Positions 1 through 64,000 of a stretch of DNA of 64,000 nucleotides are shown here, piece by piece. Location: the IMG/VR virus record IMGVR_UViG_2898615884_000001, positions 20,097 to 84,096 of that record, one strand, 5' to 3'. The position numbers and the translations under genes are program-made. Each line of letters begins with the position of its first letter. Positions within the stretch are counted from its first letter, which is position 1. This DNA is from a virus. Its lineage: Duplodnaviria; Caudoviricetes. Under the pieces are notes generated by a model that saw only the letters and a list, made by a program, of their open reading frames with translations, had not been told where the DNA came from and did not search any database.

Positions 1-1357
1 CCGCGTCCGCGGACTGGGCGTCGGCGCGGGCGACGTTCTGCCGGGCGCGCGCCACCGCGAGCTCGGAGTTGCGCACCTGCCGGTTGGCGTCGGCGAGCCG
101 CTGCCGCGCCTGCCGCACCTGATCCGACCCCTCGACCCCGGCCTTGGCCGCGGCGCGCTCATCGGCGACCAGCCGCTTCTGCGCCAGCTGCTGCTCGCGC
201 AGCTGCTGGATGGCCTGGTCGTAGCGCAGCTGCGCCTCCTGGCGGGCGAGCTGGTCCTCCTTGCGTTTCTGCTTGGCCGCGGCGAGCTGCTGCTGCGCTG
301 CCGTCACGGCGGCCTGCGCGGCGGCCTTGGCCGCATCCGAGGCCGCCGGATCCGCCGCGAGCTTGGCGGCGTTGGCCTGCGCCTGCGCCACCCCGGTCTG
401 CGCCTGCTGCACCGCCAGGTCGTCCTGCCGCGCGGAGGTGAGCTTCTCCAGCGCGAGCCGGGCCTGCTGCACCGCGAGCTGGTCCTGCCGGATCGCCAGC
501 GCCCCGTCGATGACCTGGTTGCGCATGTCGACCAGGCGGCGGGAGGCGTCCGCGCGCGCCTGGTTGAGGGCCTGCTGCGCCTGCTGCGCGTTGCGCTGCG
601 CCGAGGCCAGCGACTGCTCGGCCTGCCGCACCCCATCCAGGGCCTGCTGGTGTGCGTACCCGGCGTTGCGGAGCGCGGAGGCCAGGGCCTGCTGCGCGCC
701 GGCCAGCGCGAGCGCGCGCTGCTGCCCCTGCACGGCCGACCCGTTCGACTGGGCCTGCGCCGCGCCCTCCTCCGCGATCGCCTGCTTGATCTTGTTGAAC
801 GCCGGGACCGCGACCGCCTGCAACCCCAAGACCCCGACACCCGCCGCGGCCGCGGCGCCGGCCAGACCAGAGATCCCCACGATCGCGGTCGCGCCGACCG
901 GGATCGCCGCCAGCGACAGCAGCGCCATCCCCAGTTCCTGCACCGCCGCCAGCGCGGGTCCGGTGTCGATCGAAACCGACGGCTCCGAACTGGAGGCCGC
1001 GGCGTTGAAACCGGTGGAGAACTGCAGCCCGGACTCCTGGCCGCTGGCGGCCGACTCCGACACATACCGGCCTAGGGCGTTGCGCAGGCGGCCTTGGGCG
1101 TCGCGGGTGAACGTCTCCCCGAACCCCTGGCCGAACTGCTGGCCGGAGTCGCGGCCGCCGGCGTCGGCGTCCCCGTTGAACTGGCGGAAGACGTCGCGGA
1201 GCCGCCCGGGTGATTCGCTGCTGAACCCGTCCCCGAACGCCTGGCCGAACGAGCGGCCGCTGTCGCTGCCCGCCCGCCGGGCTTCCCGGTCGACGTCGCC
1301 GCGGAAACCGGAGGGGTCCGCGCGGACACGGACGAACGCTGTCGCCAGGGGCGCCAT
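1..1357 (-). CDS. Tape measure protein (N-terminal part; runs off the window)
   Basis: ATG at 1357 (MAPLATAFVRVRADPSGFRGDV), long Ala/Gln coiled-coil, open to the edge, directly after the tail chaperones. Confidence 0.85.
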   Translation of the reverse strand, partial: MAPLATAFVRVRADPSGFRGDVDREARRAGSDSGRSFGQAFGDGFSSESPGRLRDVFRQFNGDADAGGRDSGQQFGQGFGETFTRDAQGRLRNALGRYVSESAASGQESGLQFSTGFNAAASSSEPSVSIDTGPALAAVQELGMALLSLAAIPVGATAIVGISGLAGAAAAAGVGVLGLQAVAVPAFNKIKQAIAEEGAAQAQSNGSAVQGQQRALALAGAQQALASALRNAGYAHQQALDGVRQAEQSLASAQRNAQQAQQALNQARADASRRLVDMRNQVIDGALAIRQDQLAVQQARLALEKLTSARQDDLAVQQAQTGVAQAQANAAKLAADPAASDAAKAAAQAAVTAAQQQLAAAKQKRKEDQLARQEAQLRYDQAIQQLREQQLAQKRLVADERAAAKAGVEGSDQVRQARQRLADANRQVRNSELAVARARQNVARADAQSADA

Positions 1358-1360
1358 GCC

Positions 1361-1680
1361 TCACCCCCGTCCGCGGTTCACATCCCGGAGGAAGGCGGCC
1401 TCAGCCGCGCGGGCACGGGCGTCGAGCGGCTCCAGCAGCCGCGCGTCGAGCTTCTCGATCTCCTCGGGGTCGCCGCCGTCGGTGAGGAAGGCGTAGACGG
1501 TGTTGCACAGCTGCCGGGGGGTGAGCGCTACAGCGCCTCGGCCAGCCGCCCCACGGGCACCAGCGTGTCGTCCATGCCCGGCCGCGCCCGCGGCGCCGGA
1601 GGAGAGGAGGAGGTGGCCGTCGAGGGTGCTCCAGTTGTGGGCGGCCCACTGGAGGAGCCGGACGGCTGCCGGGTAGGGCG
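1361..1680 (-). CDS. Tail assembly chaperone, frameshifted C-terminal (T-frame) segment
   Basis: -1 frame overlapping the chaperone: PYPAAVRLLQWAAHNWSTLDGH...LTPRQLCNTVYAFL; no plausible start of its own; ends 3 nt before the TMP start. Confidence 0.55.
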
Positions 1681-2088
1681 GGCGTTGATGACCTCGATCG
1701 CCTGCTGGACGACCGTCATCATCTCGTCGGCCTCGGCCTTCTTGACGGTCATGTCCCGCTCGAAGCGCTTCCAGTCGTCCTCGTGGAGGCAGTCGCGGAG
1801 CATGTCGTAGATCGCGACGAGGCCCTCCATGTCGTTGGCGTCGACGTCCATGGAGGCGGTGTGCGCGAACTTCAGCAGCGGCATGAGGCCGACCTTGTCG
1901 GCGACGCGGTAGTGGCCGCCGAGGCATTCGACGGTGTCGCCGTGGACGACGCCCTCGCTCATGGCCTGGATCTGGTGGGCTTGGGCCTCGGCGTCCTCAC
2001 CGGCGTTGAACATCACCGGCGGGACGGCGCCCTCCGTTTCGGGGACGGTCTCGACCTCGATCATCGGGACGGACTGCAGCTGGCTCAT
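1528..2088 (-). CDS. Tail assembly chaperone (gpG-like)
   Basis: Acidic protein between tail tube and TMP, ending NARPTRQPSGSSSG low-complexity tail. Confidence 0.7.
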   Translation of the reverse strand: MSQLQSVPMIEVETVPETEGAVPPVMFNAGEDAEAQAHQIQAMSEGVVHGDTVECLGGHYRVADKVGLMPLLKFAHTASMDVDANDMEGLVAIYDMLRDCLHEDDWKRFERDMTVKKAEADEMMTVVQQAIEVINARPTRQPSGSSSGPPTTGAPSTATSSSPPAPRARPGMDDTLVPVGRLAEAL

Positions 2089-2090
2089 GG

Positions 2091-2675
2091 TCACGCCCTC
2101 GCCGCGCCGGTCGTCCAGTACTTGAACGGCAGGGACCCGTCGGCCGGCTTCTCGAACGTCCACTCGTTGGGCAGGGTCGCCTTGTCCGCGCCCTTCGCAC
2201 GACTGATGTTGATCTTGCCGGTCTGGAAGCACTGGATCCCCACCAGCCGCTCGGTGGAGTCCTGCGCCTCCCACCCGATCATGCGCCGGACCTCCGAGCC
2301 CAGCTCCGGCGGGGCGAACTCGTTCAGCTGCGTCGCGCCGCTACCCGTGGTGGTGATCGTGCCGCCGTTGACCGCCAGCTTGAAGTTCGTGGCGTGGATC
2401 TGCGCCAGGTCGAACGTCATCGAGATCACGCGGCCGGTCGGCACCACCGCCACCGCGTCCAGGGTCTCGGCCACCTCCACGTTGTCGGTGGACAGCTCGT
2501 AGTTGAACTCCGAGCCCTTGTCGGTCGCGCCGAACAGGCTCCACGCGACGGGCCAGGTATCGGTGAACACACCTCCGGCGACGGTGTTGGCCGGGAACGC
2601 CGAGGCGAGCGGCGCCCAGTACAGGAATCCAGGGCCGAGGGCGATCGCGTTGATCGGAACAGCGACTGCGGGCAT
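2091..2675 (-). CDS. Major tail tube protein
   Basis: 194 aa, GPGFLYWAP...GATDKGSEFNYE pattern, syntenic position. Confidence 0.8.
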   Translation of the reverse strand: MPAVAVPINAIALGPGFLYWAPLASAFPANTVAGGVFTDTWPVAWSLFGATDKGSEFNYELSTDNVEVAETLDAVAVVPTGRVISMTFDLAQIHATNFKLAVNGGTITTTGSGATQLNEFAPPELGSEVRRMIGWEAQDSTERLVGIQCFQTGKINISRAKGADKATLPNEWTFEKPADGSLPFKYWTTGAARA

Positions 2676-2750
2676 GGCGATGTCCCTTCCGGGCTGCTAC
2701 AGCCCTCAGGTGGTGGGTGATGGAAGAGCGCCGCGCTACGCGGCACGGGG

Positions 2751-3188
2751 TCAGATGAGGGCGGGATCAGCCAGCAGGAAGTCGGCGTCGACCAGGTACC
2801 GGAACTGCTCGTGGTTGGACTCGGAGTCGTCGATCAGGAGCGGACCGGAGATGTTGTCGACGGTCAGGCACACCGCCTCGCCCATCGGGGTGCGGGTGCC
2901 GCCGAGCGACAGGGTGTGCAGGAGGGATGCGTAGGCGGTCGCGGCGCGCGCGGCGATCAGCTTGGTCGGCGCGTAGATCGCGGCGGAGATCCGGGCTTGG
3001 TCGACCGGTTGCTCGACGGTGAGGGTCGGGACGCCGCCGACGCGGGTGAGGTAGGCGTAGGCGCCTCGTCCGGGGCTGTGCTGCCGGTTCAGGAAAGCGC
3101 CGAGCTGGAGCGGATGCCCCACGCCGACGAGGTCGCCGGTGCGGGAGTTGATGAAGGCGCGGACGGCGGCCTCGGCGTCAACGACCAT
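2751..3188 (-). CDS. Tail terminator-like protein
   Basis: 145 aa immediately upstream of the tail tube gene, C-terminal RYLVDADF. Confidence 0.65.
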   Translation of the reverse strand: MVVDAEAAVRAFINSRTGDLVGVGHPLQLGAFLNRQHSPGRGAYAYLTRVGGVPTLTVEQPVDQARISAAIYAPTKLIAARAATAYASLLHTLSLGGTRTPMGEAVCLTVDNISGPLLIDDSESNHEQFRYLVDADFLLADPALI

Positions 3189-3345
3189 CAGCGGTGTCCG
3201 CCCGGCGGCAGATCTCGTCGAGGAGGGCCCCGGGGATGAGGTGAATGTTGTGGTGCCAGCGTGCGCGCGTGGCCCGGCGGCCGAGCATGGTCGGGCAGTA
3301 CAGGGCGTGCGCGATCGCATCCAGCCGCCGCCAGCGCCGCTTCAC
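3178..3345 (-). CDS. Hypothetical 55-aa basic protein
   Basis: GTGA overlap with the upstream stop; stop overlaps the next ATG. Confidence 0.4.
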   Translation of the reverse strand: MKRRWRRLDAIAHALYCPTMLGRRATRARWHHNIHLIPGALLDEICRRADTADGR

Positions 3346-3779
3346 AGCTGCATCATCACGTCGAGCGCGGGCCGCAGATGCGGCTGAGCGCGGGTCCCCG
3401 GGTGGCGGACCTTCCGGCCGAACACCTGCCCGGTCTGGCGGTTCCGCAGCGGGTAGTCGCCGTGCGAGGCGATGTCGTGCGGCTCCGTGCCGACCTCGAT
3501 GAACAGCCCCAGCGGCTTCCCGTCGGGAGTGGTCGAGGGGTTCTTGACGTCCACGTACAGGCCCTCGCGGTCGCGGCCCAGCTCCCACCCGATCTGCGAC
3601 CGCGAGTAGCCGGACGGCCGTCCGTGCGACCCGCGGGGACTCACCGGGCAGAGGGTCTTGGCGGCCTGCGCGCCGACCGTCCCGCGCCGCGACAGGTCCC
3701 GCCCGACCGGCCCCTCCTTCGAGTTCAGGAGCCTGTCGAGTTCCGCCTCGTCCCACACGAGCCAACCGCCTACCGCCAC
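3342..3779 (-). CDS. HK97 gp10-like tail completion protein
   Basis: FIEVGTEPH...HPGTRAQPHLRPAL motif. Confidence 0.72.
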   Translation of the reverse strand: MAVGGWLVWDEAELDRLLNSKEGPVGRDLSRRGTVGAQAAKTLCPVSPRGSHGRPSGYSRSQIGWELGRDREGLYVDVKNPSTTPDGKPLGLFIEVGTEPHDIASHGDYPLRNRQTGQVFGRKVRHPGTRAQPHLRPALDVMMQL

Positions 3780-3782
3780 CGC

Positions 3783-4028
3783 TCAGCCCCCCTCGCTATC
3801 CGGTCCTGGGTCGGGTTCGGGCCGGGAATGCTCCAGCCGCCACAAGATCGCCTGGACCTGCCCGAGCGCATCGGCCGCCTTCTCCGGCATCGCCTCGTAG
3901 GCTGCCGGGGTCATGTGCGCGCAGAACCGCGACACCGCAGCGACGAGCCCGGCTACGGGTTCCAGGTCGGGCAGCCGGACCGTGACACTCCCTGGCGCCG
4001 CCGACATGTCCTGCGGCCGGTGCGCCAT
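3783..4028 (-). CDS. Hypothetical protein
   Basis: 81 aa ORF coupled to both neighbours. Confidence 0.45.
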   Translation of the reverse strand: MAHRPQDMSAAPGSVTVRLPDLEPVAGLVAAVSRFCAHMTPAAYEAMPEKAADALGQVQAILWRLEHSRPEPDPGPDSEGG

Positions 4029-4279
4029 CAGGACTTCGCGGCCGCCGTCTTGGCGGCCTTCGCCGGGCCCTGCTCAGCCGGGACGGCGTCGGCGGCGTTC
4101 TGCGTCGCCTGCTCGGCCGCCTGCGCCGCGGCCTTGGTGTCGACCTTGGCGACCTGCTCGGCCGAGTACCCGTGCGCCTCGACGTTCTCGGCGGGCACCG
4201 GGTCGCCCACGTGGTAGGCGCGGACACCGCCGTGCCAGATCTCCTGCAGCGCGACGTACTCGTACTCGGGTGCAGCCAT
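4028..4279 (-). CDS. Small probable virion-associated protein
   Basis: MAAPEYEYVALQEIWHGGVRAYHVGDPV, Ala/Lys-rich tail, SD upstream. Confidence 0.55.
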   Translation of the reverse strand: MAAPEYEYVALQEIWHGGVRAYHVGDPVPAENVEAHGYSAEQVAKVDTKAAAQAAEQATQNAADAVPAEQGPAKAAKTAAAKS

Positions 4280-4293
4280 CGGCGTGGCTCCTC

Positions 4294-4728
4294 TCACAGA
4301 TAGGTGTCGCCCCACGGGACGGGCTCGGGGAAGGCGTAGACGGGCCGGCCGCCGTCGGCGCCGGTACCGGCGTCGTCGCACGCGTCGATCAGCTGCTGCA
4401 GCGCGAGCTTCGCGCGGGCGTCCAGGGTGGTGTACAGGTCGGTGATCTGCGCGTTCCGTTCCGGCCACGCCAGTTCGATGTCGGCGGCGGCGCGCCACGC
4501 GGCGGCGTCGTTGGCCAGGCCGTACAGCGCTTCGGGGATGGACGCCACGGCCGCGCGAGTCTGCGCGACGGCGCCCTCCACGATCGGTTCGACCTCGTCG
4601 GCGGTAGGGACGGTGGTGTCGTTGAAGGTCCCGGCGGGGTTGTCGTTGCCGGGCTGGGTCTGGTCGCGGGTCTTGGTGGGGATCCGGGCGCCGACGTCGG
4701 TCATGCTCGGCGCCCACGGCTCAGCCAT
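4294..4728 (-). CDS. Head-to-tail adaptor
   Basis: 144 aa helical protein (WRAAADIELAWP) in connector position. Confidence 0.6.
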   Translation of the reverse strand: MAEPWAPSMTDVGARIPTKTRDQTQPGNDNPAGTFNDTTVPTADEVEPIVEGAVAQTRAAVASIPEALYGLANDAAAWRAAADIELAWPERNAQITDLYTTLDARAKLALQQLIDACDDAGTGADGGRPVYAFPEPVPWGDTYL

Positions 4729-4951
4729 CGCTCGCCGCGTCGATCATCCGCAGCACCTCTTGTGACTTTGCATCGACGGCTTGAGCCGCTTCGCCCAGGG
4801 CAGAGGAGAAGAGCCGCTGCGTCACCTCGGGTGTGCGCCCCCAAGCCCAGCCGCTACACAGGTCAGCCCATTCGCCATCGCCCACTCGCGCGCGGATGAC
4901 GAACTCGGCCCGCACCGGCGGCGGCACAGTGTGCGGTTCGGGGCGGGTCAT
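4721..4951 (-). CDS. Hypothetical protein
   Basis: TGATG coupling, 76 aa. Confidence 0.45.
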   Translation of the reverse strand: MTRPEPHTVPPPVRAEFVIRARVGDGEWADLCSGWAWGRTPEVTQRLFSSALGEAAQAVDAKSQEVLRMIDAASDG

Positions 4952-5322
4952 CAGCCGGGGACGATCTTCGCGGCGATCGACACGCCCGTCACCGCCGAGC
5001 ACACGACCTTCGCATACCCCTTCGACCCGCCGCCCTGGTCGAACCGGCCGTCGTTGGCGATGTACACCTCCTGCTCATCCGTCGCGCCCATCGTCACCGT
5101 CAAGTCCTGATCAGCGCCGTAGCTCGACGTCACCACCGAATCGATCACCGCGTTGCACGCGGTCCCGGTCGTGCGGATCCGCAGAATCGTGCCGCGGCCC
5201 GACAGCGGGATCAGGTCACCGGTCGTCGCGGTCGCCGCCGCCCAGCCGGCGTCCTGCCCCGCGGCAGCACCGGTGGTCTTCGCACCGACCGGGGTCAGAG
5301 CTGTCCTGGCGAGTGTCGCCAT
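4951..5322 (-). CDS. Probable virion structural (decoration-type) protein
   Basis: MATLARTAL...GDLIPLSGRGTILRIRT beta-rich Gly/Ala/Thr protein after the capsid gene. Confidence 0.55.
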   Translation of the reverse strand: MATLARTALTPVGAKTTGAAAGQDAGWAAATATTGDLIPLSGRGTILRIRTTGTACNAVIDSVVTSSYGADQDLTVTMGATDEQEVYIANDGRFDQGGGSKGYAKVVCSAVTGVSIAAKIVPG

Positions 5323-5386
5323 GGGGATGTCCCTTCTGTGGAGCGGCCCGGCAGCGTGACGGGGTCGCGCGCTGCCAGGCCGCGGC

Positions 5387-5758
5387 TCACTCGCCCTTCA
5401 GGGTCTTGACCAGCTCGGTCTTCGACAGGCCCTCGGCATCCGGGCGTTCCATCCGCCCCGAGCCCACGGCGTACTCGACCCAGGCGTCCTTGCCCGAGCC
5501 CGGCCCGTTCTCCGGCGGCATGCTCGGCCCGCCGCTCTCGGCCTGCAGCGACGCCTGCTCCTCACCCGAGTCCTTCGCCGGGGAGTCGCCGTCGTCGAGC
5601 GGCTCGATCATCTCGGCGTCGACCAGGAACTTCATCTTGTCGCTGGCAGGATCGCCGACGAACACCGTGTTCTGGTACAGCGTGCCCAGCTGGACACCGC
5701 GGTCGGTGTTCATCGGGATGTGCACCACACACGGCGCCAGCACCTTGTACCGCCTCAT
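5387..5758 (-). CDS. Hypothetical protein with C-terminal HeH/Rho-N-like motif
   Basis: KDAWVEYAV...AEGLSKTELVKTL; follows the capsid gene. Confidence 0.55.
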   Translation of the reverse strand: MRRYKVLAPCVVHIPMNTDRGVQLGTLYQNTVFVGDPASDKMKFLVDAEMIEPLDDGDSPAKDSGEEQASLQAESGGPSMPPENGPGSGKDAWVEYAVGSGRMERPDAEGLSKTELVKTLKGE

Positions 5759-5771
5759 GTGTCCCAGCCCC

Positions 5772-6710
5772 TCAGGTGTTCGTGATCTTGATTCCGGCGC
5801 CGGGCTCCTGGATCACCGGGACCGTGAGCCGCCGGCCCCACAGCTCCCAAGCGTCCCGCTTGGCCTTGCGTTCGGACTGGACCTGGATCGCCATGTCCGA
5901 CACGGCGTAGCCCGGGTCGACCTCCGCCTCGTCGGCCATCCCCCCGAGCTCCTCGTTGTCGATGATCCACACGTCGTCCGACGGCAGACTCGACAGCGGC
6001 GCGGGCACCACGATCAGATCCCCGATGATCTCGATACGGCCGTTGTAGACCGGGTTGTCGGTCGCCTCCCGCCGACGCAGCGACGCGATCGTGGGGTCGG
6101 ACGCCATGTAGGCGTACTTGGTGTTGCTCATGACGATGATGTTCGGGTTGTAGCCCTGCTTGAGGTCCACGACCTGCGCCTTGGCCAGCTCGATGTCCCG
6201 CAGGATCATCGCCGCCGTCGCGTTCGCCCACCGGTTCGAACCCGACCCGGTCGCGGCCTGCGTCGCGGTGATCGCCGACCCGACCGCCGACATGGTGATC
6301 CCGTCGACCTTGGTGATGATGGTGTTGACGGTCTTGCGGAGCGCGCGGTCCAGCGCGTCGCCGCCCTTCACCGTCCGCTTGATCGACTCATCAGTGAGGA
6401 ACGTGCCCTGCCCCCACTTCTCGACCGCGGCCAGCGCGCCCGTCCCGGGAGAGGGGGTGTCCATCGGGTACTCGCTGCCGGGCGCGACCGACTCCACCGG
6501 GCGGGTGTTGACGATCGGCTCGGACACCTCGTAGGCGATCGCGCCGCCCGAGGTGCGGAACCGCTGGGTCAGCACCTGATCGGAGATGAACCGCAGGTCG
6601 ACGAAGGTGCGAAGACGTCGGGTGATCTGCGCCGGGGACTGCAGGAGCCTGCTGATGGTCAGCAGGTCGCCGCTGAGACTGGGTGCCCCCGGCGGGTAAG
6701 CGTCAGGCAT
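5772..6710 (-). CDS. Major capsid protein
   Basis: 312 aa after the cement gene; MPDAYPPGAP...VAPGSEYP...KWGQGTFLTDESIKR pattern of actinophage capsids. Confidence 0.85.
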   Translation of the reverse strand: MPDAYPPGAPSLSGDLLTISRLLQSPAQITRRLRTFVDLRFISDQVLTQRFRTSGGAIAYEVSEPIVNTRPVESVAPGSEYPMDTPSPGTGALAAVEKWGQGTFLTDESIKRTVKGGDALDRALRKTVNTIITKVDGITMSAVGSAITATQAATGSGSNRWANATAAMILRDIELAKAQVVDLKQGYNPNIIVMSNTKYAYMASDPTIASLRRREATDNPVYNGRIEIIGDLIVVPAPLSSLPSDDVWIIDNEELGGMADEAEVDPGYAVSDMAIQVQSERKAKRDAWELWGRRLTVPVIQEPGAGIKITNT

Positions 6711-6725
6711 GGTCTTCCTTTCCCA

Positions 6726-6767
6726 TGCGACAGCCCCCGACCCGGTGATGCTGGGCGGGGGCTGTAC
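6726..6767 (-). other. Intergenic stem-loop upstream of the capsid gene
   Basis: ACAGCCCCCG...CGGGGGCTGT 10-bp outer stem with an inner stem. Confidence 0.5.
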
Positions 6768-6790
6768 GGATGATCGTGACGGGGGCCGCC

Positions 6791-7177
6791 CTACAGGGCG
6801 ACGTAGCGGACCTTGGCGGCGTCGGCGGCGGTGTTGAGCGCGATTCCGACGATGGAGCGGGCGTCGTTGATGTCGCCTGCCGTGGCACCGGACGCGGCCG
6901 CCTTGGACGCGACCTTCCCTCCGGCTGCGGCGACGAGCTGGTCGCCGGCGGTGACGGAGCCGGAGCCGACCACTTCGTGCTCTGGGCCGCGCAGGTGGAT
7001 GGTGACGCGGGCCCCGGACGCGGCGTCCGTGGCGAACACACCGATGACCTTCGCCGATCCGGCCGCGGCCGGGCCGACGGTGCTGTCCCCCGACACGGCG
7101 GCCAGGGTGCCGCCGGTGACCGCCGCGGACGTGGTGAAGGATCCCTTGCTCTCGTAAACCGGGATGTAGTCGCCCAC
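6791..7177 (-). CDS. Capsid cement/decoration protein (DUF2190-like)
   Basis: 128 aa Gly/Ala-rich, VIGVFATDAASG...VTAGDQLVAAAGGKV. Confidence 0.75.
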   Translation of the reverse strand: MGDYIPVYESKGSFTTSAAVTGGTLAAVSGDSTVGPAAAGSAKVIGVFATDAASGARVTIHLRGPEHEVVGSGSVTAGDQLVAAAGGKVASKAAASGATAGDINDARSIVGIALNTAADAAKVRYVAL

Positions 7178-7180
7178 GGG

Positions 7181-8863
7181 TCAGGCTCCCTTCGAGGTGG
7201 CGGGGACGGGGCGGGTGAACAGCGAGTCGAACTCGCTGGCGTCGGCCGCCGCGTCGGTTTCGCTACCCGGCGCGCCCGCGTCCTGGACGGGCACCAGGCC
7301 GGGCGCCAGCGACGCCAGCGCCTCCTTGGCGCCGGTCTCGTCCTTGTCCCAGTAGCTCTCCCAGTGGGGGCGGCGGACCGGCGGGAACTTCCCGGCCTTG
7401 ATGGCGTCGTCGAGGGCGCGGTCGCGTGCCTCGCGGCGCTGCTGGGCGCGGGCGGCCACACCTTCCAGGGCCTGCTCGCGGAGTTCGGCGAGAGCGGCCT
7501 CGTCGATCGTGACGGTGCCGGGCGCGAGCGTCTCGGCGGGGTCGGTGGCGGGGGCGGCCGGGGCGTCGCCGCCTTCACCCTCGGGGTCGGCCGGGGCCTG
7601 GTCCTCGGGGTCGCCGGCGGGCGCCGGTGGGGTGGGCGTGATGCCCTGGGTGGTGAGGGCGGTCCTCACCTCGTCGTCGGTGGCCTCGGGAGAGAGCCCC
7701 AGGGCCTGACGGAGCAGAGCCGCATCCATGGGCTCTCCCTCCTGGTTGTGGTTACCCTCGACCGCGGTCGCGGCAGGGGGGTCTGTGTGCGCCTGCTCGG
7801 CGGGCGCGGGGTCCGGCTCGGCGCCGTCCGGGTCGGCTGCCTGCGGCTCGGTGGCCGTGTCCTCGGTCGTGTTCTCGGTCGCGTCCTGGCCTTCGGCTGC
7901 TGCGGCCGGGCGGTCACTGGGACGCGACTCGGCGCGCGAGGCATACCGCAGCACCGGCGGCCGCGACGACGCGGCAGCGACCGCCGCGACCCCGGCAGGG
8001 GCGTCCTCGTACCGCACCACGACCTTGACCGGATCGGCGAAGGTCACAGCATCCTCGCCGTCACCCTCACCGATGGTGACCGGCACCCGCGACAGGCCAC
8101 CGGTGGAGTCGTCCATCACGATCAGCTGCAGGTCGGGGCCGAGCTGCATCTCACAAATCCAGACGTCCCAGCCCGAGCCGTACTCGGAGCTGTAGAACGC
8201 GCGGCGGACGTCATCGGTGGAGACGCCCGCCCGGACTGTGGCGGGGTTGGGGTTGGGCACGGCGTCCTCCCGGGCGGCGTGGGTAGTGGACGAGGCGGCG
8301 GCGCGGATCGTCACGGCGACCGGCACCCCGGCTCCGGCCGGATCAGTAGCGGCGGCGACGTCGTACAGCGCGGCGACGTCCTGGAGGGACTGCAGCGTCC
8401 CGATCCCCGGAGGGACCACGCCGAGCAGCGCGACAGCGGTGATCACGAACGGGTGGGTGTGGCCGAGCTGGCACCGGTGGTCGTACCGGCCCTCAATGGA
8501 CCGGTCGGGGTAGGCGGACGCCAGGAACTGCCCGTCCATCCAGGCGGGCATCCCGGCGTAGTCCCCGACCAATGTCTGGCCGCCCTCGACGGTGGCCATG
8601 TTCGCGATGTAGCCGACGGCGGGTTCGCCGTCCCAGCGCTGCCCGTTCTCGTCAGGGTCGGGCTCAGCGTGGCCGAGCTTGAGGACCGGGCGACGGACGG
8701 CCGGGCAGTCGAGGGCGGCGACAGCGGCGGCGAGGTCCCCGGCGGTGAAGTTGGCGATGCCGGTGGAGATCGGCCACTGCCCGACGTGCATGAGCTCCAC
8801 GTTGGGGACCGTGACGAGCGCGGGCGGCACGGTCACCGTGACCTCGGGCGCCGGGTCGGTCAT
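7181..8863 (-). CDS. Mu gpI-like capsid maturation protease plus scaffold
   Basis: VPNVELMHVGQW...VLKLGH...AYPDRSIEG...VALLGVVPP protease part; acidic helical scaffold C-terminus; ATGA overlap with the portal stop. Confidence 0.78.
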   Translation of the reverse strand: MTDPAPEVTVTVPPALVTVPNVELMHVGQWPISTGIANFTAGDLAAAVAALDCPAVRRPVLKLGHAEPDPDENGQRWDGEPAVGYIANMATVEGGQTLVGDYAGMPAWMDGQFLASAYPDRSIEGRYDHRCQLGHTHPFVITAVALLGVVPPGIGTLQSLQDVAALYDVAAATDPAGAGVPVAVTIRAAASSTTHAAREDAVPNPNPATVRAGVSTDDVRRAFYSSEYGSGWDVWICEMQLGPDLQLIVMDDSTGGLSRVPVTIGEGDGEDAVTFADPVKVVVRYEDAPAGVAAVAAASSRPPVLRYASRAESRPSDRPAAAAEGQDATENTTEDTATEPQAADPDGAEPDPAPAEQAHTDPPAATAVEGNHNQEGEPMDAALLRQALGLSPEATDDEVRTALTTQGITPTPPAPAGDPEDQAPADPEGEGGDAPAAPATDPAETLAPGTVTIDEAALAELREQALEGVAARAQQRREARDRALDDAIKAGKFPPVRRPHWESYWDKDETGAKEALASLAPGLVPVQDAGAPGSETDAAADASEFDSLFTRPVPATSKGA

Positions 8864-11238
8864 GAGTCCGGCCAGACCGCGACAAGCACGCCGCGGCACC
8901 GCAGGCGGCCGAGACATTCGATGTAGCCGCCCGCCGCGTAGGCGGCGCCTGCCGCCTCACGGGAGTCGAACTCTGTGCCATCGATCTCGACGCAGTTCTT
9001 GCAGGTGCCGGTGTCCAGGACTTCCGACGCGACGTAGGTGGCCTCACCGGCGTCCATGAGGGTGGCCCAGCGGCCGTGCGCCTGGGCGGCCCACAGCGCC
9101 CCGCCGAGCTGCTCACGCGGCCACGCATCCGTCAGCCCCTCCATATGGGAGCGGACCAGCCCGGCGACGTCCTCGCCCGACGCGCCGGGAGTCCAAACGC
9201 GTAGGGCTTCCCGCCCGGCCGCGTCCGCCGTGGCAGAACCCATCAGCGCGGCGATGGTGTCGGCCAGCGCACGGAGTGCGTCCTCGTCCAGTTCGGGCGT
9301 GGCCAGGTCGACACCTTGGGACGCGGCCTCGGCCACGACCTGCCCGGCGCCGGTCGAGGCCATCGCCAGCAGGGCGGGCGCCAGGACCTCGGCCGCGGCG
9401 GAGGTGTCGAGGGTGAGCGCAGCGAGCTGCGCCGTCTCCGCCGCCACGACGGCGGCAGCGACCTGTTCGACGAGCGCGTCGGTCTGCGCGGCCTGCACCG
9501 CCGCCCACGCGGCGAGGAGATCCTCCAGCGCGGCGTCGTGGTCGGAGGCGATCTGGTCGGGGTCCATCCCGGCGGCGGCCTCGACGGTGGTGAGCTGCCG
9601 ATGCCCGGCTGCGCTGTCACCCGCCGCCCGAACATCGCCGCGCCGCGCCGTGCGCCTGCGGGGGCTGGCGCCGCGCGGCTGAGCGGCGGCTCGCGCGGGC
9701 GGCGCAGGCGGCGCGGCGCCGGCGTCGGGGAGCCTGGCGCCGGCGCCCTGCGGAAGGGCAGGCAGGCCGAGCCGCGCGCGGCGCTCATCGACGGTCAAAA
9801 ACGCTTCGCCGCGCGCGGTCGCCGCCGCGCGTGCCTGCACCTGCGGCGCCGTCGGCGCGGTCTCGGTGTCGGGTGGCGGCGCGTACCGCAGGTTGCTCGG
9901 CGTCGGAAGCTGGGCCCCCGCACCGCCTGGCAGCGGCGGCAGATTGATCTGCGCGCGGCGCTCGTCCACCGTGAGGATGCCGTAATCCAGGTCGTAGGCG
10001 TACGACCGCTCCGCCGTGGCGATGTCGTCCCGCTTGCGCTTGGGCAGCCGGTAGGTGCCGCGCAGGTACGCCTCCAGGTCGTCGTCGGGGTGGATGACCC
10101 CCGAGGACACCAGCCCCTGAAGGGCCTCGGCCGTGAGGTCGTGGCGGCGGCCCACGTCGGTGCACACGACCCTCGGCGCCGGCTCGTCCTCACCCCAATT
10201 CACGTCAACGAGGTCGGTGACGATCCCGGTCAGGCCGGGCTGCCCGGAGGTGGCGACGTCGGCGACCTCGTCCGCGACCGCCTGCAGCGACAGCAGGAAC
10301 TGGTCGATGAACGATTCGCCCAGCGCGCGGCTTCCGGTCTGGGTCTGGCCGAGGTCGAGGAACCCCGCCAGGGCGAGGGTGGACATCTGCTGGTCGAGGT
10401 AGCGGACGAACTCGACGGTGTCCGGGACTGATCCGCTGAGGCCGGTGAGATTGACCTTGAAACCGTGCGGGACACCGACCCCGGCCTGGTCTCCGACTCG
10501 CATCGAGGACGCGAGCCGCTGCGCCTCCTGCACCTGCGCGGGCGTCGCGCCCGTGGGGGCCTCGACGTTCGGGACACCCATCCCGAACCGCCGGTTCGAT
10601 GTGGCGTGCACACGCCACATCTCGTGTTTCAGCAGCCAAGGCCCGTAGGCGGCGCGGAGCAGAGACCGGCCGGTCCAGGTGGCGCCCTCCCGGTCATGCG
10701 CGTACCACACCAGCCGGTTCGCGGTCATTGGTGTCGTCCACGCCAGGTCCTGGGTGACGCTTTGGATGGTGCCGTCGCGGTTCAGGTTGATCATCGCGAG
10801 CGTCCACGGCATCCGCTCGCCCAGGTTGATCAGCCGTGCGAGGCCGCCGCGGATCTCGTAGCGGCGCTCGAACACGGCGTGGCCGTAGACCAGGGACAGC
10901 AGGGCGAGGCGGAGATGCTCGGCCCAGGACACACCACGGCGGCGCGCCGGGCCAGGCACGGCGTCGGCGCCGAGGATCGGCACGCCGAGGTCGTCAGCCA
11001 CGACCTGGACGACCTCGTCGCGGCACCCGGCGGGATCGATGGCCCAGGTCGCGCGGCGGATCGGCAACGAGTAGGCCTTGAGAATCGCCGTGAGCTTGGG
11101 GTCGTGGCGCATCCGGGAGTACATCCGAACGCTGAGGGGCCAGGCCAGGTCGGGGACGAACTCGTTGACGTCGACCCACTGCGCGCCGACGACGTCGGCG
11201 AAGTCGATCGTTCCGAGGTCCTTCGTGGGTGGCGCCAT
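8860..11238 (-). CDS. Portal protein (DUF935/Mu gp29-like) fused to a MuF-like head morphogenesis domain
   Basis: Follows TerL; LLSLVYGHAVFE, RAAYGPWLLK portal motifs; C-terminal SEVLDTGTCKNC...CLGRLRCRG. Confidence 0.85.
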   Translation of the reverse strand: MAPPTKDLGTIDFADVVGAQWVDVNEFVPDLAWPLSVRMYSRMRHDPKLTAILKAYSLPIRRATWAIDPAGCRDEVVQVVADDLGVPILGADAVPGPARRRGVSWAEHLRLALLSLVYGHAVFERRYEIRGGLARLINLGERMPWTLAMINLNRDGTIQSVTQDLAWTTPMTANRLVWYAHDREGATWTGRSLLRAAYGPWLLKHEMWRVHATSNRRFGMGVPNVEAPTGATPAQVQEAQRLASSMRVGDQAGVGVPHGFKVNLTGLSGSVPDTVEFVRYLDQQMSTLALAGFLDLGQTQTGSRALGESFIDQFLLSLQAVADEVADVATSGQPGLTGIVTDLVDVNWGEDEPAPRVVCTDVGRRHDLTAEALQGLVSSGVIHPDDDLEAYLRGTYRLPKRKRDDIATAERSYAYDLDYGILTVDERRAQINLPPLPGGAGAQLPTPSNLRYAPPPDTETAPTAPQVQARAAATARGEAFLTVDERRARLGLPALPQGAGARLPDAGAAPPAPPARAAAQPRGASPRRRTARRGDVRAAGDSAAGHRQLTTVEAAAGMDPDQIASDHDAALEDLLAAWAAVQAAQTDALVEQVAAAVVAAETAQLAALTLDTSAAAEVLAPALLAMASTGAGQVVAEAASQGVDLATPELDEDALRALADTIAALMGSATADAAGREALRVWTPGASGEDVAGLVRSHMEGLTDAWPREQLGGALWAAQAHGRWATLMDAGEATYVASEVLDTGTCKNCVEIDGTEFDSREAAGAAYAAGGYIECLGRLRCRGVLVAVWPDS

Positions 11239-11347
11239 GCATTCACCCCCTGACCTGCGTGTTTAGTTTTGTTCTGCGGCGCAGTGACGGCGGGATGCCC
11301 CGACCTCCCTTGCCCAGGGAGGTCAGGCGGTGATCGAGCTCAAGCGG

Positions 11348-12979
11348 TCACCAGTCCATCGACATGTAGTCGCCGGTGCGCGGCTCCGCCCCTGTGGAAG
11401 CCGTGTACGCCTGCCCGATCGCGCCGTCGTCCGCAGGTCCTGCTGTGCGGCGCTGGTCGACCTGGTCGGCGGTCTCCTGCGGCAGCCAGTGCGCCGCGAC
11501 CACCCGCGCCGCATAGGAGAGGGTGTCGACCTGGTCGTCGTGTGCCGCAGATGGAAACGCAGCCAACTCGTCGCACCACTCGTCCAGCCAGTCCGCTTCA
11601 GCCGGGAACCACACCCGGCCCGCCTTCAACCGGGACGTCGCCGGGACCGCGCGGGTGACCTTGTCGGTGTCCGCCGCTACCGGCTCAACCGGCAGTCCGG
11701 CCTTCGTCGCGTCGATCACCATCGTGGAGCTGATGAACGACTTCTCCACGAATACCGTGGCCAGCGCCCACCGAGAGACCAGAGGCCGGGCCAGGTCCCA
11801 GTGGTCCTCCTCGACCACGCGCTTCCGGGCGCGGTCCAAAAGGATCAGGTCACCGTCCGGGCTGATCGCCCACGCCGACACAACCGTGTAGTCCGCCGAC
11901 CGCTTCGTGGACGCGGCCAGATCGACCGTGGCCAATCGCCAGCAGTCATCCAGGAATACCGGCCGGCTGTCGAGGTCGACACGCCGACCATCGGCCGTGC
12001 CGTGCCTGCTCAGGTCGGCTGGCATCGGGTTCCAGTACCGGAAAGTCGAACGGCGGAACATGTTGCCTTCGGCGGCGACCGGGGTCTGCTGGTAGATGCT
12101 CCGCCACACGTACGGGGAGCGCACCTCTTGCAGCCCGTGGAAGTAGCCGGGCTTGCGGTCCTGGACGGAGACGAGTTCCTCGCCTGGGGCGCGGCCGAGC
12201 GGATCAACGCCGTCGGCAACCCACACCGTCTTCGCTCGGCCGTCAGCGCCCTTGATCTGGACGCCCTTGCCCGCGACCGCCGGGATCGACACGACCCGCC
12301 ACCGACCCGGCTCGCGTGTCACCAGCCGCCCAGCAAGGTCGTCGCAGTGCCAGCGCGTCATCATCAAGCACACCTTGAAGCGCGACGATCCTCGGGTTGA
12401 GCCGTTGGACTCCCACCAGTCCCAGGCGGCATCGCGGTAGGTCGCGGACTCTGCTTCGGCTCGACCGCGGAACGGGTCGTCAATGATCAGCACATCGACT
12501 TTTTCGCCGGTGATCCCGCCCGCGATCCCGGCGCATATGACGCCGCCGCCATCTTCGGTCTCCCAGTACCCGGCCGCCCGGGTGTCTTTCCTCAGCCGGA
12601 TCCCGAGCTGCGGGTTGTCAGCCGCGTCACGGCGGATGGCCTTGCCCCAGCGGAGCGCCTTGTTGTCGTTGTAGGAGACGATCCCGATGCGCAAGGTCTT
12701 GTCGTGCGCGAGAAGCCAGAGCGGAAACCTTCTGGATACTCTCTGTGATTTCCCCTCTTGAGGGGGGCAGTAGAGCTGGAGGCGGTCGGTGTCGCCGTCG
12801 GCGAGCTCGACCAGCTCGCGGTCGATGAGGTCGAGCGCGGCGGTCTGCCGGGTGGCGCGGTCGATCGCGCGGGCGAGCTGCCCGGGTGTCGACCACCGGC
12901 GGCCTCGGGGCGGGGGTGGCGGCTCGAAGTGCGCCAGGATCGCTGCGGCGACACCTTGGACGGGGTCGAGGACGGTCAT
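11348..12979 (-). CDS. terL: Terminase large subunit
   Basis: Walker A-like PPQEGKS, Walker B LIIDDP, nuclease VDLAAS...ADYT and HDDQVDTLS. Confidence 0.93.
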   Translation of the reverse strand: MTVLDPVQGVAAAILAHFEPPPPPRGRRWSTPGQLARAIDRATRQTAALDLIDRELVELADGDTDRLQLYCPPQEGKSQRVSRRFPLWLLAHDKTLRIGIVSYNDNKALRWGKAIRRDAADNPQLGIRLRKDTRAAGYWETEDGGGVICAGIAGGITGEKVDVLIIDDPFRGRAEAESATYRDAAWDWWESNGSTRGSSRFKVCLMMTRWHCDDLAGRLVTREPGRWRVVSIPAVAGKGVQIKGADGRAKTVWVADGVDPLGRAPGEELVSVQDRKPGYFHGLQEVRSPYVWRSIYQQTPVAAEGNMFRRSTFRYWNPMPADLSRHGTADGRRVDLDSRPVFLDDCWRLATVDLAASTKRSADYTVVSAWAISPDGDLILLDRARKRVVEEDHWDLARPLVSRWALATVFVEKSFISSTMVIDATKAGLPVEPVAADTDKVTRAVPATSRLKAGRVWFPAEADWLDEWCDELAAFPSAAHDDQVDTLSYAARVVAAHWLPQETADQVDQRRTAGPADDGAIGQAYTASTGAEPRTGDYMSMDW

Positions 12980-13305
12980 GTGTCCTGCACCCACAGGACG
13001 CCGTAGAGGGCGGTCTTGTGCTGGCCTGATCGCGTCGCGGTCAGCTTCCACCAGCGCGCGCCGGCCGTCGCGACCGCGGAGGCGGGGACGTCCGCCTCGC
13101 ATTCCCCGGCGGCCGCGTCGGTGACGGCCGCGGTGAGGGTGACCACGGTGGCGTCTTCGTCGTCGGTGTCCTTCGACGGTTTGATCAGCATCCGCACCGC
13201 CGCGCCGGCCAGGTTCGCCGGGGCCTGGGCGTCGTCGTCGGTGACGGTGAACGCGAAGCTCTGGTCGTCGCCCTGGACCAGGGTCAGTTCGAGGTAGACC
13301 GCCAC
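12976..13305 (-). CDS. BppU-N-like small structural protein
   Basis: LTLVQGDDQSFAFTV...NLAGAAVRMLIK...DAAAGECE pattern. Confidence 0.55.
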   Translation of the reverse strand: MAVYLELTLVQGDDQSFAFTVTDDDAQAPANLAGAAVRMLIKPSKDTDDEDATVVTLTAAVTDAAAGECEADVPASAVATAGARWWKLTATRSGQHKTALYGVLWVQDT

Positions 13306-13315
13306 GCCGTCCTCC

Positions 13316-14992
13316 TCACCGCAGGTGTCCGGACAGGGCGCCGCGCACCGTCGCGGTCCCGCTGAGCTGGCCGGCGACGCGGGCGGTCCCGGCGAGGTCG
13401 GGCAGGGGCGGCACCCCGGGCAGGTGGGCGCTGACGGTGTCGGTCAGGGTGATCGTGTCGCTGGCCGGCCTGGTGAGGTGCCCTCCGGCGGACAGCAGGT
13501 CGGGCAGGGCTAGGAGGTCGGTGGCCGCTCGGGTGAGGTCGCTGGTCCGGGTCGGCGCGTCGGTGGTGGTGATGCTGTCGCCGGAGCCGCGGGCGGTGGC
13601 GGTGGAGCCGGCCACCGCGTCGAGGAGCGTCGCGGTGTCGGCCGCGGCGGCACCGCGCCCGGATGTGGGGGTGGCGGTGTCGCCGGCGGTGACCGTGTCG
13701 CTGCCGTCGCGTCCCTGGGCGCTGGCCGGGGAGGCGAGGTCGGTGGCGGTGAGGGTGTCGCCGGTCGGGCGCTGGTAGGTGACCTGGAGGTCGGTGGTGT
13801 CGGCTGCGGTGAGGGTGTCGGTCGCGGTCGCGCCCCGGCCGGTGCCGGCGGTGGCTTGGTCTGCCGTGGTTGTGGTGTCGCTGCTGGCGCGCGCCGCGGC
13901 GAGAGCACCGGCGGCGGTGTCGGCTGCGGCGGCGGAATCGGTGGCTGCACGTCCTGATGCGGTGGCCGCTGCGGCGGCGTCGGCGCCAGTGAGGTTGTCG
14001 CTGGCGATGAGGGTCGAGATCGTTGTCCGGGTAGCGGCGTCGGCGGTGGTCGCGGTGTCGGCCGCCGGGCGGGCGAGGACGACGGCCGCGGCGCAGCCGT
14101 CGGAAAGGTTGGCCGTGTCGCCGGTGGCGCGGGGGGCGGTGGCCTGCCGGGCGGAACTGTCGGCGACGGTCAAGGCGTCGGCGGCTGCCCTGGGCGCGGC
14201 GGCCGTGCGCGCGGCGGCGTCGGCGAGCGCCGCGGTATCGGTGGCCGCGCGGGCGGTTTGGACGGTGCGGGCAGGGCTGTCGGCCAGGGTGGCGGAGTCG
14301 GTGGCGGATCGGCTGGACGACCCGCCCCCTCCGGCGGCGAGGATGGCCAGGGACCAGGTGGTGACGCCGGACGAGGCGACGTTGCCGACCAGGTCTGGTG
14401 GGGTGACCGGGGTGCCGGAGGGGTTGGTGGCGGCGAGGCCGTCATCGGCGATGCCGGTGATGGTGCCGCCGGAGCCGAGCGCGAGGCTGTCGGAGTCGAC
14501 GCGTTTGGTCCACCCGCTGGTGGTGATGGCGGTGGACCCGGTGGACTGCCGTTCGCCGATCATGGAGGCGATCGCGCATCCGGCGGCCGTCGGGGTGACG
14601 GCGGGGCACGGGTGGCTGGTGACGGCGGACGCGCCCTCGTTGCGGCTGGTGATGGCGTTGACCGGGGTGGTGTTGTCGACGCCCCGGTAGACCGTCACGG
14701 AGAAGGTCTGCCGGTTGGTGCCGTTCATGGTCCCGGAGATGTTGCCGGACTCGCTGCCGGTGCAGACGCGGTAGTAGACGCGGGTGCGTAGCGACCCTTG
14801 GGAGGAGACGACCGCTGCGGCGGCGGCCGTCCAGCCGGATGGGTCGCTGGTGACGGTGTTGCCCGACGACTGCGACCAGATGAGCAGGGCCACGTCCCCG
14901 GACGCGGGCGTCGCCGACAGCGACGACCAGGCGAGGTTCAGGGTGGCGACATTCCCGCCGGCACTGCCGCCCCCGACGTAGGAGATCGCCAC
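13316..14992 (-). CDS. Fibre/minor structural protein with 15 x 20-aa repeats
   Basis: N-terminal beta domain (GDVALLIW...RVYYRV...VTVYRGVD), then R-x3-D-x5-D repeats. Confidence 0.65.
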   Translation of the reverse strand: MAISYVGGGSAGGNVATLNLAWSSLSATPASGDVALLIWSQSSGNTVTSDPSGWTAAAAAVVSSQGSLRTRVYYRVCTGSESGNISGTMNGTNRQTFSVTVYRGVDNTTPVNAITSRNEGASAVTSHPCPAVTPTAAGCAIASMIGERQSTGSTAITTSGWTKRVDSDSLALGSGGTITGIADDGLAATNPSGTPVTPPDLVGNVASSGVTTWSLAILAAGGGGSSSRSATDSATLADSPARTVQTARAATDTAALADAAARTAAAPRAAADALTVADSSARQATAPRATGDTANLSDGCAAAVVLARPAADTATTADAATRTTISTLIASDNLTGADAAAAATASGRAATDSAAAADTAAGALAAARASSDTTTTADQATAGTGRGATATDTLTAADTTDLQVTYQRPTGDTLTATDLASPASAQGRDGSDTVTAGDTATPTSGRGAAAADTATLLDAVAGSTATARGSGDSITTTDAPTRTSDLTRAATDLLALPDLLSAGGHLTRPASDTITLTDTVSAHLPGVPPLPDLAGTARVAGQLSGTATVRGALSGHLR

Positions 14993-15008
14993 GGTCGCAG
15001 GTAGGGCG

Positions 15009-15401
15009 CTAGCTCGCGGTGATCGTCTCGGTGATCGTCAGCGCGTCGCCGGACGCCGAGAGCGTGGCGGTGGCCGACAGCAGCGTCTCGTACACCATGG
15101 TCCCGGAGCTGCTGGCGTTGAACACACCGATCTTCGCCACCGTCACCGGAAGTGAATCCGAGCCGTTCGCGGTGAACGTCTTGGTCAGCGTGGCGGTGGC
15201 CTGACCGTTGGTGTGGGCGTAGGTCGCCTGCGCCCGGATCAGGCCGCCGCTCGCGGTGGTGATCTCCCCGGTGAGGGTGGTGTCGGAGGCGGAGGGGGCG
15301 GTGGAGTTCGCGGTCAGCGCGATGTAGTTCGCGGCGGCGGGTTGGGTGCTGGTGGTGAAGCAGGCCGCGAGGACGTGGTCGCGGCCGCCGTTGGTGAGCA
15401 C
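15009..15401 (-). CDS. Small tail/fibre-associated structural protein
   Basis: YIALT...SDTTLTGE...IGVFNASSSGTMVYETL...DALTIT pattern. Confidence 0.58.
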   Translation of the reverse strand: MLTNGGRDHVLAACFTTSTQPAAANYIALTANSTAPSASDTTLTGEITTASGGLIRAQATYAHTNGQATATLTKTFTANGSDSLPVTVAKIGVFNASSSGTMVYETLLSATATLSASGDALTITETITAS

Positions 15402-15404
15402 CGG

Positions 15405-15740
15405 TCAGACCTCCTCAGCCTCGGCGCCGGCGTCGGCGGCGGCGGGCTGGTCGGGTTCGGGGTCGCGGACCTCGCAGCCGTAATGCGCGGCCAGCAGTTG
15501 CGCGAGCGCCGGGTCGGTGGACGCGACCCACGCGGGGGCGCTGTCGGAGTGGTAGGCCCACACGCCGCGGGGCGCGGTGATCGTGGCGAAGATCTCGGCC
15601 ATCGAGGTTCCGGCGGGGGGCTGCACGGTGGTGCAGCGGTTCCCGGGCAGGGGGGTGCGGGTCTCGCGGCCGTGGTCGTCGTGGGTGACTTCGACGGCGT
15701 CGCGGTTGCCGAGGTAGACGGTGGTCTGCTCGTCGGGCAT
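15405..15740 (-). CDS. Hypothetical protein, first gene of the virion operon
   Basis: SD GAGGA before ATG 15740, 111 aa. Confidence 0.55.
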   Translation of the reverse strand: MPDEQTTVYLGNRDAVEVTHDDHGRETRTPLPGNRCTTVQPPAGTSMAEIFATITAPRGVWAYHSDSAPAWVASTDPALAQLLAAHYGCEVRDPEPDQPAAADAGAEAEEV

Positions 15741-15814
15741 GGGGTTCCTCGCAGGCGGTCGGTGGTGCTGGGCGGCCGACGGCAGCAGACCGGGGTGGCC
15801 GTGTCTCCGGGGGG

Positions 15815-15855
15815 AAGGAGAAAGGCCCGGGAGCCGGTGGCTCGACCTGGGCCTT
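15815..15855 (-). terminator. Intrinsic terminator-like hairpin in the leader of the virion operon
   Basis: Minus strand AAGGCCCAGG-TC-GAGCC-ACC-GGCTCCCGGGCC followed by TTTCTCCTT. Confidence 0.55.
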
Positions 15856-15894
15856 GGGGGTGTGGCGACAGAGCACCACATTGAGGAGAGGGTC

Positions 15895-16155
15895 TCACAA
15901 ATAGTGATCGGTGAACAAGCTGGCGGGGTGTGTCTTGCGAGGTCGTCCGCGTTTGGTGGCGTGGGTGTCGGCTTCGGTTTGCAGTGCGTCACCGAAGCGG
16001 ATGAGGAGTTGGCCGCGGTCGTTGCGGCCGCGTGGGGTGATCTTGTTGCGGCGGACCCATTGGTCGATGGCGCCGTAGGAGACCTGGCCGTCGAAGAAGG
16101 TGACGAGTTCGGGGATGGTGAGGAGCGCGTCGCGGTTGAGGTCGGTGCCGCTCAT
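15895..16155 (-). CDS. MerR-like HTH DNA-binding protein (probable late regulator)
   Basis: LLTIPELV...SYGAIDQWVRRNKITPRG...LIRFGD; TACCCT 6 nt before ATG suggests a leaderless mRNA. Confidence 0.62.
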   Translation of the reverse strand: MSGTDLNRDALLTIPELVTFFDGQVSYGAIDQWVRRNKITPRGRNDRGQLLIRFGDALQTEADTHATKRGRPRKTHPASLFTDHYL

Positions 16156-16361
16156 GGGCTCAGGGTAGATCTTCGCCCCGGGTGTGACCGGCGGTGATGC
16201 CGCGTCGGGGTTTTCCCGGATGGGTGTCCGTGGTTCCACGGTGGCCGGATGGTGACAGCCGAGTAGTAGCCGTGAACGCGCTGTGAACGTGCCGCGTCCT
16301 ACCCCTACCGTTTCGACCGCCCCCCGCCGAGGCTCGGATCACGACAGAAGGAAACCCTCAC

Positions 16362-16838
16362 ATGCGCCTCACGATCATCCTGCCCGTCGCCGCCGCTCTG
16401 GTGTTCGGTGCGACCGCGTGCGACCCGGCCGCGCAGGACCCGGTCGCCGTGCAGTCCACCGAGTCGGGCAAGGGCGCCACCGGGAAGGGCAAGCCGAAGA
16501 GCGCGGTGCCGATCAAGCTGGTCGCCAAGCGCGCGACCGCGACGAAGAGCGTGCTGTCGAGCGGTGGTGCGCTGACGTGCGTGAAGGTGACGGTGACGAA
16601 CCAGGGGAAGAAGCAGCTGGAGGTCAACCCGCTGTACTTCTCGATCACCGACACCGGCGGCACCAAGCACTCGACCGATCAGGTGATGGGCGAGTACGAG
16701 AACGCGATCGACACCACGCAGTTGGCGCCGGGTGAGAAGGCGACGGGGATGGTGTGTGGGAAGGGCCGGTTCACGCCGAAGACGGTGGCGATGACGAACG
16801 CGTTGTTCTCCGAGGCCGCGCGGGCGCAGGTCGCCTGA
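16362..16838 (+). CDS. DUF4352-like lipoprotein (moron)
   Basis: Signal peptide with lipobox GATA-C; KVTVTNQG...VNPLYFSITD...LAPGEKATG; opposite strand to its neighbours. Confidence 0.78.
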   Translation: MRLTIILPVAAALVFGATACDPAAQDPVAVQSTESGKGATGKGKPKSAVPIKLVAKRATATKSVLSSGGALTCVKVTVTNQGKKQLEVNPLYFSITDTGGTKHSTDQVMGEYENAIDTTQLAPGEKATGMVCGKGRFTPKTVAMTNALFSEAARAQVA

Positions 16839-16883
16839 CGCTGACGTTCGGATGGCGGGGTGTCTCCGCGCGGGCGCCCCGCC

Positions 16884-17093
16884 TCAGGTCTTCGCCGCCG
16901 TCTCGTTGGCCAGATCCGCGAGCCTCTGCGCGGCGGCTCCGATGTCGCGGACGACCCAGGCGGGCAGGGAGTCCAGCGCGAGCCGGGCGCGTTCCTCCAG
17001 CGGTAGGGCTTCCGGTGTGCCGCGCATCGCGTCGTTGAACACGGAGATCAGCCCGGTCACGCGCGGGATGTCGAGCCCGAGCCGCACGCTCAC
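16884..17093 (-). CDS. Hypothetical protein
   Basis: GTGA coupling, 69 aa. Confidence 0.45.
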   Translation of the reverse strand: MSVRLGLDIPRVTGLISVFNDAMRGTPEALPLEERARLALDSLPAWVVRDIGAAAQRLADLANETAAKT

Positions 17094-17338
17094 GCGTTCG
17101 ACCACTCGGTGTGAACGGCGGCGACCTCGCTCACGTCGAGGTACTCGATCGCGGCGTTGGCGCGGGCGGTGGCCTGCCACTTGATGCCCACGAGGCCACC
17201 GAGACGGTTGTGCTGGATCCGGTACTCGTCGACATCCGCGCGGATCTGAGCGCCGCTCTTCAGCGTGACGACCATGATGATCGGACCAGCGTCCGACCTG
17301 GTGTCGCTGGTCGTTTCGGTACGGGTCGTCTCTGCCAT
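17090..17338 (-). CDS. Hypothetical protein
   Basis: SD GAAGGGA, VVTLKSGAQI, 82 aa. Confidence 0.55.
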   Translation of the reverse strand: MAETTRTETTSDTRSDAGPIIMVVTLKSGAQIRADVDEYRIQHNRLGGLVGIKWQATARANAAIEYLDVSEVAAVHTEWSNA

Positions 17339-17410
17339 GTCGATCCCTTCAGAACGGCCAGCCTTCGGCGCCTCGCACGCTCGCGGGAGGCGTCTGCTCA
17401 TGGTGCTCCG

Positions 17411-18304
17411 CTAGGACGCGGCGCGCGCGGCGATCGTCTCGTCCACCACATCGAACCCGGCCACGCTGACGACGTCGTCCTGGTACTCGTCCTCGTTCAT
17501 CAACCGGCCGCAGTTGCGGCATTCGATGTGTCCGTCGTCGCGGGTCTGGAGGACGTTGACCCACGTGCAGCGCGGGCACCGTCCGGGACGGCGGCGGACG
17601 ACTGGGTCGGACTTCGTCGCGCGGAGCAGCCGTGCCTGCCATGCCAGAATCCCGCGCCCGAACCGGGGTGAGCCGGGGTTGTCGAGGATCCTGTCGGCCT
17701 GCTCCAGGAGGTAGGCGAGGGTGCGCTGGCGGGCGTCGCCGCCGCGGGAGCGGCCGGGGCGGGGCGGGTGCCCGGCGTGCTCGCGCCATTGCCGTTCGAC
17801 GTCGGCGAGCATTCCGTAGAGGGCGTCGAGCATGTCGGTGATGGGCGAGGGGGACGGCGCGGTGGTGCGGCGGGTGGGGATGTGCTCGCCGGATGCGGCG
17901 CCGCGGTGTCCGTCCGCCCACGCCTCCAGTGTCGCGGCGAGGTCCCCGATCTCGACGAGCGCGGCGCGGATCCGTCGGCGGCACCTGGGGCACCACACGT
18001 TCGCGCCGCTGGCGGTGACGGCCTCGCCCGCGGTGAACGGCACCTCGGGTTCGTCGGGCGGGTCGGGGAGGCGGCCGGGTTCCTCGGGGAGGACGATCGC
18101 GAAGAGCGCATCGTAGGCGTCGGGCGCTAGATCCTCGTCCTCGGGGACGTCGGCGAGGAGCTGCGCGGCGGTGCCGGACAGGGCGGCGCAGGTGCTCCGC
18201 CAGGCGGTGTGCGCGGTCGTGTACGCCGCCCACGCGTCACGGTAGCGGCGGTTGCAGGCGCCGGGGCAGGCGTCTTCGGACGGCCCGATCGTGTTCACCA
18301 TCAT
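17411..18304 (-). CDS. Zinc-binding probable late transcription regulator
   Basis: WCPRC and C-terminal CPRC...ECRNCG zinc ribbon; position just before the late region. Confidence 0.6.
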   Translation of the reverse strand: MMVNTIGPSEDACPGACNRRYRDAWAAYTTAHTAWRSTCAALSGTAAQLLADVPEDEDLAPDAYDALFAIVLPEEPGRLPDPPDEPEVPFTAGEAVTASGANVWCPRCRRRIRAALVEIGDLAATLEAWADGHRGAASGEHIPTRRTTAPSPSPITDMLDALYGMLADVERQWREHAGHPPRPGRSRGGDARQRTLAYLLEQADRILDNPGSPRFGRGILAWQARLLRATKSDPVVRRRPGRCPRCTWVNVLQTRDDGHIECRNCGRLMNEDEYQDDVVSVAGFDVVDETIAARAAS

Positions 18305-18528
18305 CCGCCTTCCGTGAAAAGCCTCGCGAGCATGAGCTGGTGGAGCGTGATCGCCATCTGTTCGGCGGCGGCGGTGGACCAGCCGTCGCGCTGGAGCTGG
18401 TCGCGGTAGCCGCGGACGGTCTCGTCGAGGGGGCCGAGGGCTTCACGGATGTCTGCCAGACCCCCGGCGAGCATGTTCGCTGCGTCGTTGACGTCTGGTG
18501 GTTCGGGCTGCTTGCGGGTTGCTCTCAT
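18301..18528 (-). CDS. Hypothetical protein
   Basis: ATGA coupling; GYRDQLQRDGWSTAAAEQMA. Confidence 0.55.
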   Translation of the reverse strand: MRATRKQPEPPDVNDAANMLAGGLADIREALGPLDETVRGYRDQLQRDGWSTAAAEQMAITLHQLMLARLFTEGG

Positions 18529-18869
18529 CGGAGGCCCAGCTCCCGTTCGAGCTCGGCGATGCGCCGGTCGCGGTCGGTGACTTGTCGCCGGAGCTCGGTG
18601 GGCGAGAGCGGCGCTGTCTTGACCAGCGCGTTGATCGCGACGCGGTAGAGAAGGTATGCGGGCCAGAGCGGCGCGAGCCCGACGCCGGCGATGGCGGCAG
18701 TGCGACGCCAAGACTCGATCTTGCCCGGCTCGTTCATGAGGGACGGCCACCTCTGGCAGCTCTGTTCGACCTCGCGGGCGATGAAGGGGTGGGCGGCGTA
18801 GCGCACTCCCAGGGCGAGGTAGACGGCGGTTCCGACGACGGCGGCGAGGACGTGGAGGGCGGTGTTCAT
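18525..18869 (-). CDS. Membrane protein with C-terminal coiled coil
   Basis: Two hydrophobic segments; RDRRIAELERELG. Confidence 0.55.
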   Translation of the reverse strand: MNTALHVLAAVVGTAVYLALGVRYAAHPFIAREVEQSCQRWPSLMNEPGKIESWRRTAAIAGVGLAPLWPAYLLYRVAINALVKTAPLSPTELRRQVTDRDRRIAELERELGLR

Positions 18870-18988
18870 AGCGCCCATTTCCAGAGCCAGGCGATGCAGG
18901 GCATCGCGGTGAGGACGCCGATGAGCGTGGCCCATTGGATGGCTTGGGCGGTGGCGCGGGTGAGGGCGTCCTTGGGGAGGTCAGCCAT
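18866..18988 (-). CDS. 40-aa membrane peptide
   Basis: MADLPKDALTRATAQAIQWATLIGVLTAMPCIAWLWKWAL; overlaps both neighbours. Confidence 0.45.
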   Translation of the reverse strand: MADLPKDALTRATAQAIQWATLIGVLTAMPCIAWLWKWAL

Positions 18989-19157
18989 GGGGTGGTTCTT
19001 TCTCGGGGCCGGTGGGTGTCTCGTCGGGGGTGAGGCCGTCGATGGTGACCGTGCCGAGGTGGACCGGTGGATGGTCAGGGATGCCGTTGTCGTCGCTGGT
19101 CCACCACCACGCCTCGCCCTTGCCGAACGTCATGATGGGCCGGTCGTCGTCCGTCAC
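18981..19157 (-). CDS. Hypothetical 58-aa protein
   Basis: GTGA coupling; MTDDDRPIMTFGKGEAWWW. Confidence 0.4.
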   Translation of the reverse strand: MTDDDRPIMTFGKGEAWWWTSDDNGIPDHPPVHLGTVTIDGLTPDETPTGPEKEPPHG

Positions 19158-19474
19158 GCTGTCGCCTCGCGCCGGTGGTCGGCGATGATCGGTAGTTCGA
19201 CGATGACGCCACCGACGGTGCGCGCGTGTTTGTCTGCGCGGTCAGGGGCGTCAAGGTAGGCGCGGACGATGCCGGTGCCGTCCACGACTAGGTGCACCTC
19301 TGATTCGGCCTCGTCGTCCTCGCTGAGGTCGAACCCGCTGTTGGTCGCGTAGTCGATGGCCAGTTCGGGGAGCGCGTTGCGGACGGCGTCCAGCATTCTG
19401 GCCATGACCTGGTGTGCGTCGTCGTCGGTGATGGCCACAAGCGTCACGGCGACGCGGTGGGTGGTGTCAGGCAT
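19154..19474 (-). CDS. Hypothetical protein
   Basis: SD AAGGAGGA, 106 aa. Confidence 0.55.
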   Translation of the reverse strand: MPDTTHRVAVTLVAITDDDAHQVMARMLDAVRNALPELAIDYATNSGFDLSEDDEAESEVHLVVDGTGIVRAYLDAPDRADKHARTVGGVIVELPIIADHRREATA

Positions 19475-19871
19475 GGGGCGTGTCCTCCTTCGGTCCGGGG
19501 TCGGGTATCCACCCGATGCCGTCGCACGCCCCGCAGGGTTCGAGTGCGAGGGCGGCGGCGCGGACACGCACCTCGTGCCAGGTGGCCCGCGCGTTCCCGC
19601 TCTCGGTGCACGTGGCGCCTGGAGGGGCGGCGCAGACCGGGCACGACACCTCCGCCGGGTCGGCAGGCGTCCGGACGGAGGGCGTCCATCCGGCGCATTC
19701 GGCGCAGTTCGGGCAGCGGCGGAGTCGGGTTGCGGCGGCGAGTGGCCGGAGCTTGTGCGCGAGTTCGCGGGGGAGGTCGCTGCTGGTGGCGGTGCAGGGG
19801 CGGCCGGGGTCGGCGAGGCAGGCCGGGCACCGCGCGGCGAGCGGATCGGCTCCAGCTTCAGGCATCAGCAC
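19467..19871 (-). CDS. Tandem zinc-finger protein
   Basis: Two CPxC-x-x-PG-x-x-C...H units plus CGACDG. Confidence 0.65.
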   Translation of the reverse strand: MLMPEAGADPLAARCPACLADPGRPCTATSSDLPRELAHKLRPLAAATRLRRCPNCAECAGWTPSVRTPADPAEVSCPVCAAPPGATCTESGNARATWHEVRVRAAALALEPCGACDGIGWIPDPGPKEDTPHA

Positions 19872-20553
19872 GGCCTTCCTCGGCCGGGCGTGGCCCCTGG
19901 TCGGCGCCGTGGCCGACGTGGACCTTGGCGAGCAGCTCGCGGACGGGCGCCTTGGTCATCGCGTCGTACTGGGCGCGGACCCAACGGACGTCGCCCATAG
20001 CGGTGTGCCGGTCGAACGCGCCCGGGTCGACGCCGAGCGCCCCGGAGAGCAAGTCGGAGTTCCACGGCAGTGCGGTCACGAGGGTCGGCCCCTGGTCGAC
20101 GACGTCGTGCGGCAGGCCCCGCGCGGCGAGTTGGTCGGCGCACTGCCGGAACACCCCGTGTGCCCAGCCGACCGCCATCGCCTCGACGTCGATCAGGTGG
20201 TAGTGCCAGCCGGGCTCCAGCCCGTGGCGGCGCAGCAGGATAGCGATCCGTTCGGTGTCGAAGTTCGGGACGGCGCCCACGATGTGCGGGTGGCCGGACA
20301 GGATCTCGGCGATCTCGCGGGCTGCCTTCGCCTGTGGTTTCGCGGCCTCGCCGGGGGCGAATCGTGCCCTGTGGTCGCTCAGGAACGGCTCAGGCAGCGC
20401 TGAGCACTTCGCGTAGTCGTGCTGGATGAACATGTGGTGTTCGTGCTCGGTGCCGTCGGGCTCGCGGATGATGGCGGCGAACTCCCAGATGTCGTCGTCT
20501 AGGGACAGGCCGGTGGTCTCGGTGTCCACGAAGGCGATGCGGGACTTGGTCAT
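19858..20553 (-). CDS. DEDDh 3'-5' exonuclease
   Basis: FVDTETTGL, VGAVPNFD, HTAMGD motifs. Confidence 0.85.
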   Translation of the reverse strand: MTKSRIAFVDTETTGLSLDDDIWEFAAIIREPDGTEHEHHMFIQHDYAKCSALPEPFLSDHRARFAPGEAAKPQAKAAREIAEILSGHPHIVGAVPNFDTERIAILLRRHGLEPGWHYHLIDVEAMAVGWAHGVFRQCADQLAARGLPHDVVDQGPTLVTALPWNSDLLSGALGVDPGAFDRHTAMGDVRWVRAQYDAMTKAPVRELLAKVHVGHGADQGPRPAEEGRADA

Positions 20554-21065
20554 GTTCTCTCCGGTCGTGCGGGCGGGTCGGGGACCTGGTCGTATTCGCC
20601 GCGCGCGATGAGCTGGTGTGCGTTCTTGGCCCACGCGGCGAACCGCCGCCGGATGTAGGGGCGCCCGTTCAGGCCAGCCCACCAGCACGCCAGAAGGACC
20701 TCGGTGCGGGTGACGCCGTAGTCGAGGGCGACGTCCTCGGGTGCGTCGCCGGCGTGGACGCGGTCGGCGATGGCCGCGCAGGAGATGCCCCGGATCATGG
20801 GCTGGCCGGAGCGGACGGCGGGGTCCACGTGGATGACGGGCCTCGGCCAGTCGCAACCCCACGGGGTGGTGGGTGTCGAGGAGTCCCCTTCGAGCATCTC
20901 GGCCGCCGCTCGGAGCGCGGAGGCGAGGTGGGCCATCAGCGCGTCCTCGTCGTCCGTGACGGGTGCGACGCTGTCGAGCGCGCCGTCGTCGACGGTCTCG
21001 ACGGTGAGGAGTTCCTTGATCTCGCCGGAGCCGGCGTCGAGCGTGACGCGGATCTTCGGGCTCAT
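20550..21065 (-). CDS. DUF433-domain protein
   Basis: IHVDPAVRSGQPMIRG...AGDAPEDVALDYGVT. Confidence 0.75.
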   Translation of the reverse strand: MSPKIRVTLDAGSGEIKELLTVETVDDGALDSVAPVTDDEDALMAHLASALRAAAEMLEGDSSTPTTPWGCDWPRPVIHVDPAVRSGQPMIRGISCAAIADRVHAGDAPEDVALDYGVTRTEVLLACWWAGLNGRPYIRRRFAAWAKNAHQLIARGEYDQVPDPPARPERT

Positions 21066-21739
21066 GCTGCGGCCCCGCTGGTGAGGTTGTCCAGCTCGGT
21101 TTGGAACGCGGCTTGGGTGATCGTCGCTGCGCGCGCTGCGTCCTCGTCTGACAGCTCCAGGCCGACGATGACCTGCTCTACGACCCGCCCGACGAGCGTG
21201 ACGTAGGTGGTGCCGACCTGGCGGAAGACGTCCACGATCGTGGCTGTGGCGCCGGCGTCCAAGGCGGCCTTGGAGACCTGCGCGAGGTGGCGGCGTTCCT
21301 GCTGGTAGAGGACGATCCACGCGTTCGGGGTGGCCTTCTTCTTCACCTCGCGGTCGGCGCCGATGGTCTCCTCGGTGACGCCCCAGACGATCTGGTCCTC
21401 CTCCAGTTCCTGGACGCGGAGCTGGAGGTAGGCGACGGTCGCGGCGGACCGTTGGACCTCTTGGAGGAGGGCGGTGGCGGGGTCGATGTCGAGCGAGCCG
21501 CCGAACCGCTCGGCGGCGATGCGGGCTTTCGCGGTGCGCGCGGCGACGCGTGCGTTCCGGACGGATCCACCGTGGAGTTTGCAGTTCCCTACGCCGGGGC
21601 CTTCGTCGTTGGTGGCGTGGTCGGTTGCCCAGCCGGCCGGGAGGTGGCAGGCGGTCCCGGAGCCGTCCCTCTTGCGGGCGTGGCAGTGGTTCCGGGTGCA
21701 GCCTTCGAGGTCGGGGCCGTCCTCGTTTGGTCTGGCCAT
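21062..21739 (-). CDS. HGGxSTG-type protein, probable terminase small subunit
   Basis: Cys/His N-terminus ending CKLHGGS, then DPATALLQEV...WGVT...WIVLYQQER...ALDAG. Confidence 0.6.
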   Translation of the reverse strand: MARPNEDGPDLEGCTRNHCHARKRDGSGTACHLPAGWATDHATNDEGPGVGNCKLHGGSVRNARVAARTAKARIAAERFGGSLDIDPATALLQEVQRSAATVAYLQLRVQELEEDQIVWGVTEETIGADREVKKKATPNAWIVLYQQERRHLAQVSKAALDAGATATIVDVFRQVGTTYVTLVGRVVEQVIVGLELSDEDAARAATITQAAFQTELDNLTSGAAA

Positions 21740-21818
21740 GGTCACCCCCTTGGCCCCCATTGTGCCCTGTACGGCGTACGGAGTGGGGGAGTCGGTGGCA
21801 GCGACCTTTGCGCCTCGG

Positions 21819-22319
21819 CTAGGACTTGTTCAGCTTCTTGATCCGTCGCTGGATCGCGCCCTTCTGCGCGCTCATCTTGTCGAACTGCTCGATGGTCCTG
21901 ATCTCCTCGCCACGCCACGTCGTGTCGATGTCGAGAGCCCAGATGCCATCGAGCGCCTTCTGCCTGATCGCCTCGGAGAAGCGGGTGTTGTTGATGATCT
22001 CGGAGAGCTCTTGCAGCCGGCGGTGCCGGTCCGTCTCCTCGACGAGGAGTTGAAGGGCTGGCTCTCGTTCATTCGGTGGGGCCTCGGCGACGCGTTCGGC
22101 GGCCTCGATCACCTGCTGCTCTTGTTCGGCGAGCTTCTGTTCCATGCTCATCTCGATGCCTCCCGGGAGGGTGAGGGAGGTCATGCGGGCGAAGACGCTG
22201 TCAACGGCGTCCCGGTGTCGCTTGAGGATGAAGATCACGAGGGTGAGTACTGCGAGGGGCCAGGCGAAGGAGCCGATGAGTTTGGCGATGGCCTCGATGA
22301 GCTTGATCCAGTTGTCCAT
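21819..22319 (-). CDS. Membrane-anchored moron protein
   Basis: N-terminal TM (FAWPLAVLTLVIFIL), coiled coil, visibly lower GC than the flanks. Confidence 0.7.
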   Translation of the reverse strand: MDNWIKLIEAIAKLIGSFAWPLAVLTLVIFILKRHRDAVDSVFARMTSLTLPGGIEMSMEQKLAEQEQQVIEAAERVAEAPPNEREPALQLLVEETDRHRRLQELSEIINNTRFSEAIRQKALDGIWALDIDTTWRGEEIRTIEQFDKMSAQKGAIQRRIKKLNKS

Positions 22320-22443
22320 CGGGGGGCTGGTCCGTTCGGTTGCTGGTGGGGTTGGACGGGTTGGACGTTGTGGTTGCTGGCGTGGTTCACCGCTTGTTCG
22401 GGGGCGTGCCTACGTCGCGTGGGGTCGGCTCGATGGGGTGAGT

Positions 22444-22749
22444 TCAGCTCGACGGTGGGAGCCAGCGCGGGTCGTAGTCGGCGTGGTCGTCCCAGATCAC
22501 TGCGAGGTTCTGGAGGACTAGGGCGTAGCCGAGGGCGATGCCGTCGGTGAACTGGGTGCGGGCTTCGAGGGCTTGGGCGTGTGCGGCTCGTGCTTCGCGG
22601 GCGATGGCGCGTTTGGCGTTGATGTCGCGGAGGGCCTGGGCGGGGGCGGGGGTTGCGGTTTGGGTGAGGCGGTGTTCTTCGTCGTCCAGGCGCGCTTCGG
22701 TGAAGGTGGCGAGGTCCAGGAGGAACGGGGTGGGGTTGAACGTGGTCAT
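22444..22749 (-). CDS. DUF6221-like protein
   Basis: FTEARLDDEE...LRDINAKRAI...LAVIWDDHADYDPRW. Confidence 0.7.
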   Translation of the reverse strand: MTTFNPTPFLLDLATFTEARLDDEEHRLTQTATPAPAQALRDINAKRAIAREARAAHAQALEARTQFTDGIALGYALVLQNLAVIWDDHADYDPRWLPPSS

Positions 22750-22758
22750 GCTGTTGTC

Positions 22759-22941
22759 CTACTCGGCTTCGGTCCAGGGTCCGTGGAGTTGCCAGCCGTT
22801 CTGCTCGGTGGGTTTCTCGGGTTCGCGGTAGACGAGGACGCCGCCGTATTGTTCGGCGGCGGCGCGGGCGAGTTGTTCGGCGTTGGGGCCGGTGATTTGG
22901 AAGAGGATCTCACCGTCCACGCGCGCCGCCCAGGTCTTCAT
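22759..22941 (-). CDS. Hypothetical protein
   Basis: ATGA coupling, 60 aa. Confidence 0.5.
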   Translation of the reverse strand: MKTWAARVDGEILFQITGPNAEQLARAAAEQYGGVLVYREPEKPTEQNGWQLHGPWTEAE

Positions 22942-23156
22942 TGGTCGTCGTCTCCGGCTTCGTCTGCGCCTCGGTGGGGGTCGTCGGGGTGGCGTTCGGC
23001 GCGGAGCATGTACTTCAGGTGGGTCGCCTCGTAGCTGTTGACGATGCTGAGCATCTCGATGTCGGTGAGGTCGTGCTTCTCCTGGAAGTCGATGAGGAGG
23101 ACGCGGAGGTCGGCGAGGGCGCCCCCGACACGCATGGTGCGTTCGTGGAGTTTCAT
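22938..23156 (-). CDS. Hypothetical protein
   Basis: ATGA coupling, 72 aa. Confidence 0.55.
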   Translation of the reverse strand: MKLHERTMRVGGALADLRVLLIDFQEKHDLTDIEMLSIVNSYEATHLKYMLRAERHPDDPHRGADEAGDDDQ

Positions 23157-23392
23157 GGCTGCCACGGTTCCCGTCGGGTTGAGGTGACGTGGGTGGTGGT
23201 GATGCGGGTGACGCGGTGCTGGTGTCGGGTGAGGCAGGGGTCGCATACGCGGAGTTCGAGTTCGCCGGTTTCGTCGTAGGTGGAGCTGTAGCCGGGGGCG
23301 CCACGGAACGGTGTGGAGTCGCCGTCCGCGAGGTCGTCGCCGCAGGAGAAGCAGGCCGGGGTGGGCTGCTCCGGTTCGGGGTTGGGGGTCAT
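23153..23392 (-). CDS. Small zinc-binding hypothetical protein
   Basis: CFSC...CDPC. Confidence 0.5.
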   Translation of the reverse strand: MTPNPEPEQPTPACFSCGDDLADGDSTPFRGAPGYSSTYDETGELELRVCDPCLTRHQHRVTRITTTHVTSTRREPWQP

Positions 23393-23435
23393 GGCCGCCA
23401 GCCTTCCTGCTGGAGCGCGTGCGTGGCGAGATCCA

Positions 23436-24137
23436 TTACACGCCAGCATCCCTCAGGATTCTCCCGACCGTTGCGATGCCGCGTCCGACCTCCCGCGCGA
23501 TTGCAGGATGGGTGCGTCCTTCCCGACGGAGGGCGACGATCCGGGAACGCTCGTCGTCCGAGAGGCGCGTCTGCCGCAGTCCGCGTGAGCGCCGAGCTTC
23601 CTTCTGGCGCCGGTTGCTCCGTTCGTTCTCGCATGTCCGGCAGCGGTGCACCTCACGCCCCTGCTGGTGTACTACCACCAGGTTGTCGCCTTCCTTTGCA
23701 TGGCCTCTAGGGCAGTGGGTCTTACGCGGAGGTCGGTAGGCGCGGCCGCGAGCGACCGCGTCTCGCACGTTCTCCACGACCGTTCCCGGATAGAGGTGGG
23801 CGGGATTGACACAGGGCGGGGTGTCACAGTGATGGAGGATCCATATGCCGTCTGGGATTGGCCCGCGCTCGCGTCGCCATGCTTCTCGATGTGCGAGGTG
23901 CTTGCTCTTCCAGCGTCCGTAGCCCTTCGGGTCGGCTTTGCCTGTCCAGAGCCAACATCCGTAGTCGTGCGTCTTCTCGACCTGGCTCCAGAAGTCGTCG
24001 ACGAACCTGGGGGCGATCTCGCGTTCCTCGACCGGGGTGTGGTCGAGCCAGTAGCGATAGCACCGGCTGCACATCCCGCGCGTTAGCTTTCCGCCTGTGC
24101 CACATCCTGGGGTTGAGCAAATACGGTCCTGGGTCAT
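23436..24137 (-). CDS. HNH endonuclease with C-terminal HTH
   Basis: CWLWTG...LAHR...ILHHCDTPPCVNPAHL...N; HCPRGH; terminal HTH. Confidence 0.9.
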   Translation of the reverse strand: MTQDRICSTPGCGTGGKLTRGMCSRCYRYWLDHTPVEEREIAPRFVDDFWSQVEKTHDYGCWLWTGKADPKGYGRWKSKHLAHREAWRRERGPIPDGIWILHHCDTPPCVNPAHLYPGTVVENVRDAVARGRAYRPPRKTHCPRGHAKEGDNLVVVHQQGREVHRCRTCENERSNRRQKEARRSRGLRQTRLSDDERSRIVALRREGRTHPAIAREVGRGIATVGRILRDAGV

Positions 24138-25324
24138 GGTGCTCCGGTGATCGTCTGCTCGTGCATCCGCTCGCGCAGATGCTCGGGCGTGTGGTGGGTG
24201 TGCTGGTCGGCTGGTTCAGGTTCCCACCGGCCGGGGAGGGCGGGGGGTCGTTTGGCAAGGCGGGCGGCTTCGGACTCGGCGGCGATCTGGGCGAGGTGCT
24301 TCCTCGCGGCGGCGATGGTTTGGGCGACGGAGGGGCGGGGCCCGTCATGTTCGGGTTGCCGGTCGGGCGTGGCGGCGGCGAGCGCTTCGGCGACCGAGCG
24401 GCTGTCGGGCAGCGCGGGCCCGGTCGGGGTGCGGTCGTCGTACGGGTCGTCGTCGTCGTCCGGCGCGGTCGTGGTGGCGGTCGAGTGGAGCTGGACGGCC
24501 TCGACGATGTCGAGCAGATCGGTTTTGGGTGACCCGTCGGGGTGGACGGTCATCGACTCCATGTACTTCACGAGGTCCACGACTCGCGTGCCCGCGCGCC
24601 CCCGCACGACCTCGATCACGGCGGCGGCTTCCTCGTCGGTCAGTCCGTAGCGCTCGTGAAGCCAGCGGGTGCCTTGCCGGTCTCGCGCGCGCGTCGACTG
24701 ACTGATCGGTGTATCTGGTCGGTGGACCTGATCGGTGGGCGGACATGCTGCATGTCCGGTTGAGGCGTCAGGATGTCCGGTTGAGGTTCGCGTTTTGTCC
24801 GGTTGAGAATCCTCATCCGGACACTCATAGGTGTCCGGATGAGGCGCGGTCTCAACCGGACGTTCTTGGGTGTCCGCTTGAGACGGTTCGGCGGGCAGCG
24901 CTTCGGCCGCCATCTCGGGAAGTTCGCAGTCTCCCCACGCGGGCGCCAGGATCTCGGCGAGCCGCGCGAACACTGCGGCCGGGAACGTGGCGATGTAGAC
25001 GCTGGCGCGGGTCGTGCCGTCGCCGTTGCGGCCGCCGCGCTGCACGCACATCAGCCAACCGCCGGCGATCGCCTGGTCGAGATGCCTGCGCAGCGTCCGC
25101 TCCGTACCGCCCCGCGCGAGGACGAACCGGTGATACCCGGGGCGGCCCTGGGTGCCGTCGGGGTTCATGTACAGCGCGAGGACGCACAGGGTGTACCGGA
25201 CCTTCTCGGGCAGGTCGAGGCCAGCGATGTGCAGTGCCTTCTGCCAGATGAAGACTCCCCGGGCGCCGAGCAGCGCGGCCGGTACGGGTTCCGGCGCCGG
25301 AGCGGCACGCGGACTTTCGGGCAT
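24134..25324 (-). CDS. Replication initiator 1 (N-terminal winged helix, internal iterons)
   Basis: LCVLALYMNPDG...RPG...TERTLRRHLDQAIAGGWL; repeat-coded linker. Confidence 0.75.
   Translation of the reverse strand: MPESPRAAPAPEPVPAALLGARGVFIWQKALHIAGLDLPEKVRYTLCVLALYMNPDGTQGRPGYHRFVLARGGTERTLRRHLDQAIAGGWLMCVQRGGRNGDGTTRASVYIATFPAAVFARLAEILAPAWGDCELPEMAAEALPAEPSQADTQERPVETAPHPDTYECPDEDSQPDKTRTSTGHPDASTGHAACPPTDQVHRPDTPISQSTRARDRQGTRWLHERYGLTDEEAAAVIEVVRGRAGTRVVDLVKYMESMTVHPDGSPKTDLLDIVEAVQLHSTATTTAPDDDDDPYDDRTPTGPALPDSRSVAEALAAATPDRQPEHDGPRPSVAQTIAAARKHLAQIAAESEAARLAKRPPALPGRWEPEPADQHTHHTPEHLRERMHEQTITGAP
24753..24882. repeat. Iteron cluster (putative origin 1): TGTCCG(G/C)(T/A)TGAG x7
   Basis: Copies at 24753, 24774, 24796, 24832, 24871 (direct) and 24812, 24851 (inverted). 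Confidence 0.75.
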
Positions 25325-25449
25325 GCGAGGGACTCCCCAGGTCGAGGCAGGGGTGGGGGAAGCGACGACCCGGGGAGCGGGCGTCGGATGGGACGGGCCT
25401 ACGGGGGCCGGAGGATCAGGCGGGAGCGCCGCCGTCGGGCAACGGCATG

Positions 25450-25854
25450 TCAGGCGTCGGAGTCGGTTTCCGCCGCGCGCTCTTCCTCAGCGATCTCGGC
25501 GCCGGCCTTGATGAGGCGGGGCCGGTGGATCATCGTGTTGGTCGGCCGCTTGGCCTTGCCGGCGAGGCAGGGACCGCTCTCCACTTTGCAGCTGGGGCAC
25601 GGCAGGGTCAGCGCACGCGCGCGGATGCGGGCCTTGCGCTCTTCCCAGGCGGCGTCGGCGCGGTCGATGAGTTCCTGCGGCGGTCGTTCCGGGAGTTCCG
25701 CGCCGGGGCGGCGCATGAAGTAGGCCCAGAGCGCCTCGACGAGCTGGCTGCGGGTCGTGCCCATGGCCTCGGCGATGAGTTCGCCGGGCTCCCAGTTGTC
25801 GTCCGAGAGGGTGACGGACCGGTGTTGGCGACCGGGTTGGGGCTGTCTGGGCAC
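25450..25854 (-). CDS. Ribbon-helix-helix-like regulator with C-terminal zinc finger
   Basis: HRSVTLSDDNW...AEAMGTTRSQLVEALWAYF; CPSC...C...H..R. Confidence 0.65.
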   Translation of the reverse strand: MPRQPQPGRQHRSVTLSDDNWEPGELIAEAMGTTRSQLVEALWAYFMRRPGAELPERPPQELIDRADAAWEERKARIRARALTLPCPSCKVESGPCLAGKAKRPTNTMIHRPRLIKAGAEIAEEERAAETDSDA

Positions 25855-25869
25855 GAACCGGAGTTTCTC

Positions 25870-25955
25870 AGGTCCACGTGTGCTTATCAACGCGCTGCCT
25901 TTCCGTGCGGTGAGTTGAGGTCCACGTGGACCTAAGTTAAGGTCCACGTGGACCT
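25870..25955. promoter_or_regulatory. Operator palindromes AGGTCCACGTGGACCT
   Basis: Perfect 16-bp palindromes at 25918-25933 and 25940-25955, partial copy at 25870-25880, between divergent genes. Confidence 0.8.
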
Positions 25956-25987
25956 AATCGCAACCCCGACATGCCAAGGGAGATCAG

Positions 25988-26794
25988 ATGCCCCGCACCC
26001 TCGTTGCCGCCGCCCCCGGCCCGGCGCGTCTCGACATCACCGTCCCTTTCGGACACGTCAAGATCGCCGCCGCGCCCGGCTGCGCCACCGCCACCCTGAC
26101 CCTGACCGCGACCACCACCGACCCCGCGCTCGCCGACCTCATCGACCGCGCCACCCTCCACACCACCGACCACGGCCTCGTCGTCGCCGTCCCCAAACTC
26201 CCCGGCACCGCCACCATCCGCACCAACGGCAACTTCGGCATCCAGGTCCAGGCCAACCACGGCAGCGGCACCTTCATCGCGGGCGACTACCACGGCGCGA
26301 ACGTCATCAACGGCCAGCACATCCAGCCCGGGGCCCCGCCCCGCGCGGTATCCGGGGACATCGAGGTCGTCGCGCTCGTACCGCCCGGCAGCGACATCGA
26401 GGTCGACGGGAACGCCGCCGACCTGAGCGCCAAGGGCCGCCTCGGCTCTGTCACCGCCCACGCCAGTTCGGGGGACGTGGACGTGGACACCGCCGACACC
26501 CTGACCGTCCGCACGACGTCTGGTGACGTCCATGGCGCCGAGGTCACCGGCCGGACCGACATCACCACCACCGCCGGCGACATCAGCATCGCTAGGTTCG
26601 GCGGCACGGGCGACTTCGTCACATCCTCGGGAGACGTCACCGTCGCCGCGATTCAGCGGGGTAACGTCCGCGCCCGCACCTCAACCGGGGACATCCGCGT
26701 CACTGCCGCGCCTGGTATCGCCGAGGGGTTGACGGTCTGGGCCCGGAGCAGCGTGGGGTGTATCCGCGTTCCGGACGGGGCGGCTGCGGGCTGA
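25988..26794 (+). CDS. DUF4097-like beta-strand repeat protein
   Basis: Repeated xTxSGDVx units (ASSGDVDV, TTSGDVHG, TTAGDISI, TSSGDVTV, TSTGDIRV). Confidence 0.8.
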   Translation: MPRTLVAAAPGPARLDITVPFGHVKIAAAPGCATATLTLTATTTDPALADLIDRATLHTTDHGLVVAVPKLPGTATIRTNGNFGIQVQANHGSGTFIAGDYHGANVINGQHIQPGAPPRAVSGDIEVVALVPPGSDIEVDGNAADLSAKGRLGSVTAHASSGDVDVDTADTLTVRTTSGDVHGAEVTGRTDITTTAGDISIARFGGTGDFVTSSGDVTVAAIQRGNVRARTSTGDIRVTAAPGIAEGLTVWARSSVGCIRVPDGAAAG

Positions 26795-26844
26795 CCTAGG
26801 CGTTCTGCGTTTTCTCACGTCGTTGCGGATTTCTTGGAGGACTT

Positions 26845-28218
26845 GTGCGGGATACCGCAGAGCAGGCTCCCGCCGGGGCCGAGGCCGACCCGCCACCCGC
26901 CCCACCCCCCGAACACCACAACCCCGCGCCCGCGGAGGACATCGAGCGGACGCCACAGCCGGCCGAGGACGCGCCCCGTCCCGCGCAGGTGGTCGCCGGA
27001 CCCTCGGCAGCGATGGCCGCCGAGGTCGCGACCGCCGTGCCCGCCGCGCTGTTCCACGCCGGGGGTTGGATCGGTCTGGCCGCCGGCGCGGCCGCCGTGG
27101 TCGGGACGGGCGCGGCCGGGGTCGCCGGGCGCCGCCGGGTGGGTACTTCAGGGCGGGCGTGGACGCGGACCCGGACGTGGTCGACGGGCGGCCGGTCGAG
27201 CGCGGCGAAGATGCGGATGCCCGGCACAGGCTCGACGCGAGCGAGTGGGAGCCGGACGCCGCAGTCGTTCGGACGCTCACCCGCCAAGGGCGGCGCCACG
27301 GGCGGCCGGGCCGCTGGCATGCGCGCGGGCGGGGTCGCGGGACGGGCAAGGGCCGGGCGGCTCGGATCCGCGGCACGCCGCGCCACGGCCAGCCCAGCGG
27401 TGAGCGGCCCCGCCCGAGCAGCCCGCCGCGCCACCGCCGCGACCGGCCGAGCCGCGCGCTCGGGATCCCGGAGCACCCGACGCGGCATGGACCACGCGAC
27501 GACCGCCGCCATCCGGAACGCCCGCGCCGCCCGCGCCGCACACCGCGCCGTCGCCGGCGGCGGCACCGGACGCGACGCCGCACGCGCCGCACGCGCATCC
27601 CTGAAGGATTCCCACGCCCACCCCACCCGGATCCGGTGGCGGCGCCTCGCCGGGGCGGGCCTGTGGAGCGCGGCGGCCTGGACCTACGGGCGGAGCTACA
27701 CCGCGAGCCGGACACTCGCCCGGCGGGCGATGGCACGCCTACGCGGCCAGGACCCGGCGGACACCGACGCCGAGCGCGACCAGCCGCGGATCGAAACAAA
27801 AGTGAACCGGCCGACCGACCCGGCGGCCAACACCAGCAGAGGAGAAGACATGACCCGACGTGAGAGCGGAGGTGGCGTGCCGTCGTTCGTCGCAACGGCG
27901 CAGGAGCATGCCGAGTCCCTCGCCCGGTACGAGCCGCCGCCCGGCGCGGGCGGGATGGTGCAGATGTACCACGACATCGAGATGCTGCCCGACGCGCTGG
28001 CGTGGATCGCCCAAGGGTTCGAGCGGATGGCCACACGGTGCCGTAAGGAACTGCCATTGCACCCCGCGATCAGTGAGCTGGTCGTTGAGCTAGCGAAGAC
28101 CCAGACCCGCATGGCGTCGGTCGCGGCGGAGATCAAGCCCGCGATCACCAAACTGCACGAGGAGGACCTGAAGCGCCACGAAGCGCCGCGTCCCAGCGAA
28201 GAGCGGTGGAACGTCTGA
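26845..28218 (+). CDS. TraA-like plasmid transfer protein (TM segment, Arg/Gly-rich linker, conserved C-terminal domain)
   Basis: SD GGAGGA before GTG; C-terminus LHEEDLKRHEAPRPSEERWNV; TGATG-coupled to traB. Confidence 0.6.
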   Translation: MRDTAEQAPAGAEADPPPAPPPEHHNPAPAEDIERTPQPAEDAPRPAQVVAGPSAAMAAEVATAVPAALFHAGGWIGLAAGAAAVVGTGAAGVAGRRRVGTSGRAWTRTRTWSTGGRSSAAKMRMPGTGSTRASGSRTPQSFGRSPAKGGATGGRAAGMRAGGVAGRARAGRLGSAARRATASPAVSGPARAARRATAATGRAARSGSRSTRRGMDHATTAAIRNARAARAAHRAVAGGGTGRDAARAARASLKDSHAHPTRIRWRRLAGAGLWSAAAWTYGRSYTASRTLARRAMARLRGQDPADTDAERDQPRIETKVNRPTDPAANTSRGEDMTRRESGGGVPSFVATAQEHAESLARYEPPPGAGGMVQMYHDIEMLPDALAWIAQGFERMATRCRKELPLHPAISELVVELAKTQTRMASVAAEIKPAITKLHEEDLKRHEAPRPSEERWNV

Positions 28219-30425
28219 TGGGCGGCGTGGATTGGCGGTGGCGGCACGGGACGGTGTCCGGGCCCTTGCACGCGACGATCGCGCTGGCGACCGCCTACGA
28301 AGTCGGGACGCTGCCCGTCCTGGACGTCTCCCCGGAATGGGTCCTGATCGGCGGCGCGACCGCGGCCGGGGTGACGAGCTGGCGCGCGGCCCACGACGGC
28401 CGCTCCTGGCTCGGCCTCGGCTACCGGATCGCAGGCATCAGCGGCAGCACCCTCTGGCTGGCGCAGGCCGTCACGACCGGGTGGACGGCCACGCTCGGGT
28501 GGACGCTCGCGGCGGGCGCGGTCACCGCCGCCGGGCTTGCGCGCCCGATCCGCGCCCGCGACCGCGTCGTCGCCGAACGGCACGCCGCACAGGAAGCCGC
28601 GGCGTCCGTAGCCGCCGTGGACGCGGCCGAGCAGGAACGCTTGACGGGCATCGCCGGGGAGTGGGTCACCCGGATCGAGCGGGTGACCCAAATCGTGCTG
28701 CGCCCCCTCGACCCCCGCACCGGGAAGCGGCCACCAGTGCAGCAAGTCGTCGTCGCCGTCGAGCACTGGATGTTCCCCGGCCCCGGCGGTGTCGAGCGGT
28801 GCACCGGCTACACCCTGGAACTGGTCCTCCCGACCACGGGCGTGACGTGGCAGACGCTCTCCAATTACCAGGACAACCTCGCCGCGGCCGCCGACCTGCC
28901 CCAGGGGTGCGGGGTCGAGATCGGGCCGGGCAGGTCACGGCGCCGCGCGCTCATCGAGGTGTCCATCGTCGATGCGCTCCGCGACGACATCGCCCTCCCA
29001 CTGCCCACCGAACCCCGCACGATCAACAACCCGATCCCCGTCGGAGTGGTCCGCAACGGCGCGCAGGCGGACGTGCCGCTGCGCTACAGCTGCGCCGTCC
29101 TGGTCGGCGCGACCGGGTCGGGGAAGAGCAACGAGCTGCAGACGATCGTGGCCGGGCTGCTGTCCTGCCATGACGTGCTGGTCCTGGTGATCGACTACAA
29201 CGGCGGCGGCGTCGCGTTGCCGTGGCTGTCGCCCTGGGTCGACGGGACGATCGCCCGGTCCCCGATCCTGTGGGTGGCCGACAACGAACACGAGGCCATC
29301 ATGATGTGCGACTGGCTGATCGCCGCGATCGAGCACCGCAAACGGGCCTACCACGCCGCGAACCAGGCCCGTGACGACGACAAGCTCGCCGCAACCCCCG
29401 CCACCCCGCAGCTGGTGCTGGTCACCGACGAAGCGGGCGCGACTGGCCGCGAGGTCACCAAACGGATCGCGCAGATCTCCGACCGCGGACGCGCGGCGGC
29501 GGTGCGGACGGTGACGTGCGCGCTGCGGGCGCTGTCGGAGTACATCCCGACCGAGGTCCTCGCCCAGGCGCAGGTCCGCATCGGCATGAAGGTCAACGAC
29601 CGCAAGGAGCTGGGCTACCTCTACGACTGGGCGGGGGGCCGGGGCGGGCCGTCGCCGGAGGACGCGCCGCACACCGGCTACGGGCATGTGCGGTCGGGGC
29701 AGGAGCCGCCGCGGGTGTTCAAGGGGTATCGGACGTCGCCGTCGATGATCCGTGCGGTGGCGGTGGCGCAGGATGCGTGGCGGCCGGAGCTGGATGAGGT
29801 GACGTTGCGGATGTCGGCGGAGTGGCAGCGGGTGTTCGAGGAGCGGTGGCAGCGCTCGGCGCATCTGCTCGCGGCCGCCGGTGGACGAATGCCCGTCCCG
29901 TCGGCGGGTGGTGGAAGCCCTGAGCGGCGGGAGCGGCAGGCCCCGACGGGGCGGGGTGCGCTCCCGCCGACGCCCCCGGACGGACCGGACGCGGGGTCGA
30001 AGTTCGCCGGGCTGAACGACGCGCTCGCCGACCTGGACGCCGCCGCCGAACGGCTCCGCAACGCCACCCCGGACACGCCCGCCGGGCCGCGCGACGACGC
30101 CGCCGACGCCGCCGCGTTCGAGGCGATCGTCGCCTACGAGGTCGTCGTCCCCGAACTCGTCGTGCGCGTCCTCGCTGCGATGGGCTCCGCCGAGCGGATG
30201 CACACCCGGCAGATCGCCGAGAAGATCGGCAGCCGCGCCGAGTCGCTCGGGGGGCTGCTGTCCCAGCTCGACATCCGGCCGCTCAAGTCGGACTTCACGG
30301 TGGACGGGCGCCGCGGCCGCGGGTACGAGCGCGCGGAGGTCGAGGCGGCCGCCGAGCGGATCCGGTCGGGTGAGCTGGTGCCGCCGGAGGAGGTCGCGCG
30401 GTGGCGCCCGGACGCGCCGGCCTGA
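28218..30425 (+). CDS. traB: FtsK/SpoIIIE-like conjugative DNA translocase TraB
   Basis: N-terminal TM helices, Walker A GATGSGKS, Walker B LVLVTDE, GRAAAV, C-terminal winged helix. Confidence 0.88.
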   Translation: MGGVDWRWRHGTVSGPLHATIALATAYEVGTLPVLDVSPEWVLIGGATAAGVTSWRAAHDGRSWLGLGYRIAGISGSTLWLAQAVTTGWTATLGWTLAAGAVTAAGLARPIRARDRVVAERHAAQEAAASVAAVDAAEQERLTGIAGEWVTRIERVTQIVLRPLDPRTGKRPPVQQVVVAVEHWMFPGPGGVERCTGYTLELVLPTTGVTWQTLSNYQDNLAAAADLPQGCGVEIGPGRSRRRALIEVSIVDALRDDIALPLPTEPRTINNPIPVGVVRNGAQADVPLRYSCAVLVGATGSGKSNELQTIVAGLLSCHDVLVLVIDYNGGGVALPWLSPWVDGTIARSPILWVADNEHEAIMMCDWLIAAIEHRKRAYHAANQARDDDKLAATPATPQLVLVTDEAGATGREVTKRIAQISDRGRAAAVRTVTCALRALSEYIPTEVLAQAQVRIGMKVNDRKELGYLYDWAGGRGGPSPEDAPHTGYGHVRSGQEPPRVFKGYRTSPSMIRAVAVAQDAWRPELDEVTLRMSAEWQRVFEERWQRSAHLLAAAGGRMPVPSAGGGSPERRERQAPTGRGALPPTPPDGPDAGSKFAGLNDALADLDAAAERLRNATPDTPAGPRDDAADAAAFEAIVAYEVVVPELVVRVLAAMGSAERMHTRQIAEKIGSRAESLGGLLSQLDIRPLKSDFTVDGRRGRGYERAEVEAAAERIRSGELVPPEEVARWRPDAPA

Positions 30426-30631
30426 CCCCCACACCCCCTCCCACACCCGGGGTGTGGGAGGGGGTGTGTCAGGGGTGTGGGACCCACACCCACCCCCACA
30501 CCCCCCACAGCCCGCTGACCTGCGTAAACCACACCCCCACACCCCCCACACCCCTCCGTGCGAGGGGCCCCTTCCCCGGGCCAGGGGACCGCGCACACCC
30601 CCCGGCCGGGAGGGGTGTGGGGGGTGTGGGA
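30426..30631. repeat. clt-like cis-acting transfer locus (CCACACC repeats)
   Basis: 11 exact CCACACC copies (7 forward, 4 reverse) plus near matches, directly after traB; includes a near-perfect palindrome at 30430-30468. Confidence 0.7.
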
Positions 30632-30650
30632 GACCGAGAGGACACACACG

Positions 30651-31532
30651 ATGAGCACGCAGAAACGCCCCGGCCTGATCTGGGCGTGCGCGGTCCTGAC
30701 CATCGCAGCCGCCAACCAGCTCCTCTGGAACCTGTGGCACGCCTTCGACACCGGCATGCCGCACCCGCTGGCCGTCGCGACCGGCGCAGTGCCCGTGCTG
30801 CTCGCGCTCGGCACCTCCGCGCTCGCGGCCAGGGTCCGGTGCGGCAACGTGCAGCGGACCCTGACGTACGGCGTGATGCTCGCGGCGATCGGGATCTCGA
30901 TCCTGGCGCAGTACGACCTGCTGATGCACTGGATGGGGAGCAAGGCGGTCGCGGTGTTGTTCCCGACCGTGGGCGACCTGGCGACGCTGATCGCTCTGCA
31001 CGTGTTGATCGCCGACCCGGTCCCGGTGCGGGTGGCGGCACCGGTCCGTACGAAGGAGAAGACCCGTACGACGACGGTCCGTACGGCGCAGCCGGTGATC
31101 TGTGAGAGGTCGATCGGGACGCCGTACGTACGGGCGCCGCAGGGCGTTCTGCGGGCCGTACGGAACGAGCAGTACGTGCCGGAGCGTACGGGCGAAGAGA
31201 CCCGTACGCCGGAGCCGCGTACGCCTTCCGGCGAGCCCCGTACGGCCGAACACGCGGCCCGTACGCGCGCCGTGGTGTCCGCCCGTACGACCCGTACGGA
31301 CCAGGTCAGCGCACCCGTACGGGGCGTACGGGAAGGCCGCGCGCACTGGGTCGAGGTGCTGGCCGACGAGATCCGTACGGCCCGTACGGAAGGCCGTACG
31401 TGGGAACCGGCGTACGTCGAGCTGGAGGCCCGTACGGGGTGGGGCCGGTCGTGGTGCGAGAAGACCGTACGGGCCGCGCGCGAGGCGGCCGAGGAACGTA
31501 CGGGCACCCGTACGGGCACCGACGACGCCTAG
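30651..31532 (+). CDS. Spd/DUF2637-like membrane protein with repeat linker and C-terminal HTH
   Basis: Four N-terminal TM segments, Arg-Thr repeat linker, AYVELEARTGWGRSWCEKTVR. Confidence 0.7.
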   Translation: MSTQKRPGLIWACAVLTIAAANQLLWNLWHAFDTGMPHPLAVATGAVPVLLALGTSALAARVRCGNVQRTLTYGVMLAAIGISILAQYDLLMHWMGSKAVAVLFPTVGDLATLIALHVLIADPVPVRVAAPVRTKEKTRTTTVRTAQPVICERSIGTPYVRAPQGVLRAVRNEQYVPERTGEETRTPEPRTPSGEPRTAEHAARTRAVVSARTTRTDQVSAPVRGVREGRAHWVEVLADEIRTARTEGRTWEPAYVELEARTGWGRSWCEKTVRAAREAAEERTGTRTGTDDA

Positions 31533-31549
31533 CCAAACGGGGCCGTACG
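31047..31549. repeat. Dense array of palindromic CGTACG sites
   Basis: 24 copies counted by eye in about 500 bp, mostly as CCGTACG. Confidence 0.85.
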
Positions 31550-31561
31550 AGGCGGCCCCGT
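31537..31561 (+). other. Intergenic hairpin
   Basis: ACGGGGCCG-N7-CGGCCCCGT. Confidence 0.5.
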
Positions 31562-31585
31562 ACACACCAAGCGAAGGAGAAGGCA

Positions 31586-31951
31586 GTGCCGACGATCATC
31601 ACCTTGCCGGTCGAGATCTCAGAGGACGTCGTCCGCGCGGCGGCGCAGGGCCGAGTCCGGCAGTGGGTCGGGCCGGAGATCGCCGAGGACGTCGTACGCG
31701 CCGTCTTGGCCGACGTCCTGGGAGAGGAGAGCGACGGCCAGCTGCCCGAGCAGTCGAGGCCGGACGCGGACGAGGACGCCGTGGCGGTGTTGATGCGCAA
31801 GTACCTCGGAGTGGACCCGGCGACCGTGAGCGTGCGGAAGGTCCGGGCGGACCTGGGCGGCGCTCGGCACGACCGAGCGGTGCGCGTGAAGGACCTGTGG
31901 ACGGCGAGGTACGCGGCGGCGTTCGGCGGCCGCGCGACCGTACCGGCCTGA
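31586..31951 (+). CDS. Small protein with C-terminal HTH (Spd-like)
   Basis: SD AAGGAG; VSVRKVRADLGGARHDRAVRVKDLW. Confidence 0.6.
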   Translation: MPTIITLPVEISEDVVRAAAQGRVRQWVGPEIAEDVVRAVLADVLGEESDGQLPEQSRPDADEDAVAVLMRKYLGVDPATVSVRKVRADLGGARHDRAVRVKDLWTARYAAAFGGRATVPA

Positions 31952-32009
31952 ATCTCTGAACGGACCGGCCGTCGAGCCGGTGGAACCGATCATCGAAAGG
32001 ACAGGAACC

Positions 32010-32282
32010 ATGCCCCCCACAACCCAGCAGCCGGCCGCTTGGCCGGAGGGCGTCATCGCCCGGTACCTCACCGTCGGCGGCGCGACGGTCGATCTGATGC
32101 GCAGCCGGGCCGGGATCACGGCGGTCTGCCGCGGCTGCCCCGTCGCGCACGCCACGCGGGCGTTCGAGAGGGCGGGGTCGGTCCGGCAGGACGGCGGCAA
32201 GCGGGCGACGGAGCAGGCGCAGGAGTGGGCGCAGACGCATGCGGAGCGGTGCCGCGCCATGCCCCGCCCGGACAGCGAGTGA
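32010..32282 (+). CDS. Small Cys/His mobile-element protein
   Basis: WPEGVIARYLTVGGATVD...CRGC...WAQTHAERCRAMP. Confidence 0.65.
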   Translation: MPPTTQQPAAWPEGVIARYLTVGGATVDLMRSRAGITAVCRGCPVAHATRAFERAGSVRQDGGKRATEQAQEWAQTHAERCRAMPRPDSE

Positions 32283-32286
32283 CGTC

Positions 32287-32718
32287 GTGCCCGCGAAGAC
32301 GCTCGACATCCGCGCCTACACACCCGCCACCGCGCCACCCTGGGCCGCCGAGATCGTCACCGCGATCCGGGGAGGCGACCTCGCCAAGGGCAGCCGCCTG
32401 TTCCGCGAGGCAGCCTCGACGTCCGGTATCGAGCGCGCGGTCTACGCGGTCGCGGCGGTGGTCGAACCCGGCGCCGGTCAGCTCACGGTCGGCCCGGGGC
32501 CGCTCGTGTACGGCAACCCGCTGCGGACCGGCTACTGCTGGCGCTGCGGGACGTGCCTGGCCACCTTCCGCCGGGGCGGCCCGGCGCCTACCGCGGGCGT
32601 GAACTACAAGACCGCCCAGAGCGCGCGCGGCGCCGCAGTGAAGCACGACCGCGAGGCGCACGGGGGTCGCTCGACGGTGCACGAGCTGAGCCCGAGGGGG
32701 CGTGACCTGCGGTGCTAG
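32287..32718 (+). CDS. Hypothetical zinc-binding protein
   Basis: WRCGTC...KHDREAH; overlaps the next start. Confidence 0.5.
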   Translation: MPAKTLDIRAYTPATAPPWAAEIVTAIRGGDLAKGSRLFREAASTSGIERAVYAVAAVVEPGAGQLTVGPGPLVYGNPLRTGYCWRCGTCLATFRRGGPAPTAGVNYKTAQSARGAAVKHDREAHGGRSTVHELSPRGRDLRC

Positions 32719-33614
32719 GGAAGACGCACGCGCTGAGCGGCGCGATGATGTTCGGGGTGCTGGCGGTCCCGGCCGCGCCGGTCGCGCACCTGTCCCTCCC
32801 CGAGCTCGCCCTCGGCACCGTCGTGTGTGCGGGTGCGGCGATGCTCCCGGACATCGATCACCGCGAGTCGCATGTGGCGCGGACGCTCGGGCCGCTGTCC
32901 CGGGGGCTCGCGTGCGCGGTCGCGTGGGTCGCCGGCGGGCACCGCAGGGGTGTGCACTCGCTCGTCGGGGTGGCGGTGGTCGCGCTGCTGGCGTTCCTCG
33001 GCGCCGCGCTCCGCTCGGGGAGCACGAGCTGGGCGGTGGCCGGGATCGCCCTGGCCGCCGTCCTCGCGGGCTCCGGGCTGCTGGCCGGGATGGCGTGGCC
33101 GGGTGACCGGCGGCGCGGCCGACGCGTCTACCCCGAACGCTGGCACGGACCCGCGGCCGCCGGGGTGTTCGGCGTCGTCGCCCTGGCGCTCGCCGTCGGC
33201 GCGGCCGTGGACCCGCACGCGACCGGGACCGGCGTCCTCGCGGTCCTGCTCGTCCTCACCCTTGCGTCGGCGGCGAGGGTCTTCCACATCCGCCGGTGGA
33301 CGCGCCTGCGGACCGAGGTGGACGACCTGCTGCCGATCCCGGTCACGTTCGTCCTACTCGTCGGCGACACGAACCTCCGCGTGGTGCCCTTCGCGGTCGT
33401 CCTCGGCGTCATCGTCCACATCGCCGGAGACATGGCCACCGTCGGCGGCTGCCCGCTCGGATGGCCGTGGTCGCTGACCGCGCGGGGGCCTCGCGCGTTC
33501 AGGACGAACTCGCCCATCGAGCGGGGGCCGGTGACGTGGGCGTGCATGGTGATCTTTGCGGTGACCGTGTTCTGGAACAGCGGGATCGCGAACGCCATCA
33601 CCAGGCACGGGTAG
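32712..33614 (+). CDS. YdjM-like membrane metal-dependent hydrolase
   Basis: KTH, LPDIDH, HRRGVHS, HIAGD motifs; multiple TM helices. Confidence 0.88.
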   Translation: MLGKTHALSGAMMFGVLAVPAAPVAHLSLPELALGTVVCAGAAMLPDIDHRESHVARTLGPLSRGLACAVAWVAGGHRRGVHSLVGVAVVALLAFLGAALRSGSTSWAVAGIALAAVLAGSGLLAGMAWPGDRRRGRRVYPERWHGPAAAGVFGVVALALAVGAAVDPHATGTGVLAVLLVLTLASAARVFHIRRWTRLRTEVDDLLPIPVTFVLLVGDTNLRVVPFAVVLGVIVHIAGDMATVGGCPLGWPWSLTARGPRAFRTNSPIERGPVTWACMVIFAVTVFWNSGIANAITRHG

Positions 33615-33627
33615 CGGCGCGGCGGCG

Positions 33628-33658
33628 ACGGCCCCGAACCACACCGGTTCGGGGCCGT
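33628..33658. terminator. Hairpin between convergent operons
   Basis: ACGGCCCCGAACC-ACACC-GGTTCGGGGCCGT, 13-bp stem. Confidence 0.65.
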
Positions 33659-33679
33659 TCGCATGCTCGGCGTCAGCGC

Positions 33680-34189
33680 CTACGGAAGGATGGCGAGCGA
33701 CGTCGCCTGCGCCTGCGCCCAGCTCTGCTCACGAATCTCTTCCGCCCTTCTACTGACACAGACCTCCGACGACTCACCCGGCAGGCGCTCGGTCAAGCAG
33801 TACGTGCGAGCCTCGGCGTGCGCTGCCCTGTCCACATCCCTGGACGCCTCTCTGGCGGCGACGAGGGAGACGGCCACGGGGACCGCCGCAGCTACGAACA
33901 CGAGTCGCCTCCTGTGCCGGACCGCGATGACGCCCAGGCAGGCCGCGGTGAGCACGACCGCGACGACGAACTTGAGCGGGTCGCCGGGGATGTTGTCGAT
34001 CAGCCCCGTCCATCTCCGTCGTTCGGCGGCTCGCGTGTCCGCGTATCGGCGCCGGGCCGACCAGCCGGCGAGCCGATACGCCGCCCATCCCAGGATCGCG
34101 GATACCTGACCGGCGATGACACCGGCCGTGGCCCCGATCGCGATCGCGGTGGCCGTGACGCTGGACAGGTCTAACAATTTCCTGATCAT
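33680..34189 (-). CDS. Membrane protein
   Basis: Three hydrophobic segments; ATGA coupling. Confidence 0.55.
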   Translation of the reverse strand: MIRKLLDLSSVTATAIAIGATAGVIAGQVSAILGWAAYRLAGWSARRRYADTRAAERRRWTGLIDNIPGDPLKFVVAVVLTAACLGVIAVRHRRRLVFVAAAVPVAVSLVAAREASRDVDRAAHAEARTYCLTERLPGESSEVCVSRRAEEIREQSWAQAQATSLAILP

Positions 34190-34581
34190 GGACTGCTCCC
34201 AGGGGTATGCCGGATGCGGGGCCGCTGGACGTGGAGGTGCTCGACCGTGACCAGGCGGCCGGACTCCCGTAGCCGCGCCGCGAGGAGCTCCGCTACAGCG
34301 ACCGACCGGTCATGCCCCTGCGAGCAGCCCAACCCGATCGACGCGGTGCCCGGCGCGCACGCTCGGGCGTAGAGCCGGTCCAGCAGTTCGGCAGCGGCGG
34401 AGTCGGCGAGCACGACCTCTCGGACCGCCTGGTCCCGCCCATCCACCGGGCTGACCTCTAACAGCGCGAGGATGCGGTGGTAGCCGGCCGGGTCGGCGAG
34501 CTGGTGGCGGAGGTCCTCGACATGGTCGGCGGGCGGGGGCGGGCCGTGAAGGTAGCCGAACGAGACCAGGTGGACGGTCAT
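34186..34581 (-). CDS. Stand-alone RapZ C-terminal-like domain protein
   Basis: VHLVSFGYLHG...DLR..L.DP...GC-x-x-GH-x-RSVAVAELL. Confidence 0.8.
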   Translation of the reverse strand: MTVHLVSFGYLHGPPPPADHVEDLRHQLADPAGYHRILALLEVSPVDGRDQAVREVVLADSAAAELLDRLYARACAPGTASIGLGCSQGHDRSVAVAELLAARLRESGRLVTVEHLHVQRPRIRHTPGSSP

Positions 34582-34802
34582 GTCTTGGTGTCCTCCTGGA
34601 GGTCGGTGCGGGCCCCCTGGCCAGGTCGTTGATGGGCGAGGATCGTGGCCGGCCTCCAGACCGGTGAACGGCCGAACTGCTTGTCCTCGGGTGGGAGTTC
34701 GCCGCGGGCTCGGTAGCGGCGCGCGGAGGCGTACTTGATTCCGTAGTGGTCGGCGACGTCTTGGAGTGTCCAGTAGTCGGCGTCGGGGTCGGGCTTGGTC
34801 AC
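34578..34802 (-). CDS. HTH regulator (AlpA/excisionase-like)
   Basis: YWTLQDVADHYGIKYASARRYRARGELPPED..FGRSPVW. Confidence 0.75.
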   Translation of the reverse strand: MTKPDPDADYWTLQDVADHYGIKYASARRYRARGELPPEDKQFGRSPVWRPATILAHQRPGQGARTDLQEDTKT

Positions 34803-34885
34803 GGGTGCGGGCTCCCATCGTCTACTTGATGGGGACAAAGTCTAGGCCGTGGGTTGTGGCGGTCCCTCAAAGCTACTTCGTCTCT

Positions 34886-34932
34886 CTGATGTTGACAAGG
34901 TTGCTCGCCTCTCCTAACCTTGTCTACATCAG
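34886..34932 (+). promoter_or_regulatory. Housekeeping-sigma-type promoter overlapped by an operator inverted repeat
   Basis: TTGACA(34892)-17 bp-TAACCT(34915); CTGATGTTGACAAGGTT-N13-AACCTTGTCTACATCAG. Confidence 0.8.
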
Positions 34933-34955
34933 GACGACAAAGACTGGAGGGTGAC

Positions 34956-35408
34956 ATGGCGAAGCGGACCACCACCAAGACGGCCCACTGCCGCCGCTGC
35001 CGCGCCCTCCTCACCAACCCCCGCTCCGTCGCCGAAGGCATCACCCGCCCCTGCCTCCGCAAGGAGCGCGCAGAGGCCGCCGCGCTCGCAGAAGCCCGCG
35101 CCTCCGTCGTCGAGGTCGCCGTCAACGCCATCGACACCACCGCCTTCAAAAACCCGCAGGCCGTCAAGGACAAGGCCGTCCAGCTCATCCTCGACGGCGC
35201 GATCGTCCCCACCCGCTTCGACGGCGTGTACCTCGCCACCGGCTCCGACGGCGTGTCGACCTACCTCACCGACACCGTCGAGCGGTCGTGCACCTGCAAA
35301 GCGGGCCAGCGCCTCGGCCGCTGCAACCACCTGATCGCGGGCGACGCGCTCGACCTGCTCGACAACGGCGCCTTCGCCAGCACCACCGCCATCCTGCTCG
35401 CCGCCTGA
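34956..35408 (+). CDS. DUF6011-like plus SWIM zinc-finger protein
   Basis: CRRCRALLTNPRSVAEGITRPC; CTCKAG...CNH. Confidence 0.7.
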   Translation: MAKRTTTKTAHCRRCRALLTNPRSVAEGITRPCLRKERAEAAALAEARASVVEVAVNAIDTTAFKNPQAVKDKAVQLILDGAIVPTRFDGVYLATGSDGVSTYLTDTVERSCTCKAGQRLGRCNHLIAGDALDLLDNGAFASTTAILLAA

Positions 35409-35432
35409 ACTGCTTTCCCGAAGGAGACCAAG

Positions 35433-35717
35433 ATGAGCGCACGCTGGGACCGGCTCGCGGCCACCCTCGCCGAGGCTGGCATCGCCACCGAGGTCGACCG
35501 CCGCACATGGCACGGCGAAACCGTCTGCCGCATCACCATGCGCGTAGACGGCGGCCTGATCACCATCGGCGACACGTGGCGCCGCGGCCGCTGGACCGGA
35601 TGGCAGGTCACTGCTGAGGACACCGACGACATCGTCGTCCGCGAGTTCCCCAAGACGAAGAAGCGCGCCGAGGTCCGGCAGCACGTTGAGGAAGCCCGCG
35701 CCGTCCTCGCAAGCTGA
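35433..35717 (+). CDS. Hypothetical protein
   Basis: SD AAGGAG, 94 aa. Confidence 0.6.
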   Translation: MSARWDRLAATLAEAGIATEVDRRTWHGETVCRITMRVDGGLITIGDTWRRGRWTGWQVTAEDTDDIVVREFPKTKKRAEVRQHVEEARAVLAS

Positions 35718-35723
35718 CGCCCC

Positions 35724-35749
35724 GTCTCGGGCCGGTACCGGCCCGAGAC
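35724..35749 (+). other. Perfect 26-bp palindrome after a stop codon
   Basis: GTCTCGGGCCGGTACCGGCCCGAGAC. Confidence 0.65.
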
Positions 35750-35789
35750 AGGACGCCGGCTCACCCCCCTGATCAGGAAGGACCCCGAT

Positions 35790-35942
35790 ATGTACACGCT
35801 CCGCGCTGTCGCGGCGCTCGCGTCGCTGATCTGTTTCGCGGTCACCGTCACCACCCAGGGGTTCGGTGTCCTGGCCCTGATCGGCGGGATCGCGGTCACG
35901 TGCTGGGTCCTGGTTCTCGCGCTTACTCCTCGGAGGCGCTGA
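35790..35942 (+). CDS. 50-aa two-TM peptide
   Basis: SD AGGAAGGA; MYTLRAVAALASLICFAVTV. Confidence 0.55.
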   Translation: MYTLRAVAALASLICFAVTVTTQGFGVLALIGGIAVTCWVLVLALTPRRR

Positions 35943-36027
35943 CGGTGTGCTGGGCGCTCCCCACCCCGCCGGGGGAGCGCCCAGCATCCACCAGCACCCC
36001 ACCCCACCCCACCGGAGGGAGATCCCG

Positions 36028-36168
36028 ATGCAGCGCTGCACCGAGTGCGCCGTGACCAAGCCCGACGTGCGCGAACGCCCTGACCCTTGCGAGGAGGACG
36101 TCAACGGCCGCGAGGTCCGCCGGGACCTGTGCGACGACTGCGAGGCCGCGATCTCGAACGAGGTCTGA
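36028..36168 (+). CDS. 46-aa zinc-binding peptide
   Basis: SD GGAGG; CTEC...CDDC. Confidence 0.55.
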   Translation: MQRCTECAVTKPDVRERPDPCEEDVNGREVRRDLCDDCEAAISNEV

Positions 36169-36207
36169 CCAGCCCCATCTACCCCACCGCGAACCCGAAG
36201 GAGACCC

Positions 36208-36660
36208 ATGGACCTCCAAGACCTCAAGCAGCTGCCGGAAGGCACGCAACTCCGCACCACCAAGAAGGAGATCGTCACCCTCGCCGGCTTCGTCCGGTCC
36301 GTCGTGATCGTCCGGCACGCGGACGGCGGAACCCGCGAGTACAGGTCGGTCAGCCTCCACCACGTCACGGACGTCCACCCGCTCATCACCCGCGAGCGCG
36401 CCGGTCTGACCGGTCACACGGTCACGGTGGAGCGCGTGGGCCGGGACGCGGCCCGCCAGTTCGCTGGCACCGTCCCGAACTGGGAGGGGCTGATCGGCCG
36501 ACTCGCCGTGGTGGAGCGGACCGACGGGCGCCTCGGCAAGGTCTGTGACGTCGCCGGGGTGAACGGCCTCGGCGACGGTGAGGACGATGTCGTGTTCGCG
36601 GCGTCGAGCGTGGCGTGCGCGTACGGCGCCCGGTACGTCCCCACCGGAACCCTGACCTGA
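36208..36660 (+). CDS. Hypothetical protein
   Basis: SD AAGGAG, 150 aa. Confidence 0.6.
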   Translation: MDLQDLKQLPEGTQLRTTKKEIVTLAGFVRSVVIVRHADGGTREYRSVSLHHVTDVHPLITRERAGLTGHTVTVERVGRDAARQFAGTVPNWEGLIGRLAVVERTDGRLGKVCDVAGVNGLGDGEDDVVFAASSVACAYGARYVPTGTLT

Positions 36661-36666
36661 CGCCCC

Positions 36667-36705
36667 GCCCCGGTCTCGTCCGCGGGTGGCGGACGAGACC
36701 GGGGC
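36667..36705 (+). other. Intergenic hairpin, 17-bp stem
   Basis: GCCCCGGTCTCGTCCGC-GGGTG-GCGGACGAGACCGGGGC. Confidence 0.65.
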
Positions 36706-36749
36706 AGGCCGCCAGACCAGGCCCAACCCACCACCAAAGGAAGGCGCGC

Positions 36750-37250
36750 ATGGGCTACGACACCGACTTCACCGGCAAGATCCAGATCGAGCCGCCCCTC
36801 AACCCCAGCGAAATCAGCTACCTGCGCCGGTTCTCCGACTCCCGCCGGATGCACCGCGACACCGGCCCCTACTACCTGGGGAACCGCCGCCCCGAGGAGA
36901 ACGACACCGGCGTCGTCGACCCCAACTCCCCGCCCCCGGAACAGCCGGGCCTGTGGTGCGACTGGGTCCCGACACCCGACGGCACGGCGATCGAGTGGAA
37001 CCGGATGGAGAAGTTCTACTACGCCACCGAGTGGATGGAGTACCTGATCAACGCGTTCCTGTCGGAAGGCGCGGACGTCCAGGCCGAGCTGAAGGCGCCG
37101 ATCGTCGGCCGGTTCTACCCGCCGGAGTTCGCGGAGTTCACGTTCGACCACGTCCTCAGCGGGACGGTCGAGGCGCAGGGCGACGACCCGGACGACCGGT
37201 GGGACCTGGTCGTCTCCGACAACGAGGTCCAGAGGGTGGAGAAGGGCTGA
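36750..37250 (+). CDS. Conserved phage hypothetical protein
   Basis: MGYDTDFTG...LWCDWVP...IEWN..EKFY...EW..YLI...AQGDDPDDRW. Confidence 0.7.
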   Translation: MGYDTDFTGKIQIEPPLNPSEISYLRRFSDSRRMHRDTGPYYLGNRRPEENDTGVVDPNSPPPEQPGLWCDWVPTPDGTAIEWNRMEKFYYATEWMEYLINAFLSEGADVQAELKAPIVGRFYPPEFAEFTFDHVLSGTVEAQGDDPDDRWDLVVSDNEVQRVEKG

Positions 37251-37278
37251 CCAGCCACCCCAATGAGACCGTGAACGC

Positions 37279-37311
37279 GAAGGGCCCGTACCCCACCGGT
37301 ACGGGCCCTTC
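37279..37311. terminator. Hairpin between convergent operons
   Basis: GAAGGGCCCGTACC-CCACC-GGTACGGGCCCTTC. Confidence 0.65.
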
Positions 37312-37320
37312 ATCGCGTGG

Positions 37321-37563
37321 TCAGGCCGGGCCGGCGCCGATCCGCATCGCCCAGCCCGACGGCAACGGCACCGCCTCCGCCTGAAGCCGGTCCCTGCCCG
37401 CCTGAGTCCTGGCATGGACCGAGAACCACCCCTCACTGACCTTCCACGTGCCGCCCGCGCCCCCGAGGTCCTCGGCGGCCGCGGTCAACCGCTTGTGGCG
37501 CTCGACGGCCTCGTCCACATCGGCCGGCGGGAAGGAGATCGTCAGGAGGTTTTCGTCAGCCAT
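37321..37563 (-). CDS. Hypothetical protein
   Basis: SD AGGAAGG, 80 aa. Confidence 0.5.
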   Translation of the reverse strand: MADENLLTISFPPADVDEAVERHKRLTAAAEDLGGAGGTWKVSEGWFSVHARTQAGRDRLQAEAVPLPSGWAMRIGAGPA

Positions 37564-37620
37564 GAGGGCCTTCCTTTCTGGGAGGCTCCCAGGATCCGGG
37601 ACGCCCGGCGTGGGCGGGAG

Positions 37621-37653
37621 GGGTTTCCAGTTGACTGCTGAAACTGGAAACCC
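37621..37653 (-). terminator. Hairpin downstream of the methyltransferase gene
   Basis: GGGTTTCCAGTT-N9-AACTGGAAACCC. Confidence 0.6.
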
Positions 37654-37664
37654 GGGCGCTCGCG

Positions 37665-38804
37665 TCAGGGGCTGATGATGTTGGACGGGGCGTCGCGCCA
37701 AACCACCTGACGGTCGGGGCCCACGGTCAGCCCGAACTCCTCCCGGCCGGGACGCCCCCACCCTGTCCACCGCTCGTACGCGGAGGCGACCTCGTCCCAC
37801 AGCCGCCGCGGCCCCGCCTGCCACACCCGATGCTCGCCGTCGCCCTGCCGGACCCGCGCCCACGAGGTCCCGGCCGTGTCCGCCAACTCCACCTCGACCA
37901 CGCCGTCCCGCTCGCGGGGCGCGCCCATGACATCCGGGAGCGCGCCGGTGATCGCGACGTCCGCGCCGAGACTGCCGGTCACCTCACCGGGATCGAGGTC
38001 CGTGGTGGTCTCATCCGCGCCCGCCATGTCCGCAGGCACGGTCAAGGTGCTGCGCTGCGCGCGGAGGATCATGTAGTTCGTGGTCCCGATGAGCCGGCCG
38101 ACCGCGTGCCCGTCGCCGGTGACGGTCAGGACCGCCTTGTGGCCTTCCCCGTACTCCGGCATCCACGGGACCACGATCCGGCCGCCCGGCCGGGTCTGCT
38201 CCACCCACGCATACGGGACATCACCGACACCGCAGGTGACGTGGACACCATCGAACGGCGCACGATCGGGGACGCCGAGCGCACCGTCGCCGGTGACTAT
38301 GAGCGGGTCGAACCCGGCCAGGTCCAGGGTCTCGCAGGCAGTAGCGGCGAGGCCCGGGTCGACCTCCACCGTGGTCACGTCCGCGCCGAGCGCGGTCAAC
38401 AGCGCCGCCGTCCACCCGGTGCCGGTGCCGATCTCCAGGACCCGGTCACCGGGCTGGACGTCGAGCGCCTCCAGGAACGCCACGACCGCGCCCGGGGCCG
38501 ACAGCGAAGACGTGGCCTCGGCGACGCCCTGGGCCGGGTCAGCGGCTCCGTCGGCGGCCTGGACGACGATGGACCCGTCGCTGTACACCGCGTCCCACCA
38601 GACGTCCGGGTCGGCGTCGCGGTCGATGCGGTGGCGGGGGCCGGGGCCGTTCGTCGCGAACCAGCCGCGGGCCGGCGCGAACAGGTGCCGGGGGGCGGCG
38701 TGCAAGGCGTCCCGGGTGCGGGTGCTGATGAGGAAGCCGCGGGCGGTCAGGGTGTCGGTGAGCGCGTCGGTGCGTGCGCTGGTGTCGGTGGTGTGGACGG
38801 TCAT
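37665..38804 (-). CDS. PIMT-like peptide/protein aspartyl O-methyltransferase with C-terminal extension (PAMT type)
   Basis: PRHLF, VLEIGTGTGWTAALL, PFDGVHVT, WVEQTRPGGRIV; C-terminal QAGPRRLWDEV...FGLTV. Confidence 0.9.
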   Translation of the reverse strand: MTVHTTDTSARTDALTDTLTARGFLISTRTRDALHAAPRHLFAPARGWFATNGPGPRHRIDRDADPDVWWDAVYSDGSIVVQAADGAADPAQGVAEATSSLSAPGAVVAFLEALDVQPGDRVLEIGTGTGWTAALLTALGADVTTVEVDPGLAATACETLDLAGFDPLIVTGDGALGVPDRAPFDGVHVTCGVGDVPYAWVEQTRPGGRIVVPWMPEYGEGHKAVLTVTGDGHAVGRLIGTTNYMILRAQRSTLTVPADMAGADETTTDLDPGEVTGSLGADVAITGALPDVMGAPRERDGVVEVELADTAGTSWARVRQGDGEHRVWQAGPRRLWDEVASAYERWTGWGRPGREEFGLTVGPDRQVVWRDAPSNIISP

Positions 38805-38911
38805 TTGCCTTTGCCCTTGTCGGGCTTGCCCTTCTCGTCCTTCTCGGCGGGAGGGACGGGACGGTCGGGCTCGTAGGAGTCCTCGTCGGATCGGTCGCCG
38901 TGCTTGCCCAT
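38801..38911 (-). CDS. 36-aa charged peptide, putative imiditide/pamtide precursor
   Basis: SD GGAGGAG; MGKHGDRSDEDSYEPDRPVPPAEKDEKGKPDKGKGK; ATGA overlap with the methyltransferase. Confidence 0.75.
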   Translation of the reverse strand: MGKHGDRSDEDSYEPDRPVPPAEKDEKGKPDKGKGK

Positions 38912-39016
38912 GGTTCTCCTCCGGGGTCGAGCGGACGTGCCCACAGTGCGGTGACCGACGGTACTAGCGCCCTGACCAACGGTGGTCTAGCCCGGCGGTC
39001 AGACAACCGTGCCGAC

Positions 39017-39751
39017 CTACACCAGCGCCCGGCGCACGACGAGCAGCTCGGGCCCGTCGGCGGGCTCGGGCACGTCAGCCATGGCCGCGGCCGCACCGGC
39101 CAGCTCGCGCCGCGCGGCCATCGACCACAACCGCGAGGCTCGGCCACCGCCTCGGTAGACGTCGACGGCGAGTTGCTTGAGCGCGCGGTGCGCGGCTCCC
39201 GTGCACCCGACAGCGACGCCGAGCGCTCTGGGGAGCTCAGCGAGGTCGGGCTGGTAGGTCCACCGCTCGACCTCGAAGTGGATGTGGGCGCCCATGTGGG
39301 CGTGCCGGTCGATGACGGCCCGCGCGCACACCGACCCGCAGGCGGACAGGCTCCAGGTCCGCTGGACGGTGTTGCCGACCTGCACGTATCCGTGTTCGTC
39401 GCGGGGGCTGGGGTCGGCGTCGTCGGGGCGCGCGTAGTTCGGTCGGACCGACCAGGCGCTCACCCGGTAGCGGGTGGGGCGTCCGCAGCCTGCGACACCT
39501 TGGCACGTGGCCATGCGCTGCACGGCGAGCAGGTTGCAGTTGGCGCAGGTACAGGCGTCGCCGCAGTTGCAGCGGGGGGTTCCGTCGTCGTACTCGCCGG
39601 CGCAGTCGCACTCGTCGGGGTCGTCGACGGGACCGGTGGGGGTGGGGGTCCAGGCGCCGTCCCATGCGCTCTGGAGGGTGCGAATGGCGGTGGCGAGCTG
39701 CTCGGGCGTGGGCTGCTCGTTGTCGGGTCGGGGGTTGGTGTTGGTCGGCAT
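39017..39751 (-). CDS. Cys-rich hypothetical protein
   Basis: CDC...CNCGDACTCANC cluster, 244 aa. Confidence 0.55.
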   Translation of the reverse strand: MPTNTNPRPDNEQPTPEQLATAIRTLQSAWDGAWTPTPTGPVDDPDECDCAGEYDDGTPRCNCGDACTCANCNLLAVQRMATCQGVAGCGRPTRYRVSAWSVRPNYARPDDADPSPRDEHGYVQVGNTVQRTWSLSACGSVCARAVIDRHAHMGAHIHFEVERWTYQPDLAELPRALGVAVGCTGAAHRALKQLAVDVYRGGGRASRLWSMAARRELAGAAAAMADVPEPADGPELLVVRRALV

Positions 39752-39793
39752 GTGGGTTCCTTACCGTCTTGGTCGGACGTTTCGGGGTGAGTG

Positions 39794-40219
39794 CTAGGCG
39801 GGGTGGGGAGGCTGGTCGAGGGCGGCGTGCAGAAGCCCGGCCCCGATCGCGTGATGCAGAACGCCGTGGACGCTCGTGGACACCTCCACATCCTGGTCGA
39901 ACGGGTGGACCCACCGCAGTGCCCGGCCGGGCTGGACGGCGGCTGGCTCGCCGGTGAGTTCGACCCGGTACAGCTCGGTGAGGACGAGCGCCCCGTCGAT
40001 CCCGGACACCGCCTCGAACCGGTCGACGTACGTGAGGCCCGCCAGGCCGGTACCGAGTTCGGCGGCCAGTTCCCGGTCCAACGTCGCCTCGTGGCTCTCA
40101 CCCTCGACCGCGGGGCCGCCCGGCATGCAGTAAATGTCAGGGTGCCGGGACGCGGTGATGGTGAGGACGCAGCCGTCCCGGACGACGAGCGCCGAGACCT
40201 TCCGGTAGACGTCGGTCAC
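39794..40219 (-). CDS. NUDIX hydrolase (slightly degenerate box)
   Basis: MPGGPAVEGESHEATLDRELAAELG. Confidence 0.8.
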   Translation of the reverse strand: MTDVYRKVSALVVRDGCVLTITASRHPDIYCMPGGPAVEGESHEATLDRELAAELGTGLAGLTYVDRFEAVSGIDGALVLTELYRVELTGEPAAVQPGRALRWVHPFDQDVEVSTSVHGVLHHAIGAGLLHAALDQPPHPA

Positions 40220-40638
40220 GGGGTAACTCCTGGCTGGTCGAGGACGGCGTGGAACAGGCTGATGAGTCGGCGGAGTTGCTCGTTGCCCTCCGCCTCGGGA
40301 ACGTTCTGGTCGAGGAGGTCGACCAACTCTTGGGCGCGCTGGAGTGCGGCCTCGGCCTGCTCGGCGCGTTTGGCGCTCGCGATCGCGCGGCGCTCAAATG
40401 CCACCGCCGCCTGATGCGCCCGGTCACGGGACGCCCGGACGGTCGCGAGCGCGGCCTCGAAGACGGGCAACACGGCCAGCGCCGCGACATCGGCCTCACC
40501 ACCAGAGATCGGGATGGACCGCCCAGCCGCGAGGTCAGCAACCGCGCGGGGGCCGGGCTTGATGCGGACAGTCGCGCGGATGGCTTCGGCGAGCTGGTCG
40601 CGGAGCGCGGGCTCAGGCGGCGTCGGGTCCGTAGGCAT
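40216..40638 (-). CDS. Hypothetical coiled-coil protein
   Basis: Coupled ORF, 140 aa. Confidence 0.55.
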   Translation of the reverse strand: MPTDPTPPEPALRDQLAEAIRATVRIKPGPRAVADLAAGRSIPISGGEADVAALAVLPVFEAALATVRASRDRAHQAAVAFERRAIASAKRAEQAEAALQRAQELVDLLDQNVPEAEGNEQLRRLISLFHAVLDQPGVTP

Positions 40639-40640
40639 GG

Positions 40641-41291
40641 TCACCGATCCTCCTCGGGCGGGTTGCAGAACACGGCGCCACCGTTGGCGATGGCATCCGC
40701 GATCTCCTGCGGCGTCGGTGCGGGCACGATGTGCCGGGCGGCGGCTTCCATGCCACGGCGGAACGACGCGCGGGGACCGGTCAGGGCGTCGCGGTACGGC
40801 TCGGCCTTGGCCAGGATCTCGGCGGCCACCTGCTCGCGGACCTGCCGTTCGTGTTCGCCGGGCCGTGCCATCTCGCACAGCCGCACCGTGTCGTCCGCGG
40901 TGCGCGGCTCGGACCGCCGGGCGACGACCTCCTGCCGTGAGCCGAACAGCTCCGTCATGACCTGCCCGCGGGTCTTCCGCTTGATGTGTGGCGCGCCAGC
41001 CTCGATCACCCTGCGGGCCTGCCCGGCGAAGTCCTGCCATCGCAGGTGGTCCGCGTTGAACTCGGCGTCGTAGTCGCGGAGCAGGAGTTCGGCGACGGCC
41101 GTGACCGCTTCCTCGGGTACGTCCGGCGCGTCAGCCATGGGTGTGGTCTCGGGTTCGGGCAGCGGCAGCAGGCCGGCCTCTTCGCGGCAGGCGGCGCAGC
41201 CCCCGAGGCCGTTGCACTTCGCGACCAGCCGCGGGCCGGGCTTAGCCGGCTCGCCAGGGCCGTACCAGTGGCCGTGGGTGGTGTAGGGCAT
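40641..41291 (-). CDS. Hypothetical protein
   Basis: MPYTTHGHW...CNGLGGCAAC N-terminal motif. Confidence 0.55.
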   Translation of the reverse strand: MPYTTHGHWYGPGEPAKPGPRLVAKCNGLGGCAACREEAGLLPLPEPETTPMADAPDVPEEAVTAVAELLLRDYDAEFNADHLRWQDFAGQARRVIEAGAPHIKRKTRGQVMTELFGSRQEVVARRSEPRTADDTVRLCEMARPGEHERQVREQVAAEILAKAEPYRDALTGPRASFRRGMEAAARHIVPAPTPQEIADAIANGGAVFCNPPEEDR

Positions 41292-41307
41292 GGTGTCGAG
41301 TCCTGTC

Positions 41308-41583
41308 CTAGAAGTTGGTTCGTTCGGTGCGGCGGTTGCCGTGGTGCAGCCTCACTAGCTCGGCGAACACGGTCCGGAGACCACGGACATCGCCGTCGTT
41401 CTGCGCGAGCATCCGGACGGTCTGGTTCATCACGACCGCCCAAGGGACCCCTTCGGTGAGCGCCCCGGCGATCGCGCCTTCGAGGTCGCGGATGTTGATG
41501 TCCTCGCGGGTCTTGGCGGCGAGGGCGAGGAGTTCGGCCGTAGCCGGCTGCGCAACCGGCTGCCCGGCTGACTTACCGGTCAC
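41308..41583 (-). CDS. Hypothetical protein
   Basis: GTGA coupling, 91 aa. Confidence 0.55.
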   Translation of the reverse strand: MTGKSAGQPVAQPATAELLALAAKTREDINIRDLEGAIAGALTEGVPWAVVMNQTVRMLAQNDGDVRGLRTVFAELVRLHHGNRRTERTNF

Positions 41584-41822
41584 GTCCCACCTCGCGCGAC
41601 CCGGGCGGCCTCCCGAAGCTCATCAGCGCTCGCATGCCAGCCGGTCGTGTCCAGCTTGGTCGCGCGCCCCTCGATCTCGCTGGCGATCTGTTCGCGGACC
41701 TGCGACGCGAGCGTCTCGGCGAGGCTCCCGTAGTCGATGGCCCGCGCGTGTTGGCACACGATGTTGTGGTCGGTGTGCCAGTTGCGGACCGCGCTGGCGA
41801 TGAGGGTTTCGAGGGGGCTCAA
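41580..41822 (-). CDS. Hypothetical protein
   Basis: TTGA coupling, 80 aa. Confidence 0.45.
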   Translation of the reverse strand: MSPLETLIASAVRNWHTDHNIVCQHARAIDYGSLAETLASQVREQIASEIEGRATKLDTTGWHASADELREAARVARGGT

Positions 41823-42343
41823 AGCAGCTCCAGTTGTCCGGTGGGGTGCGCGGTGGCGCGCTTGGGCTTCTTGGGCTCGGCCGCGCGGCGGAGGGACGGT
41901 CGGGGGGCGGGTCGTGCGGCGGGTGCGGGGATCCCGGCGTCCCGCCGCGCGACCTGGACGGCGATCCGCTCCGCACGCCGCTCGGCATACGGCTGCGCGC
42001 GAACCTGGCGGAGGATCATCTCGGCAGCGCGCCACGGGTCGGCCTCACGGCGACAATCCGCACACCGGCCGACGACGTTCTCGTGATGGCAGAGCTGCAC
42101 ACCGTCCGGCTCCGTCATCGCGCGGGCGTTGTGGTTGTTGACCCTGGCCTGGATAGACGCGGGCCGCTCCTCCGGGATCCGGAACGGGTTGTCAGCCTCC
42201 TGCGCACGGGCCATCGCGTCACGAAGCTGAGCCGTGGTCATCCCCTTGCGGCACTCGGGCCCAATCCGGAACGCACGGGATGCCGGGTCGGTGAGCGGCT
42301 TTCCGCATTCGGTGCAGGTGGGGTCGACCACGCGGATGCTCAT
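41819..42343 (-). CDS. DUF6011-like protein
   Basis: CTECGKPLTDPASRAFRIGPEC. Confidence 0.72.
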   Translation of the reverse strand: MSIRVVDPTCTECGKPLTDPASRAFRIGPECRKGMTTAQLRDAMARAQEADNPFRIPEERPASIQARVNNHNARAMTEPDGVQLCHHENVVGRCADCRREADPWRAAEMILRQVRAQPYAERRAERIAVQVARRDAGIPAPAARPAPRPSLRRAAEPKKPKRATAHPTGQLELL

Positions 42344-42573
42344 GCCGGGCCCGCGCCGTTCTTGAGCGCCAGGCCGTGCTGGATGAGGGCGGTGTGCACG
42401 TCATCCAGCGACTTGGTCCCGAAGTTGCGGATGTCGAGCAGATCGAACGCATCGCACGCCGCGAGGTCGCCGATGGTGCGGATCCCCTCACGCATCAGCG
42501 CGTTGTAGGCGCGGGGCGACAGGTTCAGCAACGCGATCGGGTCGCCCGGCTGGAGGGTGCGGGTGGTGGCCAT
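42340..42573 (-). CDS. Stand-alone RNA polymerase alpha-CTD-like protein
   Basis: PIALLNLSPRAYNALMREGIRTIGDL...DLLDIRNFGTKSLDDV...GLAL. Confidence 0.85.
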   Translation of the reverse strand: MATTRTLQPGDPIALLNLSPRAYNALMREGIRTIGDLAACDAFDLLDIRNFGTKSLDDVHTALIQHGLALKNGAGPA

Positions 42574-42577
42574 GGGG

Positions 42578-42772
42578 TCACTTCCTGGTGGTGGGGTGGT
42601 GAGCAGCGGTGATGCGGTGCCGGTCGGCGCGGACCTGCATGAGGCGGACCGCCCACACCGCGGTGACGGTCCGGCCGTAGTGGCGGACCTCGGAGGCGCC
42701 GCAGCAGCAGGACCAGGACACGGCCCGCACCTCCGGGAGATGGCCCGTGCTGACCAGGTGGCTGACGCTCAT
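42578..42772 (-). CDS. Hypothetical protein
   Basis: ATGA coupling, WSCCCG. Confidence 0.4.
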   Translation of the reverse strand: MSVSHLVSTGHLPEVRAVSWSCCCGASEVRHYGRTVTAVWAVRLMQVRADRHRITAAHHPTTRK

Positions 42773-43107
42773 GACATCGAGAGCTCCTCGTCCCAGGCAG
42801 CGAAGAAGTCGAGCTGGACGGCCTCGGACGGCACGACGCGGCAGTCGCAGGCGCACCGCCAAGCGCACGGCCGGCCGACCCGCCACACCCGCGCGTCGCT
42901 CGACGGCGCAGGCGAGACCACCGAGCCCTTGCTGTTGGTGACCCACCCCGCCGGGAACACGGCGGGCTCGCCGGCGCGGCACCGGTCGTGGTCGCCGTGC
43001 ACGCAGTTCGAGCACGGCCCCCACTCGCAGGGGCAGGTCGCGATGGGCGCGCGGAGGGCGGGAGGGAGGACGTTGGCGCGGATCCACGCGGCGGCTTCCG
43101 GTGTCAT
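42769..43107 (-). CDS. Cys-rich protein (DUF6248-like)
   Basis: MTPEAAAWIRANV...CPCEWG.C..C.HG.H..C...VW...CAWRCACDC. Confidence 0.62.
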   Translation of the reverse strand: MTPEAAAWIRANVLPPALRAPIATCPCEWGPCSNCVHGDHDRCRAGEPAVFPAGWVTNSKGSVVSPAPSSDARVWRVGRPCAWRCACDCRVVPSEAVQLDFFAAWDEELSMS

Positions 43108-43331
43108 CAGGCCCCCCAGTCCGGGCAGTCCACCGCGCCGCATGGCGAGCCCAGCTGCTCGATGGCGCCGCACCAGGGGCAGTCCTCGTCGGAGGGGTCG
43201 GCGTCGCCGAGGTCCTTGCGGTCGGCGACGTCCAGGCCGCATACCGCCCGGTCGGGGTCGCAGCAGTAGACGTGGACGAAGTCGTGGTCGAGTCCGGGGC
43301 CGGTGGGGCGCGGCAGGGTCGCGGTGATCAC
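43107..43331 (-). CDS. Small zinc-binding protein
   Basis: HVYCCDPDRAVCG...CPWC. Confidence 0.55.
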   Translation of the reverse strand: MITATLPRPTGPGLDHDFVHVYCCDPDRAVCGLDVADRKDLGDADPSDEDCPWCGAIEQLGSPCGAVDCPDWGA

Positions 43332-43882
43332 GACGCCTCCTGGGTGGTCGTGGTGGTGCAGGTCCAGCAGGTGCCGTCGGGGTCAAGCGCGGTGCCGCAG
43401 GTCCCGCAGGTCGGTGCGTCGGCGGGGTGTCCGTCGTTGTCCGCGCGTGTCCGCCGGTGTCCGTGGTTGTCCGCGCGGGGTGGTGCGACGGGGTGGGCGG
43501 CGGCGTGCAGGACGAGGTCGGTGTACGGGGCGGTCGGGCCGAGCTGGGCGCGCGCGGCTTCGATGGAGGCGGCGCCGCAGTCGGGTAGGCGCTGAAGCCG
43601 GGTGACCGCAGCGTCGTATGCCGGGGACGTCTCAGCGGGCGCGAGACGGCCGCGCGTGCGCCGTGTGCGGAACTGGTCCGGGTTCAACCACTTCGCCCGC
43701 CTACGGGGACCTGAGGGACGCACGGGGCCAATGGGGCGCGTGGGCTCAGGCCGATCCCGAAGCCACGCGAGATACGCGACGGGATCCTCCGGCAGATCCA
43801 CCGGCGGCGGCTGCGTCGCCTCGGCCACCTCGCGGGCACTGCGCTCGACCGCCTCCGCCACCCACGGATCCGGCCGGTTCAT
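43328..43882 (-). CDS. Hypothetical protein with C-terminal zinc ribbon
   Basis: CGTCGTALDPDGTCWTC. Confidence 0.5.
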   Translation of the reverse strand: MNRPDPWVAEAVERSAREVAEATQPPPVDLPEDPVAYLAWLRDRPEPTRPIGPVRPSGPRRRAKWLNPDQFRTRRTRGRLAPAETSPAYDAAVTRLQRLPDCGAASIEAARAQLGPTAPYTDLVLHAAAHPVAPPRADNHGHRRTRADNDGHPADAPTCGTCGTALDPDGTCWTCTTTTTQEAS

Positions 43883-44643
43883 GCCAACTCCAGCGGCGCC
43901 TGCGCGAGACGCCGGGCAGCGGCCTCGACATAGGGCTCGTGCCACTCAACGCCGATGGCGCGACGGCCGATGAGCCGGGCGGCATCCAGCGTCGAGCCGC
44001 TCCCCGCGAACGGATCGACCACCAGGCCACCGGGCGGGCACCCGTACTCGATCAGCGGGCGCAGGATGCCGACCGGCTTTTCCGTGGGGTGGATGGCAAA
44101 GCCGCGCAAGTTCTTGCACGCGATGACGCTGGTCATGTATCGGGTTCCGTCGTCCACCCACGTTCCGGTGCCGTAGACGCCCAGATGCTCCGCGCGGGGT
44201 CCTCGCTTGGCAACCTTTTCGCCGGGCTGTGTGTGGGACCGGGCACCACCGGGCGGGACGTGACGCGGCGTCGCATGGTGCACACCGCGCCACTCGCCGC
44301 GATACCAGTGGGTGGCGATCTCGTGGACGCGCTTGAAGCGGTCTGTGGCCGGACTGCTCCCGGCGGTCTTCTCCCACACCACGTCCTGGCTGAGCTGCCA
44401 GTCGGCGAACTCATCGCGGCGGTGAAGGAGCATCCGCATGCTGCCGAAGCACCACATGCTGCTGCTCGCGGTCGCGGCGAGGGCGGGCCAGCCGTCCGGC
44501 CACCGGTCCCATGCCAGGCTCGTTTCCGCGTAGGGCGGATCGGCGACGATCAGGTCGGCGGTGATGCCGAGGGCGGGCAGCACCTCGCGCATGTCGCCGA
44601 GGTAGAGCTGGACGTGGTCGTCCTCGTAGTACGGGTGCGTCAC
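43879..44643 (-). CDS. Orphan N6-adenine/N4-cytosine DNA methyltransferase (beta arrangement)
   Basis: DPPY, HPTEKP, VVDPFAGSGST. Confidence 0.92.
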   Translation of the reverse strand: MTHPYYEDDHVQLYLGDMREVLPALGITADLIVADPPYAETSLAWDRWPDGWPALAATASSSMWCFGSMRMLLHRRDEFADWQLSQDVVWEKTAGSSPATDRFKRVHEIATHWYRGEWRGVHHATPRHVPPGGARSHTQPGEKVAKRGPRAEHLGVYGTGTWVDDGTRYMTSVIACKNLRGFAIHPTEKPVGILRPLIEYGCPPGGLVVDPFAGSGSTLDAARLIGRRAIGVEWHEPYVEAAARRLAQAPLELA

Positions 44644-45035
44644 GGCCGCCTCCCGGTCTCGCCTCCGCGAGCGATCTCCAGCAGGACATCGGCGTGGCAC
44701 GGCTGATCCAGGCGACACCAGCAGGCCAAGTCCTTGCCCGCCAGCTCGCGGCGGATGGCGGCCCGCAACTCCGGGGTGAGCTCCCGCTTGAAGGCATGCA
44801 CGGCCCAGTACGGCGCGCCCGTGTTCGGGATGCGGGTGAACCGCTCGAACCGGCCGAGGCTGGCGTGACGGGTCTCGTGGATGACGTCGGCGGCCTCGCC
44901 CCACGGGTAGTGGTTGTCGCGGACGGGGACGATCCGCCAGGGGTTGGCCCACTTGGTCGGGCGGCCGACGTACACGACGCCTTGGGGCATGCGCCAGCCC
45001 GCGACACGGCGCCTCTGGATCCGGACGGGGCTCAT
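44640..45035 (-). CDS. DUF4326-like protein
   Basis: YVGRPTKWANP...ELAGKDLACWC...CHADVL. Confidence 0.85.
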   Translation of the reverse strand: MSPVRIQRRRVAGWRMPQGVVYVGRPTKWANPWRIVPVRDNHYPWGEAADVIHETRHASLGRFERFTRIPNTGAPYWAVHAFKRELTPELRAAIRRELAGKDLACWCRLDQPCHADVLLEIARGGETGRRP

Positions 45036-45349
45036 GACTCCCCGCCGTCCTTGGAGAGGACCGCCCGTGTCTCGGCGAGATGGACTGCGAGCCGGTCGGG
45101 GTCGTTCAGCAGGCTCGTCAGCTCATCCCGCCTGGCCCGGAGATGCATCACCTCAGCGAGGAGCGTGGGCACGTCCTTCGGCCCCGGCGTCTCCCACTCG
45201 CACGTGTGGTCGCCCTTCTGCTGGACGTCGCGGTGCATGTCGTAGTGGCCGGGGCTGCGGTCGCAGTTGTGGTGGCCGTGGGCGAGGCAGGGGACGCCGC
45301 AGCGGGGGCGGACGGTGTGGCCGCCGGGCGGGTTCGGCAGGTCAGGCAT
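45032..45349 (-). CDS. Hypothetical protein
   Basis: Coupled ORF with a Cys/His cluster. Confidence 0.5.
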   Translation of the reverse strand: MPDLPNPPGGHTVRPRCGVPCLAHGHHNCDRSPGHYDMHRDVQQKGDHTCEWETPGPKDVPTLLAEVMHLRARRDELTSLLNDPDRLAVHLAETRAVLSKDGGES

Positions 45350-45569
45350 GGGTGGCCTCCTCGGCCGGGGCGGTGTGGTTGATCGCGCGGGCGACGGCGA
45401 GGGGCTGCGCGGCGAGGTGCTCGTGCCAGGTCTGGTGCGCGGCGTTGAGGCGGTCGGCGGCCTGCTCCAGCCACACCGCGAGCGGCTCGGCGAGCGCCGG
45501 TGCGACGTGCTTCTGGTCCGGCTCGCGCAGCACCCGGGCGGCGGCGCGCAACTCCTCCTGCGGCGTCAT
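45342..45569 (-). CDS. Hypothetical protein
   Basis: MTPQEELRAAARVLRE...LAVWLE. Confidence 0.55.
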   Translation of the reverse strand: MTPQEELRAAARVLREPDQKHVAPALAEPLAVWLEQAADRLNAAHQTWHEHLAAQPLAVARAINHTAPAEEATHA

Positions 45570-46039
45570 GCGACACGCTCCCCAAGCTGGGCACGGACAG
45601 CGGCGTCCACATGGCTCGGAAGCCGCCACAACCCCAGCGCGCCCTTACACGGAACCGGCGACGGGATCGGCCGAACGTCGGCCAGCCGGAAATGGCGCTG
45701 GCCCGGCATCGCCCACGGCCCACACCCACACACCAGCTCCGTCGCACCGGCCGACTCCGAGCACACGGCGGCCAAGCGAGCGACCGCGAGGATCACCGAA
45801 CGCGCCCGGGACCTCTGCATCACGACGTCGACGGGGGTGCCGGTGATCTCCGCGACTCGTTCCACGGCGTACTGGGTGGCCGTAGCGGCGCCGGCGTGGA
45901 TGGCGACCCAGCCGCAGTAGGTGGGGGCGTAGCGCCAGGCGCGGTTCTCGATGCGCTTTTCGTTGGAGGCGATGGCGTTGGCCCAGGGCTGGTGGATCGT
46001 GAGTCCGCGTAGCTCGTCGGGGGGCGTCAGCTCAGGCAC
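45566..46039 (-). CDS. ASCH-domain protein
   Basis: LTIHQPWA.AI...KRIENR.W...AIHAG...PVPCKGALGLW. Confidence 0.85.
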   Translation of the reverse strand: MPELTPPDELRGLTIHQPWANAIASNEKRIENRAWRYAPTYCGWVAIHAGAATATQYAVERVAEITGTPVDVVMQRSRARSVILAVARLAAVCSESAGATELVCGCGPWAMPGQRHFRLADVRPIPSPVPCKGALGLWRLPSHVDAAVRAQLGERVA

Positions 46040-46502
46040 CGGCGGCCTCCCGCGCGTCCAGCCACCGCACGACGGTCGCCCCGCCATGCAGATGCACCCG
46101 CTCGATCGACTCCAGCCCCCGATCCCAAAACACGATCGAGGGATGCTCACCGCGCCACCGGACCGACGCGGTCCCGTCCGGCCAGAGCACGCCGTCCGCG
46201 ACGAGGCCGGCGCCGGAGACGCCGGTGACGTCCCGGTGGCGGACGAGCTGGAACCGGCGGGGCTCGCCGCTCGCGTCCTCCGTGGCGAGCTGGGCGAGCG
46301 TACGAGCGGCGCGGGCGTGGGCCCGCTGCTCGATCTCGGGCGCGACCACGTTCAACACCTGGGCGGCGAGGCGCCGGTAGTGGTCGGCGGTCGTCCGGTG
46401 GAGTTTGCCCCAGGTCTGGGTGACGCCGTCGCTGTCGCAGATCGCGGCGGCGGCCAGCTCGACCAGGTCGAGGGCGTCGTCGGCGGGCGTCTGCTCAGCC
46501 AC
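46032..46502 (-). CDS. Conserved actinophage hypothetical protein
   Basis: RRFQLVRHRDVTGVSGAG.VADGV.WPDG...HGG. Confidence 0.65.
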   Translation of the reverse strand: MAEQTPADDALDLVELAAAAICDSDGVTQTWGKLHRTTADHYRRLAAQVLNVVAPEIEQRAHARAARTLAQLATEDASGEPRRFQLVRHRDVTGVSGAGLVADGVLWPDGTASVRWRGEHPSIVFWDRGLESIERVHLHGGATVVRWLDAREAAGA

Positions 46503-47715
46503 GGGACACCTCCGCCCCCTCCACAGCGGGGCGTGCGGCGGCGACCAGATCCCACGGGATCCCCTGCTCTCCCGCAGACGTCACCAAGCGCAGCTCGCGG
46601 GCGTCCCTGTCGCACCGGACCAGCAGGCCAGTGACGGATTCGTCGGCCATGGTCAGCACCTCGACGCGGTGACCGACCAGCGCCAGGTACGGGATGCAGG
46701 GGCTGTCGACCGGCTCATCCGCCTCCGCCCCGTCGAGGGCGCGGACGGCTTCGGTCACGGCCTCGCGGACACCATGCGCATCAGCCGCAGGCGCACGCCC
46801 CGTAGGCATCCCTGCGTGGTGGAGAGCGTCCACGAGCATGTAGGCGTGCGACCCAGCGGCAGCGATATCGAGCTGGTCCGGCTCCTTGCCGCGTTCGAGG
46901 CACCAGTAGGCGATGAGCGCGGCCTCGATGACGGCGTGGAGACGGTCGCCGTTCACCTGCTCGGCGAGCCGGCCCCGGTGGGCCTCGACCTTCTTCAGCT
47001 CGCGGCGCTGCTCGCCCATGTCGACTTGGAGTTGCGCGTGATCGGCGGCGGCACGATCGAGGGCCTGTCGGTCAGCGGCCGCTTCTTCGCGGAGCCGCTC
47101 CACCTCGGTCTCGGCGTCCGTGAGCGCGGAAGTGACGGCGTTGATGCCGTCCGCCAGGCAGCCCGCCACCTCCATCGCGGCGCGCCCCTGGTCGGTGAGC
47201 GCGTCGTACGCGGCGGCGCGGTCCTCGGCGAACCGGTCCGCCTCGGCGCGGGCGGCGTCGCGCTCGCGTTCGGCCCGCGCGGCGTCGGTGCGGTGCCGCC
47301 CGCCGAGCCGGTGCGCCTCGTCGCGCTCGGCGGCCACGACGGCCAGCAGGGCGCGGAGTTGCTCCTGCTCGGAGTGGACGACTTTCAGCGCAGCAGTAGC
47401 GATCTCGTCCACCGACGTCCGGAGGATCATCGTGCCGCCGATCGCGCTCGCGAGCTGGCGGTGCATCTCCTCGTCGGTCTGTGGCGGGCCTTCGCCCTGG
47501 CCGACGGGCTCGACCACGACAGGCGCCCACTCGATCGGCAGGGTCGTGAAGTAGCTGCGCCCGTCCGGGTTGACGATGGCCACCTGGACGACGCGCGTGG
47601 TGTCGCTGTCGTGGCCCTCGATGCTGCCGCGCTCGATGCGGGCGCCCTTGATGGTGATGTCGGCGATGGTGCCCGGCTTGAGCTCGCTCGCCTTGGGTGT
47701 GGTCGGGTTGGTCAT
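46495..47715 (-). CDS. Coiled-coil hypothetical protein
   Basis: SD CAGGAG, 406 aa, long heptad region. Confidence 0.6.
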   Translation of the reverse strand: MTNPTTPKASELKPGTIADITIKGARIERGSIEGHDSDTTRVVQVAIVNPDGRSYFTTLPIEWAPVVVEPVGQGEGPPQTDEEMHRQLASAIGGTMILRTSVDEIATAALKVVHSEQEQLRALLAVVAAERDEAHRLGGRHRTDAARAERERDAARAEADRFAEDRAAAYDALTDQGRAAMEVAGCLADGINAVTSALTDAETEVERLREEAAADRQALDRAAADHAQLQVDMGEQRRELKKVEAHRGRLAEQVNGDRLHAVIEAALIAYWCLERGKEPDQLDIAAAGSHAYMLVDALHHAGMPTGRAPAADAHGVREAVTEAVRALDGAEADEPVDSPCIPYLALVGHRVEVLTMADESVTGLLVRCDRDARELRLVTSAGEQGIPWDLVAAARPAVEGAEVSRG

Positions 47716-47732
47716 CTCGGTCTCCTGAGGGG

Positions 47733-48899
47733 TCAGCCGGTCTGGTCGGGGGCGACCGCGCGCTCCGCCGCCCACTTGCGCTTCAGGTCAGCGAGCAGCG
47801 GCGCGGCCGCGCGGTAGTCCTCGCCGGAGGTGGTGTCGTACAGCGGCGCGGCCTCGGCCGACTCGACATCCGCGTCGGGTTCGTCGGGTTCGTCCGGGAC
47901 GGCGTGAATGAACAGCGGGGGCTGCGTCGCGGCCGAGTCGCTCGTGGCACCGCCGGGCAGGAAACGCAGTTCCGGGGGCGGCAACTCCTCGCCCGGCTCG
48001 GCGCCTGCGGCCTGTCCCTCAGTCCTGGTCTGGATCGCCCCGACGATGTCCGCGAGATGCCCGCGCTCGACCATCCGCTGGAGGTACGGGATCGGGTTCC
48101 GGATCGGGTCGGCCGCCCGCGCCTTCGCTGCTTCCCATGCGTCGGCGGCCTCGGGGTCAGTCAGTCCGTAGTTCGACGAGAGCCAGCGGAGCGCCTCGCG
48201 CACGCGCGCACGCGCGTAGACCGACTGATCTCCTTCACCTTCTCCACTAGGGGAACCACCGGCAGGTGGAACGGGACGGGACTGGGACGGGACTGGGACG
48301 GGAGGATTCGGGGGCGAATCGGGTACCCGATGAACGACCCGATCGGGTACCCGATAACCCTGCTGGTCAGACGAGGTATCGCTCGCATCGGGTTGAGAGT
48401 TATCCACAGGCGAATCGGACATCGGGTTTGGAGCAACCCGATGCGAACCCGATGGCATACCCGATGAAGCACCCGATGCGCCGCGACCCCCGTTCCCGGG
48501 GCCACCCTTCTGGCAGTAGCGGCACGACGGATCGGTCTTCCCCTTCCCCTCATGCCACCGCCGGTGGTTCCCCAGCTCACCACCGGACGACATCTTCTTC
48601 CGGCCCGCGATCGCCTCGTCCCGGGTCGGGTTCCGGACCGTCCCGTCGGCATCGACAGCCCACTCGTGGAACTGATAGCCGCCCTGTGCCCGCTCCCAGA
48701 ACCCGGCCTTGACGAGTTCCTCTGCCAGCTCGACCTGGCCGCGAGACAGCGCCGGGATCATGTGCTCGGGGATGAACCCGTCGGTTAGCTGGTCGCTGGA
48801 CCAGGATCCGGCCACGGTCCACAACCCCATTGCGGTGAGCGAAGCGGCCCACGTCTTTGAGTGGGAGTGGAGGTGATCGTCCACCTTGAACCAGGTCAC
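47733..48899 (-). CDS. Replication initiator 2 (actinophage WFKVDD type)
   Basis: MTWFKVDD...AMGLWTVAGSWS..QLTDGFIP...LVKAGFW...GYQFHEW; PSQSRPVP linker. Confidence 0.82.
   Translation of the reverse strand: MTWFKVDDHLHSHSKTWAASLTAMGLWTVAGSWSSDQLTDGFIPEHMIPALSRGQVELAEELVKAGFWERAQGGYQFHEWAVDADGTVRNPTRDEAIAGRKKMSSGGELGNHRRWHEGKGKTDPSCRYCQKGGPGNGGRGASGASSGMPSGSHRVAPNPMSDSPVDNSQPDASDTSSDQQGYRVPDRVVHRVPDSPPNPPVPVPSQSRPVPPAGGSPSGEGEGDQSVYARARVREALRWLSSNYGLTDPEAADAWEAAKARAADPIRNPIPYLQRMVERGHLADIVGAIQTRTEGQAAGAEPGEELPPPELRFLPGGATSDSAATQPPLFIHAVPDEPDEPDADVESAEAAPLYDTTSGEDYRAAAPLLADLKRKWAAERAVAPDQTG
48318..48479. repeat. Putative origin 2: ATCGGGT/ACCCGAT iterons around a perfect DnaA box
   Basis: ATCGGGTACCCGAT palindromes at 48318 and 48342, further half-sites to about 48479; TTATCCACA at 48400-48408. 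Confidence 0.75.
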
Positions 48900-48936
48900 T
48901 CAGATTCTCTTTCTGGCGGTTGCCCTACACGGACCA

Positions 48937-49005
48937 GCGAAGCGATCTAGCTTCGCGAACCATCATAGCGAACTCACTTCACAAGTTCAGTTCGCGCAGT
49001 AATAT
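48937..49005. promoter_or_regulatory. Overlapping divergent promoters with GCGAA(C/G) inverted repeats
   Basis: Rightward TTCACA(48978)-16-TAATAT(49000); leftward -10 TATGAT (48962-48967); GCGAAGC-N6-GCTTCGC and GCGAAC...GTTCGC. Confidence 0.65.
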
Positions 49006-49038
49006 CGCTGCATGGACTTGCGATGGCGGTGTGCGAAC

Positions 49039-49299
49039 ATGGACCCCATGGGTGAGATCCGGGACCGGCTGCTGAACGAGGTCGGCGACCTGGCCTTCCA
49101 GCTCATCGCCGCTGAAGCCGAGGTCGCCCGCATCCGCGAACGACTCCACGCGAAGATCCGAGAGGCTGGCGACCCAGCGCTCGGCAAGGACGAGAAGGCC
49201 GGCCCCTCGGCCATCTCCCGCGCGTCCCACCACCGCTACACGCGCGAGTACGTCGGCAACCTGCTCAAGAACGAGCCCCGGGCCCCCCGGCGGGCATGA
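49039..49299 (+). CDS. Small HTH DNA-binding protein
   Basis: GPSAISRASHHRYTREYVGNLL; divergent from rep 2. Confidence 0.6.
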   Translation: MDPMGEIRDRLLNEVGDLAFQLIAAEAEVARIRERLHAKIREAGDPALGKDEKAGPSAISRASHHRYTREYVGNLLKNEPRAPRRA

Positions 49300-49358
49300 C
49301 ACCCCGGCCGGGCGCCCGCTCGCCCCCGGCCGCTTCCCCCGCCGCCCCGTAGCGCGCC

Positions 49359-49520
49359 TCACCCGCGCTTCTTCTTCCGCTTACGCCGCGGCACCCGCCC
49401 CTGCCGCGCACCCGACCGGGCCTTCTTCTGCGGCGTCCCCTCCAGCCGGCCGACCTCCGGCACCCCATGGGGTCGGTTGGCGACGTCTACCGCGAAGTGC
49501 TTTTTAGCGATCGTGTTCAC
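49359..49520 (-). CDS. Possible 50-53 aa Lys/Arg-rich peptide
   Basis: GAGGAGGTGA SD-like site; AKKHFAVDV...RRKRKKKRG; start codon unclear. Confidence 0.35.
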   Translation of the reverse strand: MNTIAKKHFAVDVANRPHGVPEVGRLEGTPQKKARSGARQGRVPRRKRKKKRG

Positions 49521-49586
49521 CTCCTCGTGTGTGGTCTGGCCGGGCGTCTCGGGGGTCCGCCCGGCCAGTCCTGCTGTGTCATCCGG

Positions 49587-50603
49587 TCATGACGTGGCGT
49601 GTTTGTGCAGGTCGTCACGACGTGTCGGGTATTGGTCCCAGGTGCGGCCGTCCAGCTCGCGGCCCGCGGCCTTCTTCCCGACGCGGCGGATGACCTCGCG
49701 GAACCCGTGCTCGTCCGGCGGCCCGGCGAGGCGCTCACGGTCGTCGATGCAGCCGAGCCCGACCTGGCCTGTTGGCGCCCATTCGCCGTTCTGCTTGTGG
49801 AGGTAGGCGACGTCGGCGGCTTGGCATTGGTCGCGGAGTGATCGGAACCAGTTGGGGTCGGCGGGTCGGGCGCGGGGGCCGGACTCTCCGCCGGTGATGA
49901 CCCAGTCGATGCCGTGGAGACGGCGCTCGCAGCACCCGCCCGCGTGGGCGTAGGAGGCCGTGAGGCCGTGGCCGCGTTCGCTGCCCATCGTCCGGACGGC
50001 GTGCCGCAGATCGATGGGGCCGAGCAGGGGCTCGGCCGAGAGGAAGCGGACGGCGGCCGGGGTCTGGAGGAGGGCCGGGATGCGGAGGTCGGCGCGCTTC
50101 TGGTCCTCGACCGAGACGCCCAACCACACATTCCGAAGCGGCCAATGGTCGAGGCTGGCATGGGTGAACTCGGCCATGGCCTCCTCGACCATGTCCGGGA
50201 ACCCCTCGGTCCCGAGCGAGCCGCGCGACAGCAGCGAACGCATGCGGCCGTGGCGCTTGGTCAACAGCTGAAAGGTGTGGTGGGGTGTCGCGGCCATGAC
50301 GGCGAACACCTGGGCGACGAACTCGTCCGGCACGCCGTCGTGGAACAGGTCGGACATAGAGTTCACGAAGATCCGTGTCGGCTTGCGCCACCGCAGCGGC
50401 AGCCCGAGAACGTCCTCGTGCGCGCTGACCCCGAACCCAGGTCCTGAGGTGCGTGGGTCGCCGTCGCGCTGGTACTTGAGGTTGCCCATGGCCTTGAGGC
50501 GGCGGGCCATGGTGAGGGCGTAGCAGGAGTCGCAGCCGGGCGAGAGGCGGTCGCATCCCGTGGTGGGGTTCCAGGTGCGCTGGGTCCACTCAATGGTGGT
50601 CAT
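49587..50603 (-). CDS. DUF5131 (Gp37/Gp68) family protein
   Basis: TIEWT..TWNPTTGC..SPGC..CYA; IFVNSMSDLFH; FLSAEPLLG; WVITGGESG. Confidence 0.92.
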   Translation of the reverse strand: MTTIEWTQRTWNPTTGCDRLSPGCDSCYALTMARRLKAMGNLKYQRDGDPRTSGPGFGVSAHEDVLGLPLRWRKPTRIFVNSMSDLFHDGVPDEFVAQVFAVMAATPHHTFQLLTKRHGRMRSLLSRGSLGTEGFPDMVEEAMAEFTHASLDHWPLRNVWLGVSVEDQKRADLRIPALLQTPAAVRFLSAEPLLGPIDLRHAVRTMGSERGHGLTASYAHAGGCCERRLHGIDWVITGGESGPRARPADPNWFRSLRDQCQAADVAYLHKQNGEWAPTGQVGLGCIDDRERLAGPPDEHGFREVIRRVGKKAAGRELDGRTWDQYPTRRDDLHKHATS

Positions 50604-50851
50604 CGCATCCACCTCTCGATCACGTCGGGGAGGCGCGGCTCCTCGGGGTCGGCGAGGAGGTGGTCGACGAGGTCCCAATACGCCTCCTCCTCGTTGGGGT
50701 TGGTGAGGTACTGGATGTGCTCGGGGTGGCCGACCGCGGGGCCGGTGGCGGCGGGTCGTTGGTCGCCGAGCGCGCGGATCGCGGCGGTGGTGAGGACGCC
50801 GACCGCGATGAGCGTGGAGACGAGGACGAGGGTGGGGAGGGCGCTGGTCAT
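50600..50851 (-). CDS. Small membrane protein
   Basis: N-terminal TM, ATGA coupling. Confidence 0.5.
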   Translation of the reverse strand: MTSALPTLVLVSTLIAVGVLTTAAIRALGDQRPAATGPAVGHPEHIQYLTNPNEEEAYWDLVDHLLADPEEPRLPDVIERWMR

Positions 50852-51114
50852 GGCCGGCCGTCCTCGGGTCGGGCGCCGACGGGGACGCTGTCGTGGGCCG
50901 GGTGGAGGTCGAGATCCTCGCCGTCGCGCTGGTGCTCGTCGGGCTCGTGCTGTTCCTCGGGTGCGCCGCAGAGGATCCTGAGGACGATCGCCATCGCGGC
51001 GAATTCGGCGCCTGCCCCGGCGAAGATCGCGAAGTCGTGCCATTGCCGGAGGGCGGCGGTGGTGGTGAGGCAGAGTCCGAGGAGGATTGCGGCGGTGGTG
51101 GCGCTGTTTCTCAT
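50848..51114 (-). CDS. Small membrane protein
   Basis: Two hydrophobic segments, acidic tail. Confidence 0.5.
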   Translation of the reverse strand: MRNSATTAAILLGLCLTTTAALRQWHDFAIFAGAGAEFAAMAIVLRILCGAPEEQHEPDEHQRDGEDLDLHPAHDSVPVGARPEDGRP

Positions 51115-51419
51115 TGGCCCTCCTTGGGTGGGTGGAGCGCGTTGATCTGCTGTTCCAATTCGGTGAGGCGCGCCTCGCGTTCGTCCGGGTCTGTGATCTG
51201 TTTCGCGGCGGTGATCTCGTCCGCGAGTCCGCTGCAATCCGCGCATCCGTCCCCGCCGCACAGGCCGGCGCAGCCGTACTGCGGGGTCATCGGCGGCACC
51301 TCCGCGGGGCGGCCGGTCGTGGTGCGGGTGCTGCGCGGGGGCGGCGTCAGGCTCGCGAGGACGGACCCGGCCACGAACGCGGCCGCGCTCGACGCCGCCA
51401 GGGCGAGGACGCGGTTCAT
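51111..51419 (-). CDS. Hypothetical protein
   Basis: Hydrophobic N-terminus, Cys cluster, coupled. Confidence 0.45.
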   Translation of the reverse strand: MNRVLALAASSAAAFVAGSVLASLTPPPRSTRTTTGRPAEVPPMTPQYGCAGLCGGDGCADCSGLADEITAAKQITDPDEREARLTELEQQINALHPPKEGQ

Positions 51420-52063
51420 GAGCGCGCCCCCGCCCGGCTCCTCCGGTAGGCGGCGGCGCGGCGTTCCGTGGTCCGCTCGTCCTCGGTCATCCCGCCGAGG
51501 ACCCCACCCGGGTCGGCTCCTTTGGGCAGGCTGAGGATCCAGCCCCGGCACTTCTCGGTCACGGGGCAGCCGCGGCAGATGCCCTTGGCGACCGCGATCG
51601 TGGCGGCCAGGTGCGGGCTGTCCGGTGGCGGGTCCATGACGCTGCCACGCCCCTTGCAGGCGCCGCGGGTGGCCCAGTCCCCGGGGGCCGTGGCCCGTGC
51701 GGTGGGTGTGGGTTCCGCAAGGCGCGCGGGCTTGCGTGGCCCGGCGGGCTGGTCCTCGTCGTCAAGGTGGGCGATCTCGTCCTGGAGCAGCCGCCGGTAC
51801 TGCTGCGGGTGGAGTTTCGCGAGCGCGCAGCGGGCTTTGTGGTAGCGGCGCCGGTGGTTGCCCTGCTTGGTGACGAGGGCGGCGAAGTCGTCGGCGAGTT
51901 CGGGGAGTTTCGCCAGCCGGACGATCGCGCGGTCTCGTGCCTTGTTGATGTGGGCGTCGACTTCGCGGTGGGCCTGGGCGCAGGCTTCGTCGACGGGCTC
52001 GCCGTTTCGTTTGTGGCGGACCCATGCGGCGTTGGTGCCGCAGGGTTTGAGCTGCCGGGTCAT
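51416..52063 (-). CDS. whiB: WhiB-family regulator with N-terminal extension
   Basis: WATRGAC...AKGICRGCPV..KC...GGVLGGMTEDER; N-terminal PCGT.AA..RH...GEP.DEAC. Confidence 0.85.
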   Translation of the reverse strand: MTRQLKPCGTNAAWVRHKRNGEPVDEACAQAHREVDAHINKARDRAIVRLAKLPELADDFAALVTKQGNHRRRYHKARCALAKLHPQQYRRLLQDEIAHLDDEDQPAGPRKPARLAEPTPTARATAPGDWATRGACKGRGSVMDPPPDSPHLAATIAVAKGICRGCPVTEKCRGWILSLPKGADPGGVLGGMTEDERTTERRAAAYRRSRAGARS

Positions 52064-52995
52064 CTCGCCTCCCGTCCGAGGTCGCCTTCGGTGGGCCGTT
52101 CGCCGGTCTTCGGCTCCGTCGAGGAGGCGCCGATGCTTTCGATCTCGTCCATGGCCGAGGCGATCGAGCCGGCCGCAGCCTCCTGGTCGAGGTCGGCCAC
52201 CAGCTCCTTGGCCTCGCTCTGAGGGCAGCGCTCGCCCGGGGCCAGCGTGTAGCCGTGTGCCTGGCAGCCGCCGTGGTGGTCGAGGTGGCAGGCGTCCGGG
52301 TCGAGCAGGTCGCGGATCAGGTTGTGCGCGCGGTCCCGGTCGGCCTCGGCCTGGAGCCGCGCCTGGTGCGGCGTGAGGCTGCCGACCCGCTGGAGGACGA
52401 ACGCGTACCGCTCCAACTCGCCCGCGAGCTTGACCTCCATCGACACCTTCGGGTCGTCGTCGGTGGGGATCTCGAACAGCGTCTCGGTGTAGTTGGGGGC
52501 GTCGCCGAGCATGCCGCGTGCGACGCCGACCCAGATCGCGGCGAGCTCACGGGCGGGTGTGAGGTCCATGGACATGCCGTTGCGGAAGTCCATGGCGCGG
52601 ATCTTGGATTCCTCCAGGAACCGTTCGGCCATCTGTTCGACGCCTTCGGCTTCCAGCCGGTCGCGCTCGCGCTGGGTCTCGGCCAGCTCGGCGCTGAACC
52701 GGTCCAGGGCCGGGGCGACAACGCGCATGGCGACGTCGGCGAACCGGCCGTACACGCCTTGCCCGGGATCGGTGGGGCGGTTCTGCTCCGGCCCGCAGAA
52801 CAGGTTCTGGCAGAAGGCGGCGGCCAGGTCGGCGCGGAGCTGAGCTGGCTCGCTGGCCGACGGCCCCGGGTCGCGGTACTGGGCCTCGGCGCGCGCCAGT
52901 TCGTCCGCGCACGCCCCGACCTGCTCCTCGCCGAGGCCGTGGGTGCGGAGGATCCGCTCGTATGCGGCGAGCTGCGCATCTGACATGTCAGGCAT
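52060..52995 (-). CDS. Hypothetical protein
   Basis: 311 aa; DPDACHLDHHGGCQAHG motif. Confidence 0.6.
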   Translation of the reverse strand: MPDMSDAQLAAYERILRTHGLGEEQVGACADELARAEAQYRDPGPSASEPAQLRADLAAAFCQNLFCGPEQNRPTDPGQGVYGRFADVAMRVVAPALDRFSAELAETQRERDRLEAEGVEQMAERFLEESKIRAMDFRNGMSMDLTPARELAAIWVGVARGMLGDAPNYTETLFEIPTDDDPKVSMEVKLAGELERYAFVLQRVGSLTPHQARLQAEADRDRAHNLIRDLLDPDACHLDHHGGCQAHGYTLAPGERCPQSEAKELVADLDQEAAAGSIASAMDEIESIGASSTEPKTGERPTEGDLGREAR

Positions 52996-53365
52996 CGGCG
53001 CTGCCCCCCTCGCGGTACACGAGAGTCATGGGGCCGACGGCGTCGAGGACCACATGCGGCGGCGGGGTTGTGAGCGGGTCTCTCTTGGAGTCGCCGGGGA
53101 TCATGAGGATCTCGGGGCCGTTCAGCGCTGTGAAGGCGAACCATGCGGCTTCGTTCCGGTCGTGCCACACGTCACCGGCGCGGGGCGGCCAGTCGGCCGA
53201 GGCGACGCGCGTCACGGCGGCCTGCGGCGGCACGCGCCAGCTCGCGTGCTTTCCGTCGAAGCAGTCCTTGGCGGTGATCGTGACGCAGCCGTGCTGGTCC
53301 TGCTCCGCGATGCGGACGCCCTTGATGAGGATGTCGACGATCTCGCCGGGCCGGTACTCGGTCAC
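52988..53365 (-). CDS. Hypothetical protein
   Basis: YRPGEIVDILIKGVRI...DWPPRAGDVW. Confidence 0.6.
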   Translation of the reverse strand: MTEYRPGEIVDILIKGVRIAEQDQHGCVTITAKDCFDGKHASWRVPPQAAVTRVASADWPPRAGDVWHDRNEAAWFAFTALNGPEILMIPGDSKRDPLTTPPPHVVLDAVGPMTLVYREGGSADA

Positions 53366-53745
53366 GACGCACCGCCCGAGGGTTCGATCTTGCAGGGCTG
53401 GTCGGCGTCAAGCAGGATCGTCCGGGCGCCCCAGACCTTGCGGCCGTTGACGACGCCCACCACCGCCCAGTGGTAGACGATGACCTGGGCGTGCGCCGAG
53501 GGCTGGGGGCGGGCGGTCACGCGCCACCAGACGACCTTGGTGGGGTAGTCGGGGTGGCGGACGATCACTTGTCCGCCGCGCAGGTCGCGTGCTGGTTTGG
53601 TATCTGTGGTCATGGCCGTGTTGCCTCCTTGGTCGGCAGCCGGTCGGTTCGGCGCCCCGGTCGCACCCGGGGCGCCGTTCGTGCGTGTGGGGATGAGGCG
53701 CCGCCACCACGGGCGGCGCGCGGGCTCGGTCGTCACCGGCGCCAT
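53362..53745 (-). CDS. Hypothetical protein
   Basis: Coupled ORF; may start internally at MTTDTK. Confidence 0.5.
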   Translation of the reverse strand: MAPVTTEPARRPWWRRLIPTRTNGAPGATGAPNRPAADQGGNTAMTTDTKPARDLRGGQVIVRHPDYPTKVVWWRVTARPQPSAHAQVIVYHWAVVGVVNGRKVWGARTILLDADQPCKIEPSGGAS

Positions 53746-53854
53746 CTCCGCCAGGCCAGGGTGACCAGCACCGTCACGCCCGCCGTGATGGCGAGCACCT
53801 GGTCACGACATCCGTCGTCCCGGTGATCGCGAGGGATTTCCGTCACCGGGCGCG

Positions 53855-54079
53855 TCACGTCTGCCTCCAGGGGTGGACCCGGCCGATGCTCTTGACGCGA
53901 GCGGAAGCGCGGCCGAAAGCCGCGGTCGGGTCGTACTCGGCCAGCTCGCCCTTCGCCCTGGCCAGCCCGACATGCAGCAGACCGAGCTGCGACAGGGCCA
54001 TGGACTGCGCGGTGTCGCTGATGGCCTCCGCCTCACCAACGAGCCGCTCGGCCTCGCGCACGTGATCCCACGGCGTCAT
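53855..54079 (-). CDS. Hypothetical protein
   Basis: MTPWDHVREAERL. Confidence 0.5.
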   Translation of the reverse strand: MTPWDHVREAERLVGEAEAISDTAQSMALSQLGLLHVGLARAKGELAEYDPTAAFGRASARVKSIGRVHPWRQT

Positions 54080-54282
54080 CGGGGCGTCACCTCGCGCTCG
54101 TGCCAGATGACGATCTCGTCGTCGCGGGCCTCGACACGGGCGGCGTCGGCCCAGCGGGCGTCCTCACCAAGATCGTTCTCGATGGCCGCGAACGCCTTCT
54201 TGACCTCGTCCCAAGGCGTGCCGGATCGCAGTGCGTATTCGGTGCGGATGAAGTGCCGTTCGCGGCGCGTGTAGTCAGCCAC
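54076..54282 (-). CDS. Hypothetical protein
   Basis: 68 aa, coupled to the next gene. Confidence 0.5.
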   Translation of the reverse strand: MADYTRRERHFIRTEYALRSGTPWDEVKKAFAAIENDLGEDARWADAARVEARDDEIVIWHEREVTPR

Positions 54283-54368
54283 GGCCGCCACCTCGCGGTC
54301 GGGCGTGGGCGCCGGGCTGGTGGGCGAGGCCGGCGCGCCACCACTGGAGGCGGCCGATCCGGAGCGGC

Positions 54369-55151
54369 TCACGCATGCTCGGGACCGCCGTCCTGAAAGC
54401 CGCCGGGGGCGGCGTCACCCCCGGCGGGGTCCGGGTGAGCGCCCTGCTCCGTGCGGCGCTCCGCCTCGCACGCCTCCTGGAGCGCGAGCCCCTTCACGCG
54501 CTTCGGCAGCTGCGTGCGCGGCTCCTCCCCGGCGACCGGCGCGCCCGGAGCGACCGCAGGCGCCTCCGGATACCCGGCCGGCCCCTCCCGCTCCTCCGGG
54601 ACCGGGGTGCCGTCCGGCGGCGTGACCGGAAGGCCGCGCCCCACGATCTCCACCGGGTGCGCGCCGGTCTCCTCCTGCTCCACCGGCGCCGTCAACGGGT
54701 CCGGCTGCGACAGATCCTCCGGCGCGAGCCGCCCCGTCTGCTGCGTCGCCTGCGCCGCCTTGAGCGCATCGTCGGTGAAGTTCCGCTGCCGGAGCGTCTC
54801 CTGATAGAGCTCGTCCACGAACATCCGCCACTGCCGCAACTGCGGCACCGTCGCGCCCTCCGGCGGCGTCCACCGGATCAGCCCCACACGCAGGCCCAGA
54901 CCCGTGGACTGCTCCACCTCATCCGGCTCCGGGAACCACGTCCCGCACGCCAGCCCGGACAGCTCCTGGTAGATCTCCGCCATCACCGCCGCCGTACGCG
55001 CGGCGTGTCGGTCGATCGCCTCCCGGGTGTAGTCCCCGTGGTCGTAGTGCGTGGCGGCGCTCTTCAGCGCGTCGGCCTGCTCGTGGCCCAGGGACTTGAT
55101 CCGCAGGGCCATCTCACCGATGACCCTCATCAGCACGTCACGGTCGTTCAT
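54369..55151 (-). CDS. Hypothetical protein
   Basis: ATGA coupling, Pro/Glu-rich C-terminus. Confidence 0.5.
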   Translation of the reverse strand: MNDRDVLMRVIGEMALRIKSLGHEQADALKSAATHYDHGDYTREAIDRHAARTAAVMAEIYQELSGLACGTWFPEPDEVEQSTGLGLRVGLIRWTPPEGATVPQLRQWRMFVDELYQETLRQRNFTDDALKAAQATQQTGRLAPEDLSQPDPLTAPVEQEETGAHPVEIVGRGLPVTPPDGTPVPEEREGPAGYPEAPAVAPGAPVAGEEPRTQLPKRVKGLALQEACEAERRTEQGAHPDPAGGDAAPGGFQDGGPEHA

Positions 55152-55504
55152 GCGATCTGGCTCCTTGCGGTAGCGGCCGCCAGGCGACCGCGGTGCTGCG
55201 TCAGGTGGACCCGCGCCCGCTCCAGCTCCGCCACCCACAGGTCCAGCGCGGGCAGGTCCGCGATCCGCAGGACGAGCGGGCCGTCCTGGAGGCGGACCAT
55301 CGGCCCGGCCGGGCCGTCCAGGACGCCCTGGAACTGGGGGTGGCCGGGCAGCGCGCGGAGGACGACCTCGCTGCCGTAGACGGTGGCGTCCTCGCGCTTG
55401 GGGCTGGTCGGGGTGGTGCGCGGGGTTCGGGGGGTGAGGATGTTCACGAGCCGGAAACCGAACCCGTGTCGCGGGCGGGGGTTCCGGCGGGGGATGATGG
55501 TCAT
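55148..55504 (-). CDS. Hypothetical protein
   Basis: 118 aa coupled ORF. Confidence 0.5.
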   Translation of the reverse strand: MTIIPRRNPRPRHGFGFRLVNILTPRTPRTTPTSPKREDATVYGSEVVLRALPGHPQFQGVLDGPAGPMVRLQDGPLVLRIADLPALDLWVAELERARVHLTQHRGRLAAATARSQIA

Positions 55505-55875
55505 GACGGGCTCCCAAGGTCGTCATCAGCGGCGCCCCCCGGCATGGGGGCGCCGCTCGTTTTCGTTCGGATCCGAACAAGACCGCCGCGCGGTGCGACC
55601 GCAGCGGCCGTAGCGCGCAACGCGCGCCCGAGCGTGTTCTCGTGAGCGACCGGCACCCAGGACGGGAACATCGACAACCCGCACCGCCCACGCCAGGTCA
55701 GCGCCCGGCATCGGGGGTTGCGCAGCCCTCGCCACGCCGGGTGCTGCGACTGGCGCAGCCGCACGGCGGAGTGGCCTCTCGCGCATACGTACGGGGGGCC
55801 GGGGACGTATTCGCCGAGCGCCAGCGCGCCCGCCCTGTCACGGGCGCGCTGGCACATGTCACGGACGCCGCTCAT
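55501..55875 (-). CDS. Hypothetical protein
   Basis: TGATG coupling, Cys-containing. Confidence 0.45.
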   Translation of the reverse strand: MSGVRDMCQRARDRAGALALGEYVPGPPYVCARGHSAVRLRQSQHPAWRGLRNPRCRALTWRGRCGLSMFPSWVPVAHENTLGRALRATAAAVAPRGGLVRIRTKTSGAPMPGGAADDDLGSPS

Positions 55876-56138
55876 CAGGCCGGTGGCCGATCCGGCAGCA
55901 GCGACGCGGCGCCCTGCCACCCCGTGACGAGCTGCACCGAGGCGACGTAGCCGCAACCGCCGTTCAGGCACGTGCACGACCACACGCCCGCGGCGAACCG
56001 CACCGTGTGCCGCTCGGCGTGGCCCTGCACGTACGCGGTCACCTCGTGCGGCCGGAGCTCCCCGGCCGGGGTCGCGGCGGAGACCACGCGGACCCGCTCG
56101 TTCCTCAGATACCGGAGAGCCTTCGCGCGGATGCTCAC
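55875..56138 (-). CDS. SWIM-like zinc-finger protein
   Basis: VQG...HTV...WSCTC...C. Confidence 0.55.
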   Translation of the reverse strand: MSIRAKALRYLRNERVRVVSAATPAGELRPHEVTAYVQGHAERHTVRFAAGVWSCTCLNGGCGYVASVQLVTGWQGAASLLPDRPPA

Positions 56139-57094
56139 CGTCGGCCGCCCATCTCCGCGATCTCATCGGCGGAGTAGTGCAGCGGGTCGTCGAACGCCTC
56201 CGCCTCGGCCTCGGCGTCCGCCGCCGCCGTGTCCGGCGCGGAGGCCGGGGCGGGCTGCGCGGGCGGAGCAGGGGCGGGGGTCGGGGTCGTGCGCGCCGCG
56301 AGGATCTCCTCCGCCGTCGCCGCCGGCGGCGGGAACTCCTCCTCCTTACGCACCTCGCCCCGCTGGATCGACTGGTAGATCACCCCGAGCTGCGCCGCGG
56401 CATGCGGCGTCCACCGGCCGTTCGGCTCCCCGACCTTGGCCTCAAGCTGCGCGAGCGTGATCCCGATCTCGGCGTACTTCTCGATCGCGTTCGCGATCCG
56501 CGTCGCCAGCGGGACACCACCGCCGTCGTTCAGCGTGGCGTTGCACAGATCCTTCGCCTCGGCCACGAACCACGGTGGAAGGATCGCGAAGATCATCTCG
56601 CGGACACGGCGAGACCCCTGGTTGGCGTTATTTTCGTAGACGTCGCGGAGCTCCTTGAGCTGGGACGGCCCCTGCTTGGTGTCCCGCAGGTGCGGGACGA
56701 TGAACGTCGTGGAGACCCGCGAGTTGGTCTGGACGTCCCACGCCCACGCCTGCATCTCCGACTGGCCGAACTCGTCGTCCCGCCTCATCTCAACGATGCC
56801 GTACTGGATGTGCCCCCAGCAGCGGGCCAGCTCGCGGGCGAGGTGCACGGACGCGCCGGACACGGGACCGCCCGCCCGGGGGAACCGGTAGAAGGCGCGC
56901 TCGGCGAGGTGCCGCTGCTTGCAGGACTCGATCATCTGGTTGCGCGCGTATTGGACGTCGCGGGGGAACCGCTGCGCGACCTCGACGGCGGCCATGACCT
57001 CGGCGGCCGCACGGGACTGCTCGACGACTGTGCCCTGCCCGATTCGGCCGGGCGCCGGGACGGTCGGGATGGGAGTGCCGTTGGGGTAGGTCAT
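56135..57094 (-). CDS. Putative recombination/strand-annealing protein
   Basis: EQSRA.AEV...AQRFPRD...FYRFPRAG..VSG.SVHLARELARCWG; paired with the RecE-like nuclease. Confidence 0.6.
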   Translation of the reverse strand: MTYPNGTPIPTVPAPGRIGQGTVVEQSRAAAEVMAAVEVAQRFPRDVQYARNQMIESCKQRHLAERAFYRFPRAGGPVSGASVHLARELARCWGHIQYGIVEMRRDDEFGQSEMQAWAWDVQTNSRVSTTFIVPHLRDTKQGPSQLKELRDVYENNANQGSRRVREMIFAILPPWFVAEAKDLCNATLNDGGGVPLATRIANAIEKYAEIGITLAQLEAKVGEPNGRWTPHAAAQLGVIYQSIQRGEVRKEEEFPPPAATAEEILAARTTPTPAPAPPAQPAPASAPDTAAADAEAEAEAFDDPLHYSADEIAEMGGRR

Positions 57095-57522
57095 GTGCTG
57101 CTCGCCTTCATGCGTGCGCGATAGCGCCTATTGGCTTCGTTCTTGCAGGTGCGGCAGGTCCGCTGGCGCCCTGTCCGCACGGTGTTCGCGGGGGTCTCGG
57201 GGTGGTCGCAGCGGAATGCCCGGGGCGCGCCGGCGCGGTAAGCGCCGCGCGCGACGTTGTCGGGGCGAGAGACCGGCTGGAGGTGATCGGGGTTGCAGCA
57301 CTCCCGGACGCGACACAGGTGATCCAGGTCCATGCCCTCCGGCACCGGCCCGACAAGCAGTTCCCATACGAACCGGTGGACGACTGCGGTTCCGAGGCCG
57401 CGACGCCCCCGGTTGATGGCGCCGTAGCCGTTGCGGTGCTTCGCGCCGGTCCAGAGCCAGCACGGGCCATCCGCGTCGATGCGGGCCCAGAGCCGCTCGT
57501 CGAGAGGTTTGACCTTCCTCAT
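57091..57522 (-). CDS. HNH endonuclease
   Basis: CWLWTGA...HRFVWELLVGPVPEGMDLDHLCRVRECCNPDHL. Confidence 0.9.
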   Translation of the reverse strand: MRKVKPLDERLWARIDADGPCWLWTGAKHRNGYGAINRGRRGLGTAVVHRFVWELLVGPVPEGMDLDHLCRVRECCNPDHLQPVSRPDNVARGAYRAGAPRAFRCDHPETPANTVRTGRQRTCRTCKNEANRRYRARMKASST

Positions 57523-58394
57523 GAGGTGACCTCCTGGAGGAACCGGTTCTCGGCCCACCCGGGCAGCCCGACCTGCGCCACGCTCTCGATATAGGGAGGC
57601 CAGTGGCCGGCCTTCTGGCACCGTGCGAACAGACGGAGCGCCTTGCGGTTCTCGTGCCGACCGGCGTCCAGCGCGATCTGCGTGAGCTGGACGACGCTCA
57701 CGATGTACGGCGCCGTCTTCTCCTGGACCACCAGGAAGTAGGGGACGGCGTCGGACAGGCCGAGCGCGCGGACGGCGTCCTCGTACCAGGCGCCCTGCAT
57801 GTGATAGCCGAAGTTGATCAGGGACTTGCTGATCGCGTCCGGGTGCGCCGAGTCGGCCGTCTTGTAATCCGCGAGGTAGAGGCGACCGTCCGGGCCCTTG
57901 GGGGGCAGCCAGTCGAGCAGCGCGCGCCGCCACACCTTCGTCGGGCCGTCCTTCCAGAACAGCGCCCGCTCCGCCTCCCCGGTCCCGCCCAGCAGCACGG
58001 ACGCGAGCTCGTGCTCGCGGATCGCGGCGGCCATCTCCTCGACCTGGTCGTACTCGTCCGGCTTGAGGGGGACCGCTCCACGGTCGTAGGCGGCGTCCCG
58101 CTCGGCCTGCGCCGCGCCGGACCGGTAGGTGTCGTACGACATGCGGTGCAGCTCGGGCCCGATGCCGAGGACGAGCTTGTGCGCGGCCGTGCCCAGCTCC
58201 ATCGCTTTGGTCGGCTTGGGTGGGTTGTCGGCCTCGTACCGGTACCGGGCCGGGCAGGTCGCCAGGAGCTTGCGGGCGCCGCTGGAGGAGATGCTCCCCG
58301 CCGGAACGGGGTCCGCGTGGTAGACGTCGGCGGGCATGTCGTACACGCCTTCGCTGGTGACGACGGTGGCGGGGGCCTCGGTCAGCGCGCTCAC
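57519..58394 (-). CDS. RecE-like PD-(D/E)XK exonuclease (DUF3799-like)
   Basis: YHAD...ISSSG...GTAAH...RALLDWL...DYKT...YHMQGAWY...EKTAPY. Confidence 0.88.
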   Translation of the reverse strand: MSALTEAPATVVTSEGVYDMPADVYHADPVPAGSISSSGARKLLATCPARYRYEADNPPKPTKAMELGTAAHKLVLGIGPELHRMSYDTYRSGAAQAERDAAYDRGAVPLKPDEYDQVEEMAAAIREHELASVLLGGTGEAERALFWKDGPTKVWRRALLDWLPPKGPDGRLYLADYKTADSAHPDAISKSLINFGYHMQGAWYEDAVRALGLSDAVPYFLVVQEKTAPYIVSVVQLTQIALDAGRHENRKALRLFARCQKAGHWPPYIESVAQVGLPGWAENRFLQEVTS

Positions 58395-58945
58395 CGGTCG
58401 CCCTCCAGCCGCTCCACAACCGGCTGGACCCGCTCGTTCAGCAGCTCCACGACCCGCCGCACGGCGGCCGTCGCGTCCGCTGCGGTCAGCCGCTCGGGCG
58501 CGTCGACCGGAACCCATAGCCGGTCCGTGGGCAGGCAGAACAGCAGGAGGGTGCTCGTGCACATCGCCGGTGTCTGCTCGATCTGGTCGTCGCTCGGCTC
58601 GCACAGGCCGATGTCCTGCCGGTACTCCCAGCCCGACCAGCCGTCCAGGTCCATGAGCGGCTCGATCGGCCGGGTCATGATCCGGACGTAGGCGCGCACG
58701 GGGCCACCGGCCCGGCCGTCCGACCGGCGCCGGTGGAGCCGCGCCCAGGCGATCGGCGAGACGAACGGGACGTAGTGGGGCGGCGGCATACCCGTTCCGG
58801 TCGCTGCCCCGAATGCGGCGCAGGCGAACTCGGTGGGGTCGGGGGTGATGTCGCCGTTCCCGTTGAGGAAGGTGATCTGCCGCTGCTGCACGTTGGCGGC
58901 GTAGCGATCTTCGGCGCCGGGGGTGATGGTGAACGGGGCGGTCAA
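58391..58945 (-). CDS. Hypothetical protein
   Basis: TTGA coupling, 184 aa. Confidence 0.55.
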   Translation of the reverse strand: MTAPFTITPGAEDRYAANVQQRQITFLNGNGDITPDPTEFACAAFGAATGTGMPPPHYVPFVSPIAWARLHRRRSDGRAGGPVRAYVRIMTRPIEPLMDLDGWSGWEYRQDIGLCEPSDDQIEQTPAMCTSTLLLFCLPTDRLWVPVDAPERLTAADATAAVRRVVELLNERVQPVVERLEGDR

Positions 58946-59157
58946 AGCGTCCACCGCCTCTGCTCGTCCCGCAGCGGCCGCCAGTCGTCGGCCGCCTCCC
59001 GCTTGGCCAGCTCCGCGTCGAGGACCTCGGCGGCCAGCCCCAGCGGCCAGCCGGTCTTCTCCGCGAGGATGTCCACCGCCGGACCCCAGCCGTACACCTC
59101 GGCCTCGTAGCCCTCGGCGACCATCGAGATCGCCTCGTCCAACGTCAGGTCCGCCAT
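58942..59157 (-). CDS. Hypothetical protein
   Basis: TGATG coupling, 71 aa. Confidence 0.5.
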   Translation of the reverse strand: MADLTLDEAISMVAEGYEAEVYGWGPAVDILAEKTGWPLGLAAEVLDAELAKREAADDWRPLRDEQRRWTL

Positions 59158-59471
59158 CAGCGGGCACCGCCGTTCAGCTCGGCGGCGCGCGCGTCGGCCT
59201 CGTCCTCCGTGCCGTGGTCGCTGTCCGGAATCCACTGGCCGCCGTCGTGGCGGCCGACCGTCCACACGCCCGGCTCGACGTACTGCACGACGAACGTGTC
59301 CGGGTTGCCTCCGGCGCAGTTGTGGCGGAAGAAGATGACCTGGACCTCGGACGCGTCGCCGAGGAGGTCGAAGCAGCGGCCGGTGTTCCAACCGCACGGG
59401 ATGTGGCTCAGCGTGTGCAGCTCGAACCAGCCGCTCGCACGCTCGGCCCGCCAGTCGCTGGGGATCCTCAC
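59157..59471 (-). CDS. Hypothetical protein
   Basis: 104 aa coupled ORF. Confidence 0.5.
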   Translation of the reverse strand: MRIPSDWRAERASGWFELHTLSHIPCGWNTGRCFDLLGDASEVQVIFFRHNCAGGNPDTFVVQYVEPGVWTVGRHDGGQWIPDSDHGTEDEADARAAELNGGAR

Positions 59472-60067
59472 ACCGCACCCCCGTCCTCGTACACGCGGTA
59501 CGTCACCGGCCGGGCGGCGATCTTCTTCCGGATGTGCGCCGCGGAGGCGCCCATGTCCCCGTGCTCCCGGAGCGCCTCCAGAGCAGCTGCGACCGCGTCC
59601 GCGCGGGCGTCCAGCAGCCGGTCACGGGTGGGGACACCCTCCGACGTGGCCGCGCCCGGGAGGTCGATCGCGTCGTGGATCGCCTCCAGCAGCGCACGGA
59701 CCTCGTCATCGGTGGCGGCGCGGAGCTTACCCACGACCTCCTCGACCGTCCGGCCCGGCTCGTCCTGCCAGTCGGTCAGCTCATCCAAGAGCCGCCCGAT
59801 GGTCGGCGACCCCAGCACGTCGCCCAGGACGGTCCGGCCCAGCGTCCGCACCGCCGCCGCGTGCACTCCCATGGGGACGTGCGCGGCGTAGGAGTGCATG
59901 TCCACGCCGACGGCGAGGGCGAGCGCGGCCGCCAGATCCACCGGGCACCGCTCGGAGGTCCGGTCGGGCCGGTGGTCGTAGTCGCCGTTCTGGGTCCAGC
60001 CCTGGACGGTGAGGATGTCGGCGGCCTTGGTGAGGATCTGCGGGGCGGTCAGCTGCGTGTCGCTCAC
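59468..60067 (-). CDS. DUF6197-like protein
   Basis: ILTKAADIL...GWTQ...WQDEPGRTVEEV...LRAA. Confidence 0.6.
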   Translation of the reverse strand: MSDTQLTAPQILTKAADILTVQGWTQNGDYDHRPDRTSERCPVDLAAALALAVGVDMHSYAAHVPMGVHAAAVRTLGRTVLGDVLGSPTIGRLLDELTDWQDEPGRTVEEVVGKLRAATDDEVRALLEAIHDAIDLPGAATSEGVPTRDRLLDARADAVAAALEALREHGDMGASAAHIRKKIAARPVTYRVYEDGGAV

Positions 60068-60693
60068 CGGGCACCGCCCGTCAGGCGCATCCGCGCCGCA
60101 TCCGCGAACCGCCACGCCGCGACCGTGAAATCGGTCAGCAGCGCGTCCAGGCGGTGCTGCACGTCGAACGCGAGGCATGCGAGGGCCGCGGTCACCTTCT
60201 CCTGCACTAGCTCCGCCAGCCGGTCCGGGTCCGCGTCCGGGTAGTCCGCTGCGGTCGCGTTCCCCGACTGGACGTCCGCGAGCTCACCGAGCGCGCCGTC
60301 GACGTTCTCGTCGAGACGGTCGAGGCGGTCCCACGCCTCGCCGTCCCAGTCGCCCGCCTTCCCCGCGTAATCGGCGGCGATGATCGCCGTGCGGGTCCTC
60401 GCGGTGGCCAGGAGTGCCGGGTAGTCCACGCCCGTCACCCGGGCCGCGAGGCGGGGGTCGACGAGGTCGGTGAGCACGGCGGCGACGTGCTCCGGTCCGG
60501 CCTCGCACGCCAGCTTCGCGGCGTCCCGCAGGCCGATGCCGTCGATCAGGTCGCCGAACGCGGCGGTCCTGGCGGCGTCGGACAGGCCGGGCGCGATGTC
60601 CGTGAGGTCGGCGGCGGCCGACAGGCCGGGGTGGGACCGCACCTGGTAGGCGAGGACCTCCACCTCCCGGCGGGGATCGGTAATCTGTTGCAT
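60064..60693 (-). CDS. Hypothetical protein
   Basis: SD AGGAGAG, 209 aa. Confidence 0.55.
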   Translation of the reverse strand: MQQITDPRREVEVLAYQVRSHPGLSAAADLTDIAPGLSDAARTAAFGDLIDGIGLRDAAKLACEAGPEHVAAVLTDLVDPRLAARVTGVDYPALLATARTRTAIIAADYAGKAGDWDGEAWDRLDRLDENVDGALGELADVQSGNATAADYPDADPDRLAELVQEKVTAALACLAFDVQHRLDALLTDFTVAAWRFADAARMRLTGGAR

Positions 60694-60779
60694 GGCTCCG
60701 CGCTCTCCTTTCAGGGTTTCCGATGTGCGGGGCTAGGGGCTCTGTCAGCCCTGCGACGGCTGACGGGGCCCCGCTTCGT

Positions 60780-60980
60780 TCAGGGGTTCAGGCCGAGAAG
60801 GCCGAGCTTGTCCAGGAACTTGGCCGTAGGGACCTTGAGTGCGCGGCCGACGCGGATGGTGGGGATCTCGCCACGCTCGGCCGCCTTGTAAGAGGCCGCG
60901 GGCTTCAAGCCGAAGAACTCGCCCGCCTCGGGCACGGAGATGGTGGGGCGCTCACGCGGGTCCGGGACGGCGGGCATCAC
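60780..60980 (-). CDS. xis: Excisionase / recombination directionality factor
   Basis: TISVPEAGEFFGL...YKAAERGEIPTIRVGRALKVPT. Confidence 0.8.
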   Translation of the reverse strand: MMPAVPDPRERPTISVPEAGEFFGLKPAASYKAAERGEIPTIRVGRALKVPTAKFLDKLGLLGLNP

Positions 60981-61222
60981 ACCGTCTCCTGCTCCGACTC
61001 GCGCATCAGCAAGGTGTCCTTCTCGCATCGAAGGACCCGGCAGATCGAGCCGAACATCTTCGGGCTCGGCTGCCGGCGGCCCATCTCGTACTTGGTGATG
61101 GTCGACTGGTGGACCCGGCGCCCCATTTGGACCGAAACGAGCGCCGCTAGTTCGGTGGTGGTGAGCTCGTTGTCCTCGCGCAGGGCCCGTAGGCGGTCTC
61201 CGTTGAGCTTCGCTGACTGCAT
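60977..61222 (-). CDS. Cro-like XRE HTH protein
   Basis: LRALRED..LTTTELA...HQSTITKYEMGRRQPS; divergent from the repressor. Confidence 0.82.
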   Translation of the reverse strand: MQSAKLNGDRLRALREDNELTTTELAALVSVQMGRRVHQSTITKYEMGRRQPSPKMFGSICRVLRCEKDTLLMRESEQETV

Positions 61223-61226
61223 GTAT

Positions 61227-61370
61227 GCCACGTTAGGCCACGTTCGGCATCTCGTCCAGACCCTGAGTGGCGAAAAGTGGCGGAGCGTGGCCTAAAACGG
61301 CCAGACTGATGCCGGGTAAGTGGCTCTTCGTGCGCCCAAACGTGTCACGGAGGTGCTAGACGTGGCCTTT
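61227..61370. promoter_or_regulatory. Immunity switch: leaderless cro promoter and GTGGC/GCCAC operator repeats
   Basis: Minus strand TGGACG-17-TAACGT-7-ATG; GCCACGTT x2 and AGTGGCG x2 at 10-bp spacing, further GTGGC copies. Confidence 0.6.
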
Positions 61371-61393
61371 TTTGTCATAGAGACTTGGCGGAT

Positions 61394-61906
61394 ATGGAAA
61401 CCAGACCCGACCCCGCCCGGGTCCGGCTCGCCGAGCACATGGACGAGCGCCGCCGCGACCTGGGAAGGCAGCGGGGGGAGCGGTTCAGCTGGGACGAGGT
61501 CGCCGTCAAAGCCGGTCTCCACCGCGAGACCCTCCGCAACATCCGCCTGCACGGGCGCCCCATGCGAGACACCACGAAAGACGGCATAGAAGACGCCCTG
61601 CAATGGGAGCGCGGCAGCATCGACGCGATCCTGCAGGGCGGCGATCCCACGCCGGCCGGACCGGCAGCGGAGGACTCCCTCGACCGCCTCGACCGCCTCT
61701 TCCATGAACGGAAGAGCGACCCGAGCGTCCGGGCCCGGCTCGAAGCGACGCTGGAAGACGACTCGCGCAAGGACGGGCACGAAACGCCCCAGGAGCGCCT
61801 GGAGCGCTTGGACCGGCTGTGGCGGCTGTGGCGCGACGACCAGGGAGAGCGCGGCACCGTGCTACGTGGACTACTCGAAACCTGGGGCGACAGTGAGGCG
61901 AGCTGA
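61394..61906 (+). CDS. Immunity repressor (CI-like)
   Basis: RLAEHMDERRRDLG...SWDEVAVKAGLHRETLRNI...IEDALQWERGSI. Confidence 0.8.
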   Translation: METRPDPARVRLAEHMDERRRDLGRQRGERFSWDEVAVKAGLHRETLRNIRLHGRPMRDTTKDGIEDALQWERGSIDAILQGGDPTPAGPAAEDSLDRLDRLFHERKSDPSVRARLEATLEDDSRKDGHETPQERLERLDRLWRLWRDDQGERGTVLRGLLETWGDSEAS

Positions 61907-62126
61907 ACCAAGCGTGCAAGTCGGTGAAAGTTTCAGATAGTGAGAATGTTCCACCCAGTGGAACGTCTCCGCCCTGCTGCAATCTGAACCGGTCCAACGG
62001 AGGATGTGTAATCACAACCGAACAAGCCGGGAAGTTTCCACGCTGAGCGACCCCGCCAGGCAAAAAATGCCTTCAGCGAGGACCCCCCCCCCGCAATTTC
62101 AGAAAGCGAAAGGGGTCAGCGCGCGT

Positions 62127-62570
62127 ATGTGCTCACACGACCAGGAGACCATCACCTTCAACGCCGACCAGGCCACCACCAGCATGCGTTCCGCCGCCAC
62201 CGGCGCAGGCATCGCCATGGTCATCCTCGGCCCCGTCGGCATGGCCATCGCCCTCACAGCCGGTGGACAGCTCGCAGACGTCCGCGCCGCCTACCTCGCC
62301 GGCGTCTGCTGCATCCTCCTGGCAGGCCACATGGTCGTCGCCGTCGGCACGCGCCTGGGCGCCCTCACCCTCCTCCGCCACCAGCTGGCGATGGAGCGCC
62401 TCGCCGAGCAGGAACACGCCGCCCTCCGAGGAGAGATCGACGGCCTCAAAGAGCTGATGGCGCACCTCCACGACAGCCAGGAGCGGCAGATCGAGCTGAT
62501 CGGGGACTACCTCGAAGACCAACTCCGCCCCCGCCGGTACGAGCACCACAACGGCCACCGCCACAACTGA
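62127..62570 (+). CDS. Two-TM membrane protein with coiled coil (start uncertain: 62004, 62067 or 62127)
   Basis: Two hydrophobic helices, heptad C-terminus, located between repressor and integrase. Confidence 0.6.
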   Translation: MCSHDQETITFNADQATTSMRSAATGAGIAMVILGPVGMAIALTAGGQLADVRAAYLAGVCCILLAGHMVVAVGTRLGALTLLRHQLAMERLAEQEHAALRGEIDGLKELMAHLHDSQERQIELIGDYLEDQLRPRRYEHHNGHRHN

Positions 62571-62599
62571 GCGGACCACCTCCCCGCGGAGACACCCTC

Positions 62600-64000
62600 A
62601 TGGCCCCCAAAGGCACCGTGTACAAGCGGTGCGGCTGCAAGGACCCGGACACCGGCAAGCCCCTCAACGGCCGGTGCCCGGGCCTGGCCGGCCGCAAGCA
62701 TGGAACGTGGACGATCGACGTCCACATCGACACCACCGCCAAGGCAGGCCGCCGGCTGAAACGCGGCGGATACCAGACCAAGACCAAAGGCGAGGCGGCC
62801 CTGGACACGATCCGGGACCTCATCAAGCTCGCGGCCGACGACGACCGGTCCCGCCGTAGGATCGGCGACCTGATCTTCACAGCGACCAAACGCGGCGGCG
62901 CCCTCCCCACCCCCACAGAGATCCGGCGACGACTCGGTGTGGGAGCAGAGCTAGCCGCACCCTCGACTACCGTCGCTGAATGGCTGAACGAATGGTTCGC
63001 TGGGAGACTCGACCTGAAGAGGTCGACCAAAAACGGCTACCGGCACACCATTGATAAGTTCTTGATCCCGCTGCTAGGAGATCTTCCCCGCGACAAGCTC
63101 ACTGTGGAGCACATAGTGGGGATGTTCGATCGGATCGGCGAGTGGAACGAGGAGATAGTCGCTGCCCGCAAGGAAGGGCGCTCGTACGACCTACCTGACG
63201 ATGTCCGGCAACGAAAACGCTTCGTCGGTATCGCAACCCAGCACCGGATCCTGGCAACGCTCAGCTCGGCCTACAGCGACGCCGTCCTCCGCCCCGGGAT
63301 GCTCGACTGGAACCCGGCCAAGGCGGTCAGACTGCCCCCAGAGAAGCGCGATCCCCGTCGAGTGTGGGGGCCTGAGCAGGTCGGTCAGTTCATCCGGGCC
63401 ACGGCAACGGACCGCCTGGGCCTGCTTTACCGCATCGTGCTCCTGCGTGGCCTGCGTCGCGGAGAGGTGTGCGGGTTGCGGTGGCAGGATCTAGATAGCG
63501 ACGACGGTGGCGCCAAGATCGTCCAGACCATTCTGGAGATCAGGGGTGAGATCGTCGCGGACACTCCCAAGTCGGACGCGGGGGAGCGCTGGGTGGCATT
63601 TGATGCTGAAACCGTGGAGCTGATCCGTGGTCTGCGCCGCGCCAGAAGGCGGGAGCGGTTCGCCGCAGGTCAGAACTGGCAGGAACATGATCTGATGTTT
63701 TGTCAGGAGGACGGCGCCCCACTGCGCCCGTCGCAGGTGTCGGCTTCATTCCAGCAGCATGCCGCGCTCGCTGGGCTGCCCGTGATCACCTTGCATGAGG
63801 GGCGGCACACCGCTGCGACCCTGGCGCTGGAGTCGAGTCTGGACATCAAGATCGTGTCCGATCAGCTCGGCCACTCCTCGACGACCATCACGCAGAATCT
63901 CTATACGCATGTGCGGAAGGTCATCCACAAGGAGGCCGCCGCGCAGGTCGTGCGGATCCTGTCGGGGGCGTCGACGTCGGCGCCAGCTTCGGAATCATGA
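62600..64000 (+). CDS. int: Tyrosine integrase
   Basis: GLRRGEVCGLRWQD, LHEGRHTAAT, LGHSS...YTHV catalytic motifs; stop at 63998-64000. Confidence 0.96.
   Translation: MAPKGTVYKRCGCKDPDTGKPLNGRCPGLAGRKHGTWTIDVHIDTTAKAGRRLKRGGYQTKTKGEAALDTIRDLIKLAADDDRSRRRIGDLIFTATKRGGALPTPTEIRRRLGVGAELAAPSTTVAEWLNEWFAGRLDLKRSTKNGYRHTIDKFLIPLLGDLPRDKLTVEHIVGMFDRIGEWNEEIVAARKEGRSYDLPDDVRQRKRFVGIATQHRILATLSSAYSDAVLRPGMLDWNPAKAVRLPPEKRDPRRVWGPEQVGQFIRATATDRLGLLYRIVLLRGLRRGEVCGLRWQDLDSDDGGAKIVQTILEIRGEIVADTPKSDAGERWVAFDAETVELIRGLRRARRRERFAAGQNWQEHDLMFCQEDGAPLRPSQVSASFQQHAALAGLPVITLHEGRHTAATLALESSLDIKIVSDQLGHSSTTITQNLYTHVRKVIHKEAAAQVVRILSGASTSAPASES

Follow-up and report, generated by a model that had tools for sequence, protein, structure and literature searches.

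Two lambda-O-like initiator genes with a common C-terminal domain in an actinobacterial prophage

Why would a single phage genome encode two replication initiators? We examined a 64,000-nucleotide stretch of DNA (the window), which is positions 20,097 to 84,096 of the Caudoviricetes record IMGVR_UViG_2898615884_000001 and which contains two initiator-like genes, encoding Rep1 and Rep2. An earlier note on this DNA had proposed that Rep2 serves lytic growth and that Rep1 is a low-copy conjugative replicon. Instead, we consider it moderately likely that this DNA comes from a mosaic prophage and that both of its replication modules, which are of the lambda O type, are complete; their proteins have a common C-terminal domain (the C-domain) and different N-terminal domains.

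The window is best explained as the greater part of a single tailed prophage (~77 kb, integrated). The host is a high-GC actinobacterium with a genome of 9.16 Mb (prophage included). We detected just one integrase in the prophage:

62571..64000, + strand: tyrosine integrase at the prophage end (Phage_integrase, E = 1.7e-22)

A host gene, for an acyl-CoA dehydrogenase, begins ~140 bp past the integrase, and the tail and lysis genes run on to about C6:161.2k. Together, the single integrase, the continuing tail and lysis genes, and the host gene after the integrase indicate that this is one prophage. We searched for attachment sites and found none, so the limits of the prophage are approximate.

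At the coordinates given in the earlier note, Rep1 and Rep2 are encoded by two intact genes, both on the minus strand (open reading frames and PHROG matches):

24134..25324, - strand: Rep1, 396 amino acids, initiator-like, start ATG (open reading frame, homolog alignment)
24935..25324, - strand: Rep1 N-terminal domain, residues 1-130, predicted winged helix, putatively origin-binding (AF2 model, relatives)
24752..24884, either strand: Rep1 iteron array, seven copies of (C)CTCAACCGGACA (motif search)
24479..24706, - strand: Rep1 copy of the shared C-domain, residues 207-282, four helices and a short insertion (BLASTP, profile, AF2)
47733..48899, - strand: Rep2, 388 amino acids, start GTG, actinophage "replication initiation protein" family (open reading frame, PHROGs)
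48495..48899, - strand: Rep2 N-terminal domain, residues 1-135, begins MTWFKVDD, CxxC motif, putatively origin-binding (PHROGs, tblastn, alignment)
48318..48478, both strands: Rep2 iteron array, 11 ATCGGGT cores (motif search)
48024..48230, - strand: Rep2 copy of the shared C-domain, residues 224-292 (BLASTP, profile)

The starts of both genes are fixed by homologs, which begin with MPE(S/N)PRA for Rep1 and with MTWFKVDD for Rep2; Rep1 has eight homologs, itself included. Neither protein matches any Pfam family at E ≤ 1, including the lambda O family (Phage_rep_O), or any NCBIfam family. Among PHROGs, Rep1 weakly resembles the "replication initiation O-like" family phrog_391 (E = 2.7e-5, 25 bits). 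In the AF2 model, its N-terminal domain has the order helix-helix-helix-strand-strand, at low confidence (pLDDT 58–70). We collected relatives of Rep1 with phmmer (E from 1.5e-57 to 1.7e-4) and one profile round, and we scanned the 12 nearest. The N-termini of five match phrog_1032, phrog_270, phrog_391, or phrog_678 ("replication initiation"), and the other seven match no initiator family. Among the 34 proteins in the BLAST-linked N-terminal group of Rep1, 22 match HTH_36 from Pfam and 23 match phrog_270.

Rep2 matches the profiles of phrog_2447 (E = 1.9e-27) and phrog_3926 (E = 3.6e-23). A tblastn search with Rep2 matched 214 actinophage records, over roughly residues 1–127 only, and the invariant columns of the Rep2 alignment cluster in residues 1–130. 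The shared C-domain is present in 9 of the 14 aligned homologs, and the other five have other C-termini.

The earlier note had also described the N-termini of Rep1 and Rep2 as unrelated and their C-termini as similar, and both statements hold. BLASTP finds one significant segment, residues 212–278 of Rep1 against 230–290 of Rep2 (26/67 identical or 39%, E = 5e-6), and no alignment between the N-termini. Also, when we built a profile from 16 sequences of this segment (A3), it hit exactly two sites in the 9.16 Mb genome, which are Rep1 and Rep2 (E = 6e-36 and 6.5e-31).

AF2 models the shared domain, of ~75 residues, as four helices (mean pLDDT 88.3, pTM 0.76); in the model of full-length Rep1, pLDDT across the domain is 73–86. 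Hydrophobic positions are conserved (Y22, L24, Y50, M54, and L66), and the net charge ranges from -4 to +5 across members. The domain has no match in Pfam, PHROGs, PDB, or BFVD, and a comparison of 16 members to Pfam gave nothing at E ≤ 10. Its best fold matches are unrelated peptide-binding or dimerizing helical domains with Z of ~5 (5.5 for the top row). In sequence and in structure alike, no relative of known function turned up for this domain, which is so far undescribed.

Across 1.84 billion representatives, we found 93 matches to the shared domain at E ≤ 0.001, with 59 of them reaching E ≤ 1e-10. Nearly all are one stretch within residues 140–310 of initiator-sized proteins (230–480 amino acids). 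The domain is present in 14 of 401 genomes from the host's order; this genome and only two others have two matches (a tandem repeat in one, and across two contigs in the other). In 50,697 phage records, Rep1 has no match and Rep2 is matched at its N-terminus only.

Each gene contains its own repeats, in the part that encodes the linker between the N-terminal and shared domains. The earlier note reported that the two genes have separate iterons, but not that these arrays are intragenic. The Rep1 array encodes residues 147–191 and the Rep2 array encodes residues 141–194, and each is in the lowest-GC part of its gene (for Rep1, 40-mers of 50–55% GC, which is the bottom 1–5% of the window). In the Rep1 array, three copies are direct repeats at 21–22 bp spacing and four copies form two inverted pairs; three 14-mers are identical. 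Allowing up to one mismatch, all seven matches to TCAACCGGACA in the window lie within 24753–24881 (five on one strand and two on the other), while the 16 additional matches with two mismatches are dispersed at chance level. The Rep2 array includes four direct repeats at 11–12 bp spacing and two identical 14-bp palindromes, ATCGGGTACCCGAT. Seven of the window's 11 exact copies of CATCGGGT lie within 48325–48478, versus 3.4 expected across the entire window, and 11 of the 23 copies of ATCGGGT lie within 48318–48477. The Rep1 motif is absent from the Rep2 array and vice versa.

We also looked for repeats in the linker-coding DNA of relatives. In 5 of 9 distinct loci, an 8-mer occurs at least four times per 360 nucleotides, as compared to 5.8% of 2,000 random windows. 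Two more loci reach just three copies, as do 34% of random windows, and the remaining two have no 8-mer at three or more copies. Judging by sequence, both Rep1 and Rep2 look like initiators of the lambda O type with an intragenic origin.

The DNA upstream of each gene has features of its own:

25450..25854 (longest form 25450-25947), - strand: small regulator upstream of Rep1 (open reading frame)
25867..25962, either strand: operator-like region with two perfect 16-bp palindromes, AGGTCCACGTGGACCT, at 25918-25933 and 25940-25955, 22 bp apart
48900..49586, either strand: low-GC gap of ~690 bp upstream of Rep2 (GC scan, repeat scan, open reading frames)

By eye, the N-terminus of the small regulator resembles a ribbon-helix-helix (RHH) protein; its C-terminus resembles Phage_zn_bind_8 from Pfam (E = 1.9e-4, a match that falls short of the curated cutoff). 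The operator-like region also contains a degenerate copy of the palindrome, at 25870–25885. With up to three mismatches, AGGTCCACGTGGACCT occurs seven times in the window versus 0.44 times expected, and the perfect copies are only in this region. An HNH endonuclease gene comes after Rep1.

Rep2 had been described as the head of an early operon, and it does follow a gap with a small divergent open reading frame (95 amino acids; 49012–49299, + strand). The gap includes the lowest GC content of the region (45–47% at 48940–49010) and a 20-nucleotide inverted repeat (48941–48960 and 48990–49009). The one sigma-70-like site in the gap (48978–49005) is directed at the divergent open reading frame, and we did not find any for Rep2 itself. 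Rep2 is followed by a 406-residue protein that has no family in Pfam or PHROGs.

In agreement with the earlier note, we found no helicase or primase among 95 predicted proteins (using Pfam) and 76 proteins (using PHROGs), although many proteins have no family at all. Similarly, neither initiator has a detectable P-like or DnaC-like loader gene beside it (Pfam and PHROGs), and no neighboring gene is conserved beside 10 initiators that have the shared domain.

If the shared domain is a module of its own, then it might be found with various N-terminal domains. There are 67 shared-domain proteins with at least 100 residues ahead of the domain, and these fall into six groups that are not linked by BLAST (34, 16, 9, 4, 2, and 2 proteins). 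On a tree of 77 domains (85 columns, with the bootstrap not settled), the six N-terminal labels require 20 changes instead of the minimum of 5; the well-supported branches alone impose at least nine changes for group 1 and six for group 2. For instance, the domain of Rep1 is sister to that of P0008 (support 100/99), whose N-terminus is of another kind. The domain of Rep2 clusters with those of P0013, P0015, and P0134. Thus the C-domain is a mobile module that recombination has joined to six or more N-terminal groups, which suggests that origin specificity changes while contact with the host is kept.

We propose that each initiator consists of an N-terminal DNA-binding domain, a flexible linker, and the four-helix C-domain, and we infer that the linker-coding DNA, where the gene's GC content is lowest and where each protein has a specific set of 7 to 11 repeats, is the origin. 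The N-terminal domain would gather on its own repeats and open the origin. The C-domain would then contact the replication machinery and bring it in. Both initiators may recruit the same host factor, as the earlier note suggested. This machinery is most probably from the host, because we detected no phage helicase, primase, or loader and no conserved neighbor of the initiators.

How could one prophage come to have two modules? The prophage G248, from the same genus, has early genes in common with the window, as well as a C-domain initiator and a block with an FtsK-like gene (48% identity across 751 amino acids). G248 has one such initiator in the 40 kb that we examined, in the early operon and 10 kb from the FtsK-like block. 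The FtsK-like block lies immediately ahead of the terminase and portal genes, which belong to the Pfam families Terminase_3 and Phage_portal, versus Terminase_6 and Portal_Mu in the window. Between the FtsK-like block and the terminase, our prophage is ~12.6 kb longer than the G248-type layout. A phage remnant in another genome (G053) has a small RHH gene ahead of a Rep1-like gene, along with a homolog of the gene at 17411–18304. Its tail tube protein is Phage_TTP_17, and the tail tube protein of the window has a weak match to this family. These comparisons are consistent with mosaic recombination of two phage lineages: a G248-like lineage would have contributed the arm from the integrase to the FtsK-like block, with Rep2, and another lineage would have contributed the RHH gene, Rep1, and the late genes. 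A planned division of labor between the two modules seems less likely.

Alternatively, just one module (either one) might be working, and the other would be a silent or decaying leftover of recombination. G248 copes with one domain-bearing initiator, and the domain is rare in the order, and rarer still in two copies. Given its size (77 kb, or 12.6 kb beyond the G248-type relative), the prophage may be defective. But neither gene is truncated or has stop codons or frameshifts, their starts and the order of their domains are conserved, and both arrays are well kept, including the identical 14-mers of Rep1 and the identical palindromes of Rep2. We think that a single working module is unlikely.

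The C-domain might also be for self-association or control (for example, in helping the initiator to oligomerize on its repeats, in pairing origins, or in cross-talk of Rep1 with Rep2) instead of being a recruiting surface. This role would suit a helical bundle that is small and conserves its hydrophobic positions, the top fold matches are unrelated dimerizing or peptide-binding domains, and there is no conserved partner gene nearby. However, a domain that acted purely in oligomerization would be expected to coevolve with the N-terminal domain, and this one has been swapped at least 20 times across six groups. In initiators of the lambda and DnaD types, oligomerization is in the N-terminal winged-helix part and contacts are made by the C-terminal part. 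We think that a role in self-association or control is unlikely.

The proposal of the earlier note, that there are two replicons for two lifestyles, rests on the location of Rep1 behind a regulator that faces a transfer operon, and this arrangement is indeed present:

28218..30425, + strand: FtsK/TraB-like translocase, in a + strand block outside both replication modules (phrog_31069 over its full length, E = 2e-111)

The RHH–Rep1 operon and the FtsK/TraB-like block diverge from one 130-bp region with the two palindromes. Sharing an operator region fits co-regulation and so favors the idea that Rep2 and its origin act in lytic growth while Rep1 and its origin act in a plasmid-like or conjugative state, as does having a pair of intact initiators with distinct repeats. 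The window also contains a Nudix gene (39797–40219) and an excisionase-like gene, as do actinomycete conjugative elements. The FtsK-like protein matches plasmid_TraB from NCBIfam (E = 3.8e-11), but at 42 bits versus a cutoff of 800, and FtsK-like genes of phrog_31069 are found in ordinary Streptomyces phages. The two parts also occur separately: the FtsK-like block lacks a Rep1-type gene in all 11 other contexts (G248 and ten more, in which we found no shared-domain gene within ~18 kb on each side, or less at contig ends), and the remnant in G053 has no FtsK-like gene within 20 kb of its RHH and Rep1-like pair. Also, relatives of Rep1 match initiator families from phages and not plasmid Rep families, no ParA or ParB family is found among the 95 proteins (Pfam), and we detected no second integrase. 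We give little credence to a conjugative role for Rep1.

Finally, it is very improbable that the Rep1 region (~13–26 kb) is a separate satellite or hitchhiker that uses the prophage's integrase or packaging: although a regulator, operator, initiator, and putative origin all belong to it, and although it is missing from the G248-type layout and has slightly lower GC at 22–24 kb (66%), Pfam finds no integrase, recombinase, or transposase in 1–62 kb of the window, a repeat scan of 24000–26100 (one border) revealed no flanking direct repeats, the region is co-linear into the terminase and head genes, and G053 has the Rep1-like and late-gene relatives together.

If we return to the mosaic of two lambda-O-type modules, how does it compare to known systems? 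Phage P1 is a temperate phage that replicates in two modes. In mycobacteriophages with RepA/parABS prophages, lytic replication is described as being accompanied by a separate replicon for the prophage state (PMC7157519). Those prophages and P1 are extrachromosomal, with parABS and no integration cassette, whereas this element has a tyrosine integrase and no detectable partition genes among its 95 proteins, so we rejected a P1-type phage-plasmid. We also rejected a Rep from an iteron plasmid (Rep_3, RepA, or pi type), as Rep1 and Rep2 have no Pfam or NCBIfam family and RP-C is a marginal match (0.0051) in just 2 of the 34 relatives in Rep1's group. The known replication proteins of actinomycete integrative conjugative elements (AICEs) are RepSA, RepAM, or prim-pol; neither Rep1 nor Rep2 has an AICE Rep family (Pfam and NCBIfam), and, as discussed above, the FtsK-like gene lacks a Rep1-type gene in all 11 other contexts.

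Small helical C-terminal domains are also found in other initiators or organizers, namely the DnaD-like/DnaB_2 domain (PF07261) and the C-terminal domain of RepB from lactococcal theta plasmids (PF06430). A motif, G-L-T followed by Y-L-x-x-M, may be a point of resemblance to these domains, and Atlas feature scores of 0.87 and 0.88 are weak leads toward PF07261 and PF06430. The structural match to a solved DnaD domain (2i5u; VIA-align Z = 4.6, rmsd 3.1 over 60 residues, rank 14) does not stand out from the noise of helical models. None of 16 members matches PF07261 at E ≤ 10, so we rejected membership in that family. At E ≤ 0.001, PF07261 itself was not found in any of 151 genomes of the host's order (this one included), although it was found in B. 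subtilis and L. lactis, which served as controls.

Lambda O is a three-part protein with a C-terminal contact domain. Rep1 and Rep2 are alike in having an N-terminal DNA-binding domain (predicted, in this case), a linker, and a C-terminal domain. The lambda origin is described as being located within the O gene (PMC7157519). Here too, the repeats are within the initiator gene, in the linker-coding part and at the lowest-GC spot. As differences, the repeats of both arrays are shorter and partly inverted, Rep1 and Rep2 do not match the Pfam family of lambda O at E ≤ 1, their C-domain has no sequence relative among the Pfam and PHROG families, and neither gene is followed by a detectable P-like or DnaC-like loader gene.

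The closest parallels to the N-terminus of Rep2 are phrog_2447 and phrog_3926 ("replication initiation protein" or "RepA-like replication initiator"), from phages of Arthrobacter, Propionibacterium, Gordonia, and Microbacterium, with 35–46% identity to its N-terminal 100–127 residues. No match in these phages (214 records) extends over 80% or more of Rep2, and among the 25 matches listed, all end by residue 127, which implies that the C-domain is specific to a subset. A similar pattern is illustrated by Smug et al. 2023 (PMC10684548, Fig. 5E): the initiators of two Gordonia phages have near-identical C-terminal regions, without a known domain, and unrelated winged-helix N-termini. Our C-domain was not matched by any of 50,697 phage records, so it probably belongs to another family than the C-terminal region shown in that figure. 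The authors explain their pattern by exchange of domains via recombination. In their example, each of two closely related phages has one of the initiators, whereas Rep1 and Rep2 are together in one prophage.

The two initiator-like proteins of this actinobacterial prophage, Rep1 (24134-25324, minus strand, 396 amino acids) and Rep2 (47733-48899, minus strand, 388 amino acids), have unrelated N-termini: BLASTP aligns only residues 212-278 of Rep1 with residues 230-290 of Rep2. Both open reading frames stand as the earlier note had placed them, with starts fixed by homologues. The C-terminal similarity that it described is significant both pairwise (26/67 identical, E = 5e-6) and by the profile of A3, a 16-sequence alignment that we built from homologues of both proteins. 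A3 contains intermediates that bridge the two segments (residues 207-282 of Rep1 and 224-292 of Rep2). For instance, a 6-residue insertion in Rep1 is missing from some members of its family, and some members of the Rep2 family read like Rep1. Across the 9.16-Mb genome, the A3 profile finds exactly two places, Rep1 and Rep2.

When the shared domain was folded alone from the 16 sequences of A3, on which the prediction rests, we obtained a confident four-helix model (pLDDT 88.3, pTM 0.76). None of the libraries searched (PDB, BFVD, Pfam, and PHROGs) yielded a relative whose function is known. Specifically, the domain profile run against PDB sequences gave a best E value of 0.12, to unrelated proteins; Foldseek found no matches for the model at E ≤ 0.001 in PDB or BFVD; VIA-align against 48,161 chains gave a best Z of 5.5 with no outstanding row; and PHROGs gave nothing below 0.036 for the 16 domain members. 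Pfam hits to these members (TerB in 5/16, with a best value of 9.4e-4, HAMP in 3, and ANTAR in 2) were sub-threshold noise. One lead is that the domain may be akin to the helical DnaD-type or RepB_C-type initiator domains, to which 2i5u (Z 4.6, rank 14 in VIA-align) and Atlas feature scores (0.87-0.88) both point weakly. The Pfam DnaB_2 model has no matches in 151 genomes of the order, including the window's genome. Net charge differs widely among the domain members (-4 to +5) and is no guide to DNA binding.

To examine the distribution of the shared domain, we compared the A3 profile to 1.84 billion representative proteins. We found 93 matches with E ≤ 0.001, of which 59 had E ≤ 1e-10. The strong matches almost always consist of one stretch, located between residues 140 and 310 of a protein 230-480 amino acids long. 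In a few short proteins the domain is near the start; these could be fragments, or their gene calls could be truncated. Within the host's order, the domain is found in 14/401 genomes and 5/72 genera. In 67 of the matched proteins, 100 or more residues precede the domain, and these N-termini sort into six groups with no BLAST link between them (34, 16, 9, 4, 2, and 2 proteins). On a maximum-likelihood tree of 77 domains, the N-terminal label changes 20 times (the minimum possible is 5), and the largest group requires 9 or more changes even when only well-supported branches are counted. These counts are rough because the alignment is short (85 columns) and the bootstrap had not converged. The exchange is also visible in single proteins: P0008, which its source annotates as hypothetical and assigns to Actinomadura litoris, carries the domain of Rep1 (~80% identity) behind an unrelated N-terminus. 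The domains of Rep1 and Rep2 lie on different branches, so they are not recent copies of each other. The shared segment is an undescribed, mobile four-helix domain, which sharpens the original observation.

The N-terminal ~130 residues of Rep2 fall within families annotated as "replication initiation protein" in actinophages (phrog_2447, 1.9e-27), and the 214 phage records that match Rep2 by tblastn cover only residues 1 to ~127. Rep1 matches no Pfam or NCBIfam family and none of 50,697 phage records, and its single PHROG match, to "replication initiation O-like", is weak (2.7e-5). A search of 5.8 billion proteins found only seven relatives. In a search for loci related to Rep1, genome contigs gave 67 pattern matches, none of which was confirmed, and viral contigs gave one weak related locus (27% identity, E = 8e-7). 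Using phmmer and one profile round, we tied the N-terminal domain of Rep1 to other proteins. Among 12 of these that we scanned, the N-termini of five match phrog_1032, 270, 391, or 678 (1e-18 to 1e-5) and the other seven match no initiator family. In the wider BLAST-linked group, 22/34 proteins match Pfam HTH_36 and 23/34 match phrog_270. The AlphaFold2 model of Rep1 is poor (mean pLDDT 52), but its N-terminal domain has a winged-helix-like order of elements (pLDDT 58-70). We regard Rep1 as a divergent winged-helix phage initiator, an assignment that is less certain than the one for Rep2.

Each gene has its own repeats, as previously proposed, and neither motif is present in the other's array. 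Rep1 has seven copies of TCAACCGGACA with at most one mismatch, all within 24753-24881. Rep2 has 11 ATCGGGT cores within 48318-48477, out of 23 in the whole window. Both arrays are intragenic, which goes beyond the earlier note, and encode linkers (residues 147-191 of Rep1 and 141-194 of Rep2), and each is the GC minimum of its gene. Among the related loci for which DNA was retrieved, 5 of 9 distinct ones have an 8-mer with 4 or more copies in the 360 nt preceding the shared domain, a level reached by only 5.8% of 2000 windows drawn at random from this DNA. Two more have only 3 copies, which does not exceed chance, and two have no 8-mer with 3 or more copies. We dropped a 3-copy threshold because 34% of random windows reach it. 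The motifs vary with the N-terminal group. In one related genome (G274:C239:34019-40134, L009/L018), a shared-domain initiator and two downstream genes occur twice in tandem, 2.9 kb apart and with identical scores; the region has either been duplicated or been misassembled.

Pfam and PHROG scans indicate that the window carries a single temperate tailed phage with a minus-strand layout. It is 71% GC and has 98 genes according to a frame-bias gene caller, which cut the Rep1 and Rep2 genes short at their repeat arrays. The main features are:

~62.6 to 64.0 kb, plus strand: tyrosine integrase, the sole integrase detected in the prophage
61385-61906, plus strand: cI-like gene, next after the integrase
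60980-61231, minus strand: cro-like HTH gene, from the Pfam and PHROG scans
After the cro-like gene, minus strand: early genes, in order excisionase-like, RecE/RecT-like, WhiB-like, DUF5131, and Rep2
After Rep2, minus strand: DNA methylases, a Nudix gene, and a PCMT-type methyltransferase
25988-37250, plus strand: FtsK block, which contains the FtsK/TraB-like gene (28218-30425)
25913-25956: pair of perfect 16-bp palindromes, AGGTCCACGTGGACCT, at a 22-bp spacing, with the small regulator on one side and the DUF4097 gene on the other
Beyond the FtsK block, minus strand: small regulator, Rep1, HNH endonuclease, DnaQ-like exonuclease, and DNA-binding protein
11351-12979, minus strand: terminase, first of the late genes
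Further late genes, minus strand: Mu-type portal, capsid, tail tube, and tape measure

Another 13 kb of tail and lysis genes lie past the start of the window, so the prophage is ~77 kb with one detected integrase. A host acyl-CoA dehydrogenase gene adjoins the integrase. The limits are approximate, as we found no tRNA gene there and no att repeat (the longest word common to the two flanks is at most 12 nt). No partition genes or second integrase were detected in the window.

Several other genes are worth recording. HNH endonucleases at 23436-24137 and 57091-57522 (both minus strand) match PHROG 826; the first overlaps the stop codon of Rep1 and has an additional C-terminal HTH_38 domain. A 77-amino-acid early protein (42343-42573, minus strand) matches the C-terminal domain of RNA polymerase alpha (PF03118, E = 7e-18), which the phage may thereby imitate or decoy. 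A stand-alone domain similar to the C-terminus of RapZ (PF22740, 8e-18) is encoded at 34186-34581 (minus strand), in the region of the FtsK block. The DUF5131 protein (1.4e-98; 49587-50612, minus strand) is immediately upstream of the gap before Rep2. Within this gap, a small ORF (49012-49299, plus strand) diverges from Rep2 and may encode a regulator of the replication operon. The prophage of G248, a genome from the same genus, has an equivalent at the same relative place (18455-18694 in concatenated L032+L033 coordinates). A scan for sigma-70-like promoters, whose consensus is ill-suited to high-GC actinomycetes, found one site, for this small ORF, and none for Rep2 or in the operator region of Rep1. 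The 406-amino-acid protein after Rep2 (46495-47715, minus strand) has no family and just a faint SMC-like coiled-coil match. On visual inspection, its N-terminal ~60 residues look similar to the beginning of the gene at 52988-53365 (minus strand), which has relatives in two other genomes (G032 and G072).

The operon of the small regulator and Rep1 and the operon of the FtsK block diverge from a 130-bp region, and the palindrome pair within it is likely a shared operator. This arrangement favors the suggestion that Rep1 is a conjugative replicon, but the comparative contexts speak against it. In the G248 prophage, the order is integrase, cro, excisionase, recombination genes, one shared-domain initiator, more early genes, and a reversed FtsK-like block (48% identity to the window's over 751 amino acids); the terminase and portal follow straight after, with no second initiator between. 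The FtsK/TraB-like translocase (735 amino acids, full-length match to phrog_31069) has a conserved upstream partner (27487-28218, plus strand), and the two recur together in 31/401 genomes of the family, in settings that are prophage-like or small and integrative. The shared domain is absent from all 10 further FtsK-like contexts (~18 kb on each side), some of which resemble small integrative elements and one of which is phage-like. Conversely, in a phage remnant of another genome (G053), a small regulator like that of the window sits ahead of a Rep1-like gene, with no FtsK-like gene within 20 kb. This remnant also has a relative of the window gene at 17411-18304 and a Phage_TTP_17 tail tube.

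The simplest history is that the prophage arose by recombination between two phage lineages. One would have given the arm that extends from the integrase as far as the FtsK block, including Rep2, and the other would have given the regulator, Rep1, and the late genes. This fits with the terminase and portal families, which differ between the window and G248. The earlier note instead assigned Rep2 to lytic growth and Rep1 to a low-copy conjugative state. In a true two-mode element, Rep2 and its origin would serve lytic growth; Rep1 and its origin, gated by the ribbon-helix-helix-like regulator, would be on together with the FtsK/TraB-like operon and replicate the DNA for double-stranded transfer between cells of the mycelium; and both initiators would dock the same host replisome protein. 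We consider this quite improbable, as the FtsK block and Rep1-like genes occur apart in G248, the 10 further contexts, and G053, which leaves the dual lifestyle unsupported. If it were ever shown, a phage-conjugative hybrid would be much more remarkable, but the present evidence is against it.

For the recombinant prophage, we propose that each N-terminal domain would bind its own repeats and open the adjoining low-GC DNA within its own gene. The shared domain would then make a contact that is common to Rep1 and Rep2. Three observations suggest that the partner is a host protein. First, Pfam and PHROG scans detected no helicase, primase, polymerase, or loader in the prophage, which agrees with the earlier note for helicase and primase. 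Second, no conserved partner gene adjoins the shared-domain initiators in 10 loci. Third, the domain is kept while the N-terminal domains are exchanged. The first candidate for this partner would be the replicative helicase. The host's main DnaB homologue (L035 1453-3306, plus strand, contig 33) has an intein within its P-loop region, and the genome encodes two more DnaB-like proteins.

How actinobacterial plasmids and phages load the host helicase is poorly understood, and Actinobacteria are not known to have a DnaC-type loader. A reading more modest than the two-mode element, though also speculative, is that the shared domain is the first recognised adaptor for loading of the replicative helicase by mobile elements in this group. 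As a small, confidently folding, and freely swapped module that is found only on initiator-shaped proteins, it is a concrete and testable candidate for the contact between initiator and host. Having Rep1 and Rep2 in one prophage is a natural experiment, with two origin specificities and one common module. Also, the two compact candidate replicons (a gene and its internal origin, ~1.2 kb each) are potential vectors for actinomycetes with few genetic tools.

The proposed origins would resemble that of phage lambda, which lies inside the initiator gene, as described in an excerpt of PMC7157519. Modular phage initiators with domain exchange are already known: a portion of PMC10684548 describes a comparable domain exchange in two Gordonia phage initiators. 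Rep1 and Rep2 belong to this kind.

Follow-up and report, generated by a model that had tools for sequence, protein, structure and literature searches.

A TraB-type translocase cassette with clt-like repeats in an integrated Actinomadura siphovirus suggests a possible virion-independent route of phage spread

Organisation of the operon and its putative operators

GC3-based gene calling in the window, i.e. the entire 64,000-nt stretch of DNA analysed here, revealed eight plus-strand genes from 25988 to 33614 amid minus-strand phage genes, which flank them on the left and right. This agrees with a preliminary description of the same DNA that had proposed an eight-gene rightward operon between phage regions. 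The outermost genes likewise belong to the families named there: gene 1 (25988–26794, +; 268 aa) encodes a DUF4097 protein (toastrack, LiaG-like; PF13349, 45.5 bits) and gene 8 (32712–33614, +; 300 aa) a YdjM-family membrane-bound metal-dependent hydrolase (PF04307, 71.8 bits). Genes 2 to 4, considered in turn below, are followed by three small genes, namely gene 5 (31586–31951, +; 121 aa, with an internal 21-aa repeat), gene 6 (32010–32282, +; 90 aa, with a 44% match on contig G089:C3), and gene 7 (32287–32718, +; 143 aa). The HTH gene postulated previously was not recovered, as Pfam and PHROGs searches found no HTH in any of these three.

Upstream of the operon, the divergent promoter gap harbors an operator-like pair (25913–25956) of two 22-bp tandem units, each with a 16-bp palindrome (AGGTCCACGTGGACCT), as well as a half-site (25870–25882). 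In the whole 9.16-Mb genome, the exact 14-mer GGTCCACGTGGACC is present only at this pair, in two copies, and related prophages possess two GGT-N8-ACC palindromes in the matching position that differ in their inner bases. With a promoter of its own and two unique palindromic putative operators, the operon is probably controlled separately from the main phage transcripts.

The host element

The operon is part of one 88.7-kb integrated temperate siphovirus (C6:149921–238634) that is apparently intact and resides in the chromosome of an Actinomadura, a mycelial actinomycete, and not of a Streptomyces. In five relatives the site is empty, and the two chromosomal genes between which the element sits adjoin one another there. 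Its ends carry an imperfect 16-bp att repeat (attR, TATCGGTGGAAGGGTC, at 64121–64136, just beyond the window end; attL, TATTGGAGGAAGGGAC, at window positions -24577 to -24562), and the integration target is an intergenic promoter region, not a tRNA gene. The tyrosine integrase of the whole element (62600–64000, +; 466 aa; PF00589, 83 bits; phrog_1, 206 bits) adjoins att. With one integrase and one att pair, at a site that is unoccupied in relatives, the earlier classification as an att/Int-type prophage holds.

As assigned by PHROGs, the part of the virion module inside the window (2–12979) comprises, all on the minus strand, the genes for the large terminase (11348–12979), portal (8860–11238), protease (7181–8863), and major head protein (5772–6710), and the start of the tape measure gene (2–1357); tail and endolysin genes extend to the left beyond the window. 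Head, tail, and lysis sets are complete, replication genes are present, and all frames are open. The size class is shared with prophage G067 (~83 kb) and contig G089:C3 (84.4 kb), and the closest major head proteins are those of Gordonia phages (44%).

A TraB-type translocase and its partner gene

Gene 3 (28218–30425, +; alternative GTG start at 28206) encodes a 735-aa TraB-type FtsK/SpoIIIE dsDNA translocase, as assigned from FtsK_SpoIIIE and phrog_31069 matches and an AlphaFold model. The protein is composed of N-terminal helices (residues 14–157), a motor (174–555), a disordered linker, and a winged helix (646–716). Its match to phrog_31069 spans the full length (374.6 bits, E 2e-111; residues 10–726 on profile positions 31–738 of 742), and the FtsK_SpoIIIE profile PF01580 scored 30.7–31.9 bits. 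NCBIfam NF041214 (plasmid_TraB) matched partially, over residues 203–470, with 42.2 bits against an equivalog cut-off of 800; judged by these profiles, the product is homologous to plasmid_TraB in its motor, yet falls outside the NF041214 equivalog. The HMM search for TraB and TraA suggested in the preliminary description thus retrieved the TraB motor weakly and phrog_31069 in full; the TraA-like product matched no named family.

Other attributes previously ascribed to the translocase were borne out. It contains a Walker A (GATGSGKS) and a Walker B motif (LVLVTDE), and residues G297, G302, K303, D404, and E405 are invariant among 21 gene 3 homologues. In the AlphaFold model, the motor is FtsK-like (Foldseek E 1e-15 to 6t8b and 2iut) and preceded by helices 14–30, 39–58, 64–87, and 91–157, with three N-terminal segments that are only moderately hydrophobic (Kyte-Doolittle about 1.2). 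At the C-terminus (646–716; pLDDT about 90), the modeled order of helix, strand, two helices, hairpin, and helix corresponds to a winged helix predicted to act as a DNA reader; its best structural neighbours are nearly all winged-helix DNA binders (MarR, ArsR, and ScpB types), at E-values of only 0.05–0.4.

The stop codon of gene 2 (26845–28218, +; 457 aa) overlaps the ATG of traB (TGATG). The N-terminal part of its product is basic and of low complexity, with one or two hydrophobic segments; the C-terminus forms a helical domain of ~90 aa that is conserved. Searches of Pfam, NCBIfam, and PHROG returned zero matches, such that the former label ‘TraA-like’ finds no counterpart in a named family. 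However labeled, the C-terminal domain is also encoded upstream of the translocase in plasmid pSQ10 (E 1e-11), as gp101 in phage Hiyaa (E 2e-15), in 16 of 26 IMG/VR loci, and in three Actinomadura relatives.

It is very improbable that the cassette constitutes a defence or exclusion system built on a HerA/FtsK-like ATPase. PADLOC did report a weak mad8 match (20.7 bits) and the fold list includes HerA defence ATPases at low rank, but FtsK motors are the top structural matches, defence partner proteins are absent, and N-terminal helices, winged helix, and a cis array combine into a TraB architecture.

Two repeat arrays and a membrane-protein gene

The gap from the traB stop to gene 4 is filled by the 206-bp array 1 (30426–30631), which consists of 11 CCACACC heptamers (seven forward, four reverse), includes a palindrome with 19-nt arms, and substantiates the clt-like repeat locus proposed earlier. 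Ten of the 17 window copies of CCCACACC fall within 30428–30630, and a count of 17 was reached in none of 100 shuffles. No other such cluster exists in the 9.16-Mb genome. Motif and layout are repeated directly 3′ of traB in the Actinomadura prophages G031, G067, and G078, with the motif constant across the four prophages even though their TraB proteins are only 48–61% identical (tblastn alignments). On the basis of its sequence, we consider array 1 a putative clt.

Downstream, gene 4 (30651–31532, +; 293 aa) encodes a membrane protein whose residues 8–125 include four hydrophobic helices, and has homologues in G031 (49%) and G067 (63%, N-terminal part). The four helices are in accordance with the ‘Spd-like’ membrane gene of the preliminary description, but the Spd identity itself is only a lead: in the Atlas, DUF2637 clusters come nearest (0.87 by features, TM 0.65 by structure), which hints at a DUF2637/SpdB-like protein, while neither the gene 4 product nor two homologues matched Pfam at E-values up to 5.

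The C-terminal half of gene 4 is overlapped by array 2 (31046–31549, ~500 bp), comprising 24 CGTACG hexamers, mostly as CCGTACGG. This array holds 33 of the 39 matches in the window, compared with a shuffle mean of 10, and is unique in the genome. Its 24 copies distribute over gene 4 frames 0, 1, and 2 as 16, 2, and 6, and CGT accounts for 16 of the 28 arginine codons in the array 2 part of the gene vs. 5.7% elsewhere. G031 and G078 also contain array 2; G067 carries a variant (CCGTACCG).

The cassette as a resident module of related prophages

Partner gene, traB, and array occupy the matching slot of G031, G067, and G078, accompanied by the membrane gene in two of the three. These prophages are collinear or partly collinear with the element, and the genes flanking the slot are homologous. 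The synteny anticipated for other actinomycete prophages is hence seen for genes 2–4 and the arrays but not for the DUF4097 gene, which lacks a homologue in the three prophages. Genes 5 and 8 are not kept in related prophages either; overall, the conserved core is restricted to genes 2–4 and the repeat arrays, to the exclusion of the other five genes. Nor did the GntR repressor profile (PF00392, TraR/Kor type) find a match in C6:149921–238634. Elsewhere in the genome, where further Tra-type matches sit in open frames of 450–620 aa, a GntR match lies within ~3 kb of three of the four other Tra-type loci (at least C33, C22, and C15). Calling the TraB operon ‘complete’ was an overstatement, given five non-conserved genes out of eight and no GntR TraR.

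Two further prophages, G079 and G089:C3, are devoid of the cassette though they share virion genes at 60–80%, which marks it as a mosaic accessory module that is dispensable for the phage cycle. Taken together, the sequence comparisons support the TraB-clt cassette as a resident module of the prophage, and not as a separately bounded second element. That the operon would instead represent an independent integrative element (AICE or IME) inserted in the prophage might be suspected from its strand, opposite to that of the flanking phage genes, and from a GC content of up to 0.75 at 26–29 kb vs. ~0.67–0.71 in the adjacent DNA. Yet, profile searches found neither a second integrase or serine recombinase (PF00589 or PF07508) within the 88.7-kb insertion nor a TrwC relaxase genome-wide, and repeats flanking the operon, direct or inverted, did not exceed shuffled expectation, just as the preliminary description had stated. 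As the same slot is moreover used in three other prophages with homologous flanking phage genes and the empty-site comparison reveals one insertion with one att pair, this highly unlikely scenario is largely refuted.

Alternatively, the cassette could be a captured plasmid or AICE remnant, a moron that is perhaps decaying or mobilising DNA (for example, the host chromosome beside an integrated clt), with no role as a phage transmission route. Its accessory nature, its orientation opposite to the phage genes, its own operators, and the PHROGs category ‘moron, auxiliary metabolic gene and host takeover’ would all be in line with this. Against it, every part is intact, TraB retains 44–65% identity and invariant catalytic residues across ~20 homologues, four diverged prophages have preserved both arrays along with the paired operators, and the pair of partner and translocase genes recurs in 16 of 26 viral contigs. 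As this pattern points to selection within phage genomes, we deem a mere remnant distinctly unlikely.

Homologues in plasmids and phages

Homologous cassettes were detected in plasmid pSQ10, phages Hiyaa, P1312, and ZL12, and 26 IMG/VR contigs. Gene 3 aligns end to end with the Tra protein of pSQ10 (34% identity over 719 aa), after whose gene a CGTTAC/GTAACG array lies at the matching position. The 12 phage records in which a homologue was present all come from viruses of Streptomyces, Thermobifida, or Saccharomonospora, in a library that also contained hundreds of Mycobacterium, Gordonia, and Arthrobacter phages. The three host genera are mycelial. The presence of homologues in sequenced actinophages (the Hiyaa group, P1312, and ZL12) indicates that genes of this kind can be part of a phage genome; the Thermobifida phage P1312, for one, was isolated and propagated as a lytic phage (PMC4569894).

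This distribution also fits a translocase that serves the phage within a single mycelium, as an FtsK-like segregation or development factor without transfer to other hyphae. Such a factor might act at sporulation or vegetative septa to relocate or remove DNA of phage or host, or it might secure delivery of the prophage or of the replicating genome into spores. The motor fold is that of FtsK, phage ftsK genes have been read as tools of host development (PMC10117723, PMC13587820), and the authors describing P1312 proposed DNA segregation (PMC4569894). However, the closest full-length non-phage relatives of gene 3 are Tra proteins of small plasmids (pSQ10, Frankia, and Streptomyces plasmids) and not chromosomal FtsK; the host’s own FtsK (C2:57380) scores 230 bits on PF01580, far above the 31.9 bits of the gene 3 product. 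In addition, a dedicated cis array directly after the gene, on the phage itself, is the arrangement of plasmid clt loci. We therefore consider a purely intramycelial role rather unlikely.

A possible route for virion-independent transfer

Our favored interpretation, to which we assign a probability of roughly 0.5, is that the stretch represents a plasmid-type TraB DNA-transfer cassette providing a temperate siphovirus with a virion-independent route between hyphae or compartments. Its parts are the partner gene, the translationally coupled FtsK-like pump, the array after the stop codon, and the membrane protein with the second array. After excision or during replication, TraB hexamers would bind one of the arrays via the winged helix and, assisted by the membrane protein, pump the phage dsDNA, as a circle, through hyphal membranes or septal cross-walls. 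Once in the recipient, this DNA would be integrated at attB by the integrase or proceed with the lytic cycle.

With the TraB pump and binding-site-like repeats of mating plasmids, the prophage may spread between hyphae free of particles. Several observations argue for the transfer reading: the TraB domain architecture; the end-to-end homology to pSQ10 Tra with its equally placed array; an array 1 that is unique in the genome, retains its motif in four diverged prophages, and resembles the clt of pJV1; the shared slot in G067, G031, and G078, with one insertion, one integrase, and no bounding repeats; and the confinement of homologue-bearing phage records to mycelial genera. Precedents are at hand, as pZL12 transfer, according to work cited in PMC3583192, requires a tra gene and two neighbours, and Thoma et al. 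suggested that Spd homologues of actinophages may help phage DNA to spread (PMC4447253). The reading is weakened by the plasmid_TraB score of 42 vs. 800, the lack of GntR TraR/Kor in the element, the provisional SpdB assignment, and the dispensability of the cassette in two relatives; moreover, classical TraB substrates are far smaller than an 88.7-kb circle. On balance, the comparative analysis renders virion-independent spread of the prophage plausible, while mobilisation of host DNA by the cassette is purely conjectural. The preliminary observation was confirmed in part, and its interpretation has gained partial support.

More tentatively, phages of mycelial actinomycetes, temperate and perhaps lytic ones, might generally use two routes, namely virions and naked dsDNA that a phage TraB, working on clt arrays of the phage, would pump from hypha to hypha and through septal cross-walls. 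The many ‘FtsK-like’ actinophage genes would in that case serve conjugation or spreading, and such prophages would be functional phage-AICE hybrids able to lysogenise receptor-less hosts and possibly to mobilise adjacent chromosome. Should the cassette function as its plasmid counterparts do, a tailed phage would be able to disseminate and establish lysogeny in particle-free form, sidestep resistance based on receptors, and enter every compartment of a mycelium. The borders between phages, plasmids, and AICEs in actinomycetes would then dissolve, and a recurrent, poorly understood actinophage gene, currently read as manipulating host development, would be reinterpreted. Handles for testing are offered by the two unique arrays, the winged-helix domain, the paired operators, and natural relatives that either have or lack the cassette.

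Comparison with known systems

The novelty originally claimed was overstated, since pZL12, P1312, the Hiyaa group, and phrog_31069 are already known; similar cassettes of several sequenced actinophages have been little studied. With the TraB/clt plasmids of Streptomyces (pSVH1, pIJ101, pJV1, pWTY27) and the Nocardiopsis plasmid pSQ10, the cassette shares a single FtsK-like dsDNA translocase made up of an N-terminal helical (probably membrane) region, a motor, and a C-terminal winged helix, together with short repeats in cis that lie at the 3′ end of the gene or directly beyond it, and an adjoining membrane protein with four hydrophobic helices, cf. SpdB2; the partner-gene domain is shared with pSQ10. 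Plasmid clt loci consist of TraB-bound 8-bp repeats (PMC4447253), and the CCACACC of array 1 resembles the pJV1 repeat CCGCACA[C/G][C/G] (PMC3583192). In contrast to these plasmids, the carrier is an 88.7-kb integrated tailed phage without a GntR TraR repressor, the membrane-protein gene contains an additional CCGTACG array of larger size, an spd operon is not recognisable by HMM, and gene 3 scores far below the plasmid_TraB equivalog cut-off.

Among actinophages, the FtsK-like translocases of Hiyaa, Spocter, Galactica, Keanu, and P1312 (phrog_31069) are 32–35% identical to gene 3, and Hiyaa encodes the gp101 partner domain immediately upstream; P1312 additionally encodes an integrase-type recombinase (PMC4569894). 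Unlike here, where arrays and operators are documented as conserved in four prophages, these proteins are annotated merely as FtsK-like or DNA segregation. In Hiyaa (L041), whose virion genes are unrelated to those of the element, no 7-mer occurs more than three times in the 400 bp after the translocase, the top 7-mer counts (4–5 copies) lying elsewhere.

The Streptomyces plasmid-phage pZL12 (phage ZL12) likewise unites virion genes and a TraB-type translocase in one genome, but gene 3 and the ZL12 translocase are distant relatives only, with 29% identity along 48% of the query. Moreover, pZL12 is maintained as a free plasmid, as far as the citation of its ParA/ParB in PMC4487206 indicates, whereas a tyrosine integrase has placed the present element in the chromosome, where it is bounded by an att pair and where relatives have an unoccupied site. 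As it sits between genes that are adjacent in five relatives, we rejected an extrachromosomal phage-plasmid of the pZL12 type.

AICEs, finally, are chromosomal elements that resemble the prophage in combining Int, a replication function, and an FtsK-type Tra; as in these elements, excision would be followed by dsDNA transfer and reintegration (PMC2440964, PMC3218068). Published AICEs measure ~11–17 kb (pSAM2, 10.9 kb; pMEA300, 13.3 kb; SLP1, 17.3 kb; PMC2440964) and are without virion genes. Despite its Int and Tra, the element was hence not classified as an AICE: it spans 88.7 kb, is inserted in an intergenic promoter region instead of a tRNA gene, and carries terminase, portal, protease, head, tail, and endolysin genes.

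Integration site and gene content of the prophage

The window corresponds to G000:C6:174499–238498, on contig C6 of the source genome G000 (9.16 Mb in 37 contigs, ~72% GC), whose genes were called by third-position GC on account of the high GC content. Source names on the closest homologues identified the host genus as Actinomadura, not Streptomyces. In five relatives, a homologue of the host gene at C6:148848–149876 directly abuts the acyl-CoA dehydrogenase gene (C6:238642), and the adjacency of these flanking genes delimits an insertion of ~88.7 kb, from C6:149921 to C6:238634. Three unpublished genomes that also surfaced at this step (G104, G109 and G115) support none of the claims made here. 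Its att core, an imperfect 16-bp repeat (TATTGGAGGAAGGGAC at the left end, TATCGGTGGAAGGGTC at the right), was recognised solely through this empty-site comparison; an exact-repeat search found no repeat of ≥15 bp between the two insertion ends. As a scan of the window and its flanks detected no tRNA at the insertion site, attB is not a tRNA gene.

Left-hand minus-strand genes encode a replication O-like protein, polymerase exonuclease subunit, large terminase, portal, head protease, major head protein and tape measure, while Dit, minor tail proteins and endolysin are encoded left of the window. To the right of the operon, the minus strand at 37–61 kb carries phage early functions (an exonuclease VIII-like protein, two methyltransferases) together with genes matching several PHROG families of unknown function, followed by a 466-aa tyrosine integrase at 62600–64000. 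As described previously, there is no second integrase and no relaxase: the whole insertion contains one PF00589 match and no PF07508 match, and TrwC was not found in the genome. Elements of comparable size occur in G067 (collinear, ~83 kb) and as contig G089:C3 (84.4 kb, with the same virion genes). At the sequence level, virion and lysis genes, att, integrase and size class support an apparently intact integrated siphovirus, as originally proposed.

Two regions of this element stood out. At the attL end, beyond the lysis genes, C6:150481–160677 holds ~10 kb of small plus-strand genes, one for a 399-aa HTH_31 protein; none of them has a homologue in the G067 prophage, and they probably constitute a cargo region. 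Between the terminase region and its upstream genes, a 558-aa ORF (13316–14992, minus strand) has an unusually high second-position GC of 0.70; it found no PHROG match and only a weak partial match, on G089:C3.

An operon encoding an FtsK-like translocase

Gene calling recovered the eight-gene rightward operon at 25988–33614 (plus strand), and the families proposed for its two ends, DUF4097 (gene 1) and YdjM hydrolase (gene 8), were both matched. Gene 3 (traB; 28218–30425, plus strand; 735 aa) matches FtsK_SpoIIIE and, from end to end, phrog_31069 ('FtsK/SpoIIIE-like protein'; 375 bits); its match to NCBIfam plasmid_TraB is weak (42 bits; cut-off 800). The anticipated Walker A/B motifs are present as GATGSGKS and LVLVTDE, with key residues invariant across 21 homologues. 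The anticipated winged helix was seen at the C terminus of an AlphaFold model (pLDDT 82), preceded by N-terminal helices, an alpha/beta motor that FtsK motor structures match best (E about 1e-15), and a disordered linker. Modelled alone, the C-terminal 101 residues reached pLDDT 85, and their structural neighbours were nearly all winged-helix DNA binders, with weak E-values. In sequence searches of the Protein Data Bank, the full-length protein gave only a weak EssC match and its C-terminal domain no meaningful one; PADLOC returned only a weak P-loop match.

Gene 2, the partner gene, terminates in TGATG, overlapping the traB start. Its last ~90 residues form a conserved domain that is also encoded ahead of the translocase in plasmid pSQ10, phage Hiyaa (gp101), the Actinomadura relatives and 16 of 26 IMG/VR loci. 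Since this conserved partner belongs to no named family (Pfam at E up to 5 gave nothing useful), 'TraA-like' is a mere convenience label. The 'Spd-like' label of gene 4 (30651–31532) is no more than a lead: its product has four hydrophobic helices and resembles DUF2637 clusters in the Atlas only (feature score 0.87, structural TM 0.65), and HMM searches, including Pfam at E up to 5, did not support it. The HTH gene suggested for the operon was not found either, as genes 5–7 showed no detectable family or HTH (Pfam up to E 5, PHROGs). Genes 1 and 5–8 are not conserved in related prophages and the element contains no GntR gene, so 'complete' overstates the operon.

Convergent with the operon lies a minus-strand pair (33680–34581) that is unusual phage cargo, a stand-alone RapZ C-terminal domain protein (34186–34581; PF22740, 65 bits) beside a small membrane protein (33680–34189).

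Repeat arrays and putative operators

Array 1 takes up the 206-bp gap that follows the traB stop; its 11 CCACACC heptamers are oriented both ways, and it includes a palindrome with 19-nt arms. Ten of the 17 window copies of CCCACACC fall in this array, a total of 17 being reached by none of 100 shuffles, and no other such cluster exists in the 9.16 Mb. The clt-like locus noticed earlier lies directly after traB, is unique in the genome, and keeps its motif in three relatives.

A second, likewise genome-unique array (array 2; 31046–31549) comprises 24 CGTACG hexamers, mostly CCGTACGG, in the 3′ half of gene 4. Because the hexamers occupy all three reading frames and CGT accounts for 16 of 28 Arg codons in this stretch (vs. 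5.7% elsewhere), the pattern points to a DNA-level rather than a protein-level constraint. In published clt loci, short repeats, both direct and inverted, cluster at the 3′ ends of tra genes or close to them, e.g. nine copies of CCGCACA[C/G][C/G] in pJV1 or TGACACC in pWTY27 (PMC3583192), and 8-bp repeats in clt are recognised by TraB proteins (PMC4447253). Position and motif favor array 1 over array 2 as the candidate clt.

Away from the operon, an 808-bp gap between a gene end at 48203 and a gene start at 49012 contains a third array (48325–48478), in which seven of the 11 window copies of ACCCGATG lie within 154 bp, four of them at 11–12 bp spacing. It looks like iterons, which would mark a possible phage origin, or else a cluster of operators.

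Between gene 1 and a divergent zinc-finger gene (25450–25854) lie two 22-bp units, each holding the palindrome AGGTCCACGTGGACCT, whose 14-mer core is found nowhere else in the genome. The zinc-finger gene and genes 5–7 are candidates for encoding the protein that binds these palindromes. Two GGT-N8-ACC palindromes with different inner bases lie just upstream of the partner gene in the three relatives. This form resembles operators of GntR/HutC regulators, although the element has no GntR gene. A scan for sigma-70 promoters and terminators was uninformative in this high-GC DNA. Further right, an inverted repeat with 27-nt arms (34876–34942) contains TTGACA just upstream of a DUF6011-like plus-strand gene (34956–35408) and is likely another operator or promoter.

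Four further Tra-type PF01580 matches, in open frames of 450–620 aa, are present elsewhere in the genome (C33:370808, C22:2670, C15:39570 and C4:144284). A GntR match lies within ~3 kb of at least those on C33, C22 and C15, and an integrase match within ~5 kb of those on C33, C15 and C4; given these neighbors, the genome appears to house classical AICEs alongside the TraB-bearing prophage.

Conservation of the cassette among prophages

Among 103 other Actinomadura genomes, at least three carry close TraB homologues, with identities of 64, 57 and 51% in the genome search (61, 55 and 48% in tblastn alignments). In these three Actinomadura prophages, partner gene, traB and array 1 follow in identical order: G031 (A. 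meridiana), G067 (A. opuntiae) and G078 (Actinomadura sp. 21ATH). A membrane-gene homologue comes next in G031 and G067; its presence in G078 is uncertain, the match covering the repeat-bearing C-terminal part only. Array 1 retains motif and layout in all three, at a nucleotide identity (64–72%) equal to that of the traB coding sequence, and array 2 recurs in G031 and G078, with a CCGTACCG variant in G067. The cassette lies each time between homologues of the present prophage's early genes and homologues of its replication or virion genes. The G067 prophage is collinear across tail, head and early genes (40–78% identity), G031 has early genes in common, and G078 is more distant.

An independent element inserted into the prophage was considered and rejected: the insertion has a single recombinase, the slot is the same in three prophages, and repeats flanking the operon block do not exceed the shuffled-sequence level, in keeping with the earlier observation of no boundary repeat. 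Neither direct repeats above that level nor a separate integrase bound the operon. G079 and G089:C3 carry the same virion genes (60–80% identity) without the cassette and with different early regions. Because it occupies one slot in three prophages and is absent from these two, the cassette is, on comparative grounds, an accessory, mosaic module within the non-structural region, neither a one-off insertion nor essential to the phage.

G089:C3 is itself a separate 84,435-bp contig of a three-contig genome, with a virion module at 60–80% aa identity. Its ends showed no overlap; the contig may represent a phage-plasmid or a prophage kept outside the chromosome.

Relation to known phages and plasmids

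The TraB-cassette observation is real, and stronger than the preliminary description stated, since it now includes two arrays and a pair of operator-like palindromes, and four prophages conserve the cassette. The proposed spread both as virions and by hyphal conjugation is the best-supported reading, on a basis of homology and anatomy throughout.

Megablast of 25000–34600 against phage and plasmid collections returned no match. By tblastn, the translocase found 12 phage records, all from the mycelial genera Streptomyces, Thermobifida or Saccharomonospora, in a library that also includes hundreds of Mycobacterium, Gordonia and Arthrobacter phages; identities were 34–35% to Hiyaa, Spocter, Galactica and Keanu, 32% to P1312 and 29% to ZL12. 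Relatives were also encoded by 40 plasmid records (26–38.5%) and 26 IMG/VR contigs (25–35%). The best plasmid match, Nocardiopsis pSQ10 (34% over 719 residues), has the partner domain in common and carries a CGTTAC/GTAACG array directly after its translocase stop. A literature search found no paper on Hiyaa or pSQ10.

Phage P1312, isolated and propagated as a lytic phage, has had its virion-associated proteins analysed and also encodes an integrase-type recombinase; its authors proposed DNA segregation (PMC4569894). In recent phage papers, ftsK-like genes are interpreted as a means of manipulating host development (PMC10117723, PMC13587820). For pZL12, a passage in PMC3583192 states that transfer requires the tra gene and two neighbors. 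The idea of phage-borne TraB-type transfer is not categorically new, given pZL12, P1312, the Hiyaa group and phrog_31069. The novelty lies in an integrated prophage lineage of the Int/att type for which a TraB-array-operator cassette is documented, and in evidence that the partner gene and TraB occur together widely among actinophage genomes.

Follow-up and report, generated by a model that had tools for sequence, protein, structure and literature searches.

The window, i.e. the whole 64-kb stretch of DNA that was analyzed, harbors on its plus strand a gene for a TraB-type, FtsK/SpoIIIE-like DNA translocase (28206-30425), identified by Pfam PF01580 and by a full-length match to phrog_31069 (E 1.9e-111). 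This gene is followed by 215 bp (30426-30640) with approximately 11 copies of a CCACACC(CC) repeat in both orientations, and then by an Spd-like gene (30651-31532, plus strand), whose reading frame is taken from the ORF list and agrees with the highest GC3 in frame and with homologues from Actinomadura. An ORF for 121 aa lies further downstream on the same strand (31586-31951). The order TraB, clt-like repeats, and Spd-like gene is the same in an element of Actinomadura litoris (L001) and in a locus of A. meridiana (L002), and in the loci examined the Spd-like gene was always found in a tra/spd context. In both L001 and L002, CCACACC repeats are likewise present 3' of traB, and TraB's C-terminal domain is conserved there, too. 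The repeats resemble published clt loci, e.g. that of pJV1, which consists of nine CCGCACA(C/G)(C/G) repeats (PMC3583192), and they are the probable TraB recognition locus (clt). Since 7181-11262 of the window codes for a portal protein (phrog_113, E 9.5e-66) as well as for a head maturation protease (phrog_3894, E 6e-107), the TraB/Spd module sits in a prophage-like element.

The product of the Spd-like gene (293 aa) is composed of four transmembrane helices, a linker, and a C-terminal three-helix domain. The N-terminal helices, already claimed in an earlier note on this DNA, were confirmed by a Kyte-Doolittle scan and charge counts at residues ~7-26, 39-60, 73-93, and 98-124 (encoded at 30669-31022, plus strand), with none beyond residue 130. 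The linker (residues 127-215) is basic and of low complexity, with 18 K+R vs 9 D+E. The positive-inside rule suggests an N-in/C-in topology with a cytoplasmic tail. Searches of the protein against Pfam and PHROG returned no family match, and tblastn against PLSDB plasmids and INPHARED phages gave no match. It is not recognized by Pfam DUF2637 (PF10935) in hmmscan, even at E up to 5, and is absent from the six PF10935 matches of the genome. In the Atlas, DUF2637 clusters come closest to it (score 0.87; structure TM 0.65), a likeness that comes exclusively from language-model and structure look-alikes and serves as a lead only.

Within and just behind this gene, the hexamer CGTACG is densely repeated. 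An exact search found 40 copies in the window, whereas dinucleotide-preserving shuffles of the same 64 kb contain 16 on average and 31 at most. As the earlier note had claimed, 24 of them are concentrated at 31047-31549; those elsewhere are scattered, as it had also stated, their exact number being 16 instead of the dozen or so counted by eye. The array thus holds 24 sites in 503 bp (48 per kb), and the whole genome of 9.16 Mb contains 1799 copies (0.196 per kb), which corresponds to an approximately 240-fold enrichment. The exact k-mer comparison therefore shows enrichment both against the shuffles of the window and against the density in the genome, where the array is the sole real CGTACG cluster. 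Another region of the genome with at least five CGTACG per 500 bp was considered as a relative and rejected; it codes for an unrelated GSYGF tandem-repeat protein.

The repeated word extends by its flanking bases to approximately CCGTACGG, the consensus of the array. The full 8-mer is present at 10 array sites, one flanking base at 12, and neither at 2. The sites are irregularly spaced (4-49 bp), and the array is conserved in homologues. All but one lie within the ORF; the 24th (31544-31549) starts 12 nt 3' of the stop codon (31530-31532), and behind it comes a degenerate copy, CGTACA (31559-31564). The sequence read of 31544-31564 hence supports the statement that the array runs past the stop codon, with one exact and one degenerate site. 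Directly after the stop codon, a GC-rich inverted repeat with 7-bp arms (GGGGCCG...CGGCCCC, 31537-31557) precedes the ribosome-binding site of the next ORF, and by eye the last exact CGTACG falls inside this stem-loop. The window contains a second local word array at 48001-48500, also in-gene, in which ATCGGG/ACCCGA occurs 13 times per 500 bp.

No CGTACG arrays in conjugative elements are reported in the literature searched. In a pattern search for triple CGTACG over 300 family genomes, many of the inspected hits turned out to be regular tandem repeats. Genome G041 carries such repeats of 17-23 bp with CCGTACGG at dozens of loci, amounting to 385 triple-site hits (e.g. C23:648006-648268; L106, L110); they look like a phenomenon distinct from the irregular in-gene arrays. 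The idea that arrays are a general trait of DUF2637 genes was rejected. Among 29 high-scoring PF10935 loci out of 250 Actinomycetes genomes, 28 are at background, their best 6-mer reaching 4-10 (background mean 6.5, 95th percentile 9), and a single locus (L027, with the word CGAGACG) stands out. Because most canonical DUF2637 genes are devoid of arrays, the array is not a general Spd property. The PF10935 and triple-CGTACG tallies take in the unpublished genomes G313 and G125, and no specific claim depends on either.

There is hardly any doubt that the array is kept by selection at the DNA level. The 23 sites within the ORF are read as CGT-ACG (Arg-Thr) in 16 cases, as GTA-CGG (Val-Arg) in five, and as xCG-TAC-Gxx, containing Tyr, in two, so that the word is used in all three reading frames. 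The claim that the sites encode Arg-Thr via CGT-ACG consequently holds for 16 of the 24; it fails for the Val-Arg and Tyr-containing sites and for the one past the stop codon. Codon usage was compared with 20 genes of the window (6884 codons), in which CGT accounts for 6% of Arg, ACG for 28% of Thr, and GTA for 1.9% of Val codons. CGTACG codes for 16 of the 17 Arg-Thr pairs in the Spd-like gene vs none of 35 in these reference genes. When the CDS was synonymously recoded 20,000 times according to local codon usage, the mean number of CGTACG was 1.5 and the maximum 7, against 24 observed.

Homologues with approximately 50% amino-acid identity, one from A. meridiana (L002) and two from metagenomes (L003 and L005), contain 23, 23, and 19 CGTACG, respectively, at aligned positions of the same gene. 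When the codons of the four genes are aligned, residues of the linker next to the sites prove freely variable, whereas the CGT-ACG and GTA-CGG codons are fixed. Where all four homologues share the amino acid, they also share the codon in 31 of 32 columns inside words vs 21 of 44 columns outside (Fisher p = 2.6e-6). Synonymous sites within the words are thus under purifying selection. Codon tests, three-frame use, and synonymous-site conservation all strongly support what the earlier note had proposed in this respect.

A candidate for the reader of the word is encoded by the same gene. The core of its C-terminal domain, here denoted domain A (residues 229-284; 31335-31502, plus strand), is proposed in this role based on an AlphaFold2 model and on co-variation with the word. 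The model, built from a 68-sequence alignment, has a pLDDT of 81.6 overall and 94-95 in the core, and shows helices at residues ~230-246, 255-262, and 266-282, the third of which comprises SWCEKTVRAAR. Residues 216-293 define a domain present in 91 clusters at 50% identity in a library of 1.8 billion proteins. It is mostly located C-terminally in proteins of 240-600 aa, in which RT is often the commonest dipeptide, and nine of the 68 domain-A proteins scanned carry DUF2637 (PF10935). Domain A matched no known family. A Foldseek search of the PDB with the model gave E > 1 (top rows GntR, sigma-4, and homeodomain proteins, all HTH), a VIA wide fold search gave Z < 6, and the domain profile against PDB sequences retrieved designed helical proteins only, nothing meaningful. 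As neither a family nor a significant fold match was obtained, HTH is a candidate label only for this domain; of the C-terminal HTH claimed earlier, the confident three-helix model stands, but a significant match to known HTH proteins is missing.

In all 12 loci with the third helix RSWCEK(A/T)VR, the ORF contains 12-36 copies of the word CCGTAC. A diverged subgroup was retrieved in addition by a profile search of 300 family genomes, so that two helices can be compared over the last 900 nt. Eight loci with the helix SWCEK(A/T)VR contain 6-25 CGTACG and 0-4 CGTGCG/CGCACG; seven loci with an RWCEGVLA-like helix contain 0-2 CGTACG (6 in L103) and 6-20 CGTGCG/CGCACG, for which the genome background is 1.36 per kb. 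In two members of the latter group, L090 and L091, the 8-mer ACCGTGCG is present 11-13 times. Because the two groups differ in both respects, the word centre switches from TA to TG/CA along with the third helix. The check for words that differ among homologues and co-vary with the HTH was therefore positive, and other cassettes carry other words. Since array and domain are physically linked in one gene, some co-inheritance is expected even without interaction; as the loci are moreover kin and not independent, the co-variation is suggestive, not a statistical proof. The simple pairing of word and helix is weakened by L103, which carries both CGTACG and CGTGCG/CGCACG words, and by L010, a relative with an HTH-like tail devoid of an array. 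Taken together, binding of the array by domain A appears reasonably likely. The same genome encodes a second domain-A paralogue (G000:C34:348696-348857; L050/L102) in a 442-aa open frame with the third helix RRWCEGVVSQ. No CGTACG is present there; a weak enrichment of TCCGCA/GTGCGGA (7-11 copies) is seen.

Array and domain appear to be exchanged together. In a blastn comparison with the Actinomadura litoris element (L001), identity to the window is 94% over 30612-31047, absent over 31048-31959, and 83.5% from 31960 onwards. The similarity stops exactly at the first array site, and the segment without a match (31048-31959, plus strand), comprising array, domain A, and the 121-aa ORF, delimits an exchangeable cassette. 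In L001, it is replaced by a cassette with approximately 40 GAACC/GGTTC words and a different C-terminal domain, which has a weak TetR_N helix-turn-helix match (E 0.004, under the cut-off). Three further loci (L006-L008) contain CGTACCG, CGGACCG, and GACCGGTC words, and their C-terminal domain is homologous to the 121-aa ORF of the window. The C-terminal half of this ORF corresponds to the 'type C' C-terminal domain of related Spd-like proteins (45% over 56 aa to the membrane-fused domain of P0007-P0009) and is free-standing here. No type-C word array was found near it, and neither this ORF nor the neighboring small ORFs belong to a Pfam or PHROG family. CCGGTCG/CGACCGG occurs 17 times in an Spd-like or DUF2637 gene of L016 (G218:C497), and CGAGACG/CGTCTCG 13 times in the bona fide PF10935 gene with an HTH-like tail of L027 (G527:C1:7168251-7171727). 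Asymmetric words are found in both orientations, which fits reading of double-stranded DNA. Most likely, array and reader constitute one cassette that diversified into several word/domain pairs.

Several known systems share parts of this architecture. The closest precedent is SpdA2 from plasmid pIJ101 (Streptomyces lividans), which binds a palindrome in its own gene and affects plasmid stability (Thoma et al., 2014, PMC4170104). In both cases, an Spd-class protein of an actinomycete conjugative element is combined with a short palindrome in its own coding region, binding being known for SpdA2 and suggested here by co-variation. The palindrome shows as a repeated peptide motif in both, SRDD/E in SpdA2 vs RT/VR here. 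Synonymous recoding is the published test of SpdA2/sps, for which only a mild stability phenotype was found, with transfer and pocks unaffected (PMC4170104). SpdA2 is a small soluble protein of 135 aa (class 117-163 aa) with an N-terminal DNA-binding region, whereas the 293-aa protein of the window has four membrane helices in its N-terminal half and, at the C-terminus, a candidate reader that belongs to another family. Furthermore, sps is a 12-bp sequence, CGTCACGTGACG, which hardly varies among plasmids and has 1-3 copies; here, a word of 6-8 bp occurs in 12-40 copies and with several specificities. The sps palindrome itself had no match in the window at up to one mismatch.

TraB recognizes 8-bp repeats at clt (Vogelmann et al., 2011, as summarized in PMC4447253 and PMC3583192). 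The Spd-like protein resembles it as a membrane-anchored protein with a C-terminal DNA-reading domain (a candidate here) and a short word whose copies, irregularly spaced and oriented either way, fall into a few hundred bp at or adjoining the 3' end of the gene for the protein. Unlike TraB, which is an FtsK-like ATPase motor, the Spd-like protein is devoid of a motor or FtsK/SpoIIIE domain (no Pfam family), and the window has a separate clt-like array. The membrane protein SpdB2 of pSVH1 has four helices, oligomerizes, forms pores, binds dsDNA, and interacts with TraB (Tiffert et al., 2007; Thoma et al., 2015, PMC4447253). It is needed for intramycelial spreading, and homologues are found on actinophages (PMC4447253). 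The product of the Spd-like gene is likewise a four-helix integral membrane protein encoded beside traB. The dsDNA binding of SpdB2 is reported as non-specific with no site array described, and the window protein misses the Pfam DUF2637 threshold. Plasmid centromere arrays such as the heptad repeats of the pSM19035 omega protein or ParR/parC are contiguous and non-coding, and work with a ParA/ParM motor. They are alike in consisting of many very short words in both orientations, a multivalent platform for a small DNA-binding domain (as proposed here); the difference is that the sites of the Spd-like gene are interleaved with coding constraints.

The explanation proposed for these observations is a self-encoded array of protein-binding sites for the membrane-anchored Spd-like protein, which would tether the DNA of the element; as a whole, we give this composite reading an even chance. 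The C-terminal three-helix domain of the Spd-like protein would be the likeliest reader of the array. Embedded in the membrane and probably oligomeric, the protein may bind many array sites together by its cytoplasmic tails. Such multivalent binding would fasten the double-stranded DNA of the element to the membrane, approximately 400 bp from the clt repeats where TraB would load. In this way, the TraB/Spd translocation complex could be offered the DNA for transfer and for spreading within the mycelium, or else the DNA could be retained in each hyphal compartment. The earlier note had suggested a centromere-like tether to the membrane or pore. This function as a tether for transfer, spreading, or stability, which we infer from the architecture and the published Spd biology, is put forward tentatively, at somewhat less than even confidence.

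The main rival, compatible with tethering, is autorepression by the same protein-array interaction. The protein or a soluble tail of it would coat its own coding region and block transcription of the gene and the downstream operon, thereby limiting a potentially toxic (kil-like) membrane protein. The sites lie inside a transcribed gene and reach the ribosome-binding site of the next one, and kil-kor control of tra/spd genes is established in Streptomyces plasmids (PMC4447253). Codon conservation, recoding, and word/helix co-variation fit this reading as well as tethering. However, 20-40 sites over 500-900 bp far exceed the needs of known operators, no site cluster overlaps a promoter, and a membrane-anchored repressor would be unusual. 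Autorepression as the sole function is accordingly considered improbable.

If the array is a protein-binding site, it may be read in trans by another factor, with a host DNA-binding protein, the 121-aa ORF, and a repressor of Kor type as candidates. That domain A binds the array is a prediction, linkage alone could account for part of the co-variation, and host factors were suspected at sps by the authors of the SpdA2 study (PMC4170104). The protein encoded at 31586-31951 had been named in the earlier note as an alternative binder, a role that it loses, since no homologue is present at the 11 other CGTACG-array loci examined. A conserved host factor is at odds with the different words used by closely related elements of one genus, and any reader in trans with the central dinucleotide of the word, which varies in step with domain A's third helix. 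A reader other than the Spd-like protein itself is therefore rated as quite improbable. TraB, tried as array reader, was rejected: its C-terminus and the CCACACC repeats are constant among loci with the arrays CGTACG (window), GAACC (L001), and CGTACG (L002).

For related reasons, it is very improbable that the array serves as a second clt for loading or recognition by TraB. Such loci are clusters of short repeats adjoining or overlapping traB (PMC4447253, PMC3583192), and the array lies approximately 600 bp from the end of traB. Nevertheless, traB is directly followed by a separate CCACACC array, which L001 and L002 have kept along with the C-terminal domain of TraB, whereas L001 and the window have different Spd arrays. 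Because both TraB and the intergenic CCACACC repeats are conserved while the Spd arrays differ, TraB pairs with the latter repeats.

Iterons embedded in a coding sequence are known from phage lambda, whose origin lies within gene O, and would count for an origin of replication, as would the other in-gene word array of the window at ~48.0-48.5 kb. The protein O of lambda, a soluble replication initiator that acts on four 19-bp iterons and an AT-rich region, is similar in that the sites of the protein are written into the inter-domain linker of its own gene, as proposed here. Replication is not suggested by anything at this locus, though: the four-helix membrane protein encoded by the gene is devoid of Rep, primase, and helicase domains, reading of 31000-31600 revealed neither an AT-rich segment nor a DnaA box, and the gene is always in a tra/spd context. 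An origin is thus hardly credible. The same low credence is given to a constraint on mRNA or translation, by self-complementary CGUACG structures or by rare codons (CGT, GTA) slowing translation of the linker: the words do bring in rare codons and palindromes can pair in RNA, but selection for rare codons need not repeat one hexamer across three frames and also 3' of the stop codon, and neither the one-base word change that tracks a protein helix nor asymmetric words in both orientations, devoid of a nested arrangement, would be explained.

Parts of the preferred reading, the Spd-like protein as a tether on its own array, are already known, namely an Spd protein whose site lies within the gene that encodes it (SpdA2/sps) and a membrane protein that recognizes repeats of a short word next to its gene (TraB/clt). 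New, with regard to the literature searched, are the dense array of 12-40 copies interleaved with linker-coding sequence, a candidate membrane-anchored reader from a domain family without assignment, and the modular build of the cassettes, which have several specificities, among them a change of the word in one step that goes along with the candidate recognition helix. The arrays are clear natural examples of overlapping codes, in which the chief conserved feature of a protein-coding stretch is a DNA word, and the locus shows transfer machinery carried by a prophage-like element. From the natural variants of helix and word (TA vs TG/CA), a specificity switch is predicted; if domain A reads the word, a clear preference for TA is expected among CCGTACGG, CCGTGCGG, and CCGCACGG.

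On how Spd proteins move double-stranded DNA through the mycelium, the published evidence comprises non-specific DNA binding for SpdB2 and a mild phenotype for SpdA2/sps. If the tethering reading is true, the specificity step that is missing from this picture would come from a private multivalent array beside clt, and it is directly testable. In a wider, rather speculative generalization, the Spd-like proteins would represent an unrecognized class of membrane-anchored, sequence-specific DNA 'grippers' in actinomycete transfer modules, phage-borne ones included, each with its own word array in the linker-coding DNA and with reader and array exchanged as a cassette; at least five or six word specificities were seen here. 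Should such a class exist, every element would carry a private address label for docking at the membrane, which would decide which DNA spreads or stays in a shared mycelium.
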